Position numbers and translations under genes: made by a program
NCBI GenBank assembly: GCA_963668695.2
Contig: CAXXLQ010000004.1
Location: 3,232,001-3,296,000, forward strand
DNA: 64,000 nt
Origin: Vicinamibacteria bacterium
GTDB taxonomy: Bacteria; Acidobacteriota; Vicinamibacteria; Marinacidobacterales; Marinacidobacteraceae
Reading direction: 5' to 3'
Notes under the pieces: generated by a model
Told to the model about the DNA's origin: nothing
Database searches by the model: none
What the model saw: only the letters and a program-made list of their open reading frames with translations
Shown here: in pieces, positions 1-64,000 of the stretch
Position numbering within the stretch: the first letter of the stretch is position 1
Layout of the letters: the number at the start of each line of letters is the position of its first letter

Positions 1-2350
1 TGTCGGCTCCCGGAAACAGGGCGCGTAGGTACGGCCGAACGCGGCTGACGACCGGCGTTACGAAGCGTTCCTTCGCCGCGTTTTCCGCACTACGTAGCGT
101 GTCAACGAGCAGGGTGAGGATCTGCACCTCTTTTTCGAAGTTTGCGACAGTGGCCCTGTCCTGTTCCAGACTGCGTTCACGCTCGCCGATCTCTTCGTGA
201 ACCTGCACGGCGTGTCGTTCCTCGGCGCGCGCCTCGAGCCTCGCAATCTCCTGCCGCAGCCGATCCCGCTCACTCCGCCGCTCCGCACGGATTTTGGTCA
301 GGCGTTGGATCCTCGCTTCAAGGACGGCCACCGAGTCGCCGGTCACCGAACTCTCCAGGCGTTCGACCACACCCGCCCGCTCCTCGCATGCCCGCCGCGC
401 GCCGCGCACCGCTTCCTCGATATCGGCGTCGGTTCGCTTCGCCTCGGCCCCCGCGAGTTCCGCCTGACGCTGGCGCCACAGCCCGGCGGCAGCTTCCGCC
501 CGTTGCTTGGTGGCACCCAGCTCGGTCCGTCGCTCTTCGAGCGACTCCTGTGGACCCGCGAGCGCCGCGTTCGCCTCGGCCTGCTTTTGCCGGGCCTCTT
601 CGGCCGCTTGCCGCTTCTCGGCGACCAACCGCTCGGCCTCGGCGACCGACGGCGGCTCGACATCACCGGATCCAAGGACGCGCGCCGCCGCGCCGTCCGC
701 CTCGCGGACCTGTCGCGCCAGTTCCTCGAGTCCATCGGGGGCGCGGTCCGCAAGTTCGTGCTCGGCCCTTGCTACTTCGGCAAGCGCCGCTTCGCGCTGC
801 CAAAAGCGGGTTTCGGCCTCCGACATGTCCGCGACGCCGACGGCGTCGAGCGCCGCCGCCTGCGCTGTCAGCGCCTCCCGGCTCTGCTGATCGAGCGTTT
901 CGAGGTCTCGCACTGCCGGTTCTATGGTGATCCGACCCCAATCGGGAATCGTGAGGATCGTCGGCGCCAGGGCGCGAAACCGCGCGCCGCCATCTCCAAG
1001 CGGCGTGCCATCGCGGGTCACGCCAATCAGCCTCTCCGGTGACGCCTCAAGCGCGACGGTGGTCGCGGCGGCATTCCGGAGTGCCGCTACCGTTTCCACC
1101 CGCCGCGCCGCTTGGCGCAATCCTTCCAGCACCTCCGAAGTCAGCGGGATCGCCACAGCTTCGAGTTCCGCGCTGCGTCTCCGCTCAGCGGCTGCGGTGG
1201 CGCGCCGGTGTCTAGCTCGCAGAACAGCCCGGGCGTCTCCCCTTACCACTGCGTTGAGGACGCGACCGGCGCGGGACTCCGCAAGTGCCGCTTCGTCCGC
1301 CGCGGTCCGAGCGTTAGCCACCGCACCCCGCAGCCCCGAGACGTTGGCTTCCACGGCATCGACCGCCGATTGCGCGGCGGCGAGTTCACCTTCGGCGGTT
1401 TCCGAATCGCGCCGTGCCTCTGCCACCGCCGTCCGTAGCGCGGCACGCCGTTTGAGGTTGCTCTCCGCGTCGGCGAGGTCGCGGCCTCGCAATTCCGCTT
1501 CGGCCCTAGCAGCCTTGATGCGCTCTTCGAGCCTCGCGGCTTCGGTGTGCTCTCGTCGAGCGGCTTCCAACTGGGCTTCGAGCTGTTCTTCCTCCACGCC
1601 GTCCTTCGATTCAAGCGACGCCAACTCCGCCGAGCGCCGATCCAGTTCGTCGAGGATGGCAGAGACCTCGTCGCGCTGCCCACGCAGGTCGGCAAGCATC
1701 GCCTCGGTCGCGGTGACCCTCTCCACCGCTGTGGCGTACTCATTACGCAAACGTCGCTGCTGCGGGGAGATAAGCGCTGCGAGTTGTTCTTCGAGCGCCG
1801 ACACGACGTTCGCACCTCGGTTGCCGCCGAGAACATCGCCGACCTCGGCCTCGAGCGCCTGGTAGAGGCTTGCCCGCGCCTGTGCGGTGACCGCAACCGA
1901 GCCCGAAGAATCCCCCTGCCGCACCCAGAGAACGCTCCAGATCCCCCGCGTTTCCGGATTCGCGCCGTGCGGGCCCGACTGCTCGAACGAGAGCCGCTTG
2001 CGCAGTGCGTGTTCGGCTTCGCCGCCCTCCAACTGACGCCCGTCGGGACAGTGGAGTCGAGCGTAAGGCTTCTTCAGGAAACGCTTCTCAATGCGGTAAG
2101 GGCCGTCTTCGAGTTCGAAGTCGACATGGACAACCGGCGCCGCCCGGTTTCGGTCGTTTTGGAGCGCGCGGATCGGTTTCGCGGCGGAGCCGTGGCGCTC
2201 GAAGAACACCGCTCCGATGGCGTCGAGAAGCGTAGATTTGCCCATTTCGTTCGGGCCAATGAGGATGTTCAGCCCGTCGCCGATCCCGTCGAGACGCGTG
2301 GGCGCCGTGAACTTGCGGAACTGGTTAACGGCGACCGAGCGGAGTTTCAT
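1..2350 (-). CDS. SMC/SbcC-like (YhaN-type) AAA ATPase with long coiled coil; 3' end runs off the window
   Basis: ATG at 2350 overlaps the stop of the upstream nuclease (ATGA). Manual translation gives MKLRSVAVNQFRKF...GPNEMGKST (Walker A), then an Ala/Glu/Arg-rich coiled coil. The frame stays open to base 1, so it is absent from the ORF track. Confidence 0.85.
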   Translation of the reverse strand, partial: MKLRSVAVNQFRKFTAPTRLDGIGDGLNILIGPNEMGKSTLLDAIGAVFFERHGSAAKPIRALQNDRNRAAPVVHVDFELEDGPYRIEKRFLKKPYARLHCPDGRQLEGGEAEHALRKRLSFEQSGPHGANPETRGIWSVLWVRQGDSSGSVAVTAQARASLYQALEAEVGDVLGGNRGANVVSALEEQLAALISPQQRRLRNEYATAVERVTATEAMLADLRGQRDEVSAILDELDRRSAELASLESKDGVEEEQLEAQLEAARREHTEAARLEERIKAARAEAELRGRDLADAESNLKRRAALRTAVAEARRDSETAEGELAAAQSAVDAVEANVSGLRGAVANARTAADEAALAESRAGRVLNAVVRGDARAVLRARHRRATAAAERRRSAELEAVAIPLTSEVLEGLRQAARRVETVAALRNAAATTVALEASPERLIGVTRDGTPLGDGGARFRALAPTILTIPDWGRITIEPAVRDLETLDQQSREALTAQAAALDAVGVADMSEAETRFWQREAALAEVARAEHELADRAPDGLEELARQVREADGAAARVLGSGDVEPPSVAEAERLVAEKRQAAEEARQKQAEANAALAGPQESLEERRTELGATKQRAEAAAGLWRQRQAELAGAEAKRTDADIEEAVRGARRACEERAGVVERLESSVTGDSVAVLEARIQRLTKIRAERRSERDRLRQEIARLEARAEERHAVQVHEEIGERERSLEQDRATVANFEKEVQILTLLVDTLRSAENAAKERFVTPVVSRVRPYLRALFPGAD

Positions 2351-3486
2351 CGGTTGGCGGCCGTCAGTTTTTGGTGCTCGACATACAGCCGGCAAAGCGC
2401 CGCCTGCGCGAGCTTCCCCTCGGGAGTGTGGCCGTCTGTGGCCGCCCGCCGCCGAAGCTCGTCCGCGGCGCGGCGCACGAATCCGTCGGGGCCAATCCGG
2501 TCCAGATCGGCCTCCGTGGGCTCAGCATACAAGTGCTCCCGATGCACCCGGAGCACTGCGAACGCGGCCCCGACCGTTTCCACGATCCGCTGCTCGAAGT
2601 AGAGGAACTCCTCCAGCGATAGCGCACCTTCGACGCGGAGATCCACGAGGGTGTTTCCGAGCGGATCGTCGAGGCCGCGTAATCGGCGCTCGAGGTCGTC
2701 CACCGCCTCGCGCCCGTCGAGCTTCGCGGTGTGCTCCACCCAGCGGTATCGGCCCGTGTCGAGGGCACGAACCCGCGGCGGCGTCTCCCGTTCCGTTATT
2801 TCGACGAGCAGCGCCTGGCCACGCTCCCCGGCACCGAAGCGGTCTGTTTCCGGCGTGCCGCTGTACCAGCAGCGTTCGCCGACCGATCTCTGCCTGTGCC
2901 AGTCGCCGAGTGCGAGGTATACAAGCGCGGCTTTTTCCGGCCGGTCAGGCGCGATGAAGTTGGGTGTCGGAGTATCGTCGGAACCGAACCCGGCGACCGT
3001 GCCGTGCGCGAGCCCGATCCGCAGGGTGTCGCCCGGCGGGGCGTCGGACATCCAGGCGGTCGGATCCACGAGACTCCGCCGGTGGAGGAGCGGGGCGGGC
3101 AGCAGCGAGACGCCCTCCTCGATGAGCGTCGCCTGGGGGCCGCAGTGGACGCGGACATTGGGCGGCAATCCGCGCCGCACCAACTGATCCCAGAGGCCGT
3201 TCCGTCGGTGGGGGTCATGGTTTCCGGGAAGCAGATGCCACTGGACCGAACGGAAGGCCCGCATCCGCTCGATCGGCTCGTTGACCGACCGCCGTGAGAG
3301 CTCCGCGGAGTCGTACACATCCCCGGCCACGAGAACGTGTCCGGCGCCGTGTTCGCCGGCGAGTTCACCGAGACGGGTGACAGCATCGAGCCGCGCCGCC
3401 TGCAGCACGCCCATCCGCGCCTCGTCCACAAACCGGAAGACCTTGCCGATGTGCCAGTCGGAGGTATGAATGAAACGGAATGGCAT
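2347..3486 (-). CDS. SbcD/Mre11-family metallophosphoesterase (DNA repair exonuclease)
   Basis: Motifs HTSDWHIG, AGDVYD, PGNHD, LAHG, ALGDWH, YSGTPE; coupled to the SMC-like ATPase. Confidence 0.9.
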   Translation of the reverse strand: MPFRFIHTSDWHIGKVFRFVDEARMGVLQAARLDAVTRLGELAGEHGAGHVLVAGDVYDSAELSRRSVNEPIERMRAFRSVQWHLLPGNHDPHRRNGLWDQLVRRGLPPNVRVHCGPQATLIEEGVSLLPAPLLHRRSLVDPTAWMSDAPPGDTLRIGLAHGTVAGFGSDDTPTPNFIAPDRPEKAALVYLALGDWHRQRSVGERCWYSGTPETDRFGAGERGQALLVEITERETPPRVRALDTGRYRWVEHTAKLDGREAVDDLERRLRGLDDPLGNTLVDLRVEGALSLEEFLYFEQRIVETVGAAFAVLRVHREHLYAEPTEADLDRIGPDGFVRRAADELRRRAATDGHTPEGKLAQAALCRLYVEHQKLTAANR

Positions 3487-3849
3487 GGATCACCCCCGAC
3501 GCGGATCAACCAGGCGCCCGCGGCGGGAATCATCGCATCCGACAGGAGACCACCGACCTTCCCGAGGTTGCGGATCCCGGCGTTTTGGTCTCGGTGTGGA
3601 GGAGTATCGTCGTCGAGACGCTTTGAGTTGCACCACTCCGACGTCTCCCCGATGAAGCGGTTTCTGCACCGGCTCGGTCCTCCGGGTTCGAGCGCGCCCC
3701 GAGCCGCTCCGTACCGACACACACCGGTTAGCAGTCGCCGGCAATCCTGTCCGGCACACGCGTGAAGCTGAAGGCGTCAGCGCCCGTCCCCGCCCCGTCA
3801 TCGGGTCCGGCGCGCACGAGCGCCCCCGGAACCGGACCGCTCCGGACTC

Positions 3850-4033
3850 AGCAGCCTGTGGATAAAGTGACGTGTGCGCCGAGATCGGTGAGGCGCCCGG
3901 CTGACAAGGCGCGTGAGGGAGGAATACCGAGTGTATTTCGACCGAAACGCAACGCAGAGCGACGCGAAGCGGCGCGGTTCAGCCGGGATGCATCGCCGGT
4001 CGAACGCCGCGTGACTTTGTCCACAGGCTGCTA
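3850..4033. mobile_element. MITE-like element, copy 1 (no internal inserts)
   Basis: Terminal inverted repeats AGCAGCCTGTGGATAAAGT / ACTTTGTCCACAGGCTGCT; internal blocks (CCCGGCTGACAAGGCGCG, TTCGACCGAAACGCAACG, GGTTCAGCCGGGATG) shared with the copies at 32400 and 37079. Confidence 0.75.
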
Positions 4034-4657
4034 GGGCCGGGTGAGGGAGAGCGCGATGCGGTCGGCCACCCAGTCCGCAAGTTCGGCGCCTGCTCGCTCA
4101 CCGGGCTCCGGCATCCCGAGCGGGAACCGCTCGGCGAATACGTGGGGCGGGTCGGAGTCCCGCACCAGCAGGATGTCCAGGCGAATCTCCTCGCCGCCGG
4201 TTTCTGCCGATCGGGGGGGCGCCCACGAGGACCCCGGGCCGAGCGGGCTGCCGGGACCCGATTCGATGCTGCCGGCCAGGACGTAGTCGGCCCCGAGCCG
4301 GGCCGCGATTCCGACCAGGCCTTCCTCGCGCTCCTGGGGGCCGAACGCGGGACGCAGCCGGCGCGGCGAGAGCTCGAAGATGCCGGCCGCATCCTCATCG
4401 AGGCGCGTGCGGACCGCTTCCGTGAACTGCCGGGCTAACGAGGTGAACTCGCCCCGGCCGGTGCGGTTGTCGAAGTCCGGGATCAGCAGCACCGGACGGC
4501 TGACCGGGTCGGGCTTACGGATCACGGTGGGCTTACCGGCGACCGCGAGGAGGGTGAGGCCGCTCCCCAGCGCGAGGATTGCCGCCACCACAAAAAAGCC
4601 TCTCGGCAGACCGCTTCTCACCTTGCCCCCGAACGCTAGCGCGGCGATCATAAGCAC
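4031..4657 (-). CDS. Hypothetical membrane-anchored protein, TolB-N-like domain
   Basis: N-terminal hydrophobic helix; LLIPDFDNRTG and ARLGADYVLAGSI resemble TolB-N/FlgO-type domains; start uncertain. Confidence 0.55.
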   Translation of the reverse strand: MLMIAALAFGGKVRSGLPRGFFVVAAILALGSGLTLLAVAGKPTVIRKPDPVSRPVLLIPDFDNRTGRGEFTSLARQFTEAVRTRLDEDAAGIFELSPRRLRPAFGPQEREEGLVGIAARLGADYVLAGSIESGPGSPLGPGSSWAPPRSAETGGEEIRLDILLVRDSDPPHVFAERFPLGMPEPGERAGAELADWVADRIALSLTRP

Positions 4658-4665
4658 CGGAATCC

Positions 4666-5457
4666 ATGAACGCCGTCGCCCTCGTGAAGCAGGTTCCCGA
4701 CCGGAACTCGGCGTTTCGTCCGGCGGGTGACTGGATTGACGAATCCAGTCTCGGCTACGGCATCAACGACTACGACCGTTACGCCGTGGAAGCGATCCTG
4801 GCCCTGAAAGAGGCGGGGCACGCGGCGGAGACGATCGCGGTAACCGCGGGTCCGGCGGACGCGGGCCAGGTGCTGAGGAGTTGTCTCGCCATGGGAGTGG
4901 ACCGCGGTGTCCACCTGGTGACCGACCGCACCCACCTCGCGGACCCCTTCTTCGTGGCGCGGGCGCTCGCGGATGCGGTGGAGAAGCTGGAGCCCGCCGT
5001 CGTGACCGCCGGCCTTCTCGCCGAGGACAGCGGCCACGGACAGGTGGGCGGGCTGGTGGCCGGCCTGCTGGGGTACTCGTTCGCGTCCGCGGTAACCGAG
5101 ATGCACTTCCGGGACGGATCGCTCGAGGTGCACCGGGAACTCGAAGGCGGCCGGATCGCGGTCGTCGCACTGCGCCTGCCGGCGGTGGTGGCCGTCCAGA
5201 CCGGCATCAATACTCCGCGCTACGCGAGCCTGCGCGGAATCATGGCGTCGCGGCGCAAGCCGGTCGAGCGCACCGACCTCGCGGCGCCGGACGGCAGTAG
5301 CAGGGTCCGGGGCGGGCTCCGGCGGCTGACGCTCAAAAAGCCCGAACGCGGCGCCGGCGCCGAGATTCTCCAGGGTTCTCCCGCGGAGGTGGCGGCGGCG
5401 CTCGTTCCCCGGATCCGCGCCGGCGCCGGGATTTCCTTTCCCGGCGACGCCGTATGA
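4666..5457 (+). CDS. etfB: Electron transfer flavoprotein subunit beta
   Basis: ALVKQVPD, INDYDRYAVEA, LAMGVDRG, HRELEGG, INTPRYASLRGIM. Confidence 0.95.
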   Translation: MNAVALVKQVPDRNSAFRPAGDWIDESSLGYGINDYDRYAVEAILALKEAGHAAETIAVTAGPADAGQVLRSCLAMGVDRGVHLVTDRTHLADPFFVARALADAVEKLEPAVVTAGLLAEDSGHGQVGGLVAGLLGYSFASAVTEMHFRDGSLEVHRELEGGRIAVVALRLPAVVAVQTGINTPRYASLRGIMASRRKPVERTDLAAPDGSSRVRGGLRRLTLKKPERGAGAEILQGSPAEVAAALVPRIRAGAGISFPGDAV

Positions 5458-6437
5458 GCCGCCGGGTCCTGATTCTCGCGGAGCGGGGCGAAACCGGCAT
5501 CACGGACTCCAGCTACGAGCTGATCGAGGCCGCCTCCCGCCTGGCCGGCAGTTCGGAGGAGGTGAGCGCCGTCCTTCCGGTCGGTGACGCCAGCGACGCC
5601 GAAGCACTGACCGGCGCCTTTCCCGCGGGGGAACTGCTGCTCGTCGAGGGGCCGGCCCTCGCGGCCCCGACCGCGGATGGCTACGCCGCCGCCGTCCTGC
5701 ATGCCCGGGAGGCCAGCGGGGCGGAGTGCATCCTGCTGTCCCACAACCCGGTCGGCTGGGACGTCGCGCCGCTCGTCGCCGCGCAGCTCGGGACCGCGGC
5801 CGCCACCGCGGTGTCGGCGCTTTCCTGGCGCGAGGGCGGCCTGGTCGCGAAACGGTCGGCGTTCCTCGGCAAGTTCGTCCAGGAGGTGCTGGCGCCGGGC
5901 CTTCCCGCGGTGGCGACGGTCGAGCGCGGCGCCTTCCCGGCCCGGAAGGCGGGTCCGGCGTCCTCCGTCCGCATCCTCCCCTCCCCCGTCGGGCCGGACG
6001 ATCTGCGCTCGCGTCTCGTGGAAGTGCGGGACGCCGGCGGCGGCGGAGTGGATCTGACCGCGGCGGAGGTGGTGGTCGCCGCCGGACGGGGCCTCGGCGG
6101 CCCCGAAAACCTGGAAATCGTGCGGGAGCTGGCGGCCGCGCTCGGGGGCGTGGTCGGAGCTTCCCGGGCGGTGACCGACGCCGGCTGGCTGCCTCACGAG
6201 TTGCAGATCGGCTCGAGCGGCGCGACCGTGTCGCCGAAGCTCTACGTCGCTTGCGCGATCTCGGGCGCCATCCAGCATCTCGTCGGCATGCGCGGCTCCC
6301 GCTTCGTGGTGGCCATCAACAAGGATCCCGACGCTCCGATCTTCGGCGCGGCCGACCTGGGCATCGTCGGCGACGCCCTGGAAATCCTCCCGGCGCTCAC
6401 CGAGGCGATCCGCAACCCGGACCGGACCCGCGGCTAG
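5454..6437 (+). CDS. etfA: Electron transfer flavoprotein subunit alpha
   Basis: [48 protein letters not shown]; overlaps etfB stop. Confidence 0.95.
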
Positions 6438-6540
6438 CCAGGGTTTCTGCTGCGCCATACGGGGACTGGCGACGGGAGTTTCCTATTCCCTGCGGTGCCA
6501 TGCGGGGAACAACGATGGGAGTTTCGCGGCCTGCGGCCGC

Positions 6541-6610
6541 GATGCCGGTCTGAAGACCGGCGTTCCTGCCCGCCGGGGCGCGATGCCGGTCTGAAGACCG
6601 GCGCTCCTAC
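6541..6610. repeat. Two tandem GTAG-type REP palindromes
   Basis: GCCGGTC-TGAA-GACCGGC at 6544 and 6585; on the minus strand the second reads GTAGGAGCGCCGGTCTTCAGACCGGC. Related copies near 9340, 20505, 31950, 37026, 38870 and 42992. Confidence 0.75.
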
Positions 6611-6785
6611 GTCCCCGCCGGAGGGGCGCGGGAACCCGGTGAACTTCCGTCCGGCTCCGTTCGTTATACCGGACCGGTGAAGGGCGCCGGCGCCGCTCCC
6701 GCGCCTTCCGCCGCCGGGCCGCCCCAGGCATCGCCGGACACCACCGGACGCGGCCGAGCACCGCCGGACACGGCCTCTTCCGAAC

Positions 6786-9218
6786 ATGCGAAGCGCTCTC
6801 CGCTCCCTCCTGCAGAACCCCGGTTACGCGGCGCCCGCGTTCCTGGTGGTGGCACTCGGGGTCGGAGTGAACACGGCGGTCTTCACCGTGGTCCACGGGG
6901 CCCTGTTCGCGCCGCTGCCCTACCGCGCCCCGGACGAGCTGGTGCGGGTCGCGACCCAGTTCCCCAGCATGGGCTTCGACCGGTTCTGGATCTCCGCTCC
7001 GGAATACCTCGAATACCGGGAGTGGAGCGCGTCGTTCGCCGAGTCCGGCGTCTTCAACACCGGAACGTCCTCGATACAGGCCGGCGGGGCGCCGTTTCGC
7101 GGCCAGGTCGCTGCGGTCACCGCAAGCCTCTTCCCCACCCTGGGGATCTCCGCTTCCCACGGGCGGGTCTTCACCGGCGCCGAAGACCGACCCGGCACGG
7201 AGCCGGTCGTCCTCCTCTCGGACGGGGCCTGGCGGCGCTCCTTCGGCGCCGATCCCGAGATCCTCGGCGCGAGGATCACGGTGGACGGGATCCGGCGGAC
7301 GGTGGTGGGGGTATTGCCGCCCGGGGTGGATCTGCTCGACGGCCGGATCGAGTTCTGGACCCCGCTCGCCCTCGACCTCGCGAACCTCCCCGGCCGCGCC
7401 TCCCACAACTACACGATGGTCGCCCGGCTCGCGGACGGCGTCGCGCTCGACGCGGCCCGCGCCGAGTTGCCCGTGCTGCTCGAACGCTGGCGATCGGAGT
7501 CCCTGGACACCCACGCGCCCGATCCCGAGTTCCACCCGGTGGTCCTGTTCGACCTCCACGAGGACGTCGCCGGCGATCACCGCGATCGGTTGCTCGCGCT
7601 CTTCGCGCTCTCCGGGCTCCTGCTGCTCGCCGCCTGCGCCAACCTCGCGAACCTCATCCTGGGGCGCGCCGAGGCGCGGCGCGGGGACTTCGCACTGCGG
7701 ACCGCGCTCGGCGCCCGCCGCGCCGAGGCCGTGCGGCCGTTCGTCGCCGAAGGGCTGATCCTCGCCGGGCTCGGCGGCGCCGCGGGCGTCCTGCTGGCGC
7801 GGGCCGGGGTCGGGGCGCTGCTCGCCGCCTACTCGAGCGGGATCCCCCGGGTCGCCGAGATCGGGATCTCGGGCCCGGTGCTGGCCTTCGCCCTCGCCTC
7901 GATCGCGATCACCGGCGCGGTCTTCGGCCTGGCGCCCGCGACCCACCTCGCCACCGGCCGCCGGCAGGCGCAGCTGCTGCGGGAACTCTCTGCCGGCGGG
8001 GTGCGGACGACGCCGCGCCGCCGCCTCGCGCGGCAGGCGCTGGTCGCCGTCGAGGTCGGCCTGTCCGCGGTACTGCTGGTCGCCTGCCTGTTGCTCGTGC
8101 GCAGCCTCGCCGCCATCCGGCAGACCGACCCCGGATTCGCGCCGGAGAACCTCGCCACCTACCAGACCTTCCTCCCGGATACCGACTACCCGGAGGCTCT
8201 CGACCAGCTCGCCTTCCTGGAGCGGCTGCGCGCCCGGCTCGCCGCCGTGCCCGGTGTCACCTCGGTCACCTACATGAGCGGACTGCCGCCCCGGCGGAGG
8301 CTGAACGCCAACGATACGGATATCGAAGGAATGCCCGAAGGCGAAGGGTTCCCGACCCAGAACATGGATTACTGGCAGTTCGCCGGGCCCGGGTATTTCG
8401 AAACGATGGGGATTCCGCTGCTGGCGGGCCGGGGATTCACCCCGTCCGACGACGGTGGTGCGACCCCGGTGGCGGTCGTGAACCGGACGGCGGCGGAGTT
8501 GTTCTGGCCCGGCCAGGACCCGGTGGGACGCCGGCTGCGGCCGCCCGGGCCCGGCGTCCCCTGGTTCACGATCGTCGGGGTGGCCGAGGACGTGAAACAG
8601 GGCGGCCTCGAGGTGGAAACCGGCACCGAGGTCTATTTCCACTATCCCCAGACGGCGGCGGGGGTAGGTTTCGCACCGCGGACGGTGAACCTGGTCACCC
8701 GCGCGGCGCTTCCGCCCGAGGCCCTCGCGCCGGCGGTCCGGGAGGCCACCCACGCGCTCGACCCGGCACTCCCGGTGGACGGCTTCCGGAGCATGGAGGC
8801 GGTACTTTCCGATTCGGTCGCCGGGCCGCGGTTCCTCGCCCTGCTGCTCGTCGTCTTCGCGGGGCTCGCGGTCGCACTCGCCGCCGTGGGGGCGGGTAGC
8901 GTGGTCGCGGCGCTCGCCGCCGAGCGCACCTCCGAGCTGGGAGTGCGGATGGCGCTCGGCGCCACCCGGGGAGACGTGTTACGCCTGGTGCTCGGCCAGG
9001 GGATGCGGCTCGCCGCGCTCGGGCTCGCCGTCGGCGCGGCCGTCGCGTGGGCGGCGGGCCGGCTGCTCCAGAGCCTGCTCTTCGGGGTGAGCGCTACCGA
9101 CCCCGTGTCCTTTGCGGCGGCCTTCGGGATCGTCCTCGCGGCCGCGGCGCTCGCCTGCGTGCTCCCGGCCCGCCGCGCCGCCGGCCTCCAACCGACCGAG
9201 GCTCTGCGCCACGGATAG
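6786..9218 (+). CDS. ADOP-family duplicated ABC permease (MacB/FtsX-like)
   Basis: VALGVGVNTAVFTVV, LLAACANLANL, FALRTALGA, ELGVRMALGA, C-terminal PARRAAGLQPTEALR. Confidence 0.9.
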   Translation: MRSALRSLLQNPGYAAPAFLVVALGVGVNTAVFTVVHGALFAPLPYRAPDELVRVATQFPSMGFDRFWISAPEYLEYREWSASFAESGVFNTGTSSIQAGGAPFRGQVAAVTASLFPTLGISASHGRVFTGAEDRPGTEPVVLLSDGAWRRSFGADPEILGARITVDGIRRTVVGVLPPGVDLLDGRIEFWTPLALDLANLPGRASHNYTMVARLADGVALDAARAELPVLLERWRSESLDTHAPDPEFHPVVLFDLHEDVAGDHRDRLLALFALSGLLLLAACANLANLILGRAEARRGDFALRTALGARRAEAVRPFVAEGLILAGLGGAAGVLLARAGVGALLAAYSSGIPRVAEIGISGPVLAFALASIAITGAVFGLAPATHLATGRRQAQLLRELSAGGVRTTPRRRLARQALVAVEVGLSAVLLVACLLLVRSLAAIRQTDPGFAPENLATYQTFLPDTDYPEALDQLAFLERLRARLAAVPGVTSVTYMSGLPPRRRLNANDTDIEGMPEGEGFPTQNMDYWQFAGPGYFETMGIPLLAGRGFTPSDDGGATPVAVVNRTAAELFWPGQDPVGRRLRPPGPGVPWFTIVGVAEDVKQGGLEVETGTEVYFHYPQTAAGVGFAPRTVNLVTRAALPPEALAPAVREATHALDPALPVDGFRSMEAVLSDSVAGPRFLALLLVVFAGLAVALAAVGAGSVVAALAAERTSELGVRMALGATRGDVLRLVLGQGMRLAALGLAVGAAVAWAAGRLLQSLLFGVSATDPVSFAAAFGIVLAAAALACVLPARRAAGLQPTEALRHG

Positions 9219-9392
9219 CGGGCCGCCGCCGGGGCGAGCGCTGTCTATCCTCGCAGGGTGGTGCCGCGCCGTCCCTCCGTCCCACGTCGGGTCCAGGCAA
9301 TGGACGAGCGTGCCGACGGGAGTTTCGCGGCCGCTGGCCGCGATGCTGGCCAGTTCTCCCGGTGGGGGCGTGAACACCGGCGTTCCTGGGTG

Positions 9393-10781
9393 TCAGACCA
9401 TCGCTTCCGGGCGGACCCAGGCGTCGAACTGTTCGGCAGTGAGGAGGCCCAGGGCCAGCGCCGCTTCCTTGAGCGAAGTCCCGTCGTTGTACGCCTTCTT
9501 GGCAATCCGCGCCGCGTTGTCGTACCCGAGGTGCGGGTTCAGCGCGGTGACCAGCATGAGCGAACGCTCCAGGTTTTCGCGCAGGCGGTCCAGGTTCGGC
9601 TCGATGCCCACCACGCACCGCTCGCGGAAGGAGTCGCAGCCGCCCTCGATGAGCCGGGTGCTTTGCAGGAAATTGTGGGCGATCAGCGGCTTCATCACGT
9701 TCAGCTCGAAGTTGCCCCCTGCCCCGCCGATCCCGATCGCCACGTCGTTTCCGAGCACCTGCGCCGTCGCCATCAGCAGCGCTTCCGACTGGGTCGGGTT
9801 CACCTTGCCCGGCATGATCGAACTCCCCGGCTCGTTCGCCGGGATCCGGATCTCCCCGATTCCGGAACGGGGGCCGGAGGCCAACCAGCGGATGTCGTTC
9901 GCGATCTTGTGGAGCGACACCGCCACCGTCTTCAGCGCCCCGTGGGCAGCCACCAGCGCGTCCTTCGAGGCGAGCGCCTCGAACTTGTTGGGGGCGGTCA
10001 CGAACTCGCACCCGGTGAGCCGGGTGAGCCAGGTCGCAGCCCGCGCCCCCATCTCGGGATGGGCGTTCAGGCCGGTCCCCACCGCGGTGCCCCCGAGCGC
10101 CAACTGGCGGAGATGGGGGAGCGACGCCTCGATCCGCGCAGCGCCGTGGTCGAGCTGGGCGGCGTAGCCCGAAAACTCCTGCCCGAGGGTGAGCGGAGTG
10201 GCGTCCTGGAGGTGGGTGCGTCCGATCTTGACCACCGAGCGGAAGGCTTCCGCGCGTTCGGCGAGCGCCGCGCCGAGAGCCCGGACCGCGGGAAGCACCC
10301 GCTCCTCGAGGGCCAGGACCGCCGCCACGTGCATTGCGGTCGGGAACACGTCGTTCGACGACTGCCCCCGATTCACGTCGTCGTTCGGGTGGACGAGGCG
10401 GCTTTCGCCGCGCGGCCCGCCGAGGATTTCGCTGGCCCGGTTCGCAAGCACCTCGTTCAGGTTCATGTTGGACTGGGTGCCGCTGCCGGTCTGCCAGACG
10501 AGGAGCGGGAACTCGCTCTCGTGTTCTCCCGCGAGGACCTCGTCGGCGGCGGCCGCGATGGCGTCCGACTTCTCCTCGGTGAGCCGGCCGAGGTCCCGGT
10601 TGACGAGCGCCGCCGCCTTCTTGACGAGCGCGAGCGCCGAGACGATCTCCCGGGGCATCCGTTCGCCGGAGATGCGGAAGTTCCGCCGGGAGCGCTCGGT
10701 CTGCGCCCCGTAGAGCCGCTCCGCGGGAACGGCCACCTCGCCGAGGGTGTCCCTCTCGATTCTGGTCTCTGACTGCGTCAA
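9393..10781 (-). CDS. fumC: Fumarate hydratase class II
   Basis: [46 protein letters not shown]; start set at TTG 10781 behind a GGAGGA RBS (462 aa). Confidence 0.95.
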
Positions 10782-10881
10782 CGGATCCTCCCGCGCGGCA
10801 CGGTCGCTGCCGCCGGAATCGTACCGTGCCGGAGGCGCGGCAGCGGCGCACCGCCTCGCGGTTCCCGGCCTCGGAACCGGG

Positions 10882-10902
10882 TGCTGGCACACGGTGCTAG
10901 CA
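10882..10902. promoter_or_regulatory. Putative antitoxin operator (TGCTGGCA...TGCTAGCA)
   Basis: Two palindromic or near-palindromic octamers just upstream of the FitA-like gene. Confidence 0.4.
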
Positions 10903-10935
10903 TCGTTGATCCATCACCAACCCAGGGAGGCGCCC

Positions 10936-11226
10936 ATGAGTTACGCCATCACGGTCCGCGGTCTCGACGAGCGCGAGAAGTCCTGGCTGCAGGCGGAAGC
11001 CAGAGAAGCCGGGATTTCGATGGAGGAGTTCGTCCGGCGCATGATCCGCGCGGAGCGGGAACGGCGAATCGGTAGCGAGAGCGTGTCCGACATCGTTCTT
11101 CGATACTTCGGACCGGAACACGGAGTGGAGTTGCCGCCGCGCGGTCAGTATGGCTATCGGCCCCTTGAATTTCCCGAAGACGAATTTCCCGCGGACGAAC
11201 TCCCCGCGGACGAAGGGACACCCTGA
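10936..11226 (+). CDS. FitA/VapB-like ribbon-helix-helix antitoxin
   Basis: GGAGG RBS; ITVRGLDE...A...GISMEEFVRRMI; directly upstream of a PIN toxin. Confidence 0.8.
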   Translation: MSYAITVRGLDEREKSWLQAEAREAGISMEEFVRRMIRAERERRIGSESVSDIVLRYFGPEHGVELPPRGQYGYRPLEFPEDEFPADELPADEGTP

Positions 11227-11228
11227 GA

Positions 11229-11666
11229 GTGTCCTGCGCCTGGCTCCTCGACGCGAACATCGTCTCGGAACTCATGAGGCCGACGCCGAGTCCCACCGTC
11301 CTCGGTTTTCTGAATCGGATCGGCCCTGATGGGCTCGGACTTGCTTCCGTCACCGCCTGGGAAATCCTGAACGGTCTTGGAATGATGTCCGCCGGTAAAC
11401 GCCGCTCCGAACTGACGGAGCGATTTCATGGATTCTGCGAACGCCTGTTTCGGGATCGCATCGTGGACTGGACGCTCGAGGACGCCCGGATCTGCGCCCG
11501 GATCATGGAGGAAAGGCGCCGAGGCGGTGAATCGCTCGACGGGCAACTCGCCGACGCTTTCTTGGCGGCCGCTGCGGTCCGGCGGAACCTGACGATCGTC
11601 ACCCGGAACACCCGTGACTTCCGGAACACCGGCGCCCGCACGGTCAACCCCTGGGCTGTCGGCTGA
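11229..11666 (+). CDS. vapC: VapC/FitB PIN-domain toxin
   Basis: LLDANIVSELMRP, DAFLAAAA, IVTRNTRDF, VNPW. Confidence 0.9.
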   Translation: MSCAWLLDANIVSELMRPTPSPTVLGFLNRIGPDGLGLASVTAWEILNGLGMMSAGKRRSELTERFHGFCERLFRDRIVDWTLEDARICARIMEERRRGGESLDGQLADAFLAAAAVRRNLTIVTRNTRDFRNTGARTVNPWAVG

Positions 11667-11681
11667 CCCGGAGGTCGCGGC

Positions 11682-13571
11682 TCAGCGGCAGACGCCGAGG
11701 TGGCGCGCGAAGAACTCCTCGACGCGCTGGTAGAGGGCGATCCGGTTGTCGGGGTCGCGGAAGCCGTGGCCCTCGGGATAGGTGTGCGCCTCGTACTCGA
11801 TGCCGTGTTCTTCGAACGCCGCCACCGCGAGTTCGAAGTTCAGGAAGGGCGCCCGGACATCGCGGTCGCCGTGCTGGATGAGGACCGGCGCAGTGATGTT
11901 TCCGATGCGGGCCAGGGTCTCCGTCTTGTCATAGATCTCGGGCCGCTCGTCGGGGAGTCCGCCGTGGCCGTCCACGGTGAACACCCTGCCGAGCCGGTCC
12001 TGGTGCTCGAAGGTCTGCCGCTGGGAGTAGATCCCCGCCATCGGCGCCGCGGCGTCGAACTTGTCCGGCGTGCGGGTGATGGCCGCCATGCTCTGCATGC
12101 CCCCGTAGCTGTAGCCGTAGATGCCGACCCTGCCGCTCACGTAGGGCTCTGCCCGCAGCCAGTCGGCCGCCGCTCCGGGATCGAGGGCCTGTCCGTTCAG
12201 CCAGTCCTCGTCGCCGAGGTCCTGGAACTCCCGCCCGAAGCCGGAGCCGCCCCGGTAGTTCACCGCGAGCACCACGAAGCCCCGCGAGGCGAGGTACTGC
12301 TCGGTCAGGTTGGGACCCGCGAGGTAGGAATTCGTGCCGCCGCCGTGCACCTGGACGAGCGCCGGGCAGACGGCGCCCTCTTCCACCGCCTCCGGGAGGT
12401 AGAGGAAGCCCTGGATGTAGTGGCCGTCAAAGCTCCGGTAGGAAACCTCGCGCGGGGCCCGCACTCCTTCCCACACCGGGGACAGCCGGGTCCGCCGCTC
12501 CGCCGGGCCTCCCGCCGCCGAGACCGTGTAGAGCTCGGCGCCTTCGTTGGAGGAAGAGCGCACGAAGGCGAACCCCTCCGCCCCCGCGCTCGCCGAGAGG
12601 CTCGAGAACACCCCGCCGAGGTTCGTCACCCGGGTGGCGGCGCCCCCGGCGGCTGGCACGGACCAGAGGTAGTGCTCGCCGCGTTCCTGGTGCGCGAAGA
12701 AGAGCCGCGAGCCGTCCCCGGACCAGAACGGCCGGAAGCGGTAGGCGGTCGCGAAGGACGACATCGGGACGGGTTCTTCGGGCCCGCCCGCCGGGTCGAG
12801 GAGGTAGAGATCGGCGATGTCCAGGTACCAGTACTGCTCCTTCTTCACCGCCAGCACCGCGATGTGGCTCCCGTCGGGGGACCACGCCGGGGCCGTGGAG
12901 ATGGCGCGCAGGGAATCCGTCAACTGGCGCTCGGTTCCGGTCGCCACGTCCGCCAGCCAGACGTCGTCGGACCAGGTGTCCGCCTTATTCGCCACGTAGG
13001 CAACGGTCTCCCCGTCCGGCGACCACGACACCCCGAAACGCACCTCGTCGGCGGTCATCGCGCCGGAGGTGAGTTGACGGGGCTCGCCGCCCGCCGCTGG
13101 CACCAGCCAGACGTCCTGGCTGCCGCTCGCGCTCGCCAGGACCGCGACGGTGGCTCCCTCGGGAGACCAGGCAGGGGCGCGGACTCCCTCGAGCCCGTCG
13201 GTCAGCGGGGCGGCATCCGGATCTCCGACCGGAGCGGCGAAGAGGTTTCCGTCCCGCAGGAAGGCGACCCGCCCGCCGTCCGGCGACCAGGCCGGCGAGC
13301 TTCCGGTGAGCCAGAAACGCAGCACCGGCGGCTTCTCGGTGAGGTCCAGGAGGTGGATCCCGCGGCCGTCAGCGCTTTCGGCGACCGCCGCGACCCAGCG
13401 CCCGTCGGGGGAGATGGCTGCCTGAAAGACGCCGCCGCGGGCGTCGCGGAAGATGTTCTCGAGGGTGAGGGGGACGGCGCCCGACTCGACCGGATCCGAG
13501 GGGCTGCCGCAGGCGACGAGGGCGAGCACCGCAAGTCCGCAGCATGTCGCAAAGGCCCGCGCCGACAACAT
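11682..13571 (-). CDS. S9-family prolyl oligopeptidase / acylaminoacyl peptidase, probable lipoprotein
   Basis: PD40-like AWSPDG propeller repeats, VHGGG, NYRGGSGFG, GYSYGG nucleophile motif, QHGDRD, EGHGF; lipobox LVAC; start chosen at ATG 13571. Confidence 0.9.
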   Translation of the reverse strand: MLSARAFATCCGLAVLALVACGSPSDPVESGAVPLTLENIFRDARGGVFQAAISPDGRWVAAVAESADGRGIHLLDLTEKPPVLRFWLTGSSPAWSPDGGRVAFLRDGNLFAAPVGDPDAAPLTDGLEGVRAPAWSPEGATVAVLASASGSQDVWLVPAAGGEPRQLTSGAMTADEVRFGVSWSPDGETVAYVANKADTWSDDVWLADVATGTERQLTDSLRAISTAPAWSPDGSHIAVLAVKKEQYWYLDIADLYLLDPAGGPEEPVPMSSFATAYRFRPFWSGDGSRLFFAHQERGEHYLWSVPAAGGAATRVTNLGGVFSSLSASAGAEGFAFVRSSSNEGAELYTVSAAGGPAERRTRLSPVWEGVRAPREVSYRSFDGHYIQGFLYLPEAVEEGAVCPALVQVHGGGTNSYLAGPNLTEQYLASRGFVVLAVNYRGGSGFGREFQDLGDEDWLNGQALDPGAAADWLRAEPYVSGRVGIYGYSYGGMQSMAAITRTPDKFDAAAPMAGIYSQRQTFEHQDRLGRVFTVDGHGGLPDERPEIYDKTETLARIGNITAPVLIQHGDRDVRAPFLNFELAVAAFEEHGIEYEAHTYPEGHGFRDPDNRIALYQRVEEFFARHLGVCR

Positions 13572-13668
13572 GAATGCGCTTCGGCAAAGCGGCAGGTGGG
13601 TTGGTCTCGAGGGTGGTTCCGGCATCATGATTATGGTGACACTGCTTTCCGCTGACTGGAAGCGGCCG

Positions 13669-13896
13669 ATGCCTGCGAACCGCCAGAAGTTCTCCACCCG
13701 GGTCAATAGCGAAACCCTTGCCCAGGTTCGCAAAATCGCGGCGGAAGAGGATCGTCAGCACCAGGCAGTGGTCGACGAAGCGCTGGCTGACCTCGTGGAG
13801 AAGCGAAGGCAGGTCCGTCCCCGGCCGCACGTCGTTGCGGCCTGTCGGGGGAGTCTCGACAAATACGACGAGCTGTACCAGAAGCTCGCGAAATGA
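13669..13896 (+). CDS. Orphan RHH-type antitoxin, paralogue of 19719..19946
   Basis: RQKFSTRVNSETLAQVRKIAAEE...YDELYQKLAK, closely similar to the doc-associated antitoxin. Confidence 0.75.
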   Translation: MPANRQKFSTRVNSETLAQVRKIAAEEDRQHQAVVDEALADLVEKRRQVRPRPHVVAACRGSLDKYDELYQKLAK

Positions 13897-13964
13897 GGGA
13901 CTAACCTCACCCCGGCGGCCCCCACCATCGCCGTCTCAACCTCGCCCGATCGAAGGAGGCCGAC

Positions 13965-15215
13965 ATGCGTAGCGGCATTGTTCTGCTGGCGGCTTGGCTC
14001 CTGGCCCCCGCCCCGGAGGCGTGGGCCGGGCAGGCCGGCCCCGAGGCGGAACCCATCACGCTGGCCCGGGTGCTCGCGGCCGGACGTGCCGAGTCGCCGG
14101 CGATCGCCGCGGCGCGGTCCCGCGAGGATGCGGCTGCCGCTGCGGCCGGCGCGGCCGGGCGTTGGCCCAATCCCGCAATCGAATTGCGGAGCGAGAACTG
14201 GGGCGCCGGCGTGCCCGGAGGCCTGCGGAAGGACAGCTTCGCCACCCTCACCCAGACGCTGGAACTCGGCGGCAAGCGGGGCGCCCGGCGGGGGATCGCC
14301 GAGGCCGAGGCGGAGGACGCCCGCGCCGCGACCTTCGCGACAACGCAGACGATCGAACGCGAGATCGCCGCGCGCTACCTCGACGCCGTCCGCCTGCGGG
14401 ATCGGACGGGCATCCTGACGGCCCAGCGCGACGCCCTCGACGAACTGGTCCGCATCCTCGAACGCCGCGTGGCCGAAGGTCTGGCGCCCGACGCCGAGCG
14501 CGCCCGCCTCGCGGCCGAACGGACCACCGTCGCCATCGCGGCGACCCGAGCCGAAGTGGCGGCCGACCGGGCTTTCCTGGAACTCCGGGCGCTCGCCGCC
14601 CTTCCGGGCGGGATAACGGCGGAGGCCCTCGTCCGGCCCGAGCCGATCCCGGTGCCCACGGGAGATCCGGAGGCGCTCGCCAACGGCGCCGCGGCCGCGC
14701 GCCCCGATGTCCGCGCGGCAGCCGCACGGGTCGAGACCGCACAACGGGAGCTCCGTCTGGAGAACTCCCTCCGGATTCCCGACCTGACGGTGAACACCGG
14801 CCTGAAGCGGACGCTCGAGACGAACACCGGCGTTTTCGCGCTGCGAGTGAGCCTGCCGCTGTTCGACCGGCGCCAGGTGGCCACCACCCTGGCGCGCGGA
14901 GAGGTCCGGGCCGCCGAACTCGAACGGGATGCGGTCACCCGGCTTGCCGCCGCGGACGCCATCGCCGCGCTCCTGACCGCGCACCGGCTGGCCGAGGCTG
15001 CCGCCGGCGCGGCCTCGCAACTGGTTGAGCCGGCGACGATCGCGCGCACCGCGATGCGGTCGGCGTTCAACCTCGGCGCGGCGGACCTCCTCCTCGTCGT
15101 GGACAGGGAGCGCGCCTACGCCGACGCCCGCCTGCTCGAGAACGACATCCAGATCGAAGCCGTCGCCGCCGCCATCGCGGCGCGGCTCGCCCTGGGGGAG
15201 GCGCCCCTGCCATGA
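13965..15215 (+). CDS. TolC-family outer membrane efflux protein (CzcC-like)
   Basis: Signal peptide, WPNPAIE, QTLELGGKRGAR, SLPLFDRRQ; first gene of an RND operon. Confidence 0.85.
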   Translation: MRSGIVLLAAWLLAPAPEAWAGQAGPEAEPITLARVLAAGRAESPAIAAARSREDAAAAAAGAAGRWPNPAIELRSENWGAGVPGGLRKDSFATLTQTLELGGKRGARRGIAEAEAEDARAATFATTQTIEREIAARYLDAVRLRDRTGILTAQRDALDELVRILERRVAEGLAPDAERARLAAERTTVAIAATRAEVAADRAFLELRALAALPGGITAEALVRPEPIPVPTGDPEALANGAAAARPDVRAAAARVETAQRELRLENSLRIPDLTVNTGLKRTLETNTGVFALRVSLPLFDRRQVATTLARGEVRAAELERDAVTRLAAADAIAALLTAHRLAEAAAGAASQLVEPATIARTAMRSAFNLGAADLLLVVDRERAYADARLLENDIQIEAVAAAIAARLALGEAPLP

Positions 15216-16396
15216 CTCGTGCCGCCGTCCTTGCGCTGATCCTGCTCGGCGGCCTCGCCTGCCGGAATCGGCCCGAAGACGCTGCTCCGTCCGCCGCCAC
15301 CGCGGATCCCTCGACCGGGATCGTCACGATGACCGAAGCGGGCCGCGCGGCCGCCGGCATCACCACCGCCGCGGTGCGGGAAGTGACCCGGGCCGAGGCG
15401 CTCGAAGCGGTCGGGGTGGTGAGCCTCGACGAGCGGCGCACCGCGCGTCTCGGCGCCATCGTGGACGGCGTCGTCGCCGAGGTCCCGGTGCAGCCGGGAG
15501 ACCGGGTGGAGGCCGGAGCGGTCCTTGTGCTCATCCTCAGCCACGCGGTGCACGATGTCTGGGCCGAGTACTTCATGGCCGGAGCCCGCCAGCAGCACGC
15601 CGAGGCCGAAGTGAACTACGCGCGGACGGCGGCGGCGCGCGCCGAACGCCTGGTGGCCGACAAGGCGCTCGCGGCGCAGGAGCTGGAACGGGTCCGGGCC
15701 GACCTGAGCGCGGCCGAGGAGGAATTGGCTTCTGCCCGGGCCGATGTCCGGCGGACCGAGCAGGATCTTCGGCACTACGGCCTGACCCCCAGCCCGGACG
15801 CCGATCCGAACGAGAACGAGCACGTACCGATCCGCGCGCCGTTCGCCGGCGCGGTCATCGAGCGGCAGACTTCGCCGGGAGCGGCGGTCACCCTCGGTGA
15901 ACCGCTGGTGGTCGTTTCGGATCTGTCACGCGTCTGGATCACCGCCGAGGTCGGCGAGACCGACCTGCACCGCCTGTCGGTCCCCGAGCCCGTCGAGTTC
16001 CGGGTGACGGCCTGGCCCGACGAGGTCTTCTCCGCCACGCTCACCACCATCGGCGACGTCATCAATCCGGCTACCCGCCGGATCATGATCCGCGCCGAGG
16101 CGGACAACGCGGACGGCCGCCTCAAACCCGAGATGTTCGCGACCCTGAGGGTCGCGTCGGAGGCGCCGCGCCGTTACCTCGTCGTTCCGGAGGCGGCGGT
16201 GCAAACGCTCCAAGGCGAGACGGTCGTGTTCGTCGAGGCCGGTCCCGGCGAGTTCCGGCGCCGGGCAGTAACCCCCGGGGTCGTCTTCGACGGCGACATC
16301 GAGATCCGCGAGGGCCTCTCGGCGGGTGAAACGGTCGCTACCGGCGGCGCGTTCCTGCTCAAGTCGGCGCTGATCGGCCTCCCGGAAGAGGAATAG
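15212..16396 (+). CDS. RND efflux periplasmic adaptor (CzcB-like)
   Basis: Lipoyl-like VQPGDRVEAG, IRAPFAGAV, DLSRVWI, LKPEMFA. Confidence 0.9.
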   Translation: MTRAAVLALILLGGLACRNRPEDAAPSAATADPSTGIVTMTEAGRAAAGITTAAVREVTRAEALEAVGVVSLDERRTARLGAIVDGVVAEVPVQPGDRVEAGAVLVLILSHAVHDVWAEYFMAGARQQHAEAEVNYARTAAARAERLVADKALAAQELERVRADLSAAEEELASARADVRRTEQDLRHYGLTPSPDADPNENEHVPIRAPFAGAVIERQTSPGAAVTLGEPLVVVSDLSRVWITAEVGETDLHRLSVPEPVEFRVTAWPDEVFSATLTTIGDVINPATRRIMIRAEADNADGRLKPEMFATLRVASEAPRRYLVVPEAAVQTLQGETVVFVEAGPGEFRRRAVTPGVVFDGDIEIREGLSAGETVATGGAFLLKSALIGLPEEE

Positions 16397-16398
16397 CG

Positions 16399-19300
16399 TT
16401 GCCCCTCGTCGAGCGGTTTGTCGGCGCCGCCACCGGGCAGCGACCGCTGGTGCTGCTATTCGTCGTCGCGCTCGCGATCACCGGGGTCGCCGCGCTCTGG
16501 AACCTGCCGGTCGAGGCGTTTCCCGACCTCACCAACAACCAGGTCGTCGTCATCACCGAGGCGCCGAGCCTCGCGGCTCCCGAGGTCGAGCAACGGGTGT
16601 CCTACCCCATCGAGACGGCCCTCATGGGGGTGCCCGACGCGGAGGAAGTCCGGTCGGTCTCCAAGTTCGGGCTGTCGCTGGTCACCGTCGTCTTCGACGA
16701 CCGGGTGCCGATGTACCTCGCCCGGCAACTCGTGACCGAGCGGCTGACCGATGTCCGCGGGCGCATGCCTGCCGGGCTCGAACCCACCCTCGGTCCTCCC
16801 GCGACCGCCTTCGGCGAGATCTACCAGTACGTCGTCACCGGGGACGACCCGATGGCGAACAAGACGACGCACGACTGGGACGTGCGCAACCGGCTGCGGT
16901 CGGTGCCCGGTGTGAGCGAGATCAACTCGTGGGGCGGCCTGACCAAGCAGTTCCAGGTGGTCGTGCGGCCGGAAGCGCTCGAGGAGTACGACCTCAGCCT
17001 GCGCGAGGTCTTCCATGCCATCGGCGACAACAACCGGTCATTCAGCGGCGGGTTCATCGAGTACCGCGACGAGCGCTACACGGTGCGCGGCGTCGGCCTG
17101 CTCACCGGGGTTCGTGACCTCGAGCGGGTGGTGCTGCGGGCCGACGGCGGAGTCCCGGTGTTGCTCGCCGACGTCGGCGAGGTCGAGGTGTCGGCGATGC
17201 AGCGCAGCGGCGCCGTGACCCGAAACGGCGAGGGCGAGGTCACGAGCGGCATGGTGGTGATGCTGAAGGGCGAAAACGCCCTCGAAGTATCCGACCTGGT
17301 CAAGGCGCGGATCGATGAAATCCTGCCCGGCCTGCCGCCGGGGATGGGCATCGAGCCGTTCTACGACCAGAGCGAAGTCATCGACCGCACCTCCGCGACG
17401 GTTCGCCGGAACCTCATCGAGGGCTGCCTGCTGGTCATCCTGGTCCTGTTCATCTTCCTGCGCGACGTGCGGGCGGCGCTCATCGTCGCCGCGGTCATTC
17501 CGCTCTCCATGCTCGTCGGTTTCATGGGAATGCGGGTGTTCGGCATCTCGGCGAACCTGATGTCGCTCGGGGCCATCGACTTCGGCCTCATCGTGGACGG
17601 CGCGGTGGTGATGATGGAGAGTTTCGTGCGCCGCCGCGCCGCCGGCGGGGCGGACGGACCAACCCGCGAGGGGCGCATCGCACTGATCCGCGCCGCGGCG
17701 ATGGAGGTCGCCCGTCCGGTCCTCTTCGGGGTGCTGATCATCATCGCGGTCTATCTGCCGATCCTCACCCTCGAAGGCCTCGAGGGAAAGATGTTCCGGC
17801 CGATGGCCATCACGGTCTGCTCGGCGCTCTTCGGGTCGCTCCTCCTCTCGCTCACCGGGGTGCCGGTCGTCTCCTCCTTCCTGCTGAAGTTCGGCGGGGT
17901 CCACCGGGAGGCGTCGTGGTTCGTTCGCCTCCGCGAGCGGTACCTGTCGGTGCTGCGGGTCGCCATGGCCCGGAAGGCCGCGACGATCGGCGTCGCGACG
18001 GTCATCATCCTGACCGCCGTGGGGTCCATTCCCTTCCTCGGCACCGAGTTCATGCCGCGGCTCGACGAGGGGTCCATCCTCATCGAGACCCGGAAATTGC
18101 CGTCGGTGTCGCTCGAGGAGTCGGTCGAGATCTCGACGCGGGTCGAGCAGAAGCTGCTCGCCGAGTTCGCCGAGATCTCGGAGATCGTCACCAAGATGGG
18201 CCGGCCGGATCTCGCCACCGAGGCCATGGGCATCTACCAGGGGGACGCCTACGTGCGGCTCCACCCCGAGGACGAGTGGGAGAGCGGGCGCTCCAAGGAG
18301 GAACTCATCGACGCCATGGCGGCATCGCTCTCGGAGATTCCCGGCCTGTCGGTGAACTTCACCCAGCCGATGGCGATGCGGCTCGACGAGGTCGTTTCCG
18401 GCATCAAGGCGGACGTGGCGGTGAAGATCTTCGGGCCGGACGCCGCCGTGCTCGAGCGCCTGGGCGTCGAGGTGCTCCGGGTCATCGAGGAGGTGCCGGG
18501 GGCCGCCGACGCCCAGGTGGAGGTGCTCTCGGGAGCGGCGCAGCTCGAGGTCCGGATCGATCGGGACGCCCTCGCCCGCTACGGGCTGCACGTGGGTGAT
18601 GTGCAGGAGCTGGTGGAGACGGCGGTCGCCGGCCGTCAGGCCACCGAACTGCTCGAGGGCGCCCGCCGCTTTCCGGTGGTGCTGCGCTTCCCGCCCGAAA
18701 GCCGCACCGACGCGGCCGCGCTGGCGTCGCTTCCCATCGTCGGCCCGGGCGGCGAGCGGGTTCCGCTGGGCCGGGTCGCGGAGATCGTCGCCACGCCGAC
18801 GGCGGAAGCCATCAACCACGAGAACGGAGAGCGCCGGCTGGTGGTGCAGAACAACGTGCGGGGGCGCGACATCGGCAGCTTCGTTTCGGAGGCGCAGCGC
18901 CGGATCGGGGAGCGGGTGACGCTGCCGTCGGGGTACTACCTGACCTGGGGCGGGCAGTTCGAGAACCAGCAGCGGGCGATGTCCCGGCTCGGACTGGTAG
19001 TGCCGCTGTCCATCGCGATCATCTTCGGGCTGCTGTACGTCACTTTCCGGCGGGTGCGCTGGGCCTTGCTGATCCTGATGAACGTCCCGTTCGCCGCGGT
19101 GGGCGGGATCGCAGCGCTCTGGATCCGCGGCCTCACGCTCAACCTGTCGGCCTCGGTCGGCCTGATTGCGCTCTTCGGGATCGCGGTCCTGAACGGCATC
19201 GTGATGTTGGCGGCGATCCGGGCGCTCCGGGAGGACGAGGGACGAGGGCTCCGGGACGCCATCGTGGCTGGCGCCGGCTCCCGGCTGAAACCGGTGCTCA

Positions 19301-19506
19301 TGACCGCCACCGTGGCGTCCATCGGCTTCCTGCCGATGGCGCTCTCGCAGGGCGCCGGCGCCGAGGTTCAGCGCCCGCTGGCGACGGTGGTGATCGGGGG
19401 CATCGTCACCTCCACCCTGCTGACTCTCATCGTCCTGCCGACGCTCTACGAACGGATGGAGGAGTGGGTGGCGGCCCGAACCCGCCGGCCGGATTTCTCA
19501 TCCTGA
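16399..19506 (+). CDS. czcA: CusA/CzcA heavy-metal RND efflux pump
   Basis: LPVEAFPDL, NLMSLGAIDFGLIVDGAVVMME, EGKMFRPMA, GAEVQRPLATVVIGG. Confidence 0.9.
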   Translation: MPLVERFVGAATGQRPLVLLFVVALAITGVAALWNLPVEAFPDLTNNQVVVITEAPSLAAPEVEQRVSYPIETALMGVPDAEEVRSVSKFGLSLVTVVFDDRVPMYLARQLVTERLTDVRGRMPAGLEPTLGPPATAFGEIYQYVVTGDDPMANKTTHDWDVRNRLRSVPGVSEINSWGGLTKQFQVVVRPEALEEYDLSLREVFHAIGDNNRSFSGGFIEYRDERYTVRGVGLLTGVRDLERVVLRADGGVPVLLADVGEVEVSAMQRSGAVTRNGEGEVTSGMVVMLKGENALEVSDLVKARIDEILPGLPPGMGIEPFYDQSEVIDRTSATVRRNLIEGCLLVILVLFIFLRDVRAALIVAAVIPLSMLVGFMGMRVFGISANLMSLGAIDFGLIVDGAVVMMESFVRRRAAGGADGPTREGRIALIRAAAMEVARPVLFGVLIIIAVYLPILTLEGLEGKMFRPMAITVCSALFGSLLLSLTGVPVVSSFLLKFGGVHREASWFVRLRERYLSVLRVAMARKAATIGVATVIILTAVGSIPFLGTEFMPRLDEGSILIETRKLPSVSLEESVEISTRVEQKLLAEFAEISEIVTKMGRPDLATEAMGIYQGDAYVRLHPEDEWESGRSKEELIDAMAASLSEIPGLSVNFTQPMAMRLDEVVSGIKADVAVKIFGPDAAVLERLGVEVLRVIEEVPGAADAQVEVLSGAAQLEVRIDRDALARYGLHVGDVQELVETAVAGRQATELLEGARRFPVVLRFPPESRTDAAALASLPIVGPGGERVPLGRVAEIVATPTAEAINHENGERRLVVQNNVRGRDIGSFVSEAQRRIGERVTLPSGYYLTWGGQFENQQRAMSRLGLVVPLSIAIIFGLLYVTFRRVRWALLILMNVPFAAVGGIAALWIRGLTLNLSASVGLIALFGIAVLNGIVMLAAIRALREDEGRGLRDAIVAGAGSRLKPVLMTATVASIGFLPMALSQGAGAEVQRPLATVVIGGIVTSTLLTLIVLPTLYERMEEWVAARTRRPDFSS

Positions 19507-19673
19507 CGGTCGCCGGAATGGTTCCCCCGGCCGCAAGCTGGTGACCATCCGAACCGTTCTTCGCGAAGCTCACACTCCGGCACGATGCGAGGATGGCAAC
19601 GGGGGGCGGTTCCGGCCGGGCGAACCTGCGCTGGCGCGGTTGGGGACGACCGCGTTTCCAGATTTCTTGACGG

Positions 19674-19691
19674 ATCATGATTTATCATGAT
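19674..19691. promoter_or_regulatory. Putative TA operator ATCATGAT-TT-ATCATGAT
   Basis: Two palindromic octamers ~28 bp upstream of the antitoxin ATG; degenerate copy at ~13624 before the paralogue. Confidence 0.55.
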
Positions 19692-19718
19692 ATTCCTGTT
19701 CGTTCCAGGAACCGCCCC

Positions 19719-19946
19719 ATGCCTCCGACCCGCGAAAAGTTCGCCACCCAGGTGAACACCGAGACCCTGGCCCAGGTTCGCGAGATCGCGGCGAAAGAGG
19801 GTCGTCAACTCCAGGCGCTGGTGGACGAAGCGCTGGCCGACCTGGTGGAGAAGCGAAAGCAGGCTCGTCCGCGACGGCACGTCATGGGCGCCTATCTGGG
19901 CAGTCTGGACAAGCACGACGAGCTCTACAAGAAACTCGCGAAGTGA
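19719..19946 (+). CDS. RHH-type antitoxin of the Doc module
   Basis: REKFATQVNTETLAQVREIAAKEGRQLQALVDEALADL; stop overlaps toxin start (GTGA). Confidence 0.8.
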   Translation: MPPTREKFATQVNTETLAQVREIAAKEGRQLQALVDEALADLVEKRKQARPRRHVMGAYLGSLDKHDELYKKLAK

Positions 19947-20323
19947 GGGACTACCTCACCCTGGCCGAGGTTCTCGCCATCCTCGCCGACCAGGTCGAGC
20001 GCTACGGCGGCCTGCACGGCGTCCGGGATCCCGGTCTGCTGGAAGCGGCGCTCTATCGGCCTCAAACCGGTTACTACGCCGATCTCGTAGAAGAAGCCGC
20101 CGCCCTTTGGGAAAGCCTTTCCCAGAACCATCCGTTCCTCGATGGCAACAAGCGCACGGCGTTCGCCGCGATGTACACCTTTCTCGCAATCAACGGCGCG
20201 CACCTGGCGGCGAGCGCGGAGGATGTCTACAGCTTCGTCTCGGGGTTGTACGAAACGGGAACGTTCCGTTTCGACAATCTGGAGCCGTGGCTGCGGAGGA
20301 ATGTCAGCGAATCCCCGAAATGA
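19943..20323 (+). CDS. doc: Death-on-curing (Doc/Fic) toxin
   Basis: GVRDPGLLEAAL and Fic motif HPFLDGNKRT. Confidence 0.9.
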   Translation: MRDYLTLAEVLAILADQVERYGGLHGVRDPGLLEAALYRPQTGYYADLVEEAAALWESLSQNHPFLDGNKRTAFAAMYTFLAINGAHLAASAEDVYSFVSGLYETGTFRFDNLEPWLRRNVSESPK

Positions 20324-20723
20324 CTCGGCGGCGCCCGGGTTGGTTGCGCCGGGGTAGGCAGGCGCGCTGTCGGCTCGGTGACGACGAGCGCTATCGATAT
20401 CCCCGGTCCTCCTGTATCCGGCGGTCACAGTCGCGGCAGAGGAGTCTTGTTCGCGTCGGGGGAGCCGATTGGCTAGCGCCGTTCGCGGCCCTGCCGGGCC
20501 GCGGTGCCGGTCTGAAGACCGGCGTTCCCGGGCCGGCGCGCCATCCCGATGTTTGGCATTCCGGCGGGTTTGCTTTTCACTGCAACTGCCTGGAGGTCGG
20601 TGTTCCCGGGCCGGCGCGACCCGAGCCCATGGCGTCTCTTTCACCACAACTGCCCGGCGGTGCCGGCCCGGCTTCCGCGGCCGGTACCATTGGGCTTCCC
20701 CTTCGCGGGAGAGACCGCCTGCC

Positions 20724-21878
20724 ATGAAATGGAATCCCCTGCCCCCTCGCCTCGGAGGGGTGTTGTCCGCGCTGCTGATCGCCTTGCTGGCCGGGGCTGC
20801 CGCCGGTCAGACGAGCGCCGAGCGGAGCTACTTCGTCTACATCGCCGCCGAATCCGACGACACCGTGGATCTGGTCCGCTTCGGCCCGGACGGGGGTGAG
20901 CTCCTTCGCCGCATCCCGGTGGGCATCCTGCCGAACGAGATCGAAGGGCCCCACGGCGTGCGGGTGTCCCCCGACGGCCGGCACTGGTACGTCTCCATCG
21001 CCCACGGCATGCCCTACGGCAGCGTCCACAAGTTCGAGACCGGCACCGACCTCGAAGTCGCCGACACCACCGCCGGCCTCTTCCCCGCCACCATGGACAT
21101 CAGTCCGGCGACCGGCTTCCTCTTCGTCGTGAACTTCAACCTTCACGGGGACCACGTCCCTTCGAGCGTCTCGGTGATCGACACCGTTTCCATGACCGAG
21201 ATCGCGCAGATCGAACAGGGGGTGATGCCCCACGGATCGCGGCTCGGGACCGACGGAATGCTGGCCTACTCGGTCGCCATGATGAGCGCCGAGCTGTTCG
21301 AGATGGACACCATGACGTTCCGCCCCAGTCGGCGGCTGCGCCTGACCGGCGACAACGAGACCACGGTGGCGGTGATGGAGAACGATCCGCACGCGGGACA
21401 CGACATGAGTGCCGGGATGGAGGGCGGTATGAGCGCCGGCCCCGGCGCGAGCCCCACCTGGGTCCAGCCCGCCCCGGACGGCAAACACGCCTACGTGGCG
21501 CTCCAGGGACTGAACCAGGTGCTCGAGGTGGATCTGGAGGCCTGGGCGCCCAAGCGCCGCTTCCACACCCGGAAGGGCCCTTACAACATCGACGTCTCGG
21601 CGGACGGCAAGCACCTGGTGGTCACCGAGAAGACGAACCATTCCGTCGGCTTCTGGGATCTCGAGAGCGGAACCGAGCGGGCCTCGGTAGCGGCCTCCGC
21701 CCGCATCACCCACGGGGTGGTCATCACGCCCGACAGCCGCTTCGCCATCGTCACCGTGGAGGAAATCGGGGGTGAGCCCGGGCGGGTCGAGTTCTACAAC
21801 CTCGAGTCCCTGGAACGGGAGGCAGTCGTCGAAGTCGGAAAACAGGCCTCCGGCATCGCCTTTTGGAAGATGGAGTAG
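20724..21878 (+). CDS. Secreted YncE/YVTN-type beta-propeller protein
   Basis: Signal peptide; repeated PHG..SPDG blades; His/Met-rich insert HAGHDMSAGM. Confidence 0.75.
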   Translation: MKWNPLPPRLGGVLSALLIALLAGAAAGQTSAERSYFVYIAAESDDTVDLVRFGPDGGELLRRIPVGILPNEIEGPHGVRVSPDGRHWYVSIAHGMPYGSVHKFETGTDLEVADTTAGLFPATMDISPATGFLFVVNFNLHGDHVPSSVSVIDTVSMTEIAQIEQGVMPHGSRLGTDGMLAYSVAMMSAELFEMDTMTFRPSRRLRLTGDNETTVAVMENDPHAGHDMSAGMEGGMSAGPGASPTWVQPAPDGKHAYVALQGLNQVLEVDLEAWAPKRRFHTRKGPYNIDVSADGKHLVVTEKTNHSVGFWDLESGTERASVAASARITHGVVITPDSRFAIVTVEEIGGEPGRVEFYNLESLEREAVVEVGKQASGIAFWKME

Positions 21879-21992
21879 CGGCGATCCTTCTGGACGCCGG
21901 GACGACGGCTTGCCCTTCGCGTCGCAGCCGCCTTACCGAGCACCTCGAATCCGCGGGTACGGCTGCACTCCGTGGGAAAGGAGAATTTAGGC

Positions 21993-23072
21993 ATGCCAAT
22001 CGAAGTCGGGGTATGGCGTCTGGGGAACGATCTGAAGCAGATTCCCTTCTCATCCTTGGACAGGGAGTCGAGGCTCGAGGAGGCGCTCGCCGAGGACATC
22101 TCGATCCTCTCGCCGGGACTGATGCTAGTGGGCCGTCAGATCCCAACGGCCTACGGGAAGTTCCTGGACATCCTGGCGATCGACGCCGAAGGGAACCTAC
22201 ACGTCATCGAACTAAAAAGAGACCGGACGCCGAGGGATGTAGTCGCGCAACTGCTTGACTACGCGTCCTGGGTGGAAAGCCTTTCCTACGACCAAATCGC
22301 TCAGATCTACTCCGAGAAGAACGGCGGCAACGAACTCGAGAAGGCATTCGCGGAGTCTTTCGGTGCCAGCCCGCCGGAAAAGCTCAACCAGAGCCACGAA
22401 CTAGTCGTTGTCGCCTCCGACCTCGATCCCAGCAGCGAACGAATCATCGGTTATCTGAGCGACAACTACGGCGTCCCGATCAACGCTGTGTTCTTTCGCT
22501 ACTTCGAGGACGCCGGCAAGAACTACCTCATTCGGACCTGGCTCGTCGACCCGAAGAAGGCGGAAGCCAGGGTCAGCGGTCCTGGCAAGTCGAAGCACCG
22601 CGAGCCATGGAACGGTCGCGACTTCTACGTATCGCTGGGTGACTCGCGCCACCGGACATGGGAGGACTGCATGAAGTATGGGTTTGTCTCGGGAGGAGGA
22701 GGCAAGTGGTACAGCCAGACTCTGGATCTCCTGTTTCCGGAAGCGCGGGTCTTCGTCAATATCCCGGGAACTGGTTATGTGGGCGTTGGCACAGTGAAAG
22801 GAAAGTCGGTCCCCATCACTGAATTCAAAGTGAAGCACAATGGCACCGAGGTTCCGGTTCTGGAAGCTCCGCTCAATGCCCCGGACTTGGCAGAGCACGC
22901 GCAAGAACCGGAGAATTACGAATTCTTCGTGCCGGTCGAATGGATCAAGACCGTACCCCGGGAGCAGGCCTACTGGGAAAAAGGCCTCTTCGCAATCCAG
23001 CACACCGCCTGCCGCCTCAGGAATCAATTCACGCTGGAGAGGCTCGTGCAGCACTTCGATCTCGACCAGTGA
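21993..23072 (+). CDS. NucS-like (DUF91) PD-(D/E)xK endonuclease domain protein
   Basis: AGGAGA RBS; LVGRQ, LDILAIDAEGNLHVIELKR, VAQLLDYASW. Confidence 0.8.
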   Translation: MPIEVGVWRLGNDLKQIPFSSLDRESRLEEALAEDISILSPGLMLVGRQIPTAYGKFLDILAIDAEGNLHVIELKRDRTPRDVVAQLLDYASWVESLSYDQIAQIYSEKNGGNELEKAFAESFGASPPEKLNQSHELVVVASDLDPSSERIIGYLSDNYGVPINAVFFRYFEDAGKNYLIRTWLVDPKKAEARVSGPGKSKHREPWNGRDFYVSLGDSRHRTWEDCMKYGFVSGGGGKWYSQTLDLLFPEARVFVNIPGTGYVGVGTVKGKSVPITEFKVKHNGTEVPVLEAPLNAPDLAEHAQEPENYEFFVPVEWIKTVPREQAYWEKGLFAIQHTACRLRNQFTLERLVQHFDLDQ

Positions 23073-23215
23073 AAATCGTGACCTGTGACAACGAACTTGC
23101 GTGACAGCAATGAGAGCCAGGTCGTGTTAGGGCCAGCAGTGGTTGCGGCGGGCGGGGAAGCAGACCCCCAGAGGAAGCGCACCTGACGGACTCGAAAGGG
23201 GCCCTGCAGGGGCTC

Positions 23216-25275
23216 GTGCAAGATCGTGGAAAGCGGCTTGCAGGAACCAAGACGCCAGCACGTCTCGGACAATCCCTCGCGGTTAGACGTACGGTCGCCT
23301 TGGCCGCCATCTTCGCCACGAGTTGCGTAGGTTCCGACCAGGTGTCCACCGAGTCCGAAACCCCCGACTGGCCGGACCGCTACGCCGAGTACGACGCGGC
23401 CATCGGGGACGTCCCCGAGTACCGGGGGGTCCAGGCGCGCCTCGCCACCGGCTGGAATACCTGGGACAGCCGCAGCGTGCTGCGCTACGTGCTGCTGCCC
23501 GAGGGGCTCGCCGTGAACCTCGGCCTCAAGCGGCACGCGTTCCTCGATGAGAACCATCTCGAAGCGGCGCTCATCGGGCGGCGGGAAGAAGGCGCCGAAA
23601 CGGTGCGTCCCGGGATCCGCGCCGCGAACGGGTCCTACCAGCGGCTCGAAATCGCCTGGCGGGGCCTCTCGGCGGTGGTGGAGGCAGGACGCGACGAGGA
23701 CGGCGAGCTGGTGGTCCTGGTGACTCCGGAGCCCGCCTCCGACGCCGCCTCCGACGCCCCCTTCGAACTGGTGGTGAGCGCGGGGATGGCCTGGAATCGC
23801 CCCGGCTCGGTGGAATCGGCGCCGGACGGGCTCATCGCCCGGTTGCCGGACGGCGAGAAGGCGATTCGGGTCGCCGGAATCCTCGAGGCCGACCCCTATG
23901 CCGGCGGCCTGACGCCGCACCGGGTGGTGCGGCTCGGCGGGCCGGTTGGGGTGTTCACCGGCCGCCGGGGGGAACCGGCGAAGACAACCTCCGACATCCG
24001 CCGGACGCTCGACGCCCGGCGCCAAGAACTCGAAGCCCGCGCCGCGGAATTCGGGGAACTCGCGGAGGCGTGGCTCGCGGTGACTTCCGGGTTCGCCTGG
24101 AACACGGTGTACGAACCCCGCCACCGGCGGGTGGTCCCCACCGTGGGCCGTCTCTGGAACCGGGAGTACGGCGGCGTCGCGCTCTTCGGCTGGGACAACT
24201 TCTTCCTCGGCTACCTCGCCTCGCTCGAGAGCCGCGACCTGGCGCTCGCCGCCATCGTCGAACACCTGCGCGGCCACACCGCCGAGGGGTTCCTGCCGAA
24301 CGACAACCGGGGGAACGGCAGCAAGTCCTGGGACCGGTCCCAGCCGCCGGTGGGCGGGATCATGGTGCGCGAGGTGTACCGGCGCTTCCCCGAGCGCTGG
24401 TTCCTGGAAGCGGTTTTCGATCCCCTGCTCGCCTGGAACCGCTGGTGGCCGGAGGCCCGCGGCAACGGCGATCTCCTCTCCTACGGATCCCACGAGGCGA
24501 AGAACCCCTTCGCCGAGCCGGTGGCGCGGACGAAGACCGCCGCCGGCTACGAGTCCGGGATGGACGACTCGCCGATGTACGAAGACGTCCCCTTCAACCG
24601 CGAGCAAAACGTCCTCGAGCTCCAGGACGTCGGGCTGAACAGCCTCTATATCGCCGACTGCCGGGCGCTTGCCGAGATGGCGCGCCTCCTCGGGCGGGCG
24701 GCCGAGGCGGACGAGCTCGAAGCCCGGGCGGACGCCTTCGGCGCCGCGCTCGACACCCTCTGGGTCGAAGAGCGGGGCTACTACCTCAACTACCGCACCG
24801 ACCTGGAACGGCCCTCGGAGCGCCGCTCCCCCACCCTCTTCTACCCGCTCCTCGCGGGCGTGGCTTCCGAGGCGCGCGCCGGCCGCCTCATCCGGGAGCA
24901 CCTGCTCAACCCCGAGGAGTTCTGGGGCGAGTTCGTGCTCCCGTCCACGACGCGCGACGACCCCTCCTTCGCCCGCCAGCGCTACTGGAAAGGCGCGATC
25001 TGGCCGCCGCTCAACTTCCTCACCTACCTGGGGCTCCGGCGCGCCGGCGACCGGGCGACCGCGGCCGAGCTTTCGGCGCGTTCTCTCGATATGTTTCTCC
25101 GGGAGTGGCGGCGGAAGGGTTACGTGAGCGAAAACATCTCCTCGATCTCCGGAACCGGGGACGACGAGCGACTTTCGAGCGATCCCTTCCACTCGTGGGG
25201 CGCGCTCTTCGGGATCATGGCGTTCATCGAGTCCGGCCACCTCGGCTCCCCCGAAGCCCCGCTCCCCGGCATCCG

Positions 25276-25279
<4 letters not shown>
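23216..25279 (+). CDS. Glycoside hydrolase, GH63/trehalase-like (alpha/alpha)6 fold
   Basis: LFGWDNFF, DRSQPP, YESGMDDSP, YWKGAIWPP, ENI; start uncertain (TTG ~23300 possible). Confidence 0.8.
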
Positions 25280-31880
<6,601 letters not shown>

Positions 31881-32084
31881 ACAGGGACCGCCGGTCTCGG
31901 GACCGGCATCGTGCATCGCTGACAGAGAAAAAGCGCGGGGACGGCTTGGAACGCCGACCTCTGGCCAGTTCTCCCGGTGGGGGCCGGCACCGCGGCCCGC
32001 GAGGGCCGCGGCCGGTTCATTGCTGCCGGCTTTCAAGGGACGCAGGCGGGGTAACGCTACGCTAGCCACCGGCGCGGGGAACAC

Positions 32085-32399
32085 ATGCCAGAGATCACGC
32101 TGCGGGCGAATTTCCACCGGGAGCGCGACCAGTGGATCGGATGGTGTCCTGACCTCGATGTGACCACCCAGGGCGACACGCGACGGGAAGCCGAAGAGAA
32201 CTTGCGGGAAGCGGTGAGTCTCTTCCTCGAAACGTGTCAGGAGATGGGGACCTTGGAAGATGTGTTGCGCGAGGCCAAGCTGTTCCCTGGGCTGTTCCCT
32301 GGGCTGTTCCCCCTACCCGAGGTGAAAATCTTCCGGATTCCCTCGCCCTTGCTCGTGGAATCCCGGAAGGACTCCCGTGCCTCGGCTCCAACCGCTTAG
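32085..32399 (+). CDS. hicB: HicB-like antitoxin
   Basis: WIGWCPDLDVTTQGDTRREAEENLREAVSLFLE. Confidence 0.8.
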   Translation: MPEITLRANFHRERDQWIGWCPDLDVTTQGDTRREAEENLREAVSLFLETCQEMGTLEDVLREAKLFPGLFPGLFPLPEVKIFRIPSPLLVESRKDSRASAPTA

Positions 32400-32891
32400 T
32401 TAGCAGCCTGTGGTGGAACCCGGGTGAGCGCCGAGGCTGGCCAGTTCTCCCGGTGGGGGCGAGGCCCAGTTCTCCCGGTGGGGCCAGTCCTCCCGGTGGG
32501 GGCCCGGCTGACAAGGCGCGTGAGGGAGGAGCCCCCACCGGGAGAACTGGCCCGGGTGTATTTCGACCGAAACGCAACGATGAGCGGCGCGCAGCGACGC
32601 GGTTCAGCCGGGATGGATCGCCGGCCGAGCCCCCACCGGGAGAACTGGGCCGCGCGGGTTTCACCACAGGCTGCTAGGGTCGAGATCCTCATCAAGGTCT
32701 TCGAGGCCGACGGATGAGTGCGGTCCAGACAGAAGGGTTCGCACCTGAGCATGACCAAACCGGGTCACAAGCGTCCGGTAGTCGTCATCACGAGCAAGAA
32801 GGAAGCGGAGGTCTGGCTGATCCGGACGAATCTGAGAACGGCCGGAATGAGCCGGGATAGGTACTTCGCGCTTCTGGAACAAGTTCGCTGA
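32377..32891 (+). pseudogene. hicA: HicA toxin, interrupted by a MITE and a nonsense codon
   Basis: Removing 32400-32677 restores MPRLQPLRVEILIKVFEADG*VRSRQKGSHLSMTKPG...AGMSRDRYFALL (HicA GSH motif); TGA at 32715. Confidence 0.8.
32400..32677. mobile_element. MITE-like element, copy 2 (five ~20-bp inserts)
   Basis: TIRs TAGCAGCCTGTGGTGGAACCCG / CGGGTTTCACCACAGGCTGCTA; TAG on both sides; internal homology to copy 1. Confidence 0.85.
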
Positions 32892-32954
32892 GGACCGCGT
32901 CGCAGCCGACCCGACGAAGGCCGAGCCGCCCGTCGCGCTGGGACAATCGGCCGC

Positions 32955-33683
32955 ATGAGCCGTCATTCAGTCCGGCGCCATCTGCGCGTCGAGGTCAGCG
33001 CCTACGACGAGGCGATTCGGCGTTTCATCCCGGGGTACGAGGCGATGCTCGACGTCGCCGCCGCCGAGATCGCGCGCGTGGAGCCGCGACGCGTCCTTGA
33101 CCTCGGCGGCGGCACCGGCGCCCTCTCGGAGGCAATCCTCCTCGTGGCGCCGCATGCCGTGGTCGAGTTGATCGACGTGGACCGCGACATGCTGGCGAGG
33201 GCGCGGGAGCGCCTCGCCCGTTTCGGCGCTCGGGCACGCTTTCACGAGGCGTCTTTCGACGATCCCCTTCCGGAGGCCGACGCCGTCGCCGCCTCGCTCG
33301 CACTCCACCACGTCCCCACGATGCACGAGAAGCAGCGGCTCTTCGTTCGGATTCACGACTGCCTCCGCCCGGGCGGCGTCTTCGTGAATGCCGACGCCAC
33401 GATGCCGACGGATCCCGGGCCCCGCCAGGCCACCTGGCGCGCCTGGACCGCCCATCTCGTGTCCTGCGGGATTTCGGAGGAGCGCGCGTACCGGCACTTC
33501 GCCGAATGGCAGGAGGAGGACACCTACTTTCCGCCCGAAGAGGAGGCTGCGGCGATGTGCAGCGCCGGCTTCGAGGTGGCGGCGGTGTGGAGTGAGCGCC
33601 CGATGGTGGTCGCGGTCGGGAGTCGGCCCGTCCAGCGTCCGAGCAACGTCCGCGCCGGCGTCGCTGTCACGAACGCCAGGTAA
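32955..33683 (+). CDS. Class I SAM-dependent methyltransferase
   Basis: VLDLGGGTG, ASLALHH, LRPGGVFVNAD. Confidence 0.85.
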   Translation: MSRHSVRRHLRVEVSAYDEAIRRFIPGYEAMLDVAAAEIARVEPRRVLDLGGGTGALSEAILLVAPHAVVELIDVDRDMLARARERLARFGARARFHEASFDDPLPEADAVAASLALHHVPTMHEKQRLFVRIHDCLRPGGVFVNADATMPTDPGPRQATWRAWTAHLVSCGISEERAYRHFAEWQEEDTYFPPEEEAAAMCSAGFEVAAVWSERPMVVAVGSRPVQRPSNVRAGVAVTNAR

Positions 33684-33784
33684 CTCCCCACCGCGCAGCC
33701 GGCCAGCGCCAACGCGCTACCGGCAGCAGCCTGGCCGCGTCGCCGCGGGCGAAGGCGTGCTGCGCCCGGAAACCCGCGGCGCGG

Positions 33785-34207
33785 TCAGGGGTTGTCGAGG
33801 TGCCGTACAAAAGCCGCCGGACTGAGGATCGGGATCCCGGCGAACCCGGCCATTGCCAGAAGATCCTGATCGCCGCTCACCAGGACATCCGCCTTTCCCA
33901 TTTGCGCCGTCTCAAGCATTTTGTCGTCGTCGGGGTCGCGGCATCCCATCCGAGACCCCGCGATCCAGATCCATTCCGACACCGCCCGAAGCCGCGCCAG
34001 GAAAGCTGCTCTCATCATCCGGCTTGCGTAAGGATCGAACTTCGCCTTGAGCAAACGGGTCCGAAGTTCGTCAAACGTCTCGTCCGAAAACAACAAGACC
34101 CCGCTCCGGCGAGCGACCGCATCCATTGCGGAACGCGGCGGACCCTGCGGCCAGAGTGCCGCGCCGATCAAACCGTTGGTGTCGAGAACAACCCGCTCAG
34201 CTCTCAT
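33785..34207 (-). CDS. PIN-family putative toxin
   Basis: VVLDTN, CRDPDDDKMLETA, LVSGDQDLL. Confidence 0.85.
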   Translation of the reverse strand: MRAERVVLDTNGLIGAALWPQGPPRSAMDAVARRSGVLLFSDETFDELRTRLLKAKFDPYASRMMRAAFLARLRAVSEWIWIAGSRMGCRDPDDDKMLETAQMGKADVLVSGDQDLLAMAGFAGIPILSPAAFVRHLDNP

Positions 34208-34448
34208 CTGCGAGGAGCTCGCTCAAAACGGCCGGCGTAAGCGCGTTGGCGGAGGCTTCCTCGCCGATGGCATCCATCGTCGCTGCAAGACGCTCCCAAG
34301 CGGCGCCGCGAAGGCGCTCGTACTGCTCAATGGACATCACGACGCTGACCCCGCGACCCCTCCGGGTCAGCAGGACGGGCGCCCGTTGGGAAGCATCCAA
34401 CAGGTGTCCGAATCGGTTCTTGGCATCACGAGCCGCGATCTCTTTCAT
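34197..34448 (-). CDS. Phd/YefM-family antitoxin
   Basis: AARDAKNRFGHLLD..QRAPVLLTRRGR; perfect palindrome TAATAGCTATTA at 34456-34467 upstream. Confidence 0.9.
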   Translation of the reverse strand: MKEIAARDAKNRFGHLLDASQRAPVLLTRRGRGVSVVMSIEQYERLRGAAWERLAATMDAIGEEASANALTPAVLSELLADES

Positions 34449-34615
34449 GTGGCCATAATAGCTATTAGAGCCAACTCACTACCAACGAGACCGGCGGTCA
34501 ACGGGAAAGCCACACCGGCCCAGGAAGGCGGCTTCGGGGCATGCTCCGAGTCGTTGAGTTCGGTCGGTGAGTTCAGTCGGGGAGCTTGGTCGAGCCCCGT
34601 GACGCAATCGCCCCC

Positions 34616-35749
34616 TCACCCCCCGAGCATCGTCCGCGCCAGCGTCCCCATCCCGAACCCGAGGTAGTTCCCCACCGCGTAACCGGCGAGCGCGACCGCG
34701 ATCCCGGGGAGCAGCTTGTCGCCGTAGCCGCGGGCCGAGGCGATCGCCACCGCCGAGGCGGCGCCTCCGATGTTCGCCTGGGAGGCCACCACCAGGGTGC
34801 CCGCGTCGAACTTGAGCAACCGCCCGACGCCGAAGATCACGAGCCCGTGGATCGCCACCGTGGTGAGGGCGAACAGGAAAAGCGCCGGCCCCGCGGCAAG
34901 CATCTCGGAGACCAGCGACTGCGCCCCGTTCCCGGCGAGGAACAGGTAGAGGAGCGAGTTGCCGAGCACCGGCGCGCCCCTGAGTTTCCGGACGGGCGCG
35001 GTGTGGCCGAGGACGAGCGCGATGGTGGTCAGCCAAAGGACCGCCGGAATCGCCGGCACCGCCGCTTCGGCGAGCCGCGCGGTCACCATCGCCCCCAGGG
35101 TGATCGCGGCGAGCCCGAAAAAGTCCATCATCCGGAGGCTCTCGCCGCTCTCCTTGAGCCGCTGCTCGAGTGTCAGCGGCGCGTCGCCGGGCCGGACCGG
35201 ATCGAGCTCCTTCCCGCCGTAGAGAAGCGCGGGGACGATGAGGCAGGTCGCGAGCCAGGCGACGGTCACGATCACGTCCGCGGCCACCGCCGCCGACATG
35301 ACGTTCGGGTCGGTGCCGAAGGCGCTCGCGAGCGCGTAGAAGTTGGCTCCGCCGCCGATATAGGTCCCGGTGAACTGACCGGTCAGCTTCCAGGCCTCGC
35401 CGCCCACCGAGCCGGAGAGCAGGAAAAACGCCACCAGCGTTCCCAGCATGGTGCCGAGCGCTCCGAGCCCGAAAGCCCCGAGCATGCTCTTCCCCGCGTC
35501 CCGAATCGTCCGCAGGTCCACGTTCAGCAGGACCAGCACGATCGCGGCGTTCACCCAGATATTGCCGAGCTGGTAGTAGGCCTCCGCGTCTCCGGGGAGG
35601 AGCCCCGAATTCGAGAGCACCATGCCGAAGACGAGGCACATGAGCCCGGCGCTCATGGCCCGGAAGAAGCGGTAGCGCCCTTCGAGCCAGACCGCGAGGA
35701 ACACCGCGGCGGCGAGCGCCAGGAAAATGCCGAAGGGATCCTGGATCAC
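34616..35749 (-). CDS. DUF819-family membrane protein
   Basis: Multiple TM helices; GTYIGGGANF, ASQANIGGAASA, GYAVGNYLG. Confidence 0.85.
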   Translation of the reverse strand: MIQDPFGIFLALAAAVFLAVWLEGRYRFFRAMSAGLMCLVFGMVLSNSGLLPGDAEAYYQLGNIWVNAAIVLVLLNVDLRTIRDAGKSMLGAFGLGALGTMLGTLVAFFLLSGSVGGEAWKLTGQFTGTYIGGGANFYALASAFGTDPNVMSAAVAADVIVTVAWLATCLIVPALLYGGKELDPVRPGDAPLTLEQRLKESGESLRMMDFFGLAAITLGAMVTARLAEAAVPAIPAVLWLTTIALVLGHTAPVRKLRGAPVLGNSLLYLFLAGNGAQSLVSEMLAAGPALFLFALTTVAIHGLVIFGVGRLLKFDAGTLVVASQANIGGAASAVAIASARGYGDKLLPGIAVALAGYAVGNYLGFGMGTLARTMLGG

Positions 35750-35806
35750 GGCGGTCAGTTCTCCCGGTGGGGGCCCTTTCCCGCGGTCAGCGCCCGGCTT
35801 TCCCGC

Positions 35807-35905
35807 TCAGCGGACCCAATTCAGCGGACCCAGTTCAGCGGGCCCAATTCAACGGGCCCAATTCAACGGGCCCAATTCAGCGGACCCAAGTTCAGCGGAT
35901 CCATT
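35807..35905. repeat. 14-bp tandem repeat x7 (TCA[G/A]CGG[A/G]CCCAAT)
   Basis: Direct reading; the last unit contains the stop codon of the FAH gene. Confidence 0.9.
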
Positions 35906-37004
35906 CCGCCCACTCGCGCACCGGGTTCACGAGCGTCCCGATGCCCTCGGCCCAGCAGGCGGCGGTGTCGCCGGGTTTCATGAAAATGGGTGGAGTCCGG
36001 GCGTAGCCCACCCCGCCCGGGGTCCCGGTGGCGATCACGTCGCCCGGCCGGAGGATTAGGTTGTGGGAGGCGAACTGGATCAGTTCCGGGATCTGGTGCT
36101 CCATCAGGCTGGTGTTGGCGTCTTGCATGATCTCCCCGGAGAGCGTGAAGCGGATGTCCAGGACGTGGGGGTCCGCGACGAACTCGGCCGGAGTGATGAA
36201 GGGGCCGAGGGGAGCGAAGGTCTCGGTGGACTTCCACACCAGCCAGTCGGAGCCGTAGCGGTCGTCCCCCCGTCCCTCACGGTCTCCCACGTCGTTCATC
36301 ATGGTGTAGCCGAAGATGTGGGCGCCGGCGTCCCCGGCCTCCACGTCGCTCGCGGGCTGGCCGATCACCACCGCCAGCTCGCATTCCCAGTCCACCATCT
36401 CCCGCTGGGGCTTCATCAGGATCGGCTCGCCGTGGCCGATGACGATGCTGCCCGGCTTCATGAACAGGTAGGGGTTCTGGCGGCGGTCCCCTTCCTCGCG
36501 CTCCCAGAAATGGTCCATCGAGACCTGGGTCTCGTCGAGCGCCGAGGCGTCCGACATGCCGGCGGGCGCGCCGGTGGTCATCTCCGTTCCGTGCGCCGGG
36601 TAGTTGAGGGCGGTGGCGAGGATGAGCCCGGGGCGCACCGGAGGAAACACATGGAGCCCCTCGAGGTCGTGGAGCCACCGCGGCCGCTCGTCCGCGGGGC
36701 CGTCGAGCAGCGGGACCACCTGGTCCACGATGGCGTGCACCCGGTCCCGCATGCCGATCGCCCAGCGGCCCGCCAGTTCCTTCATGTCCTCGGGCATCGG
36801 GAGCCGCACCCAGAGCCGGTTATGCCGCTCGAGGGAGGCGTTGGCCCCGGCGAGGTCCACCGCGTAGGCGTCGCGGAGGACGATCCCCAGGAAGGACTCT
36901 CCCCGATCTTCGAAGCTTCCGAGCCGGAACGGCTCGACCGAAGCGGCGGCCGGAGCGGCCAGCAGCACGGCGGCGGCGAGCGCAAGGACGGAGCCTCTGA
37001 TCAC
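35892..37004 (-). CDS. Fumarylacetoacetate hydrolase family protein with signal peptide
   Basis: LNYPAH, PYLFMK, VDWECELAVVIG, GYTMMNDV, FAPLGP, PGDVIATGTPGGVG. Confidence 0.9.
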   Translation of the reverse strand: MIRGSVLALAAAVLLAAPAAASVEPFRLGSFEDRGESFLGIVLRDAYAVDLAGANASLERHNRLWVRLPMPEDMKELAGRWAIGMRDRVHAIVDQVVPLLDGPADERPRWLHDLEGLHVFPPVRPGLILATALNYPAHGTEMTTGAPAGMSDASALDETQVSMDHFWEREEGDRRQNPYLFMKPGSIVIGHGEPILMKPQREMVDWECELAVVIGQPASDVEAGDAGAHIFGYTMMNDVGDREGRGDDRYGSDWLVWKSTETFAPLGPFITPAEFVADPHVLDIRFTLSGEIMQDANTSLMEHQIPELIQFASHNLILRPGDVIATGTPGGVGYARTPPIFMKPGDTAACWAEGIGTLVNPVREWAEWIR

Positions 37005-37078
37005 GGCGCCGGAGTATGCCAGAGGGAACGCCGGCCAGTCCTCCCGGTGGGGGCCTTCGAGCGCGCTCGAACGCCGCG

Positions 37079-37300
37079 TTAACAGCCCGTAGCGAAACCC
37101 ACGCGGCGTTCGAGCGGCGATGCATCCCGGCTGAACCGCCCCCCCACCGGGAGAACTGGCGCTTTGCGGCGCTCGGCGTTGCGTTTCGGTCGAATTGCAC
37201 TCGGGCCAGTTCTCCCGGTGGGGGCTCCTCCCTCGCGCGCCTTGTCAGCCGGGCGTCTCGCCCGTCTCGGCGCTCACCCGGGTTCCACCACAGGCTGTCA
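37079..37300. mobile_element. MITE-like element, copy 3 (inverted, two inserts, one end degenerate)
   Basis: Reverse-complement homology to copies 1 and 2; ends TAACAGCCCGTAG / CCACAGGCTGTCA. Confidence 0.7.
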
Positions 37301-37445
37301 AGCAACGACGGTGGCGCCATGCACGAACGAATGCACGAACTTTGGATAGGCTCCGGTGCCGAAACGAAGACAGCTCAGTGGCGGAGTCCATCGAGAGAAG
37401 CGACGGCGCCACGCTGCGGGACGGGACACCAGGAGTTCGGGAGCA

Positions 37446-38687
37446 ATGACGATCGGGACAACCACCCGTGCGGTCGCCGCAGCGGCGGTGTGTACCGCGA
37501 TCCTCTCCGGGTGCGGGGGCGAAGGGAGCAGCCCGCTGTCCGCCTCGATGGATTCGCCGCCTCCCTTGCCGCTCGGCACCGGCGCCGAGATGTGCACGAA
37601 CGGCAGCGCCGGCGACTTCCGTTGTGACGGCATCTCGCTGCACAGCCGGGTGGCGCTCGACGTGATGGGCGGAAGGACCGGCAACGACATCTGGGGCTGG
37701 TCCGATGCGCAGACCGGCCAGGAGGTCGCCCTGATGGGTATGAACAACGGCACTGCCTTCGTCGACGTCTCCGACCCGGAGAATCCGGTCTTCCTCGGGC
37801 GGCTGCCGACCCAGACCGAGGAGTCCTTCTGGCGGGACGTCAAGGTCTATCGGGACCATGCGTACATCGTCGCGGACGACGCCGGCGCCCACGGCATGCA
37901 GGTGTTCGATCTGACGCGCCTGAGGGGGCTGTCGGCGGCCGAGACATTCGACGCCGACGTCGTCTACACCGAATTCGGGAATGCGCACAACCTGGCGATC
38001 AACGAGGAGACGGGCTTCGCCTACGCCATGGGGTCCGATACCTGCGAAAGGGGTCTGCACATCATCGACATCCAAACGCCCGACGATCCGCAATTCCGGG
38101 CCTGTCACGACGCGGCCCCGACGCACGACACCCAGTGCGTCGTCTACCGGGGGCCCGACGCCGAGCATCTCGATCGGGAGATATGCGTCAGCTCCAACGA
38201 AGATCATCTCGAAGTGGTGGACGTCACCGACAAGTCCGCTCCGCTGATCCTGTCCTCAACCACGTATCAGATGTTTGGCTTCGTCCATCAGGGGTGGCTG
38301 ACCGAGGACCACCGGTTCTTCCTCCTGGGGGATGAAGGGGACGAGCTCAGCTTCGGCGTGCGCACGCGCACGCACGTGTTCGACGTATCGGACCTGGATG
38401 CCCCGGTATACCTCTACCCGCACGAATCGGATACCCGCTCGACCGATCACAATCTGTACGTGCTGGGCGACCGCGTGTTCCAGGCCAACTACACCTCGGG
38501 ATTGAGAGTGCTGGAGCTGGGCGATCCGGCAGACCGGGAGTTGCAGGAGATCGCCTTCTTCGACACGTATCCCCAAGGCGACAGCGTCGGGTTCGCCGGC
38601 GCCTGGAGCGTGTATCCGTATCTGCCGTCGGGGACGATCATCGTCAGCGACATCTACAACGGGCTGTTCGTCCTTTCGATGCAGTAG
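37446..38687 (+). CDS. Choice-of-anchor B / LVIVD-repeat lipoprotein
   Basis: Lipobox LSGC; NDIWGW, WRDVKVY, HGMQVFDL, HQGWLTEDH, GAWSVYPYLPSG. Confidence 0.8.
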   Translation: MTIGTTTRAVAAAAVCTAILSGCGGEGSSPLSASMDSPPPLPLGTGAEMCTNGSAGDFRCDGISLHSRVALDVMGGRTGNDIWGWSDAQTGQEVALMGMNNGTAFVDVSDPENPVFLGRLPTQTEESFWRDVKVYRDHAYIVADDAGAHGMQVFDLTRLRGLSAAETFDADVVYTEFGNAHNLAINEETGFAYAMGSDTCERGLHIIDIQTPDDPQFRACHDAAPTHDTQCVVYRGPDAEHLDREICVSSNEDHLEVVDVTDKSAPLILSSTTYQMFGFVHQGWLTEDHRFFLLGDEGDELSFGVRTRTHVFDVSDLDAPVYLYPHESDTRSTDHNLYVLGDRVFQANYTSGLRVLELGDPADRELQEIAFFDTYPQGDSVGFAGAWSVYPYLPSGTIIVSDIYNGLFVLSMQ

Positions 38688-38966
38688 GCGCCGAAGCCGC
38701 TACCGGCGACCGAACACTGGCGGGCGCGCTTCCACCCTTCGGCTGGACCGCCGGCGCGGAGGAGAGCAGGATCGCGGCGTATCGACATGAACGCGACGGG
38801 CGGCGGATACGGCCCTCCCGCGGCGCGCCGGCGGGAACGCCGAGCCGGTCCTCGGGCGGGGGGGCCTCCAACTCAGACCGGCATCGCCGCCCGGAGGGCG
38901 ACAAAACCGCCGCCCCCCAATCTCCCCAATCCCCCGAAATCAATCTCCCCGAAAACGCTCCCCGCC

Positions 38967-40673
38967 TCAGGGCCTGAGGTCCAGAACCGGATCTTTCTCG
39001 CCCGTCAGCTCCCAGCGCACCAGGGTGATCGGGAGCACTCCCGCGGCGTAGAAGCGGTCGAAGAAGTCCTTCACGGTAAACGCGTCCCCCTCCATGAGCG
39101 CCACCTCGGCCAGGAGCGCCTCGATCTGGAGCTTGCCGACCACGTAGCTGGTCCCGTAGCCGGGCTGGCGCAGGTAGAGGTGCTGTTCGCCCCGCACCAG
39201 CGCTCCCTCGGTCAACCAGCCGCGCGGCGTCCAGCGCATCGCGTATTCCACCGCATCCTCCATGTCGAAGTCGCCGCCGTGGAGGTGGAGGCCGCTGAGG
39301 GCGCGGGCGGCGCGCTGGGCGAGCAGGATCCAGGTGAGTTCCCGCTCGCGCGGGGCGCCTTCGATCAGGCCCAGATGCATGAACATCTCCTCGACCCCGG
39401 TGGCGAGCCCCTCCGAGCGCACCGCGAAGATGTTGGAGAGCGAGGGCACCGCCCGGATGGGGCTCAGATGGGGCGCGTCCCGCATCGTCGCCAGTTCGAT
39501 CCAGTGGTGCATGTGGGGCCGGAAGGCGTCCGGGCCGCGGTAGTTGACCTCGCTGAAGAAGTTCCTGAGGTCGTCCGGGTTCTCGAGCGGCTGGAAGGTT
39601 CCGTTCACCGCCCGGAGCGCCGGATCCATGAAGTCCTCGATGCTCTGCACCTCCTCCCGCTCCAGAAACGCCAGGTAGTTGTCGACCGATTCGTTGAGGC
39701 GCCGGTCGAACTCCTCCGCCGATGCGATCCGCTCGAGTTCGGGGAGCGCCCGGTTCCGGTTCTCCTCGAGCCGGAGCGAGGAGTGCGAACGGGCCAGTTC
39801 CCGCTCGAGCAGCGTCACCGTCTCCTCCCACGACCAGGGCAGCAGGTGGACGTGGCGCATCAGCCAGGTGTAGTTGTCGGCGCCGACCCCGGAGGGTCCG
39901 GTCTTCCCGTCCGCTTCGGCCTCCAGAAAGGCGCGGAAGTCCTCGCTGGCGGCGTGGGCGGCCGCCACCGCGGCGTCGAGGTCCGCGCTCGTGCCGGCAA
40001 CCCGTTCACCGAAGGCCGTCAGATCGGCCGCCTGGTTCCGGAAGGCGCGGAGTCCCGCCAGCCAGAGATCCCGGGCGTTCGAGGCCGCCAGGTTTTCCTT
40101 CGCCTGCGCCAGGAGGCCGGGGATGGCCCCGATCCGCGCCGCCAGTTCACCGGCGTCGGTCGGGGACAGCGGGTAGTCGTAGGTCCACAGATCGATGAAT
40201 CCGTGGATCACCGCCCCCTCGTGGGCCGGGACGTCGCTCTGGGCGGCGAAGATCGTGACGTAGAAGGCCGGGTCCCGGGCCCACGGCCGCCGAACCCGGT
40301 GATCGAAGTCGAGCCCGTTCATCTCGGCGCGCACCAGCTGCCAGTCGATCTGCTCGGAAACCGGCCAACTCCCGGGAGCGAGGCCGTCCAGGCGGGCGCG
40401 CCAGTCGGGCAGTTCGGCGTGCTGGCGGGCCATGGCCTCCGCGCCGTAATCCGGGACGGCGTCCCGGAACTCGGGCGCTTCGAAGTCCCGCCACTCCCCG
40501 AAGAGGGCGACCAGGTCGGCGTGGGCGCCCGGCTCTGCCGCCGCAGGCGGCGGCTCGGCTCCGCACCCGGCGAGCGTCAGGCCGGCGGTCAGGGCGGCGG
40601 TCAGGGCGGCTCCCGGGGCGAGCAGCGGCAGCGGGGAAGAAAACGTGGATGACGGGGCGTACGGAGCGTTCAT
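38967..40673 (-). CDS. DUF885-family lipoprotein
   Basis: Lipobox LAGC; RSEGLATGVEE, QPGYGTSYVVGKLQI. Confidence 0.75.
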   Translation of the reverse strand: MNAPYAPSSTFSSPLPLLAPGAALTAALTAGLTLAGCGAEPPPAAAEPGAHADLVALFGEWRDFEAPEFRDAVPDYGAEAMARQHAELPDWRARLDGLAPGSWPVSEQIDWQLVRAEMNGLDFDHRVRRPWARDPAFYVTIFAAQSDVPAHEGAVIHGFIDLWTYDYPLSPTDAGELAARIGAIPGLLAQAKENLAASNARDLWLAGLRAFRNQAADLTAFGERVAGTSADLDAAVAAAHAASEDFRAFLEAEADGKTGPSGVGADNYTWLMRHVHLLPWSWEETVTLLERELARSHSSLRLEENRNRALPELERIASAEEFDRRLNESVDNYLAFLEREEVQSIEDFMDPALRAVNGTFQPLENPDDLRNFFSEVNYRGPDAFRPHMHHWIELATMRDAPHLSPIRAVPSLSNIFAVRSEGLATGVEEMFMHLGLIEGAPRERELTWILLAQRAARALSGLHLHGGDFDMEDAVEYAMRWTPRGWLTEGALVRGEQHLYLRQPGYGTSYVVGKLQIEALLAEVALMEGDAFTVKDFFDRFYAAGVLPITLVRWELTGEKDPVLDLRP

Positions 40674-40765
40674 GGCGGGCCTCCCACCAGGGTGTGGACA
40701 AGTTGGCGCGAGCGCCGAGGCCCTCACCGGGCGGTTGAACCCGCGATCGTACGCGCCCTTTGGGC

Positions 40766-40820
40766 CGCCGAAAAATGGCCGCCGGAAAACGGGCGCCGGA
40801 AAACGGGCGCCGGAAAACGG
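40766..40820. repeat. 14-bp tandem repeat x4 (CGCCGGAAAACGGG)
   Basis: Direct reading; 8 bp past the stop of the upstream gene. Confidence 0.85.
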
Positions 40821-40828
40821 TAGGACGA

Positions 40829-41971
40829 CTACCGGAGCGAGGACAGCAGGCGCAGGAAGCGCTCGATGTCCTCACGGTTGTGGTAGTGCCCGATCGACAC
40901 CCGTACCACGCCGTCTTCCGGGTTCACGCCGAGCGCCTCGAGGGTGGCCGCCGATCCGAGATCTCCGACGCCCACCTGGACTCCGGCGTCCCGGATCGCG
41001 GAACCCAGTTCCCGGGCGCCGCCTCCGTCCACGGTGAAGCTGAAGGTGGGGATCCGGTAGGCCGCCCGCCGCGGGTCGTCCTCGCCGAGCAGCGAAATCC
41101 CCTTGATGCGCGACAGGCCCCGGAGCATGAGACGGCTGAGGATGCGCTCTTCCTGACGAATGCTCTGCATTCCCTTCCGCATCGGTTCCCGCCGTCCATA
41201 GCGCTCGGAGGGAGGGGCCACGAGGGCGTTCGGCGCGTCGCCGAGCCGCTCCGCGTAGGACACCGCCCGCGCCAGCCCCGCCAGGATGTTCGGCGAAACG
41301 GCGCCGTTCGTGGATTCCTCCGCCACCGAACCCAACTCGCGAGCCCAGAGCGTCGCGCCGCGGGCTCCGAACAGTTCGTCGCCGTTCGCGATGACCGCGT
41401 CGCAGCGGAGATTCCGGATGTCGAGCGAACCGTGGGCCACGAAGTGGCTCGCCTCGGTGACGAGCACCGCATCCGTCCCCGCGAGGAGTTGCGTTACCGG
41501 GATGACCTCGTTGAGCGAGCCGGTCACCGGACACGCCTTGGTGAGCAGCACCAGCCGGGTCCGTTCGTCGAGCAGCGCCTCGAGGTCGCGAACCAGAACC
41601 CGCCCGAGGCGGCGCGGCCGCCAGTCGGACACCTCGACGCCGTCCGGGAGCGCGCTTCGCCAGACCGCCCCGCGATCGTCCGGCTCCGAGGCGGAGAGCA
41701 CCACCTTGTCACCCTCCCGCAGTCCGACGCTCGCAACCAGCCGCCGCACCAGCGTCTCGTAGGTCTCTCCGACGGCGATCTGATCTTCCGCCCAGTCCGC
41801 GTTCGAGTTCCAAAACCACGCCAGATCGGACCGCAGGTTCGCTTCCGCCGACGCATCGGCGCCCACCGGCCGCGGCCGCAGGGCGCGAGGCGCACCCATG
41901 GTGTCGAAATCAAGGCGATCGCCCCCGGGCGGGATGAACGATTCGGCGACGACTGAGAGAGGTAGATGCAT
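40829..41971 (-). CDS. Aminotransferase class V / cysteine desulfurase-like fold protein, apparently lacking the PLP lysine
   Basis: LLDERTRLV, CPVTGSLN, HFVAHGSLDI, RIPTFSF, GVVRVSIGHYHNREDIERF. Confidence 0.7.
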   Translation of the reverse strand: MHLPLSVVAESFIPPGGDRLDFDTMGAPRALRPRPVGADASAEANLRSDLAWFWNSNADWAEDQIAVGETYETLVRRLVASVGLREGDKVVLSASEPDDRGAVWRSALPDGVEVSDWRPRRLGRVLVRDLEALLDERTRLVLLTKACPVTGSLNEVIPVTQLLAGTDAVLVTEASHFVAHGSLDIRNLRCDAVIANGDELFGARGATLWARELGSVAEESTNGAVSPNILAGLARAVSYAERLGDAPNALVAPPSERYGRREPMRKGMQSIRQEERILSRLMLRGLSRIKGISLLGEDDPRRAAYRIPTFSFTVDGGGARELGSAIRDAGVQVGVGDLGSAATLEALGVNPEDGVVRVSIGHYHNREDIERFLRLLSSLR

Positions 41972-42050
41972 GGGCGGAAACGAGTTCTCCCGGGGACGGA
42001 TGCGGGATCCCGCTTAGGATACGCGCCGAGAGCGATTTACGAGAGATCCG

Positions 42051-42983
42051 ATGCCGCAGTTCCCCGAGTTTCCCGGCGCCCGGGCCGTGCTCTCGGTCCG
42101 GACCGGGAGTCGCGGCGTCGTGCGCGTCACCGGGGGGGACCGGATGGCGTTCCTCACCCGCATCATGTCGGGCCAACTTCCCCCCGCCCCCGGTGCGGCT
42201 CCCACCGCGCTGCTGGGCCCGAAGGGCAACGTCATCGCCGCCGCGGTGGCGACGGTGACCAGCGAAGCCGTGTTCCTCGAGTGCGAAGCGAGCCGGGAAC
42301 ACGCGCTGCTGGTCGCGCTCGACCGGTACCGGATCAGCGACGACGTGGACCTCTCCCTCGCTGACCGCAGCGACTTTGAAATCGTGTGCACCGACGCCGC
42401 CCCGACGCCGGAGAAACCGGATCTCGCCTCGCCGGGATGGGTCCTCGAAACCGCCGTCGGATTCATGCGCCGGGATTTCCGGCCGTGGTCGGCCACCACC
42501 ATCTTTCATCTCGGCATCCGGACCGGGGACCGGGTTCCGTTCCGCGATCTGATGCTCGCCGAGGGGGAGTCGGTTGAGGCGTCGCCGGAAGAGCAGGAAT
42601 ACCTCCGGATCCTCGCCGGCGAGCCGCGCTGGGAGGCCGAGCTCCACGAGCGTTCCCTGCCCCTCCAGAGTGGTCTCTCGGCCCACGTCCGCCTCGGCAG
42701 GGGCTGTTACATCGGCCAGGAGTACGTGGCGCGCCAAGCGCATCGGGGCCGCATCCCGCGGCTCCTCCGCCGCCTGGACTTCGAGGACGGAGGAGTCCCC
42801 GAAACGGATGCGGTGGTCCTCTTCGAGGGGGCTTCCGCGGGTCGGATCAAAAGCGCCGCCGGCCGGCCGGCCGACTGGCGGGGTCCGGCCGGCGTCGCCC
42901 TCGCCGTCGTGTCTGCCAACGTGCCCCCCGGCGCCGCCGTGGAGGTCCTTCGCGGCCTGACCGCCACCATCGCAGAGGTCTAG
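42051..42983 (+). CDS. ygfZ: YgfZ/GcvT-like folate-binding protein
   Basis: RVTGGDRMAFL, RGCYIGQEYVAR signature. Confidence 0.85.
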   Translation: MPQFPEFPGARAVLSVRTGSRGVVRVTGGDRMAFLTRIMSGQLPPAPGAAPTALLGPKGNVIAAAVATVTSEAVFLECEASREHALLVALDRYRISDDVDLSLADRSDFEIVCTDAAPTPEKPDLASPGWVLETAVGFMRRDFRPWSATTIFHLGIRTGDRVPFRDLMLAEGESVEASPEEQEYLRILAGEPRWEAELHERSLPLQSGLSAHVRLGRGCYIGQEYVARQAHRGRIPRLLRRLDFEDGGVPETDAVVLFEGASAGRIKSAAGRPADWRGPAGVALAVVSANVPPGAAVEVLRGLTATIAEV

Positions 42984-43121
42984 CTCCGCCAGGGAACGCC
43001 GGTCTTTAGACCGGCACGGCGGCGCGCAGCGCCGCCAAATCGCGTACCGCCCCTCGCCCGGACGACGCGCGACAGCGGGCCCCCACCGGGAGAACTGGCC
43101 TCCGGCCGGCATCGCGCCCCG

Positions 43122-44744
43122 AGAGGCGGGCGAAACGTTCCGTCAGGCTTGCCCTCGCCCCCTCCAGGAAGGGAGGGGCAGCCCGCGGTCCAGATCGCCG
43201 CCCACTGCGAGGAGAATCAGTTAGCGGGAACACCCGTCCATCGGGCGGGGAGCTTCTGGACGAGCTTTTGGCGGGGGAGGACCCGCGTGAGGCGTTTCGG
43301 AGCGGGGAGTTGTTTGCGGATCTCCAGAAGTCCCTGGCGGAGCGGGCGCTGGGCGCGGAGATGGAGGCGCACTTGTCGAGCGAGGAGGAGGCGGGTTCTG
43401 GGAACCACCGGAACGGTCACAACCGGAAGCGGGTTTTGACGGGGACGGGTTCGGTGGAGTTGGCGGTTCCGCGGGACCGAGAGGGCCGCTTCGAGCCGCA
43501 GTTGATCGAGAAGTGGGCACGGCGGCTTCCGGGGTTCGACGAGAAGGTGATTTCGCTGTATGCGCGGGGGATGACGACGCGGGAGATCCGGGCGCAGGTG
43601 GAGGAGTTGTATGGGGTTACGGTGTCTCGGGAGTTGATCTCGAAGGTGACGGACGAGATTCATGAGGAGCTGCGGGAGTGGCGTTCACGGCCGCTGGAGG
43701 CGGTGTATCCGCTGGTGTATTTCGACGCGTTGCGGGTGAAGATCCGCGAGGAGGGGGTGGTTCAGAACAAGGCGGTTCATCTGGCGATCGGGATTACGGC
43801 GCTGGGGCGGAAGGAGATTTTGGGGATGTGGACGGCGGCGAACGAGGGGGCGAAGTTCTGGTTGGGGGTGATGAACGAGTTGAAGGCGCGGGGCGTTCGG
43901 GATGTGTTGATCGCGGTGGTGGACGGGCTGAAGGGGTTCCCGGAGGCGATTGAGGCGGCGTTTCCGGAGGCGATGGTGCAGACGTGCCTGGTGCACCTGA
44001 TCCGGTATTCGCTGGCGCACGCCTCCTGGAAGGAGCGGAAGGAGTTGGCGGGGGCGCTGCGTCCGATCTACCAGGCGGACACGGTGGAGGAAGCGGAGGA
44101 GGCGCTGGACGGGTTCGAGGCGGGTTCCTGGGGTCGGAAGTTCCCGGCGATCGTGCGGAGCTGGCGGCGGAACTGGGCGCAGGTGATCCCGTTCTTCGCG
44201 TTTTCGAAGCCGATCCGGCGGGTGATCTACACGACGAACGCGATCGAGAGCCTGAACAGCACGGTGCGGCGTGCGGTGCGGACGCGGGGCCACTTTCCGA
44301 ACGACCGGGCGGCGGCGAAGCTGATCTACCTGACGCTGCGGAAGATCGAGCGGAAGTGGCAGCGGCCGCAGACGTTCTGGCCGCAGGCGCGCGCCGAGTT
44401 CGCGATCCTGTTCGGCGACCGGTTCCCGGTGGAGGCCTTGTGAGCCCGCCCCGCGCCGCCCCCCACAGAGCGGCCGCCGGCCGGCCTCGCGGCCTCCGGC
44501 TGATTGCCGTAGGCGCCGCCTCGAGCCCGTGGAAAGCGCCGTCCTGGGGAAATCGCGGCGCCCGTGGCGACCGGATCGCGTGGACCGCTTCGTCCGGAGC
44601 GATTCCCCCAGGACTTGGAAAACGCTGGCGCGTTTCCCACTCTTCCCACCGGCTCACCTCGAAGCCGGTCAACCAATCCCGGGAAGCCAAAACCAACGCA
44701 GTTTCCAAAGTCTCCGTCCTACACACGGAATTCCTGACAGTCCC
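43122..44744 (+). mobile_element. IS256-family insertion sequence (left end degenerate, boundary approximate)
   Basis: Transposase plus an IS256-like right end CTACACACGGAATTCCTGACAGTCCC (to 44744); no clean left IR or target duplication seen. Confidence 0.75.
43268..44443 (+). CDS. IS256-family DDE transposase
   Basis: RNGH, VPRDREGRFEP, YFDALRVK, VDGLKGF, QTCLVH, YTTNAIESLN; extreme 5' end appears frameshifted. Confidence 0.93.
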   Translation: MAGEDPREAFRSGELFADLQKSLAERALGAEMEAHLSSEEEAGSGNHRNGHNRKRVLTGTGSVELAVPRDREGRFEPQLIEKWARRLPGFDEKVISLYARGMTTREIRAQVEELYGVTVSRELISKVTDEIHEELREWRSRPLEAVYPLVYFDALRVKIREEGVVQNKAVHLAIGITALGRKEILGMWTAANEGAKFWLGVMNELKARGVRDVLIAVVDGLKGFPEAIEAAFPEAMVQTCLVHLIRYSLAHASWKERKELAGALRPIYQADTVEEAEEALDGFEAGSWGRKFPAIVRSWRRNWAQVIPFFAFSKPIRRVIYTTNAIESLNSTVRRAVRTRGHFPNDRAAAKLIYLTLRKIERKWQRPQTFWPQARAEFAILFGDRFPVEAL

Positions 44745-44754
44745 CCACCCCCTC

Positions 44755-46101
44755 CAGCGTGGAGTTCCCGCCAGCAGACCCCGCACAGCGTGGAGTTCCA
44801 CCCCTCCAGCGTGGAGTTCCCGCCAGCAGACCCCGCTACAGCGTGGAGTTCCACCTCCTCCAGCGTGGAGTTCCCGCCAGCAGACCCCGCTACAGCGTGG
44901 AGTTCCGCGGCTACAGCGTGGAGTTCCCGCCAGCAGACCCCGCACAGCGTGGAGTTCCGCGCAGCGTGGAGTTCCCGCCAGCAGACCCCGCTTCAGCGTG
45001 GAGTTCGCCAGCAGACCCCGCTACAGCGTGGAGTTCCGCGCCTACAGCGTGGAGTTCCCGCCAGCAGACCCCGCCCAGCGTGGAGTTCCGCGGCCTCAGC
45101 GTGGAGTTCCCGCCAGCAGACCCCGCTACAGCGTGGAGTTCCGCGGCTACAGCGTGGAGTTCCCGCCAACAGACCCCGCTACAGCGTGGAGTTCCCACCA
45201 GCAGACCCCGCCAGCGTGGAGTTCCGCGGCTACAGCGTGGACCCCACAGCGTGGAGTTCCGCGGCTACAGCGTGGAGTTCCCCAGCAGACCCCGCCACAG
45301 CGTGGAGTTCCGCGGCTCCAGCGTGGAGTTCCCGCCAGCAGACCCCGCCACAGCGTGGAGTCCCGCGGCTACAGCGTGGAGTTCCCACCAGCAGACCCCG
45401 CCACAGCGTGGAGTCCCGCGGCTACAGCGTGGAGTTCCCACCAACAGACCCCGCCAGCGTGGAGTCCCGCGGCCACAGCGTGGAGTTCCCACCCAGACCC
45501 CGCTACAGCGTGGAGTTCCGCGGCTACAGCGTGGAGTTCCCGCCAACAGACCCCGCTACAGCGTGGAGTTCCGCGGCTACAGCGTGGAGTTCACGCCAGC
45601 ACCCCGCGGCTACAGCCCGCGGCTACAGCGTGGAGTTCCGCCAGCAGACCAGCGCTACAGCGTGGAGTTCCCGCCAGCAGACCCCGCCACAGCGTGGAGT
45701 TCCGCGGCTACAGCGTGGAGTTCACGCCAACAGACCCCGCCACAGCGTGGAGTCCCGCGGCTACAGCGTGGAGTTCCCGCCAGCAGACCCCGCCACAGCG
45801 TGGAGTTCCGCGGCTACAGCGTGGAGTTCACGCCAGCAGACCCCGCCACAGCGTGGAGTTCCGCGGCTACAGCGTGGAGTTCACGCCAACAGACCCCGCT
45901 ACAGCGTGGAGTTGCCCCCGCCGGACCCCCTCCAGCGTGGAGTTCCGCCGCTACAGCGTGGAGTTCCGCGGCTCCAGCGTGGAGTTCCCGCCAACAGATC
46001 CCGCTACAGCGTGGAGTGCGCGGCTTCAGCGTGGAGTTCCCACCAGCAGACCCGCTACAGCGTGGAGTTCCCCCGCCGGACCCCCTCCAGCGTGGAGTCC
46101 C
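44755..46101. repeat. Composite satellite, ~51 copies of CAGCGTGGAGTTCC in alternating ~32-bp and ~21-bp units
   Basis: Unit A CAGCGTGGAGTTCCCGCCAGCAGACCCCGCTA; unit B CAGCGTGGAGTTCCGCGGCTA; counted by eye. Confidence 0.95.
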
Positions 46102-46187
46102 CGTTAACGCACTCCGCTGGTGCGTTGAGTTCGCCCCGCCGAACGCGCCGAACGGCGGAGCCGTCACGTTTGCTTCGATCGGCGCTG

Positions 46188-46214
46188 TGCACCATAATGG
46201 TGCATCATGGTGCA
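46188..46214. promoter_or_regulatory. Palindromic operator TGCACCAT-A-ATGGTGCA plus a third half-site over the RHH start codon
   Basis: Perfect 8-bp inverted repeat 46188-46204; ATGGTGCA again at 46207-46214. Confidence 0.6.
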
Positions 46215-46443
46215 AACAGGCCGGCCCGCCGGCGAGCAGGCGACACCTCCGCCGGCGCCCAAACCGCGCGTCTCGGTCTCCTTCGAACCGGCGGACTACG
46301 ACGAGCTCGTCAGGATCGCCGCCGAAAAGCGCGTCTCCCTCGCTTGGGTGGTCCGGGACGCGGTAGCGGCCTACATCTTCCGCCGGGGCCCCCTCTTCCG
46401 GCAGCCCCCGCACGCCCGGCCCGCCCGGAGAACCCCGGAATGA
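46207..46443 (+). CDS. CopG/ribbon-helix-helix transcriptional regulator
   Basis: RVSVSF beta-ribbon, then YDELVRIAAEKRVSLAWVVRDAVAAY. Confidence 0.8.
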   Translation: MVQTGRPAGEQATPPPAPKPRVSVSFEPADYDELVRIAAEKRVSLAWVVRDAVAAYIFRRGPLFRQPPHARPARRTPE

Positions 46444-46510
46444 GCCTCGCCGCGCCCGCCCGATTCCAGCCTCTCCGGGGTGTCAGGTTCTGGCGTGCCG
46501 GGCCCGGAGA

Positions 46511-47728
46511 ATGGGCCTCATGATCATCACGACCCTTCTTCTCTCGCTGCTCGGGGCCGGCTTGGTCGCCGCGACCTTCTACTTCGTGGGAGTCCGGGCG
46601 GGCGAGCGGCTCGGCCGCGACCAGACCCGCGCGGACCTCGACGCCATCGCCCGCGCCGCCGCCGCCGAAAGCAACCAGCAGGCGCGTGAGGCCTACGAAC
46701 ACGCCACCGGTCAGGCCGTGAAGCAACTGGAGGCCGCCGTCCGCTCCGACCGCGAGCTCGGTCAGGAACAGTTCGCGAAGACGGCGGCCCCGATCCGCGA
46801 GTCGCTCCGCAGCGTGGCGGAACTCGCCCGGGAGCTGGAGAACAAGCGGGCCGCGGATCACGGCGCGTTGCACCAGCTCACCGAGCGCCTGTCCAGCCAG
46901 GTGGAAACCGTCCAGGACAGCAGCCGTTCACTCCGCGACGCGCTGAAGGGGGACCGTCAGGCTCGCGGCCGGTGGGGCGAAATCCAGCTCGAGAACCTCG
47001 TCGAATCGGTCGGGCTCACGCCGCACTGCGATTTCGAAACGCAGACGGGATGGAACGGCTCGCGGCCCGATCTGGTCCTTCGCCTCCCGAACGGATCGTT
47101 CCTCCCGGTGGATTCCAAGGTTCCCCTGGACGACTACCTCGCCGCGACCGAGATGTCCGCGGTAGACGAACAGACCATCGCCCTCCGGAAACACGCGAAG
47201 GCGGTGAAGGCTCACGCCGACGCGCTCGGCAAGCGCGACTACCCGGCGAAGGTCGGGGACGGCCCGCCGTTCACCGTGATGTTCCTGCCCATCGAATCCT
47301 TGCTCTCGGAGGCCATCCGGCACGAACCCGATCTCCTGCAGTTCGCGGCCGATCGCAGAGTGGTGCTCGCCACCCCGCACACGCTCCTCGGCCTGCTCTG
47401 GAGCGTTGCCGCGATGTGGAGGAACGAAACCAGCACCCGGAACGCCGAGGAGATGCGGAAAGCCGGCCTCGAACTCGAAAAGCGTCTCAACATCTTCCTG
47501 GGTCACTTCGCCGACGTCGGGAGTCAGCTCGCCAAGACGACCGCCGTCTACAACGCCGCCGCGGGCTCGGCCGAGTCCCGTCTTACGCCGCACCTCCGGA
47601 AACTCCGCGAACTGGGAGGCCAGCCCGAGGAGACCCCGGAGGACAAGCTGCCGAAGCCCGTGGAGCTGGCGCCCCGCAGGCTCTTCGGGGACCACGTGGA
47701 CGTGGCCACCGGGCGGGAACTGTTGTAG
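46511..47728 (+). CDS. rmuC: RmuC-family DNA recombination protein
   Basis: N-terminal TM helix, RGRWGEIQL, RPDLVLRLP, VDSKVPL, VMFLPIE, LATPHTL. Confidence 0.9.
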   Translation: MGLMIITTLLLSLLGAGLVAATFYFVGVRAGERLGRDQTRADLDAIARAAAAESNQQAREAYEHATGQAVKQLEAAVRSDRELGQEQFAKTAAPIRESLRSVAELARELENKRAADHGALHQLTERLSSQVETVQDSSRSLRDALKGDRQARGRWGEIQLENLVESVGLTPHCDFETQTGWNGSRPDLVLRLPNGSFLPVDSKVPLDDYLAATEMSAVDEQTIALRKHAKAVKAHADALGKRDYPAKVGDGPPFTVMFLPIESLLSEAIRHEPDLLQFAADRRVVLATPHTLLGLLWSVAAMWRNETSTRNAEEMRKAGLELEKRLNIFLGHFADVGSQLAKTTAVYNAAAGSAESRLTPHLRKLRELGGQPEETPEDKLPKPVELAPRRLFGDHVDVATGRELL

Positions 47729-48109
47729 GGGAGCTGCAGGGATCTGGGTCGAGGAGGCGGCGGGCCGGGACGGTGCGCCGTCGATCTGTTTCGTGGCCCG
47801 CATGTACCACGAAACGCCGCGGGGCTGCCGCGCCCGCACGTAGGAGACCCGCCTGGATTCCCCCTTCCCTCAGGGGTGGCAGGTTCTGGCGCATCCGGCC
47901 GCCATCATGCCCTCATGACGGTCATCGCACTCCTTCTGGCCCTGCTGGCGGCCGCCGTGGTCCCCGGCGGCTTCTACGTGGCGAGCCTGGCTCTCGCTGG
48001 GGGACCGCCGGGCGAAGAACCGGGAGGCGGCCCCTTCCCCGCATGCCGGTGCCTTGCTCCGTGCAGATGTCGGCGGGACGGCTGGAAGCCTGAGATGGCG
48101 CGCTGAGCT

Positions 48110-48775
48110 ATGCGCATCGCTCCCCGGGAAGCTCAGGAGTTGGCGCCTGCGCAACCGAACGTCGAATTTGCGGCCGTGGACGTCGAAACTGCGAATTCCG
48201 ATCCGGCCAGCATCTGTCAAATCGGGATCGCGACGGTGGAATCAGGCCGGATCAGCCACGTGTGGACTCGACTCATTCGACCTCGCGGCCGCTTCGAGCG
48301 CCGCCACGTCGAGATCCACGGGATCACGAGAGATGCGGTGGCGACCGCCCCGGCGTTCGCGGAAATCCACGGCGAGATCGCCCGCCGACTTCCGCGCTTC
48401 GTGGTGACGCATACCCGGTTTGATGTCGCGGCCCTGACCCAGGAATGCCGTCGCGGTCGTTTGCCGGTCTTTGAGCGGGTCTGGCTCGACAGCTCCTTGT
48501 TACCGAACCGGGCGTGGCCGGGGCGTTTCCCGCGCGGCTCGCGCGGTTTGGCTGCAATCGCCGCCCGACTCGGGATCGAGTTTCGGCACCACGACGCCGG
48601 CGAGGACGCCCGGGCGGCGGCCGGGATCACGTTGCTCTCTCTGGCCGCCGGAGGTTTCAGGTTGGAGGATTTGGTTGGGACCAGAGGCCCCCTGCCGGAG
48701 CTGAACGGTCGCACCGGCGGTCGGAGGACCCGCGCCAGCCGCCATCGCCGTATGTGCGGGGAAACCGCCAGCTGA
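48110..48775 (+). CDS. DEDDh 3'-5' exonuclease (DnaQ-like)
   Basis: AVDVETAN, EIHGIT, THTRFD, WLDS, HHDAGEDA. Confidence 0.88.
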   Translation: MRIAPREAQELAPAQPNVEFAAVDVETANSDPASICQIGIATVESGRISHVWTRLIRPRGRFERRHVEIHGITRDAVATAPAFAEIHGEIARRLPRFVVTHTRFDVAALTQECRRGRLPVFERVWLDSSLLPNRAWPGRFPRGSRGLAAIAARLGIEFRHHDAGEDARAAAGITLLSLAAGGFRLEDLVGTRGPLPELNGRTGGRRTRASRHRRMCGETAS

Positions 48776-51536
48776 CCAACTCCGAAATCCAACTGGCCCG
48801 TCTATCCCCCGCGGGTCTATCCCCCGCGGGCGCGGGGGAAACTGGGTCTGCTCTGGCGTCCTACGATCCGAACGAGGTCCATCCCCGCGCGTGCGGGGGA
48901 AACGATTAGAACCCGGTGATGACGGGGCGCCGTCCCGGGTCCATCCCCGCGCGTGCGGGGGAAACGACCTCGCGGCCGGCTACGCGCGCCGGTGCCAAGG
49001 GTCCATCCCCGCGCGTGCGGGGGAAGCGCGCCACCCGTCACTGACGGCACATGGGCACAAGGTCCATCCCCGCGCGTGCGGGGGAAGCTCGTGGTCCCCG
49101 AAGAGCTGACGCACGCCAACGGTCCATCCCCGCGCGTGCGGGGGAAACGCGCTTCCCTTCAACGCGGCATGGGCGGACCGGTCCATCCCCGCGCGTGCGG
49201 GGGAAGCTCTGCTCCCATGCCTCTGAGAGATGCGGGCCGGGGTCCATCCCCGCGCGTGCGGGGGAAGCGGTAGAGCAAGCGTTTCATTCCAGTCCGTTTC
49301 CGGTCCATCCCCGCGCGTGCGGGGGAAGCATCGTCGCGTGGTCCTTGTCGGAGAACGGCTGGGTCCATCCCCGCGCGTGCGGGGGAAGCGGCGACGGCAA
49401 CCTCACCACGACCCGCAAGCAGGGTCCATCCCCGCGCGTGCGGGGGAAGCCAGCCCGACGACCGCCACCAGGTAGAGCAAGCGGGTCCATCCCCGCGCGT
49501 GCGGGGGAAGCTGCGTCAGTTCCGGGCGCGGCGTCAGGCAGTCGGGTCCATCCCCGCGCGTGCGGGGGAAGCATCCCCGCGCTCGCCCAAGAGGCCGAGG
49601 TCCGGGGTCCATCCCCGCGCGTGCGGGGGAAGCATCGTGTGGGAGGTCCACCAGGACAGCGTGAACGGTCCATCCCCGCGCGTGCGGGGGAAGCGGATCG
49701 TCGGTCCCGAACACGCCAGGGGGGACGGGTCCATCCCCGCGCGTGCGGGGGAAACCGCACCCTCCTTCGCAGGTGGTGGAGCGGGTCCATCCCCGCGCGT
49801 GCGGGGGAAGCCGGCGCGTTGCCTCCGACCCTTCATGGACCTCCGGTCCATCCCCGCGCGTGCGGGGGAAGCGCTCCGTTCTTCACGACGCAAATCCCGT
49901 GGCCGGGTCCATCCCCGCGCGTGCGGGGGAAGCGATCCTTGGGTTCGGTGGCCCGAGGTTCGCCCGGGTCCATCCCCGCGCGTGCGGGGGAAGCTCTCGA
50001 AGCAGATCTACAAGAAGATGCCGATGGGGTCCATCCCCGCGCGTGCGGGGGAAGCCGCAACATCTTCGGGCCCGCGGCACCGATGGACGGTCCATCCCCG
50101 CGCGTGCGGGGGAAACGACTCCATGGCGCGGAAGGAAGTTGACGAGGGTCCATCCCCGCGCGTGCGGGGGAAGCGGCTTCTACTTCGCGGCGCCGCACCT
50201 CGGAAAGGGTCCATCCCCGCGCGTGCGGGGGAAGCGCGTTCGCCCGGGCCTTTTCCCCCTCAGTCACCGGTCCATCCCCGCGCGTGCGGGGGAAGCATGG
50301 AGGTATTACGTCAGGAAGAGACAGCGAACGGTCCATCCCCGCGCGTGCGGGGGAAGCACATCAAAGCACTCCAGGCGTGGAAGGTGGACGGGTCCATCCC
50401 CGCGCGTGCGGGGGAAGCCGGGGCTTGGTGGTCATGGTTGTTCCTCCGGGGGGTCCATCCCCGCGCGTGCGGGGGAAGCGCGAACGACGCGGGGACAAGG
50501 GCATGGTTTGCCGGTCCATCCCCGCGCGTGCGGGGGAAGCGTCAGCTCAGTGCCGCTGGCGAGGTGGAGGGAGGGTCCATCCCCGCGCGTGCGGGGGAAG
50601 CTGGGTCAACTCTCGGTAGAACACACGACCGTCGGGTCCATCCCCGCGCGTGCGGGGGAAGCGACCACGCGAGCGTAAGCGGGCCGAGCTTGAACGGTCC
50701 ATCCCCGCGCGTGCGGGGGAAGCCGGTACGACTTCGGGGCGGCCCACACGGGTGGCGGTCCATCCCCGCGCGTGCGGGGGAAGCCAACGTCTCCTGCGTC
50801 CCGGTCGGGCGGTACCGGGTCCATCCCCGCGCGTGCGGGGGAAGCTCCATCGCCCACTGCATGGCGCCCGGCGTGTACGGTCCATCCCCGCGCGTGCGGG
50901 GGAAACCCGCTTCCAGCTCGGTGAGGCTGGCGTGGTGACGGCGGGTCCATCCCCGCGCGTGCGGGGGAAGCGCCAACTCCGCGGACGATGACTACTCGCC
51001 AACGTAGGGTCCATCCCCGCGCGTGCGGGGGAAGCCTCTCGGGCCGTCGGCAAGGAGCGCGGTCAGCGCGGGTCCATCCCCGCGCGTGCGGGGGAAGCTT
51101 CCAGCGGCCCCGGTGTGGCCCGAGCAGGGATGGGTCCATCCCCGCGCGTGCGGGGGAAGCGGCATCGCCTTTGCCGTCCTCGTCTTCCTTGCCGGTCCAT
51201 CCCCGCGCGTGCGGGGGAAGCGGGCTCCTGTTCCAGGTGCGCGCCGACAAGGGAGGTCCATCCCCGCGCGTGCGGGGGAAGCCCGCACCTTGTCGATGGC
51301 CCGCTGGAGCCACGGGGTCCATCCCCGCGCGTGCGGGGGAAAGCGTGTCCGAAAAGCCGGATCGGGGGGGTCCATCCCCGCGCGTGCGGGGGAAACCCAG
51401 CTTGTCCAGCGCCCGTCCCCCGGAGGGTCCATCCCCGCGCGTGCGGGGGAAGCGGAGCGATCGACCGTCGGGGTCCATCCCCGCGCGTGCGGGGGAAAGC
51501 CGTTCTGGGGTCCATCCCCGCGCGTGCGGGGGAAAC
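48739..51536 (-). CRISPR. Type I-E CRISPR array, ~47 repeats (two degenerate at the trailer) and ~46 spacers
   Basis: 28-bp repeat G[C/T]TTCCCCCGCACGCGCGGGGATGGACC (minus strand), modal spacer 33 bp. Degeneration is at the low-coordinate end and the leader abuts cas2. Confidence 0.98.
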
Positions 51537-51610
51537 CCTTATTGTCACCGAAAATTCACAATTCCTTCGTCGTCCTCCGAGAACACCCGCCAGACCTTGA
51601 TGGCCCGCTT
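51537..51610 (-). promoter_or_regulatory. CRISPR leader
   Basis: AT-richer segment between cas2 stop and the first repeat. Confidence 0.65.
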
Positions 51611-51982
51611 CTAACCAGGGCGAGAGTCCGATTCGTCCGCTGGTCCTTGTCTGGACGCGCCCGCTCCCTCCTTCGACGCCTCCTCCTCGGTCTCTCGGCG
51701 CACCAGGTGGATCCCCTCGTACTCGACCAAGTCCTTGGCCGGCGCTCCCAGCGTGAGAACCTGCTGGCGTTCATCCGTGGAGGGGGCCGCCCAGGTCATT
51801 ACGACAGAACCTTGAGCGTAGTAGGACCACCACACCCTGAGAACCTTCCACACGCGTTCCCTGACCCTGGCCGACATGTCGGGTTGTGTATAGACGCCGG
51901 GCGCCAGCTCCAGCATGCACGACGCCAAAAACCCCCGGAACCGCGCCGGGACATCACGGGTCACCACCACGCACATCGCCAT
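51611..51982 (-). CDS. cas2: Type I-E Cas2
   Basis: VVVTRDVPARFRGFLASCMLELAPGVY; no DEDDh fusion. Confidence 0.92.
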   Translation of the reverse strand: MAMCVVVTRDVPARFRGFLASCMLELAPGVYTQPDMSARVRERVWKVLRVWWSYYAQGSVVMTWAAPSTDERQQVLTLGAPAKDLVEYEGIHLVRRETEEEASKEGAGASRQGPADESDSRPG

Positions 51983-52838
51983 CGAACAACTCCTTGATCC
52001 GGTCAATCATGTGGGAAATCAGCTTACGGCGGCGCATTTCCCGGCCCGTCATCCGCCGGACGACTCGCTCCAACTCGACTCTCCGGTCCCTTTCATGCTC
52101 CTTCACGGCGGCAAACGCCACGGGGAGCGTCACTTCCCCCCGGTACAGGTCGGCGATGTCAAGCACGAAAGAAATCCCGGAATCCTCGTGGATGAAACCC
52201 AGGTGGGGCAGCGCCCCGACGCTGATCACCGCGATCGTCGCGGCGGCCTCCACGGCGGTGGCCGCGTGGTTGATGGCCTGATTCGGAAGATCAGCCCAGT
52301 CGGGAACATCCCGCTTGTAACTGCGGCGATCCCATCGGACTCCGTACTGCCTCGCGATCGTCTGATAGAGCGCGCGCATCCGAGCCCCCTCAATCCCCCG
52401 CAGGGCATTGAGGTCCCGGTGCGGCAGGACTTCGCCGAGCCGCCACGCGTACATCCGCCGCGCCGTATGGATTCGTTGCTCCTCATCCGCCCACAACTGC
52501 ACCTGCCGCCGTGCCATCGCGGACTCATCCGGGCCGATCGGTGGCGCGGTGTAAGCCCGCACTCCGTCCTCGCCAACCGCGATCAGTCCGGTCCCGTGAC
52601 GCGCGCAGAGACGAAGCGCGTCGTGGCTCACCGTAGTCCCGGGCCCGAGGAGCAGCACCGAGACCATCTGAAAAGGAATCGCGTAATCACCGGCCTCCAT
52701 CACCGGGCTTTTCGCCGCTCGGAACCTCAGTGTTCCGGACTCGACCCACAGGTTTCCGCGGGACAGCCACATGAGACCGTGCCGGTCTGCGTGCGGAATC
52801 CGCGCGGTCTCCAGCCCCAGGCGCCCCTTGAGAACCAA
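51954..52838 (-). CDS. cas1: Type I-E Cas1
   Basis: LLLGPGTTVSHDA, LRGIEGARMR, NQAINHA, LGFIH, FVLDIADLY. Confidence 0.95.
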   Translation of the reverse strand: MVLKGRLGLETARIPHADRHGLMWLSRGNLWVESGTLRFRAAKSPVMEAGDYAIPFQMVSVLLLGPGTTVSHDALRLCARHGTGLIAVGEDGVRAYTAPPIGPDESAMARRQVQLWADEEQRIHTARRMYAWRLGEVLPHRDLNALRGIEGARMRALYQTIARQYGVRWDRRSYKRDVPDWADLPNQAINHAATAVEAAATIAVISVGALPHLGFIHEDSGISFVLDIADLYRGEVTLPVAFAAVKEHERDRRVELERVVRRMTGREMRRRKLISHMIDRIKELFDGDVRGGDP

Positions 52839-52856
52839 CCGCAGACCCTCCAGCGA

Positions 52857-53723
52857 TCAGGCGGGCCGGAGCAGCACCATCCCGAAGCCGAACCCGCAGT
52901 GCCGACCGACACCCTTGGCCAGGAGTTCCTGCACTCCCTCTCCCGTCACTACCTCCAGTTCGCCGGTAAACCGGACATCAGGCCGCGTGAGCCACTGCGC
53001 GGAGCGCCCGTTCCCGTTGCGCGGCCTGCGAAGCAACCGCACGGAACGAAACGAGCGAACCCGCACCGAACCCTCGACGAGTGTGCATGGCGGCGGTCGG
53101 TCGGGGCCTGAGGCGAAGCGTTCCTTCAGCCAGGCCAAGTACACCTCGTCCCGCTGCGGAAGCGGAGCTCCGCTTTCCTCGGCGCGGGCCGTCGCAAGCT
53201 GGAATGCGTCCACTTCCCGGCCTCGCTCGGAATAGACGACTTGGCGGCGCTCCGGATGCGTGATGTTTGTTGTGAACGGCCGCTTGGCCAGCCGGCGTCG
53301 CACGGGGCATGCCCGCAGCTCGAAACCAAGCCGCAAGCCTCCGGGCCAGTGCGTCGGCAGGCGCTTGGCGCGGAGATCCTCCCAGTCAAAGAGATTCTGG
53401 AATTCGTCCTTCGCAACCTGGGCCAGCGTCGCTAGCCCGTCCCGATCCATGGCCGCATAGCCGAGAACGGGCGTTATGTCGGCGCTGCCGGGTCCGCATG
53501 CTCGGTTCCGCGGCCCGTTCCCGGTGGGTGCAAGCGTGAACGGCCTGGGCGCCTTCTCACCGAAGAGCCCCGCCAAGGCGGCGTGAAGCGCGTATCCGGG
53601 ATCCGGTTCCCGCGGGCGTCCCCGGCCGTCACCGGGAGGAACCCTGAAATACCGGCGCGCCAGGGCCCACTCGGTAAACGCGCGCAGTCGGAGCGGCAAC
53701 CGGATGAGATGAAGATCCGTCAT
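52857..53723 (-). CDS. cas6e: Cas6e/Cse3
   Basis: Terminal G-rich loop GVGRHCGFGFGM; DPGYALH; operon position. Confidence 0.9.
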   Translation of the reverse strand: MTDLHLIRLPLRLRAFTEWALARRYFRVPPGDGRGRPREPDPGYALHAALAGLFGEKAPRPFTLAPTGNGPRNRACGPGSADITPVLGYAAMDRDGLATLAQVAKDEFQNLFDWEDLRAKRLPTHWPGGLRLGFELRACPVRRRLAKRPFTTNITHPERRQVVYSERGREVDAFQLATARAEESGAPLPQRDEVYLAWLKERFASGPDRPPPCTLVEGSVRVRSFRSVRLLRRPRNGNGRSAQWLTRPDVRFTGELEVVTGEGVQELLAKGVGRHCGFGFGMVLLRPA

Positions 53724-54499
53724 TGCGCCGGTTCCCCGCGCTCAACCGTTTGAAGCGACAGCATCCCTCGGGCAACCACTCGTTCGCCGCCATGAAGCTG
53801 GTTGCGCCAGTCCCTCCGGTCCACCACGCGGTGCGCGTGCGTCCCACTCGCTTGGGCGGCGTCCTCTCTGGCGATGGGCCACTCGGCTGGAACCCGCTCC
53901 ATCGTCGTGGCACCGAAGGCCGTCCTCCACTGATCCGGAAAAACAATCGGGGCACGAGAAATGGCATCGGTCAGATTCCTGGCGTCCGAAACCAACCCGA
54001 AGACGATCCGGTCGGCCGGGAGACAGTGCTTCCGGCCGAGGAAAAGCGGGCGGAACGGCCGGTCGAGCGCGTCGGCGATCTGTTCGATCTTCGGTTGCGT
54101 CTCGGGCGACGAGAGAGTCATCGCCGCCAGGACTTTCGCATCGGCGCGATACCGGCGGACCCTGATGTGGGTTCCGAACCTGGCCTCGGCGCCGCCAGCG
54201 CGGTGCTCCACATGGCCGCGCGTCGTCCAGCCCGGCTTGGAGAGATGTTCCTGCCCAAGGTCCACCGTCTGGTAGTCCTCCAACTCCTCCCCGTCGCGCA
54301 GCAGCACCGCCGCCAGGGAGATGCGATCCTGGAGCGACTGCAACCGGTCATGTTCGCGATGCGTGTAACCCAGCGCATTTCCCAGCAGACCGGTGATCTG
54401 GCTGACGGTCGGGAATCTGCCGGTGGGCCCGATCTGATCCACCTGCGGACCGCCGAAGCTCATCAGGGGAGCCTGCAGATTGAGGAGAAGAACCTGCAT
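53720..54499 (-). CDS. cas5: Cas5/CasD
   Basis: LNLQAPLMSFG, FPTVSQITGLLGNALG, DYQTV, LFLGRKHCLP. Confidence 0.93.
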   Translation of the reverse strand: MQVLLLNLQAPLMSFGGPQVDQIGPTGRFPTVSQITGLLGNALGYTHREHDRLQSLQDRISLAAVLLRDGEELEDYQTVDLGQEHLSKPGWTTRGHVEHRAGGAEARFGTHIRVRRYRADAKVLAAMTLSSPETQPKIEQIADALDRPFRPLFLGRKHCLPADRIVFGLVSDARNLTDAISRAPIVFPDQWRTAFGATTMERVPAEWPIAREDAAQASGTHAHRVVDRRDWRNQLHGGERVVARGMLSLQTVERGEPAQ

Positions 54500-54503
54500 G
54501 GCG

Positions 54504-55682
54504 TTACGCCTCGATCTGAGCCGCCGCCCAGTCGGCGAGTTCGTCCAGCGTGACCCGCTTCCCCGCGTGATCGGGAACCGGTTCGACCATGCTGGCAATT
54601 CGCCGCTCTTCGTGAACGCCATACATCGCGTCGTAGCGGCGAAGGTAGTCGCCAACCGCCTTGCTCGCCTCGCTCTTCATGTCCTCGTGGCGCTTCGAGA
54701 CGGGCTTCATGAAGGCGTTCGCCAAGGTACGCGGCTGCCGGGCGCCGGCTTCAGCCAACATCACCTCGGCGCAGGCGTAGGGCGCGGTTGCGCCGCGCTT
54801 CGCTCCGGGCGAGACCGTGGCGATCAGATGCGGCAGGCGGCGCAACACGTTCGCCGCCAGTTCGGAGTCGTTCGACAGATTGGAGGTCAACTGGCCGAGG
54901 TCCACGACGACATACGAATAGAAGAGGCCGCTGGTCAGTTCGGTGGTGTTGATGTGCCCCGATCCGAGTTCACCTTCCTCGGTAACGAGGTCGTCGAGCG
55001 CCGAGAAGTAGTCCGGCTCCGACTCCTCCTGGTGGACCGTGAAACTGTGGGAAACATGGACGGCGGCATCCGACCGGGCCAACAGGTCGGAAGTCACCAT
55101 TCGACCGAAGAGCGCCGCGTCGAGACCGGCCCCCTGCGTTAGCGCGGCCAGATTCTTCCGGGTCTCCTTGTTCTTGAAGTACTCCGCCACCGCCTTTGCA
55201 GTGGCCTCGGCGTCGTCCTTTGCGAGCTTGCGGGCGGTCTCGGTGAGGTACGCCAATTCCGGCTCACCGAGGACGATCACCTGATCGGTGCGCAGTTCGT
55301 CCAGCGGTTTTCCGGCCCCCTCGCCGCTTTCCTTCCTGGCCTTGCGCGTCTCCCGCGCCTTGATGCTCTCGCCCAGAACCGCCGAACGGATGGGGGTCAG
55401 GACGTTCACAACCTGTTCCTCCGACATTCCGGCCTCTCGCAGGCGGCCGGCGATCACCTGGCTGAAGAGCCGCCGGGATCGTTTGGATTTCCCGGTGCCG
55501 AGGTCGCTCAGCGACCATTCGCCCGTGGCCTCCCGCCAGTGGCGCTTGAGGCACTGCGAAGAAACGCGGATGCGTTCGCATCCGCCGAACGGCAGACGCT
55601 TGGCGCGCCCGATGTCGTCACGGTTCAACAGCGTCGCGGCGTAGCCGGTCAGCGTGTGGATCTGCAGGAATCTGGGGTTCAT
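54504..55682 (-). CDS. cas7: Cas7/Cse4
   Basis: FLQIHTLT, LLNRDDIG, RVSSQCLKRHWR, ALFGRM, DYFSALDDL, PRTLANAF. Confidence 0.95.
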   Translation of the reverse strand: MNPRFLQIHTLTGYAATLLNRDDIGRAKRLPFGGCERIRVSSQCLKRHWREATGEWSLSDLGTGKSKRSRRLFSQVIAGRLREAGMSEEQVVNVLTPIRSAVLGESIKARETRKARKESGEGAGKPLDELRTDQVIVLGEPELAYLTETARKLAKDDAEATAKAVAEYFKNKETRKNLAALTQGAGLDAALFGRMVTSDLLARSDAAVHVSHSFTVHQEESEPDYFSALDDLVTEEGELGSGHINTTELTSGLFYSYVVVDLGQLTSNLSNDSELAANVLRRLPHLIATVSPGAKRGATAPYACAEVMLAEAGARQPRTLANAFMKPVSKRHEDMKSEASKAVGDYLRRYDAMYGVHEERRIASMVEPVPDHAGKRVTLDELADWAAAQIEA

Positions 55683-55705
55683 GGATATTCCTCCTCGGAA
55701 GAGAA

Positions 55706-56260
55706 TCAGGACTGCACCGCCTGGGCGCGGAAGAAATCGTGAGAGAGAGTGCGGACCGCGCGATCGGGACGCACATCCAGCCCGAGCCAGGGTCGGCCGA
55801 GAAGAAGTTCCGCGACCGGATACAGATTGGCCTTCACATGCTTTCGCGCCAGCCACTCGGCCGCTACCCGGAGTTCCCGCGCCAACTCGCCGTTTTCGGC
55901 GCGAACGAGGCGCACGAAACGAAACTCGGAATAGCCCGCCTTGGCCAGTTCGGACCCGAAAGACCGATCGAAGTCCAGTGGCTTCGGCGCCATCTCGGCC
56001 ATCGCCCGGATGAGCGCGGCCCACGCGGCGTCCACCCGGAGATCCGCGTGGCCCCCGGGTTCCCTCCATTCCTCCGGCACAATGCGCAGGTAGAGCCTCC
56101 AGAAGACCGGAGGGCGGTCGGAAGGCGTCATCCGCCGCAGCTCGGCGAGGGATCCGGTTCCGATCACCTCACCACTCAGCTCATGGGACAGTCGCCCCAG
56201 GACTCGGCCCAGGGTGACGGGTTGTTCGGGGTTTGCACGTTCTTCAGTCATCGGTCTCAC
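55706..56260 (-). CDS. cse2: Cse2/Cas11
   Basis: LAELRR, FWRL, SEFRFVRLVRA; position between cse1 and cas7. Confidence 0.85.
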   Translation of the reverse strand: MRPMTEERANPEQPVTLGRVLGRLSHELSGEVIGTGSLAELRRMTPSDRPPVFWRLYLRIVPEEWREPGGHADLRVDAAWAALIRAMAEMAPKPLDFDRSFGSELAKAGYSEFRFVRLVRAENGELARELRVAAEWLARKHVKANLYPVAELLLGRPWLGLDVRPDRAVRTLSHDFFRAQAVQS

Positions 56261-57804
56261 TTCCGGGAGTCAGCCTCCTCGAAGGCGTCGGGTAGCTGCT
56301 TGCGCAGGCCGCCGAAGAGCACGCTCTCCGAGGCGAACTGCGCCTTCTCGCGGCGGGTGCCGGGAGGGGAGAGGCGGCGCCAGGCATCCTCGGCAAGCCG
56401 AGTCGCGGTTGTCCGGAGAAAGACCTGCCACTTTCGGCGCGCGCATACGAAGTCCTCCGCCGGGGCCGCAAACAGGGAATCGAAGAACTGATCGTCCGTC
56501 TGCCGATCGAACCGCCTGACGACGGGGGCCGCGTCAGCCTTCTTGAAATTCGGGTGTTCGGGCCCCTGCAGATACACGATGATGGCCTGTCGCAACACTT
56601 TCCGCGCGCTGCCGGCGAGCGTGACCATCTCGTCGGAGAGCTTCGCCATCGAAGCCTCGTCGTCGTCGGGATCGGCCCCGACCGAGAGTTGGACCGACGC
56701 CGGGAGGGGAATGACCCGCTCGTGAAACCCCTCGGTCTTTCCCTGCCCCCGGACCAACGCGGCGAAATGGATCTGCGAATCCTCTCCCGATTCGCCAGGA
56801 AGCGCACCGAGGGCAAGGGGCTTTCGGGATTCGCCGCCGCGGAACAGGATCCTCTGGACGAGGCGGTAGTCGAAGCCGCCACCTCCCACCGTGAGGGCGG
56901 TCGGCGGATCCTTTCGGAGATCAAGCGGAATCCACGGGTCGCCCACATTGCCGAAGAATGCTTTGGCGTCGGTTCGCCGCTTTGCGGCGGGACGCACCCG
57001 GGCCTCCAGCGAACCGTGGCCAGCCTCGATCAACCGCACTCGGCGGCAGATTTCGATGAAGTAGGGGTCCAGCTCCGAAAGCGAGAGCATCTCGTCGGTG
57101 TCCCATGCGCGCACCCAGGTCAGCGCCAGACCACCCCGGGCTCGGTACACCTGATCGTCCATGCTCTCCAGCACTCCCTCACGCCGAGCCAGCAGCATCC
57201 GGATCGCCCGAACGACACGCGGCCCCCAACGCGAACTGGGCCGCCGGTCCACGAGCACCCGGCTGGCGAAGCCCCCGTTCATCCGGGCCACGCCGGGCTG
57301 TCCACGACCCGAATAGCCTTGTTGGGTTTGCAGATTGACCAGCGCATACAGCCAGAGATGCGGGCTCCCGCCGATCGCGCGGGACTGTTTGATGTCGTGG
57401 TTCTTGGCGGTCACCAGAAGATCCAGGGCGTCGGGAGTCGCGGCGTACGGCTTGAACTCATCGAGCCGGCAAGTGGGCGCCTGAAGGAGAGCTGGCTTCG
57501 CGGGGTCCTCCACCACCAGGCTCCAGGCCGAATCGCCGGCGTCCGGAGCCAGGTCGGCCAACATCGCGCGCCAGGCGTGGGGGTCCGAGGGAGGCGCCTC
57601 GCGTCCTTGCCGCCGCAGGGCCAACGAGCCGAGTTGCCCGAGGAACTGATACCAGGCGGGCGCCTGGTGCGCCCCCAGACCCGGGAAGGCATCGACCGTG
57701 TCGCCGGCCAGCCGCGCGTACAGCTCCGGCAAAGCGAGACGTTCTGTCCGGGAAGTGTCGCCACCCTGGATCGGAATTACGGCATCAGTCAACAAGTCAT
57801 GCAT
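56257..57804 (-). CDS. cse1: Cse1/Cas8e large subunit
   Basis: HDLLTDAVI, TAKNHDIK, RMNGG, PYFIEICRRVRL, GDPW, RGQGKTEGFHER; GGAGG RBS. Confidence 0.85.
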   Translation of the reverse strand: MHDLLTDAVIPIQGGDTSRTERLALPELYARLAGDTVDAFPGLGAHQAPAWYQFLGQLGSLALRRQGREAPPSDPHAWRAMLADLAPDAGDSAWSLVVEDPAKPALLQAPTCRLDEFKPYAATPDALDLLVTAKNHDIKQSRAIGGSPHLWLYALVNLQTQQGYSGRGQPGVARMNGGFASRVLVDRRPSSRWGPRVVRAIRMLLARREGVLESMDDQVYRARGGLALTWVRAWDTDEMLSLSELDPYFIEICRRVRLIEAGHGSLEARVRPAAKRRTDAKAFFGNVGDPWIPLDLRKDPPTALTVGGGGFDYRLVQRILFRGGESRKPLALGALPGESGEDSQIHFAALVRGQGKTEGFHERVIPLPASVQLSVGADPDDDEASMAKLSDEMVTLAGSARKVLRQAIIVYLQGPEHPNFKKADAAPVVRRFDRQTDDQFFDSLFAAPAEDFVCARRKWQVFLRTTATRLAEDAWRRLSPPGTRREKAQFASESVLFGGLRKQLPDAFEEADSRK

Positions 57805-57863
57805 GCTGTGCCTCCTCAGGGGCGGGGCTTCGGACCGCCCGTCCGAGGGCGGTGGTTTCGAGC

Positions 57864-57892
57864 ATTGTTACCGATACGAGATGATTTGTCAA
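57864..57892 (-). promoter_or_regulatory. Sigma70-type promoter of the cse1-cas2 operon
   Basis: Minus strand TTGACA (57887-57892), 16-17 bp, TAACAAT (57864-57870), ~60 bp upstream of the cse1 ATG. Confidence 0.7.
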
Positions 57893-57960
57893 ACTCTGCT
57901 TTTTAGAGATTAGAATCAACACCCGGGCACCGAACAGCCAGTCCCGCGGATCGCAGTCCC

Positions 57961-58037
57961 AACACCCCGACTGAATCGGGGATACACCTTCTGCTTTCTT
58001 TGAGCGGAAAATTTCCCCGCACCTGCGGGGACTCGCC
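57961..58037 (+). ncRNA. Putative crRNA-like regulatory RNA (degenerate repeat, ~21-nt spacer, degenerate repeat)
   Basis: Two 28-nt I-E-like hairpins (CCCCGA-CTGAA-TCGGGG-ATACACC; CCCCGC-ACCT-GCGGGG-ACTCGCC); the spacer seed matches the cse1 promoter next to AAC. Confidence 0.7.
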
Positions 58038-58051
58038 ACGGCGCCACCCGA

Positions 58052-60670
58052 TCAGCTCCCGACCCGGCGCAGCCCGAGCCGGTCGTAGAGGAACGAAAAT
58101 CTCCCGAGGCGGAATCGGATCACCCCGTCCCCGGCCTGGATTTCCGTCGGTTCCGTGTCAGGATCGATCCCCTCCGCCATCCAGCCCGGCACCGCAAGCG
58201 TGCCAACCCGCGTCCCGAACGGGCCGGGGAGCGGCTCCGTCAAGTCGAGCCGCCGGTCCTTCAGGCCGAGTCTCGTCGCCGCCTCGATATCCCGAATCGG
58301 CTGGTTGGCCACCAGCGATTCCTTCCAGCGGATCTTCACCGCGGACGCCGCCGTCCCCTCGGCGGATCTCCCCGCCAGCACCGTTCCGAGATGGGCCTGC
58401 CACGGCCCGCCGAGACGCTGGGCGAATGCCTCCAACCCGGCGCCATGCGTGGCCGCCTCGACCAGTTCCCGATTGTCCTTGGGAACCTGGATCTCCCCGC
58501 GCTCGGCGAGCCAGTCCCGGGTGGCGCGAAGCCCTACGATGTTCTCGTAGATCCGCCCGAGACCCAGCGGGCTTCTTCCACGTCGCCGATTCCCTTCGGA
58601 CCCCAGGAGACCCTCAAGACGGTCCGTCGAGGGAGCGACAACGGTGACAACGGGCTCCTCGTACCCCGGCGGCCGCAGATTGTCGGCGTGGCGGTGCAAG
58701 CGGCCGATGCGCTGCAGCAACACGTCTCCCGGCGCCAGATCGGTTATCAGCCAGTCCGCGCAGATGTCGAGCGACTGCTCCGCCGTCTGGGTGGTGACCG
58801 CGACCACTCCCTCGCGGCGTTTTCCGAGCGCTTCTTCGAGGGCCGCGTCGAGCAGCCTCCGATCCTCCGGCGCGAATCGGCCGTGGTGCGGCGCAACCAC
58901 GCCCTCGCACACGAACAACCTCGCCCCCAGTTCCTCGAGGCGCTCGACCGTGTCCTGGGCATCGTCCACGCGGTTCCGGATGAAGAGGACCACCGCCCCG
59001 GCCTCCGCCGCCTCCCGGATCCGACAGAAGAGATCCTTGGCAACGCTGTCCGGGTCCACCAGTTCGACACGGACCCGCTTGGACCGACCGTCCACTTCGA
59101 GCTCGTGAAGGGATTCCCCGCTCCGGCTCACGGACGGATACGGAAGGCGCGCGGCCTCCGCTACGCCCTGGATTTCACCCATCTCGATCCGCCTCGAAGG
59201 TTGGAGCAGGCGTTCGCGCGCCGAACTTCCGAGGGTCGCCGACATGAGCAGCGCATGGCCTCCGGCGGCGGAATGCTGATCGAGGAGGTTCCGGAGAAGC
59301 GTCGTCATGTAGGCATCCGAGGCGTGCACCTCATCCACCACGAGCAGCAGACGCAGCATGGGTCCGGACCGCATTTGCGCATGCCGCACCCTCAGCCCGC
59401 CGAGCAGGGCCTGGTCAATGGTTCCGATCATGACCGCGCCCGACAGGTAGCGCTTCGCGTTTTCAACCGCCCAACCCCGCTCCCGAACGCGCTCGTCGTC
59501 CCACAGGACCCGCCAGGTTTCCGGAAGGGGCCGGTGGCCTTCCCGATCGTCCACGCGCAGATAGCCGGGCACCGCCAGTCCGACCGGCGGGGCAGCATCG
59601 CCAAGCCAGCCCGCGATCACCTTCTTGATGCGGGTGTGGATCTGGACGGCGGCGGCGCGCGTCGGGAGGGCGAAGTACATCCCGTCCACCTCGCCCTCGC
59701 GGAAGAGCCGGAGGAAGTGGATCAGAGCCGCTTCGGTCTTCCCGGAACCCGTTTCCGCTTCAAGAGCCACGATCTGCCCGGAGCGCGGCAAAGGCTGCTC
59801 AAGGAGGGCGCGCTGCGCGGGACGGGGAGGCCCGAGCTTCGGGAACAGGGTATGAAAGTCCAGCGAGAGCTCCTTGGCCGCCGCCCGTCCAGCCACCGGA
59901 TCCCACCACCTCTTCCCGATGACGTCCCGAGCCGCGGCTCGCGCCGAGGCAATCCGCAATCTTGCTTGGGTCCCGCCCTCGCTCGGGAAAGGGAAGTCGT
60001 CGTGATTCGAACCGAGCCAGTCGGCCAATACCACCAGCCCAGCCAGGGCGTGGAGAAACCGGGAGGCGGTGGGAAGCGGGTCCCCGCCCCGGGAGAAGGC
60101 GTTGGGGAACATCTCCTCGAGGACCGCCACGACCTCGGCGAGCGCCGCGAGAGGTTCATAGCCATTCCGCGACCGCCAATCCGATGCGTTCACCGCCGGC
60201 CGTTCAGTAGGGAGGCTTCCGTGGTGGGCCAGCACCACGTCCCAGACTGCGGCTTCGGCATCGGAGTCGGCGAACCAGGACTTCCAGAGGCCTCGCTTCA
60301 GGGCTCTCCGGACTTCCGTTCGGATTGCCGATGGAGGGGCATCGGACCCCAGAAGCGCCCATGCGGGGGCAATGTGCGACGCCCTGCTTCGATCCCGCAA
60401 ACGGCGCTGAAAGGAGTGAACCGCCTTGCCGAAGTCGTGGAGCCCGGCAAAGAAACTGAAGCGAGCGATGTCGGTCCCGGAAAGCTGGCGGCCGGCGAGC
60501 CGATCCAGCCGGGCGCGGATCGTCGGCAGGGAAAGGATCGCCTCGGCCATGGCGCCCACGTCGACCGAGTGATCGGTGAGGCTCAGGCTGGGCGTCCCGT
60601 CCAGCGACTTGGCCCACGCCGTCCGAGGATCGGGTAACGGGAGTTGGGGCACGGCCGATCGATCCGGCAT
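58052..60670 (-). CDS. cas3: Cas3 HD nuclease/helicase
   Basis: WAKS, DHSVDV, LHDFGKA, LADWLGS, ETGSGKTE, DEVH, SATL, QRIGRLHRH; start at ATG 60670 after GGAGG. Confidence 0.95.
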   Translation of the reverse strand: MPDRSAVPQLPLPDPRTAWAKSLDGTPSLSLTDHSVDVGAMAEAILSLPTIRARLDRLAGRQLSGTDIARFSFFAGLHDFGKAVHSFQRRLRDRSRASHIAPAWALLGSDAPPSAIRTEVRRALKRGLWKSWFADSDAEAAVWDVVLAHHGSLPTERPAVNASDWRSRNGYEPLAALAEVVAVLEEMFPNAFSRGGDPLPTASRFLHALAGLVVLADWLGSNHDDFPFPSEGGTQARLRIASARAAARDVIGKRWWDPVAGRAAAKELSLDFHTLFPKLGPPRPAQRALLEQPLPRSGQIVALEAETGSGKTEAALIHFLRLFREGEVDGMYFALPTRAAAVQIHTRIKKVIAGWLGDAAPPVGLAVPGYLRVDDREGHRPLPETWRVLWDDERVRERGWAVENAKRYLSGAVMIGTIDQALLGGLRVRHAQMRSGPMLRLLLVVDEVHASDAYMTTLLRNLLDQHSAAGGHALLMSATLGSSARERLLQPSRRIEMGEIQGVAEAARLPYPSVSRSGESLHELEVDGRSKRVRVELVDPDSVAKDLFCRIREAAEAGAVVLFIRNRVDDAQDTVERLEELGARLFVCEGVVAPHHGRFAPEDRRLLDAALEEALGKRREGVVAVTTQTAEQSLDICADWLITDLAPGDVLLQRIGRLHRHADNLRPPGYEEPVVTVVAPSTDRLEGLLGSEGNRRRGRSPLGLGRIYENIVGLRATRDWLAERGEIQVPKDNRELVEAATHGAGLEAFAQRLGGPWQAHLGTVLAGRSAEGTAASAVKIRWKESLVANQPIRDIEAATRLGLKDRRLDLTEPLPGPFGTRVGTLAVPGWMAEGIDPDTEPTEIQAGDGVIRFRLGRFSFLYDRLGLRRVGS

Positions 60671-61064
60671 TCGGACCTCCTGCGGGACAGAATTCTTGGA
60701 AGTCAGCACCCGGCGTGCGCTGCCCACCGGGTCGCTCGACCTTCCGCTTTTTAGTATCTCGCCTCCATGCGTCAAAAACGGTCACCCCCATGCTCCGGCC
60801 CGTGGATTCGCACCGTGGCTCACCCGCTTCATCCAACCGTGTTTGATCGATCGGATGGGAACTGCGGGCATGACCGCCGGATCCGGTGGCGAGGGCGGTT
60901 TCGCCGCGCGCTGCGCGGCGGCGCCGACCAAGGTCGGCAGTCCCTCCCCCGCCGCTCCAGGTCTGCCCCGCGTTCCAGAACCAGTGCAGCCTGGAGGCCG
61001 GCGGGCCCTCCGAAACGCGCCGCCTGGTTCAGTCGGCGGCGACGCGGTCCGCGCGCTCGAGAAG

Positions 61065-61337
61065 CTACTGATGCAGCCGGTCGAGCCAGCCCGCAAGCGA
61101 CGCGATGCACGCGAGGGCGAATATCGCCCCCAAAGCCCAGCCGGCGTCAGGCCACACGGTGAACGCGGCGAGGGCGCCGACGATGACCTGCAAGACCGCG
61201 CCCCCGATCCAGCGGACGGTCAGGGTAACGAGGAGCAGCAGCGCGAACCACGTTGCCGAACTGCCCCTGCCCTCAACCCAGCCGGGCCAGGAAGACCGCC
61301 TCGTCTTCCGCCGCGGAAGCGGCGTCGAGAACGGCAT
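61065..61337 (-). CDS. Small hypothetical membrane protein
   Basis: Three hydrophobic segments; no recognisable motif, start uncertain. Confidence 0.35.
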   Translation of the reverse strand: MPFSTPLPRRKTRRSSWPGWVEGRGSSATWFALLLLVTLTVRWIGGAVLQVIVGALAAFTVWPDAGWALGAIFALACIASLAGWLDRLHQ

Positions 61338-61581
61338 CCGGTGATGCCCCGCGCCGCGCGGCGAGCTCCGCCACGACCCCTCCGGAACCGCAATCTCACG
61401 CGTTTCGCCCGCCTCTGGCGGGCGATGCCGGCCCCCGCCGGGAGAACCCTCATGATCGGGTCCTCCTGCACACCCTCGCCCGTCATGAAAAAGACGCGGC
61501 CCTCACCTTGGCATGGCGCAGAGTCATCGCCGCTGGTTTCGCGCTCCCGCGCGATGCCGACCGGAAGTCGGCGGTCCCTTC

Positions 61582-62547
61582 CTACGCCTCGCGGTCCGGG
61601 CAAGCGGCGGGCTCCAGTCGCAACAGGAAATCCGCTTCGTCGTCAGCCGTAAACGCCGCCTCGAGGACGGTCTCGCGCGACGGCTGTAGCAAGGACTCCG
61701 GCTTCGCGGGAAACCCGTCGGACACGACGAGCCCCCGTTGGCGAAGGATGGTGCGGATCACTTCGGCCAACTCCGCCGCGCGGGCCCGGCGCTCCATCCG
61801 GGTCAGGAGCAGCTCATCCTCCGGGACCGTCCCCTCCCGCTCCCCGAGCGCGCGTCCCACCCGCCTCAGATCTTTCTTCGTGTCCTCGGACATCACGGGT
61901 TCGTTCAGCGCCCGGTGGATCTCCTCCGCCCCCCAGCCCGGAAACGCCCGACTCTCCGACGACTCCCGGTAGCGGCCCTCCTCCAGTAAGTGGATCGTCA
62001 GTCCCGGACTGAGGCCCGCCGGCCGGCTCGGCGATGCCATCTTCGGAACCTCCACCCAGACCTCCGGGAAACCCCATTCCGCGTACGCGACCAGCTTCCC
62101 CCGCCGCACGTCCGTCGTGTTGTCCACCTCGAGGACAACGTCCGGATAGGCATCTTCTCCCACGATCAGTTGCGAACCCTCCGGCAGATTCGCGCCTCCC
62201 GGGTGGAGATACACCGTTTCGTCCGCCTGCATCAGATCCGCGAGGGCTCCGTCCGGTTCGCGGATCCGGAAGTCCGTCGAACCCAGGCACTCCACGTCCG
62301 AGCCTCGCGCCTCGACGATCCGCTCGAGGAGCCTCGCCAGCCGGCGAGTGGGCCGCTCGTGCCACCGACTCGCCGGCTCTTGCACCATCCAGGCGGTCCC
62401 GGTGGCGGCGTGCCAGTACTCCAGTTTCCGCCCCTCCCACTCCGGGCCGAAAATCTCGGCCTCGCTCACCCGCACCGGCTCGCAGCCCGTGAACTCCAGC
62501 TCGGCGACCCGCGTCCGCCCCCGCTCCGCGACCGCTGACCCGCGCAT
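61582..62547 (-). CDS. Uma2 (DUF820) family putative restriction-like endonuclease
   Basis: HE, MQADETVY, PDVVLEVDNTT, YAEWGFPEVW, SRAFPG; start uncertain. Confidence 0.75.
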   Translation of the reverse strand: MRGSAVAERGRTRVAELEFTGCEPVRVSEAEIFGPEWEGRKLEYWHAATGTAWMVQEPASRWHERPTRRLARLLERIVEARGSDVECLGSTDFRIREPDGALADLMQADETVYLHPGGANLPEGSQLIVGEDAYPDVVLEVDNTTDVRRGKLVAYAEWGFPEVWVEVPKMASPSRPAGLSPGLTIHLLEEGRYRESSESRAFPGWGAEEIHRALNEPVMSEDTKKDLRRVGRALGEREGTVPEDELLLTRMERRARAAELAEVIRTILRQRGLVVSDGFPAKPESLLQPSRETVLEAAFTADDEADFLLRLEPAACPDREA

Positions 62548-62753
62548 GGCCTCGATTCTACGCTGCGGCGGCGCCATCGGAGGGAACGGCGCGCGCTGCG
62601 ATCTTGCTCGCCCGTGGCGGGCGATGCCGCGCCCCCGCCGGGGGATCGGCCGGGGTCGGCGGTCCCTTGCCTGTTCACCATCCGCGCCCCTCGGATTCCC
62701 GTCGCGCCCACCCTTTCTGACACCATAGCCCCCTCTCAACGAAGGAGGCCCTC

Positions 62754-63626
62754 ATGAGACGCATCGGATTGCTCGGACTGGCTCTCGCGCTCTTGCTCCT
62801 CGCGCCCGCGGCCGCCCTCGCCACCTGGTCGGTGATCGCGGTGGACCGGAATTCGGGTCAGGTGATCATCGCCTCGGCCACCTGCGTTCGGCAGTCGCGG
62901 TTTCCTTCCCGGCCGGCGCGGGACCTGATGGACGTCCAGGCGGTGATCGTGCCGGGGGTGGGGGTCGCCGCCTGCCAGGCCGGCGTGGACAACACCCGCG
63001 CCAATCAGATGCTGGTGTACGAGGAAATCCGGAAGGGAACCGAGCCCGGGCGCATCATCGAACTCCTCCGGGAGCAGGAAAACCAGAAGGACGAACCGCA
63101 GATGGAGCGGCGCCAGTTCGGCATCCTCGACCTCCAGGGCCGGAGCGCCGGCTTCAACGGCGAGGGGAACAGCGCGGCTTCCCTCTATGTGTCGGGCCAG
63201 GTCGGCGACGACATCTTCGTCCAGGTGCAGGGGAACATCCTGTTCGACGGCGATGTCGCCGAAGGGGCGGTTCTCGCGTTCATGCGAGCGAAGGGCACCC
63301 TCGCCGACCGGGTGATGGCCGCCATGGAGGGAGCCGACGCGGCGGGCGGCGACAAGCGGTGCACCTGCGAGGAGGAGCCGAAGCCCGCGGCGCCCTGCGA
63401 CGGGAAGACCTCGCACGTCGCCTACATCGCCGTCGCGAACCGGGACGACGCAACCGGCCGGTCGCACAACGACGGCGACTACTACGCCTACCTGAGCGCG
63501 ACGGACGAGGACATCCAGCCGCACGAGAACGCCAACCCGGTGATCACCCTCCGGCTCCGCTACGACGCCTGGAAGGACGCCGGGAGCAAGCGGACGGGCA
63601 TGCCTCCCTCGATGATCCCGGAATGA
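62754..63626 (+). CDS. DUF1028-family secreted Ntn-hydrolase-like protein
   Basis: Signal peptide then TWSVIAVD; RQFGILD, QGNIL, LADRVMAAMEGADAAGGDKRC. Confidence 0.8.
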   Translation: MRRIGLLGLALALLLLAPAAALATWSVIAVDRNSGQVIIASATCVRQSRFPSRPARDLMDVQAVIVPGVGVAACQAGVDNTRANQMLVYEEIRKGTEPGRIIELLREQENQKDEPQMERRQFGILDLQGRSAGFNGEGNSAASLYVSGQVGDDIFVQVQGNILFDGDVAEGAVLAFMRAKGTLADRVMAAMEGADAAGGDKRCTCEEEPKPAAPCDGKTSHVAYIAVANRDDATGRSHNDGDYYAYLSATDEDIQPHENANPVITLRLRYDAWKDAGSKRTGMPPSMIPE

Positions 63627-64000
63627 GAGTCCTGCTGTTCGCGGCGTTCGCCGTTTTCGCCGCCCTTCCGGCATCTGCTGAGGAGCAGCCGTCCAAGGCC
63701 GATCCCTCGGCCAACTGGGCTCGTTTTCGCGGTCCCGACGCCAATCCGGTGGGAACCCATCCGAACCTTCCGACCTCGTGGTCCACGACCGAAAACGTGG
63801 AATGGGCGGCCGAGGTCCCTGGGGTGGGCTGGTCATCTCCGATCGTCTGGGGGAACCGGATCTTCCTGACCGCGGCCACCAGTCCCAGCGAAATGAAGGG
63901 CCCTTCGCTCGGCACGGATTTCAGCAACGACTACATCGCCGAACTGCAGGCCCAGGGGTTGCCCCCCGAGGAAGTCAACCGGCGGCTCTACGCCCGTGAC
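63623..64000 (+). CDS. PQQ-binding-like beta-propeller protein (partial)
   Basis: Manual translation: signal peptide, NWARFRGP, LPTSWSTTENVEW, PGVGWSSPIVWGNRIFLT; runs off the window. Confidence 0.8.
   Translation, partial: MRVLLFAAFAVFAALPASAEEQPSKADPSANWARFRGPDANPVGTHPNLPTSWSTTENVEWAAEVPGVGWSSPIVWGNRIFLTAATSPSEMKGPSLGTDFSNDYIAELQAQGLPPEEVNRRLYARD

Follow-up and report, generated by a model that had tools for sequence, protein, structure and literature searches.

Repeated insertion of an 18-nt non-coding unit into MITE and REP sequences of Vicinamibacteria

An 18-nt repeat unit and its hosts in the 64-kb window

The window, by which we mean the whole 64-kb stretch of DNA analysed, contains three copies of a MITE family, REP-family hairpins and dispersed copies of a short repeat unit lying between genes (Table 1). 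A search with a 20-mer motif (≤3 mismatches) returned 12 matches against 0.03 expected, and 0 of 100 shuffles reached that number. The preliminary description had counted about 12 copies, the same ones as found here; those it placed at 32466 and 35756 were offset by 1–2 nt. Its statement that all are non-coding also holds, for 12 of 12 are extragenic, lying outside the selected ORFs (the window ORFs taken as genes were chosen by codon-position GC, and most are Pfam-annotated).

Table 1. Positions of the repeat units and of their MITE and REP hosts in the window.
Feature	Position	Strand	20-mer start	Context
MITE copy 1, no unit	3849..4034 (start and end approximate)	+		in-window empty reference for all MITE sites
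Two uninterrupted REP-family hairpins	6536..6607	+		GCGATGCCGGTCTGAAGACCGGCG(T/C)TCC; in-window empty references for REP contexts
Unit copy 1	9350..9367	+	9349	CCAGTTCTCCCGGTGGGG; within REP-family hairpin, between MacB-like gene (6786-9218) and fumarase gene (9393-10892)
Unit copy 2	31965..31982	+	31964	REP hairpin of GCCGACCTC..GGTCGGC type, downstream of beta-galactosidase ORF
MITE copy 2	32401..32676	+		276 bp = 186-bp backbone + 5 units; between HicB-like ORF and truncated hicA
Unit copy 3	32441..32458	+	32440	MITE site s46
Unit copy 4	32466..32483	+	32465	MITE site s53; first of head-to-tail pair, TT variant
Unit copy 5	32484..32501	+	32483	second of s53 tandem pair, TC variant CCAGTCCTCC...; starts exactly 18 nt past copy 4 start
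Unit copy 6	32533..32550	-	32532	MITE site s84, common to MITE copy 3
Unit copy 7	32631..32648	-	32630	MITE site s164
Unit copy 8	35755..35772	+	35754	first base T; unique intergenic DNA, 5 nt upstream of GTG start of minus-strand DUF819 gene
Unit copy 9	37035..37052	+	37034	TC variant; REP half-site (GGAACGCCGG^) adjoining MITE copy 3
MITE copy 3	37080..37299	-		220 bp = 184-bp backbone + 2 units
Unit copy 10	37142..37159	-	37141	MITE site s130; plus relative to MITE
Unit copy 11	37206..37223	+	37205	MITE site s84; minus relative to MITE
Unit copy 12	43081..43098	-	43080	REP-derived context (GCGATGCCGGCCGGAGG^), ~170 bp upstream of IS256-family transposase gene

The core of the unit is 18 nt (CCAGTYCTCCCGGTGGGG), and a 15-nt core is exact in 12 of 12 window copies. 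Where units stand head to tail, the repeat period is exactly 18 nt. Often the written block reaches past the 18-nt core: on the left it gains G or TGG, on the right GC or, less often, GG or GT. The unit thus measures 18–23 nt. At the ends of the extended unit GCC...GGC is the sole inverted match; beyond these 3 nt the unit lacks the terminal inverted repeats of a MITE. It folds no better than shuffled sequences (z from +0.2 to +2.1): the 23-mer has an MFE of -2.8 kcal/mol (z +0.2 to +0.5), and folding within the surrounding sequence gave z values of +0.8 to +2.1. We take the unit, which has no coding capacity, for an ultra-short, non-autonomous insertion module.

In an alignment of the three MITE copies each unit appears as a clean 18-nt indel, and the numbers of units proposed earlier (none in copy 1, five in copy 2, two in copy 3) are confirmed. 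The earlier minimum of four homologous positions, one of them common to copies 2 and 3, stands as to the common position (s84), but the count is five (s46, s53 with its tandem pair, s84, s130 and s164). As had been suggested for 9349, the unit there splits a hairpin of the REP family, with head GCGATGC and tail GGCGTTCC, of the kind that stands uninterrupted at 6536-6566 and 6577-6607. An empty copy of this exact stem variant is present in locus L075, and empty copies of the REP context of copy 2 are found in L010, L023 and L033.

Distribution and recurrent, recent insertion

In a scan of public genomes the motif was found in at least 117 loci holding at least 226 units (≤2 mismatches), nearly all in MAGs of Vicinamibacteria / Ca. 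Marinacidobacterium (Acidobacteriota). All loci were retrieved by the presence of the motif, which inflates both the fill frequencies and the conservation of the unit. The units occupy GC-rich intergenic DNA, mostly inside one MITE family and REP hairpins; others adjoin or lie within earlier units, giving 18-nt-period tandems and nested copies. The genomes are REP-rich. About 56 distinct non-tandem flank contexts were distinguished, and the ~186-bp MITE family (75 copies) is filled in 30 different patterns at no fewer than 14 insertion positions. Among two-unit copies both units are exact in 14 and one is exact in 4, which suggests that ~12% of units are non-exact.

MITE backbones only 1.6–2.4% apart differ by 3–4 units, and the MITEs of L046 and L033, with near-identical backbones and different unit sets, belong to the same genome. 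Between copies filled at the same site the pairwise difference was 0.14–0.21 in the backbone, 0.07–0.23 in the ±25-nt flank and 0.00–0.04 in the unit; per nucleotide, mismatches amounted to 1.75% over 127 units compared with 12.8% in the backbone. On a MITE tree built by a quick method from ~170 columns, fill state is nearly random: s164 required 16 changes (24.1 when shuffled), s84 20 (24.4), and s46, s53 and s130 10–11 (10.5–11.3), and subfamily SNPs required 4–5 (17–24). All four combinations of s84 and s164 were seen in both MITE subfamilies. The sole orthologous locus pair (n = 1, unit copy 8 and L016, 95–96% identity) has the unit at the same place in both members, and the gain is therefore unpolarised on the species tree.

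These data support repeated recent insertion of the unit. The many contexts, the number of MITE positions, the differing unit sets and the low unit divergence uphold the earlier claim that a fixed oligomer, too short for a MITE, inserted repeatedly and independently. A reading in which the empty sites are precise losses, the unit having been present in the ancestral MITEs and REPs or having evolved through point mutation, selected as a binding site for protein or RNA, is very improbable. Conservation of the core is very high, and the reverse complement of one copy supplies GGGAG immediately ahead of a start codon. However, an ancestor with units at all of the ≥14 sites of the 186-bp MITE would have measured >430 bp, presence and absence take the form of 18-nt indels rather than substitutions, the unit is found in unrelated contexts, and fill states are scattered over the MITE tree. 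Empty copies also keep family-consensus flank bases that are missing in filled ones; loss from MITE copy 1 of a unit once present everywhere, as weighed in the preliminary description, would thus need an ancestor with at least 14 units and precise deletions, each restoring those bases.

The chance that the motif is an adapter, primer or assembly artefact is negligible, and no support for it was found in these records. The motif is present in assemblies of many species, from several assemblers and from complete chromosomes as well as short-read contigs, which excludes this alternative. It is embedded at homologous repeat positions with linked flank changes, and the locus orthologous to that of copy 8 holds it in another genome. 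Neither the motif nor its 14-nt sub-strings had a match in the literature searched, and plasmid and phage collections gave chance-level matches only (best E = 0.2).

Insertion footprint and possible mechanisms

At two copies the pattern GGCC[15-bp core]GGCC had been taken for a 15-bp core within a 4-bp target duplication. This anatomy does not hold: empty REPs read ...CTCCGGTCGGC..., without a GGCC to duplicate, the tandem period is 18 nt, and flank bases are replaced instead. The pattern fits 10 of the 56 flank classes only. A flanking direct repeat of 4 or 5 nt was found in 0 of 56 classes, and one of 3 nt in 2–4.

Comparison of filled with empty sites shows that insertion exchanges 0–3 target bases beside the unit in register, the usual product being G-core-GC. 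GT or AT becomes core+GC, TAT becomes G+core+GC, AA becomes core+GC and GC becomes core+GG; within another unit, TG becomes core+GC. At unit copy 1, compared with the L075 empty, CGGT becomes TGG+core+GC (net +19), and the same change, measured on other members, marks the flank class of copy 2. Near-identical MITE copies show the same flank changes. The net length change was +18 in 14 of the 21 classes having empties.

The most-filled targets resemble GGY^RT^TC. The junction CGGC^GTTC recurs at MITE site s164 and at the 3′ foot of differing REP copies (L005, L014, L019, L023 and L074). The 5′ flank is enriched rather than fixed (CGG 14, GGC 11 and GCG 6 of 56). Unit orientation is constant at each site; across the 75 MITE copies, 25 carry both orientations, 12 plus only, 25 minus only and 13 none. 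Both orientations thus coexist in single copies as independence predicts, which argues against a strictly lagging-strand-specific mechanism.

We propose, with a probability of about 0.45, that the unit is an ultra-short module whose fixed 18-nt core is written repeatedly by templated, in-register copy-in. While the data show the insertions, their recurrence and recency, the lack of a target duplication and the overwriting of flanks in register, it is the templated step that we infer. A 3′ end at the target would prime on a short template bearing the unit between 1–3-nt flanks, ~20–23 nt would be copied, and the new strand would re-anneal downstream. The outcome would be a gain of 18 nt, with the nearest 0–3 target bases overwritten by template flanks and no duplication. 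The template might be either a dedicated, conserved master of RNA or DNA, served by a polymerase or reverse transcriptase of its own, or simply other genomic copies. Against copy-in stand the pure 18-nt insertions without flank change (L014, L023 and part of s53) and the 7 of 21 classes that depart from +18 (+19 twice, +20 once, +17 three times and +15 once). Identity between target and unit showed no excess over random MITE positions once two self-nested classes were left out; the longest shared word was 3–5 nt (mean 4.2 in 16 classes, null 4.27), and priming would therefore rest on 1–3 nt only.

Neither a template locus nor a polymerase was found in the ~254 kb examined. The ORFs scanned, 38 in the window and 124 at the loci (162 in all), are ordinary genes and a few DDE transposases; none encodes a RAYT/Y1 transposase (Y1_Tnp) or a reverse transcriptase, and none of those next to units is an IS110 or Cas1-like gene. 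The cas1 gene of the window is part of an ordinary type I-E locus. It is doubtful that these Acidobacteria possess a dedicated DNA 'writer'. Such an enzyme, which might use a small conserved RNA or DNA as its template, would place a single fixed sequence of ~20 nt into preferred sites through target-primed synthesis in register. If it exists, the 'writer' would be nature's counterpart to templated insertion editing and would represent a new mobility class with an oligonucleotide as its only payload.

Transposition of a discrete oligonucleotide appears rather unlikely. Here an enzyme encoded in trans would recognise the ~20-nt unit, cut or copy it out with defined ends and strand-transfer it to preferred targets; candidates are an HUH/RAYT-type single-strand transposase, an IS110-like or other recombinase, or a Cas1-like integrase. 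HUH and IS110-type elements insert without target duplication, as the unit does. Its sharp, near-constant boundaries in ~56 contexts, its constant orientation per site and a target preference that includes the 3′ foot of REPs, in REP-rich genomes, point the same way. In contrast, the unit offers no stable hairpin to an HUH enzyme, no Y1_Tnp/RAYT, IS110 or Cas1-like gene was seen beside the units in the 162 ORFs scanned, and base replacement in register and to variable extents (left 0, G or TGG; right GC, GG, GT or none) is not predicted by fixed-end strand transfer.

We regard as unlikely a process with no dedicated machinery, in which microhomology-mediated template switching or very short-tract gene conversion would act between copies when replication stalls at palindromic MITEs or REPs, and in which high copy number would make the unit the likeliest template. 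Co-conversion of 1–3 flanking bases in register with variable tract ends would be consistent with it, as would the flanks rich in CGG, GGC and GC, the unusual right flank GGGC common to neighbouring sites s120 and s130, and hosts that are long palindromes (MITE copy 1 as single-stranded DNA folds into a long hairpin, z = -7.9). However, the unit is the sole sequence acting in this way, the long internal indels between compared MITE copies being units, and its core, nearly invariant across genera, has boundaries far sharper than copy-choice would give. Local flanks are 7–23% diverged whereas units are 0–4% diverged, and conversion tracts would therefore need to stop at the unit every time.

Relation to known short repeats and mobile elements

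Among known systems the unit comes closest to the small dispersed repeats (SDR1-8) of Nostocaceae cyanobacteria, reportedly described by Elhai and co-workers in 2008. SDRs are multicopy, non-coding sequences of 21–27 nt that are also nested in other repeats and are interpreted as mobile; some families have a common hairpin, and their mechanism of movement is likewise not established. The unit shares three descriptive traits of the SDR type, being shorter than ~30 nt without coding capacity, dispersed and multicopy, and having filled and empty sites in otherwise conserved sequence, and it ranks among the shortest mobile DNA units known from bacteria. The unit belongs to another phylum, appears to have another sequence, has a shorter core, and folds no better than shuffles, unlike those SDR families with a hairpin. 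A passage in PMC4390886 has SDR5 inserting precisely between nt 3 and 4 of HIP1, and one in PMC5861425 gives SDRs as reported in Nostocaceae only. Insertion of the unit, by contrast, overwrites flanking bases.

REP and REPIN sequences moved by RAYT (TnpA_REP) HUH transposases are likewise short (~20–35 nt), extragenic, high-copy and non-autonomous, and the unit lives among genuine REP hairpins, often inserting at their stems or 3′ foot. Its identification as a REP/REPIN hairpin was rejected: it has no imperfect palindrome forming a stable stem-loop, and it interrupts REPs instead of being one. No RAYT gene was seen near units among the 162 ORFs (~254 kb) examined. Inverted doublets at fixed spacing, as in REPINs, were also absent among the units, opposed pairs occurring only where two MITE sites are both filled. 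With MITEs the unit shares a non-autonomous nature, filled and empty sites and families with subvariants, but MITEs are at least 50 nt long, and the unit lacks both their target-site duplication and, beyond GCC/GGC, their terminal inverted repeats.

E. coli BIMEs and Neisseria NIME/dRS3 are intergenic mosaics combined from ~10–30-nt motifs and resemble the unit-bearing repeats in being built combinatorially. We know of no BIME or NIME/dRS3 case in which a single fixed motif was inserted at many positions inside another transposable element. The BIME work appears in the reference list of PMC2884548.

IS200/IS605 (HUH) and IS110/IS1111 elements resemble the unit in their oriented, sequence-preferring insertion without target duplication, and IS110/IS1111 often target REPs; literature on IS insertion into REPs appears in the reference list of PMC3116915. 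These are kilobase elements with subterminal structures and their own enzyme, and they overwrite no target bases, unlike the unit. Compared with an IS200/IS605 substrate the unit has no hairpin, and its 5′ flank is enriched in CGG, GGC or GCG rather than being one fixed tetranucleotide.

Copies of the unit in the window

The 20-mer GCCAGTTCTCCCGGTGGGGG was found at 12 places in the window (about 69% G+C) when ≤3 mismatches were allowed, where dinucleotide-preserving shuffles predict 0.03, and the 15-nt core was free of mismatches in all 12 copies. When placed on a gene map of ORFs chosen by codon-position GC and then annotated with Pfam, every copy was intergenic (see the table). The three window copies of the MITE, a backbone of ~186 bp, were aligned, and each unit appeared as a clean 18-nt indel. 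Copies 1, 2 and 3 carried none, five and two units, in agreement with the preliminary description. The latter had also counted at least four homologous positions, one of them shared; a single position is indeed common to two copies, and the total is five.

Units and other features, in positions of the window
Position	Feature	Details
3849-4034	MITE copy 1	
9349	unit	between MacB-like permease gene and fumarase gene
13658-13903 and 19708-19953	246-nt direct repeat	82% identity, 6 kb apart
27672-31880	beta-galactosidase ORF	
27884-27973 and 28072-28161	15-nt and 18-nt tandem repeats	5′ part of beta-galactosidase ORF
31964	unit	after beta-galactosidase gene
32085-32399	ORF upstream of MITE copy 2	only weak sub-threshold matches (DUF7387, UPF0150-like)
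32401-32676	MITE copy 2	
32440-32649	units	within MITE adjoining hicA remnant
32718-32888	HicA_toxin match	profile positions 16-58 of 58 only
35754	unit	just upstream of DUF819 gene
35790-35900	13-14-nt tandem repeats	CCCAATTCAGCGG-like; just downstream of unit at 35754
37034-37224	units	between FAA hydrolase gene and next gene
37080-37299	MITE copy 3	reverse
43080	unit	upstream of IS256-family transposase gene
43268-44440	IS256-family gene	Transposase_mut
44747-46132	53-nt tandem repeats	~1.4 kb of CAGCGTGGAGTTCC... units, after IS256-family gene
48814-51534	CRISPR array	45 repeat-core matches (GTCCATCCCCGCGCGTGCGGGGGAA), last start 51509, period mostly 61 nt
51954-60775	type I-E-like cas operon	minus strand; Cas1, Cas6e-type CRISPR_assoc, Cas5, Cas7-like CT1975 family, Cse1, Cas3 (Pfam)

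Recurrent and recent insertion of a fixed 18-nt core

A public-genome scan with CCAGTYCTCCCGGTGGGG as query yielded at least 117 loci, which hold at least 226 units at ≤2 mismatches; every locus was picked for carrying the motif, which biases the fill and conservation figures below upward. Among the matches listed, nearly all loci belong to MAGs named Ca. Marinacidobacterium (class Vicinamibacteria per NCBI), Vicinamibacteria or Acidobacteria. Three singletons among them (Georgenia, Pseudarthrobacter and an Acidimicrobiaceae MAG) were taken as chance, because they lack the characteristic flanks and the Georgenia match falls within a GCS2 ORF. Two short contigs among the matches listed, binned as Gammaproteobacteria and Blastochloridaceae, also hold the unit; in the former its REP-like flanks match those of the Acidobacteria copies, and the contig may be mis-binned.

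The canonical CCAGTTCTCCCGGTGGGG made up 179 of the 238 occurrences in the window and the loci listed, a T6C variant 24 and CCGGTTCTCCCGGTAGGG 11. The last was confined in this sample to OZ246946.1 and, with one copy each, OZ244852.1 and OZ244986.1 (Vicinamibacteria-class). Where two or three units stand head to tail, they repeat every 18 nt exactly, which sets the core length at 18 nt. In OZ246946.1 (loci L020, L021, L037, L038, L039, L053, L070 and L071) CCGGTTCTCCCGGTAGGG occupies fixed MITE sites, and canonical units are nested within variant and canonical units alike, which suggests a succession of unit subfamilies with the CCGGTTCTCCCGGTAGGG variant as the older. Locus L109 (OZ244852.1) has a pair of units at positions 300 and 600, spaced by 300 nt and nearly identical in their flanks, which makes the unit there part of a longer tandem or segmental repeat.

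That the motif is an adapter or assembly artefact, a caveat of the preliminary description, has a negligible probability. The unit-bearing records listed comprise complete chromosomes and contigs from several assemblers, and many units are embedded at homologous positions. The orthologue of window 34755-36812 in CBDHFO010000017.1 (locus L016; 95-96% identity) has a unit at the identical place. It is the only locus listed that overlaps a unit-bearing part of the window, the site is filled in both, and the match marks the window organism as a close relative of that genome. When a 47-nt tandem was searched against plasmid and phage collections, no match rose above chance level (best E = 0.2) or lay in a repeat context, and the motif strings had no match in the literature searched.

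Units were then stripped, and a search with MITE copy 1 recovered at least 75 near-full MITE copies. In these, units occupy at least 14 alignment positions, with one orientation per position and 30 distinct fill patterns. Beyond the MITE, flank clustering gave 63 classes among the matches listed, 56 of them non-tandem and acidobacterial; these cover a number of REP-hairpin settings as well as some stretches of unique intergenic DNA. Backbones merely 1.6-2.4% apart carry quite different unit sets, as in one copy with no unit (L040) versus another (L106) filled at s46, s84 and s164 (named by position along the backbone); likewise, a copy with no unit (L046) contrasts with one in the same genome (L033) that has a tandem at s53 and units at s130 and s164. 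The spread over positions, flank classes and near-identical backbones bears out the earlier proposal of repeated insertion of a fixed oligomer.

Among same-site filled copies, the mean pairwise difference was 0.14-0.21 for the backbone and 0.07-0.23 for the ±25-nt local flank, but 0.00-0.04 for the unit. Long-tract gene conversion is unlikely, since the flanks stay diverged and the units do not. The 127 units in the 75 copies differ from the canonical core by 1.75% per nt, with 32 of the 40 mismatches due to the two subfamily variants; the MITE backbone diverges from its own consensus by 12.8%. For these motif-selected loci, two-unit copies (both exact in 14, a single one in 4) put the non-exact share at about 12% of units.

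On a backbone tree (about 170 columns, ‘quick’ method) fill state was almost random, whereas subfamily-defining SNPs were strongly clustered (4-5 changes observed vs. 17-24 shuffled). Filling required 16 changes vs. 24.1 at s164, 20 vs. 24.4 at s84, and 10-11 vs. 10.5-11.3 at s46, s53 and s130. All four combinations of s84 and s164 are present in both subfamilies. An ancestral or selected motif, present at all sites and then lost from copy 1, is very improbable: the ancestor would exceed 430 bp and need precise losses restoring the family-consensus flank bases, which is not credible. These data show that a fixed core of 18 nt has been inserted recurrently and recently, with a preference for certain sites.

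Junctions, target choice and mechanism

The 4-bp GGCC target duplication proposed earlier fits only 10 of the 56 classes, and a 4- or 5-nt flanking direct repeat was present in 0 of 56. When filled and empty sites were compared in 21 classes, the net length change was +18 in 14, +19 in 2, +20 in 1, +17 in 3 and +15 in 1. At the edges of the core, insertion often overwrites target bases in register (0-3 flank bases). In otherwise near-identical MITE copies these overwrites are the sole differences near the units, and are therefore part of the insertion event.

Conversion of target bases at filled sites (s, position along the MITE backbone)
Site	Empty to filled	Net change (nt)
s164 and REP 3′ foot	GT or AT to core+GC	+18
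s84	TAT to G+core+GC	+18
s64	AA to core+GC	+18
s130	GC to core+GG	+18
s120	GA to core+GG	+18
s53	GC to core+GT, or unchanged	+18
within another unit	TG to core+GC	+18
REP stems at 9349 and 31964	CGGT to TGG+core+GC	+19
s148	AT to GC beside core (filled vs. empty consensus)	

The 3′ flank is GC in 39, GG in 8 and GT in 3 of the 56 classes, and the 5′ flank GG in 24, GC in 14 and CG in 8. GGY^RT^TC is common to the most-filled targets, and the CGGC^GTTC junction recurs as an entry point in the MITE as well as at the foot of several distinct REP copies. The adjacent s147(+) and s148(-) share the same AT dinucleotide in opposite orientations.

We favour templated copy-in, at a probability of roughly 45%. 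The target 3′ end would prime with 1-3 nt on a template bearing (C)TGG-core-GC, synthesis would run through the unit, and the new strand would then re-anneal downstream. Such copying would yield a constant length change despite variable ends, the absence of target duplication, tandems through re-use of the GGGG^GC junction, and nested copies. It would also account for the older CCGG...TAGGG variant of OZ246946.1 being invaded by canonical units (L038, L070). The template could be either a dedicated master or just other genomic copies; a conserved master would leave the core nearly invariant across genera.

Transposition of a discrete oligonucleotide by an HUH or recombinase-type enzyme, which fits the sharp boundaries, the absence of duplication and the REP-foot target, is unlikely given a unit that has no hairpin and variable ends, and that overwrites target bases. 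Slightly less probable again is enzyme-free microhomology template switching at palindromes: in-register co-conversion is as it predicts, but the spread of only this one sequence and such sharp boundaries are left unexplained.

Other candidates were examined separately. The longest word shared by target and unit averaged 5.5 nt over all 18 classes (null 4.27), an excess that comes from a pair of self-nested classes (13 and 19 nt); the remaining 16 gave 3-5 (mean 4.2 vs. 4.27), and target-unit microhomology was rejected. In the MITE hairpin the replaced base had P(unpaired) >0.5 at 5 of 11 sites (background 0.29), at most a weak trend. A k-mer census of 253,725 nt detected no unit halves around a long insert; what it did pick up were nested units, variants with a 1-nt deletion and some chance words, and the footprint of a larger element was likewise rejected. 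MITE copies carried units in both orientations (25), plus only (12), minus only (25) or none (13). Strand exclusivity within single copies was absent in the 75 copies, and the two orientations co-occur as independence predicts, which speaks against a mechanism tied strictly to one replication strand. A RAYT or reverse transcriptase gene beside the motif, which the preliminary description had suggested looking for, was absent, as was any other candidate gene, from the 162 ORFs scanned with Pfam (38 in the window, 124 in the loci). Rfam gave 0 matches at gathering thresholds, and the tRNA/tmRNA scan 0 genes.

Known repeats and neighbouring features

Mobile DNA is usually explained by elements whose ends a known enzyme can recognise. 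None of the standard mechanisms accommodates a payload of 18 nt that lacks a hairpin, inverted repeats and a target duplication. Folded as ssDNA, by itself or within four window contexts, the unit was no stabler than shuffles, so a REP-like hairpin was rejected; its inverted termini do not exceed 3 nt. We class it apart from REPs, REPINs, MITEs and, more tentatively, IS-derived elements, whose defining features it did not show.

The small dispersed repeats (SDRs) of Nostocaceae, described by Elhai and colleagues in 2008, are reportedly 21-27 nt long and nested in other repeats. To our knowledge, cyanobacterial SDRs are the sole precedent, and they have been without a mechanism since 2008. They are the nearest likeness by description; our unit, from an unrelated host, has fewer nucleotides, no hairpin and a signature of its own at the junctions. 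We file it, by description, as a novel variant of this poorly understood kind. An excerpt of one report describes precise insertion of SDR5 inside HIP1 (PMC4390886), and an excerpt of another states that SDRs were not found outside Nostocaceae (PMC5861425). Among papers on sponges, symbionts, Acidobacteria and MITEs, none was relevant as judged from titles and opening abstract lines.

The finding is real and unusual, and its mechanism is now sharply constrained. A second, unrelated case brings fresh material to the SDR mechanism question: the host lineage offers several complete genomes at graded distances from one another, activity is very recent, and each event leaves a clear mark (+18 nt, flank bases overwritten in register). 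Filled/empty mapping together with phylogenetic profiling could lead to the machinery. A dedicated writer, if one exists, would interest genome engineers; if there is none, a short sequence would be propagating itself via replication errors at palindromes.

The unit at 35755-35772 is upstream of the DUF819 gene, 5 nt from its GTG start, an arrangement conserved in L016. Read as its reverse complement, the unit provides GGGAG some 11 nt ahead of that start codon, and it may have been co-opted as a ribosome-binding site. The tandem run next to it differs in length between the window and L016 (gaps of 27 and 13 nt). The HicA_toxin match is immediately preceded by an in-frame TGA and by the right-hand end of MITE copy 2, and 32085-32888 looks, from its sequence, like a toxin-antitoxin pair broken by that copy.

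The cas operon lies beside the CRISPR array, whose spacers included none matching the unit or the MITE and two weak 17-19-nt self matches elsewhere in the window. The tandem repeats in the beta-galactosidase ORF lie upstream of the first Pfam domain, and its true start codon may be further downstream. The 246-nt direct repeat flanks an efflux-pump gene cluster (HlyD and AcrB-family genes).

What the first reader, a model, noticed from the sequence alone, without database searches (positions are those of the whole stretch)
57864..58037. Hidden mini-CRISPR between cas3 and cse1 whose guide targets the Cascade operon's own promoter
Seen: on the + strand, antisense to the cas genes, lie R1 AACACCCCGACTGAATCGGGGATACACC (57961-57988), a 21-nt spacer (57989-58009) and R2 AATTTCCCCGCACCTGCGGGGACTCGCC (58010-58037). 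Both keep the CCCCG..CGGGGA stem of the array repeat; R1 has a compensatory A-T pair and an 8-nt handle ATACACCT (array: ATGGACCN). The guide TCTGCTTTCTTTGAG matches 57895 TCTGCTTTTTAGAG at positions 1-8 and 10 (13/14 with one bulge). That site is preceded by AAC (57892-57894), the PAM deduced independently from the main array, and it overlaps the TTGACA -35 box of the cse1 promoter. A divergent TTGTCA-N19-TAGAAT could drive the RNA. Known: CreA/CreR-type crRNA-like RNAs use partial pairing so that Cascade represses promoters without Cas3 cleavage. Inference: an RNA-guided negative-feedback loop on cse1-cas2, probably also on its own promoter. Standard array finders would probably miss it.
Basis: partly seen in the sequence, partly recalled or inferred. 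Interest (0 to 1): 0.9.

Follow-up and report, generated by a model that had tools for sequence, protein, structure and literature searches.

The report
Self-repressing mini-CRISPR beside Cascade genes
Between cas3 and cse1 of a type I-E CRISPR locus lies a small two-repeat "mini-CRISPR" whose guide matches the promoter region of the Cascade genes, a self-regulation device of a kind first described in 2023, so this is a good new example and not a new mechanism.

Summary
Every quoted sequence stands at the stated coordinates.

The element looks like a CreR-type regulatory mini-array. It lies antisense between cas3 and cse1 (cas8e). R1 keeps the 5' handle. R2 keeps a perfect Cas6e-type hairpin. 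The spacer-like part is 20 nt.

Contigs of 4 of 4 public runs carry one extra base behind 57899 (A, G or T), at protospacer position 6, which Cascade flips out. With that base the guide matches 12 of 13 pairing positions among the first 15, next to AAC. A match this good was reached by 1 of 300 shuffled guides. Genome-wide, only one other site scores 12 of 13, and it has no AAN flank.

Two relatives carry the same element, with guide and target changed together. In a diverged strain with 17 substitutions in 72 nt, none falls in the PAM plus paired block.

Expression, processing and repression are untested.

The kind is already published: cas3-cas8 mini-arrays in about 19% of I-E loci, and Salmonella CreR. 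Verdict: a new member of a known kind.

The parts
57961..57989 (+). psiR1, the degenerate repeat. Hairpin 57965-57981 (CCCCGA / 5-nt loop / TCGGGG). 8-nt 5' handle 57982-57989 (ATACACCT).
   Evidence: Sequence. It folds at -10.2 kcal/mol, z -3.0. The handle matches the array handle ATGGACC at 5 of 7 (my count). The R1 of G010 and of L015 carries ATGGACCC exactly.
57990..58009 (+). psiS, a 20-nt guide, 12 nt shorter than the canonical 32.
   Evidence: The handle-to-hairpin distance is 25, against 37 in the main array. It is predicted to fold back on its own seed (-8.2 kcal/mol, 0 of 300 shuffles as stable).
58010..58037 (+). psiR2. Perfect Cas6e-type hairpin 58014-58031. The part after the stem has decayed.
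   Evidence: Sequence. It folds at -14.2 kcal/mol, z -3.5. The stem matches the array repeat at 12 of 12 and the handle part at 3 of 7 (my count).
57892..57894 (+). PAM-like AAC flanking the target. Its first A overlaps the -35 of the cse1 promoter.
   Evidence: The best targets of 10 other mini-arrays are all flanked by AAT, AAC or AAA, although the flank was not scored.
57895..57913 (+). Target (protospacer) of the guide. 57895-57908 are positions 1-5 and 7-15; position 6 is absent from the window.
   Evidence: An extra base behind 57899 is present in 4 of 4 runs. The score is 12 of 13 with N at that place. There are no substitutions in 57892-57909 in the diverged X8 contig.
57864..57892 (-). 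Predicted cse1 promoter, TTGACA-17-AACAAT.
   Evidence: 10 of 12 matches, and the only such site in 57700-58200. This is a prediction only. The diverged X8 contig changes two -35 bases.
57911..57916 (+). Candidate -10 (TAGAAT) of the mini-array's own promoter.
   Evidence: A -10-like hexamer sits 2 nt (TATAAA in G010) or 0 nt (TAAAAT in L015) after target position 15 (read by eye). The scanner does not call it.
58052..60775 (-). cas3
   Evidence: Pfam Cas3_HD 2.4e-27, Cas3-like_C_2 1.3e-26, DEAD 8.5e-11.
56257..57804 (-). [quoted passage not shown]
   Evidence: Pfam CRISPR_Cse1 1.5e-10. Downstream lie Cas7 (CT1975), Cas5, Cas6e and Cas1.
48875..51545 (-). Main CRISPR array: 45 repeats with a 61-nt period.

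Best explanation
This is a CreR-type regulatory mini-CRISPR (a crRNA-like RNA gene) of a type I-E system.

Inferred mechanism, step by step:
1. The + strand, antisense to cas3 and cse1, is transcribed from a promoter whose -10 is probably TAGAAT (57911-57916).
2. Cas6e cuts after the R1 and R2 hairpins.
3. This gives an RNA of about 49 nt: the 8-nt handle ATACACCT, a 20-nt guide and the 21-nt R2 hairpin.
4. The RNA assembles into a Cascade that is probably short of two Cas7 subunits.
5. The complex binds the AAC-flanked site at 57895, pairing over guide positions 1-15. Positions 6 and 12 are flipped out and position 9 is mismatched.
6. The site abuts the -35 of the cse1 promoter and covers the spacer of the mini-array's own promoter. 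Binding should therefore repress cse1-cas2 and the RNA itself.
7. Pairing stops at about 15 nt and the guide is short, so no Cas3 cutting is expected.

Shown here: the anatomy, the conservation, the co-variation of guide and target, and the sparing of the target in natural variants.
Inferred, not shown: transcription, processing, complex make-up and repression.
For: Anatomy.
- R1 keeps the handle and R2 keeps the hairpin, which is the published CreR pattern (paper passage).

Match of guide to target.
- 4 of 4 runs from 4 studies carry an extra base behind 57899: A in X1, G in X3, T in X8 and X9. That base is position 6.
- With N at that place the guide scores 12 of 13, flanked by AAC; 1 of 300 shuffled guides does as well.
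- Over 8.19 million genome positions, only one other site scores 12 of 13 (flank CGT). 45 score 11, none with an AAN flank.

Relatives.
- G010 (same genus, Cse1 69% identical) has the same antisense element. Its target is AAT-flanked and scores 12 of 13, with mismatches at 6, 9 and 12. No shuffled guide of 5000 does as well.
- L015 (Cse1 61%) also scores 12 of 13, again 0 of 5000.
- Between the window and L015, guide and target change together at positions 1, 5, 8, 11, 13 and 14 (my reading).
- Guides tried on the wrong locus score 7-9. The near-identical window and G010 guides score 12 on the G010 region.

Wider survey.
- Of 11 other distinct mini-arrays found in the 93 upstream regions scanned, 9 have a target of 11 or more of 13 that at most 8 of 300 shuffles reach.

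Natural variation.
- The mini-array shows no difference in any of the 4 runs.
- The diverged X8 contig has 17 substitutions in 72 nt and none in 57892-57909. For that block, named beforehand, P = 0.0035.

Promoter.
- The predicted cse1 -35 overlaps the PAM.
Against: - No RNA evidence: no listed holder of the stretch is an RNA run.
- In the window as assembled the match is only a seed of 8 plus position 10. The overall score is not above chance (3628 of 5000 shuffles).
- The extra base comes from assembled contigs, not raw reads. X1 may be the window's own source, so the missing base could also be a real variant.
- Promoters are predictions. The scanner finds none in G010. The diverged X8 contig changes two bases of the predicted -35. 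With the extra base the proposed + strand -35 lies 20 nt from the -10.
- The PAM of this system was not determined. No spacer of either array found a protospacer.
- Rfam gives no CRISPR-DR match to R1 or R2.
- L042, a relative with Cse1 62% identical, has a short spacer region and no mini-array. The element is therefore dispensable.
- The test for any substitution-free run of 18 or more gives only P = 0.10.
Confidence: 0.82

Rival explanations
1. A decaying remnant of a former array or of spacer-acquisition debris, with no present function. The match to the promoter region would be chance.
For: R1 and R2 are degenerate. Rfam does not recognise them. The match in the window as assembled is weak. 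One relative lacks the element.
Against: The element is conserved in G010 and L015, with guide and target changed together and each guide specific to its own locus. It is invariant in 4 runs, and the target block is spared inside a hypervariable stretch. Decay follows the functional pattern: handle kept in R1, hairpin kept in R2.
Confidence: 0.06
2. The two G+C-rich hairpins are mainly transcription terminators or insulators at the end of cas3, or members of the genome's REP-like hairpin families. Their likeness to the repeat would be incidental.
For: R2 lies 14 nt after the cas3 stop. On the minus strand it is followed by a short T run. The genome holds about 67 similar hairpin loci.
Against: The terminator scanner calls neither hairpin. 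The tails after the hairpin in G010 and L015 are T-poor. R1 in the relatives carries the exact array handle ATGGACCC. The guide's own hairpin uses G-U pairs that exist only in the + strand RNA. This explanation says nothing about the match to the promoter. A double role is not excluded.
Confidence: 0.05
3. A CreTA-type addiction module. The RNA would chiefly hold down a small toxin gene (creT) in the same spacer region, and cas repression would be secondary.
For: CreA and CreR share this anatomy, and CreA represses both PcreT and Pcas8 in Haloarcula (passage). The target lies inside the + strand promoter, whose transcript has a leader of about 40 nt before R1.
Against: I saw no ATG in the + strand leader between the predicted start near 57923 and R1 (by eye). 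That leader is poorly conserved among the three loci and is the most variable part between strains. The 80-aa ORF across the region matches no Pfam family.
Confidence: 0.05
4. A small protein gene lies between cas3 and cse1 (ORF 57797-58039 on the minus strand, 80 aa).
For: An open frame exists.
Against: It matches no Pfam family. In a 67% G+C genome such frames are common. The aligned region in G010 and L015 is full of gaps whose lengths are not multiples of three.
Confidence: 0.01

Closest known systems
CreR of the Salmonella enterica type I-E system (Liu et al., bioRxiv 10.1101/2023.03.10.532045; I read passages only)
   Same: A type I-E system. A degenerate mini-CRISPR with no toxin seen. 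psiR1 keeps the 8-nt handle and psiR2 keeps the 3' hairpin part. About 15 nt of seed-proximal identity to a PAM-flanked site upstream of casA/cse1. Autorepression of Cascade, shown there by a reporter.
   Different: - The flank is AAC here and AAG there.
- The guide is 20 nt here.
- Pairing is interrupted at position 9.
- The target touches the predicted -35, about 90 nt before the start codon. There it lies about 140 bp upstream.
- The organism differs and nothing is tested here.
Mini-arrays between cas3 and cas8 of type I-E loci (Shmakov et al., PMC10120712; I read passages only)
   Same: Same place. Transcribed opposite to cas3. The better-kept repeat lies next to the seed. The target is in the cas8 promoter region next to a PAM. 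Reported in 19% of 3741 I-E loci.
   Different: Their worked I-E example is E. coli, with AAG. I could not check whether this clade is in their lists, because supplements are closed.
CreTA (CreA with the CreT toxin) of Haloarcula hispanica, type I-B (described in the passages)
   Same: A crRNA-like RNA with limited complementarity that makes Cascade a repressor and not a nuclease.
   Different: No toxin partner was found here. The subtype and the repeat differ.
Type I-F CreA/CreR and viral Cracr RNAs with short psiS (bioRxiv 10.1101/2024.10.29.618823; I read passages only)
   Same: A spacer-like part shorter than canonical, which in I-F gives complexes with fewer Csy3 (Cas7) subunits.
   Different: That work is on I-F and on phage-borne copies. 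Here the copy is chromosomal and I-E, and the make-up of the complex is only inferred.
E. coli Cascade with engineered shortened spacers (Kuznedelov et al. 2016, PMC5159557; I read the abstract only)
   Same: Short crRNAs assemble into Cascades with fewer Cas7. Interference needed spacers of more than 20 nt, so a 20-nt guide sits at that limit.
   Different: Those guides were engineered. This one is natural.

Membership tests
CreR / regulatory mini-array (crRNA-like RNA) of type I systems | Two repeat-like sequences flank one spacer-like sequence, inside or beside the cas operon and apart from the main array. | tested here: met
   R1 57961-57989 and R2 58010-58037, in the 247-nt cas3-cse1 spacer. 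The main array lies more than 6 kb away.
CreR / regulatory mini-array (crRNA-like RNA) of type I systems | psiR1 keeps the 3' part that becomes the 5' handle. psiR2 keeps the hairpin (3' handle). The other halves decay. | tested here: met
   R1 handle 5 of 7 to the array, and 7 of 7 in G010 and L015. R2 stem 12 of 12, with 3 of 7 in the part after the stem (my counts).
CreR / regulatory mini-array (crRNA-like RNA) of type I systems | Partial, seed-proximal complementarity of psiS to a site in the promoter region of effector cas genes. | tested here: met
   Seed 1-8 in the window as assembled. 12 of 13 once the base seen in 4 of 4 runs is allowed for. The site overlaps the predicted cse1 -35. 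The same holds in G010 and L015.
CreR / regulatory mini-array (crRNA-like RNA) of type I systems | The target is flanked by the system's PAM. | tested here: inconclusive
   The flank is AAC. The 29th repeat base, taken by analogy with E. coli as PAM-derived, is C 29, G 13, T 2, A 0 of 44 here and C 35, G 22, T 8, A 0 of 65 in G010. No protospacer was found to read the PAM directly.
CreR / regulatory mini-array (crRNA-like RNA) of type I systems | Transcribed, and processed by Cas6 into a crRNA-like RNA. | not testable with these tools
   No RNA holder is listed. A Cas6e gene is present.
CreR / regulatory mini-array (crRNA-like RNA) of type I systems | Cascade-dependent repression of the cas promoter without cleavage. 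| not testable with these tools
   This needs a reporter or a binding assay.
CreTA toxin-antitoxin | A small toxin gene (creT) whose promoter is the RNA's target. | tested here: not met
   No candidate was found. I saw no ATG in the + strand leader (by eye), the leader is poorly conserved, and the 80-aa ORF matches no family. An RNA toxin cannot be excluded from sequence alone.

The most novel reading that the evidence does not exclude
In this Cse1 clade, regulatory mini-arrays may be built to a rule that I did not find stated for type I-E in the passages I read.

1. Length in 6-nt steps. The distance from handle to hairpin comes in steps of 6: 36 or 37 in six arrays, 31 in two, and 25 in four, the window among them (12 distinct arrays). 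That would mean natural Cascades with 6, 5 or 4 Cas7 subunits.
2. No G in the flank. Every good target is flanked by AAT, AAC or AAA and never AAG (10 of 10 other arrays, plus the window).
3. A folded guide. In the window's lineage the guide folds back on its own seed (0 of 300 shuffles as stable in the window).

Together these would make a several-fold safeguard against self-cleavage, and perhaps a way to tune how well the RNA competes with ordinary crRNAs.
Probability: 0.3. Interest if true: 0.5.

Novelty: new member of a known kind. Interest (0 to 1): 0.3.

Why it matters
- It adds a well-supported example of Cascade autorepression by a crRNA-like RNA, from an uncultured, high-G+C bacterium far from the Salmonella and E. 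coli cases.
- The support comes from a kind of evidence that is cheap to repeat. Natural strain variation spares exactly the PAM and the paired positions, and varies freely at the flipped-out position 6.
- It shows that a one-base assembly gap can hide such a target.
- It gives a small set of type I-E mini-arrays whose lengths step by 6 nt. That set could be used to test whether short Cascades exist in nature.
- For annotation, it argues for scanning long cas3-cas8 spacers for degenerate repeats.

Tried and rejected
- Rfam search of 57750-58110 at permissive thresholds: four chance-level matches, none a CRISPR repeat family.
- Protospacer searches to read the PAM directly. The whole array against 50,697 phage records gave no credible match (best E 0.07). 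The window's spacers against its own genome gave only short chance matches. G010's spacers against the window's genome gave none at E 0.001.
- RNA evidence: no RNA holder is listed. The two RNA runs listed hold next to none of the sampled words, and I did not lay them.
- Promoter scanner on the relatives. It found none in G010. In L015 it found two sites in the cse1 direction, one of which spans the target. My hand reading of a conserved -35/-10 register in the relatives is therefore only a suggestion.
- More orthologues. Of 101 genomes scored, G000 included, 5 had a Cse1 match and only G010 was close. The genome-contig scan gave 10 loci. The metagenome scan gave 103 relatives, of which 80 were kept, mostly 34-44% identical. 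L042 (62%) lacks the element.
- Survey. I dropped the first L010 row (distance 45), which is a spurious overlap with R1. I counted L085, L086, L091, L092 and L093 as one. L088 (10 of 13; 32 of 300 shuffles) and L102 (8 of 13; 299 of 300) have no convincing target in the region scanned. The stricter scan found 7 arrays, the window among them.
- The guide's self-hairpin is not general. It is clear in the window, L010 and L079, weak in L015, and absent in most others.
- Supplements of the papers were closed, so I could not see whether this clade, its PAM or its spacer lengths are listed there.
I used no earlier finding.

Full report
**What is there.** The window holds a type I-E locus on the minus strand.
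- cas3 is 58052-60775 and cse1 is 56257-57804. Then come a Cas7 (CT1975), Cas5, Cas6e and Cas1 (Pfam).
- The array has 45 repeats with a 61-nt period at about 48875-51545.
- The cas3-cse1 spacer is 247 nt (57805-58051).

**Likeness to the array repeat.** In crRNA orientation the array repeat ends in the handle ATGGACC plus one variable base.
- R1 keeps a 6-bp stem with one compensatory A-T pair and a loop one base longer. Its handle is ATACACC, 5 of 7.
- R2 keeps the stem perfectly, but only 3 of 7 after it. These are my counts.
- Both fold as expected.
- This is the pattern described for CreR: psiR1 keeps the 5' handle and psiR2 the 3' handle (passage).
- Similar 6-bp hairpins give 134 strand-hits outside the array in the 4.1-Mb genome, which I take as about 67 loci. 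Two on one strand within 50 nt in this spacer is therefore not a chance event.
- Rfam does not recognise them.

**The target, and a correction.** In the window as assembled the guide (57990 onwards) matches the AAC-flanked site at 57895 at positions 1-8 and 10 only.
- A seed run of 8 was reached by 84 of 5000 shuffled guides. The overall score of 8 of 13 was reached by 3628 of 5000. On this alone the case would be weak.
- I then laid contigs of four public runs from four studies on 57650-58250. All four carry one extra base behind 57899: A in X1, which is near-identical and may be the window's source; G in X3; T in X8 and X9.
- That base is protospacer position 6, one of the every-sixth positions that Cascade flips out and that do not pair. 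This is established knowledge, and it is stated in the passages.
- With an N at that place the guide scores 12 of 13 pairing positions among the first 15. The only mismatch is position 9. The flank is AAC, and 1 of 300 shuffled guides does as well.
A real deletion variant is not excluded.
- Across 8.19 million positions of the genome, only one other site reaches 12 of 13 (flank CGT). 45 reach 11, none with an AAN flank. I see no second target.

**Relatives.**
- Among 101 genomes scored, G000 included, 5 have a Cse1 match.
- G010 is in the same genus, with Cse1 69% identical. It has the same antisense element: R1 with the exact handle ATGGACCC, a 20-nt guide that differs from the window's at two places, and R2 with a perfect stem. 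Its AAT-flanked target scores 12 of 13, with mismatches at 6, 9 and 12. No shuffled guide of 5000 does as well.
- L015 is a contig labelled as a gammaproteobacterial MAG, with Cse1 61% identical. It has the element with a 31-nt guide and an AAT-flanked target at 12 of 13, again 0 of 5000.
- Read position by position from handle and PAM, guide and target differ together between the window and L015 at positions 1, 5, 8, 11, 13 and 14.
- Guides tried on the wrong locus score 7-9.
- The three spacer regions align poorly except over the mini-array.
- L042 (Cse1 62%) has a spacer of about 130 nt and no mini-array.

**Natural variation.**
- No difference from the window is listed in 57949-58192 in any of the four runs. 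That stretch contains the mini-array.
- One X8 contig is a diverged form, with 17 substitutions between 57877 and 57948. None lies in 57892-57909, which is the PAM plus positions 1-16 without 6.
- For that block, which I had named before seeing the variants, P = 0.0035. For any substitution-free run of 18 or more, P = 0.10.
- The same contig changes two bases of the predicted -35. The target is thus better kept than the promoter call.

**Promoters.**
- The scanner's only hit in 57700-58200 is TTGACA-17-AACAAT on the minus strand (57892..57864). Its -35 overlaps the first A of the PAM.
- On the + strand, TAGAAT (57911-57916) sits 2 nt after target position 15. TATAAA sits at the same offset in G010, and TAAAAT directly after position 15 in L015 (by eye).
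- The scanner finds no promoter in G010. In L015 it finds two in the cse1 direction, one spanning the target.

**PAM.**
- No protospacer was found.
- The variable 29th repeat base is C 29, G 13, T 2, A 0 of 44 in the window. It is C 35, G 22, T 8, A 0 of 65 in G010.
- If, as in E. coli (recalled), this base comes from the PAM, then C and T are natural third bases here. The 'AA' is not shown by the array.

**Wider survey.**
- I scanned 93 regions upstream of Cse1 relatives; that count includes the window twice, once as assembled and once with the N. A handle-plus-hairpin pattern found 12 distinct mini-arrays, the window included. Five are antisense to cse1 and seven are co-oriented.
- Of the 11 others, 9 have a target of 11 or more of 13 that at most 8 of 300 shuffles reach.
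- All 10 with 10 or more are flanked by AAT (5), AAC (4) or AAA (1), although the flank was not scored.
- Handle-to-hairpin distances are 25 (four), 31 (two), 36 (four) and 37 (two), against 37 in the window's main array.

**Known or new.**
- Mini-arrays between cas3 and cas8, transcribed opposite to cas3 and aimed at the cas8 promoter, are reported in 19% of 3741 type I-E loci (PMC10120712, passages).
- Salmonella CreR represses PcasA about 8.6-fold in a reporter (bioRxiv 10.1101/2023.03.10.532045, passages).
- Short spacer-like parts that give complexes with fewer backbone subunits are shown for type I-F (bioRxiv 10.1101/2024.10.29.618823, passages).
- Shortened guides give E. coli Cascades with fewer Cas7, and interference needs more than 20 nt (PMC5159557, abstract).
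- In the passages I read I did not find the 6-nt steps or the lack of AAG stated for type I-E. That is not a claim that they are unpublished, since I made no search for them and the supplements were closed.

**Verdict.** This is a real and well-supported CreR-type mini-array, a new member of a known kind. Its function is inferred from comparison, not shown. Confidence is 0.82 and interest 0.3.

Noticed in passing
window 57899/57900: The window lacks one base that contigs of 4 of 4 public runs carry here (A, G or T, depending on the run). It is probably an assembly gap at a site that varies between strains.
   Followed up: partly
window 51380-51545 (minus strand, leader end of the main array): The four leader-proximal spacer units are short: 9, 18, 29 and 25 nt, counting the 29th base. 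Units 8-11 are long, at 34-37 nt. The rest are mostly 33. This could be recombination, assembly error or odd acquisition.
   Followed up: no
window 57990-58009; L010 and L015 counterparts: The guide is predicted to pair its own seed with its 3' part (7-8 bp with G-U pairs, so only in the + strand RNA). In the window z is -4.8, with 0 of 300 shuffles as stable. It is weaker in L010 and L015 and not general in other mini-arrays. The 3' part (AGCGGA) is kept in all three loci although it does not pair with the target.
   Followed up: partly
loci L017, L024, L040, L066, L085 (=L086, L091-L093), L088, L102: In these Cse1 relatives the mini-array is co-oriented with cse1 and sits just upstream of it. 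R1's stem is often decayed to GGAG before the handle. Most have AAT- or AAC-flanked targets nearby.
   Followed up: partly
window 57877-57948: Between strains in run X8 this 72-nt promoter and leader stretch differs at 17 positions plus indels. For the flanks (57650-57876 and 57949-58192) the call lists three differences (57709, 57809, 57818), so they are nearly identical. It is a local hypervariable patch.
   Followed up: partly
window 57815-57856: A G+C-rich hairpin lies in the predicted 5' leader of cse1, followed by GAGGAGG before the ATG. Rfam gives only chance-level matches here.
   Followed up: no
window 44750-46130: A long tandem-repeat region with units of about 53 nt built on CAGCGTGGAGTTCC motifs (families D2-D4).
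   Followed up: no
window 27884-27973, 28072-28161, 35807-35888, 40763-40818: Short tandem repeats with periods of 15, 18, 14 and 14 nt.
   Followed up: no
G000 genome-wide, for example C4:109362, 183637, 671285: A dispersed REP-like hairpin family, GCCCCGCTTCGCGGGGCTCTGCGTT, in many copies.
   Followed up: no
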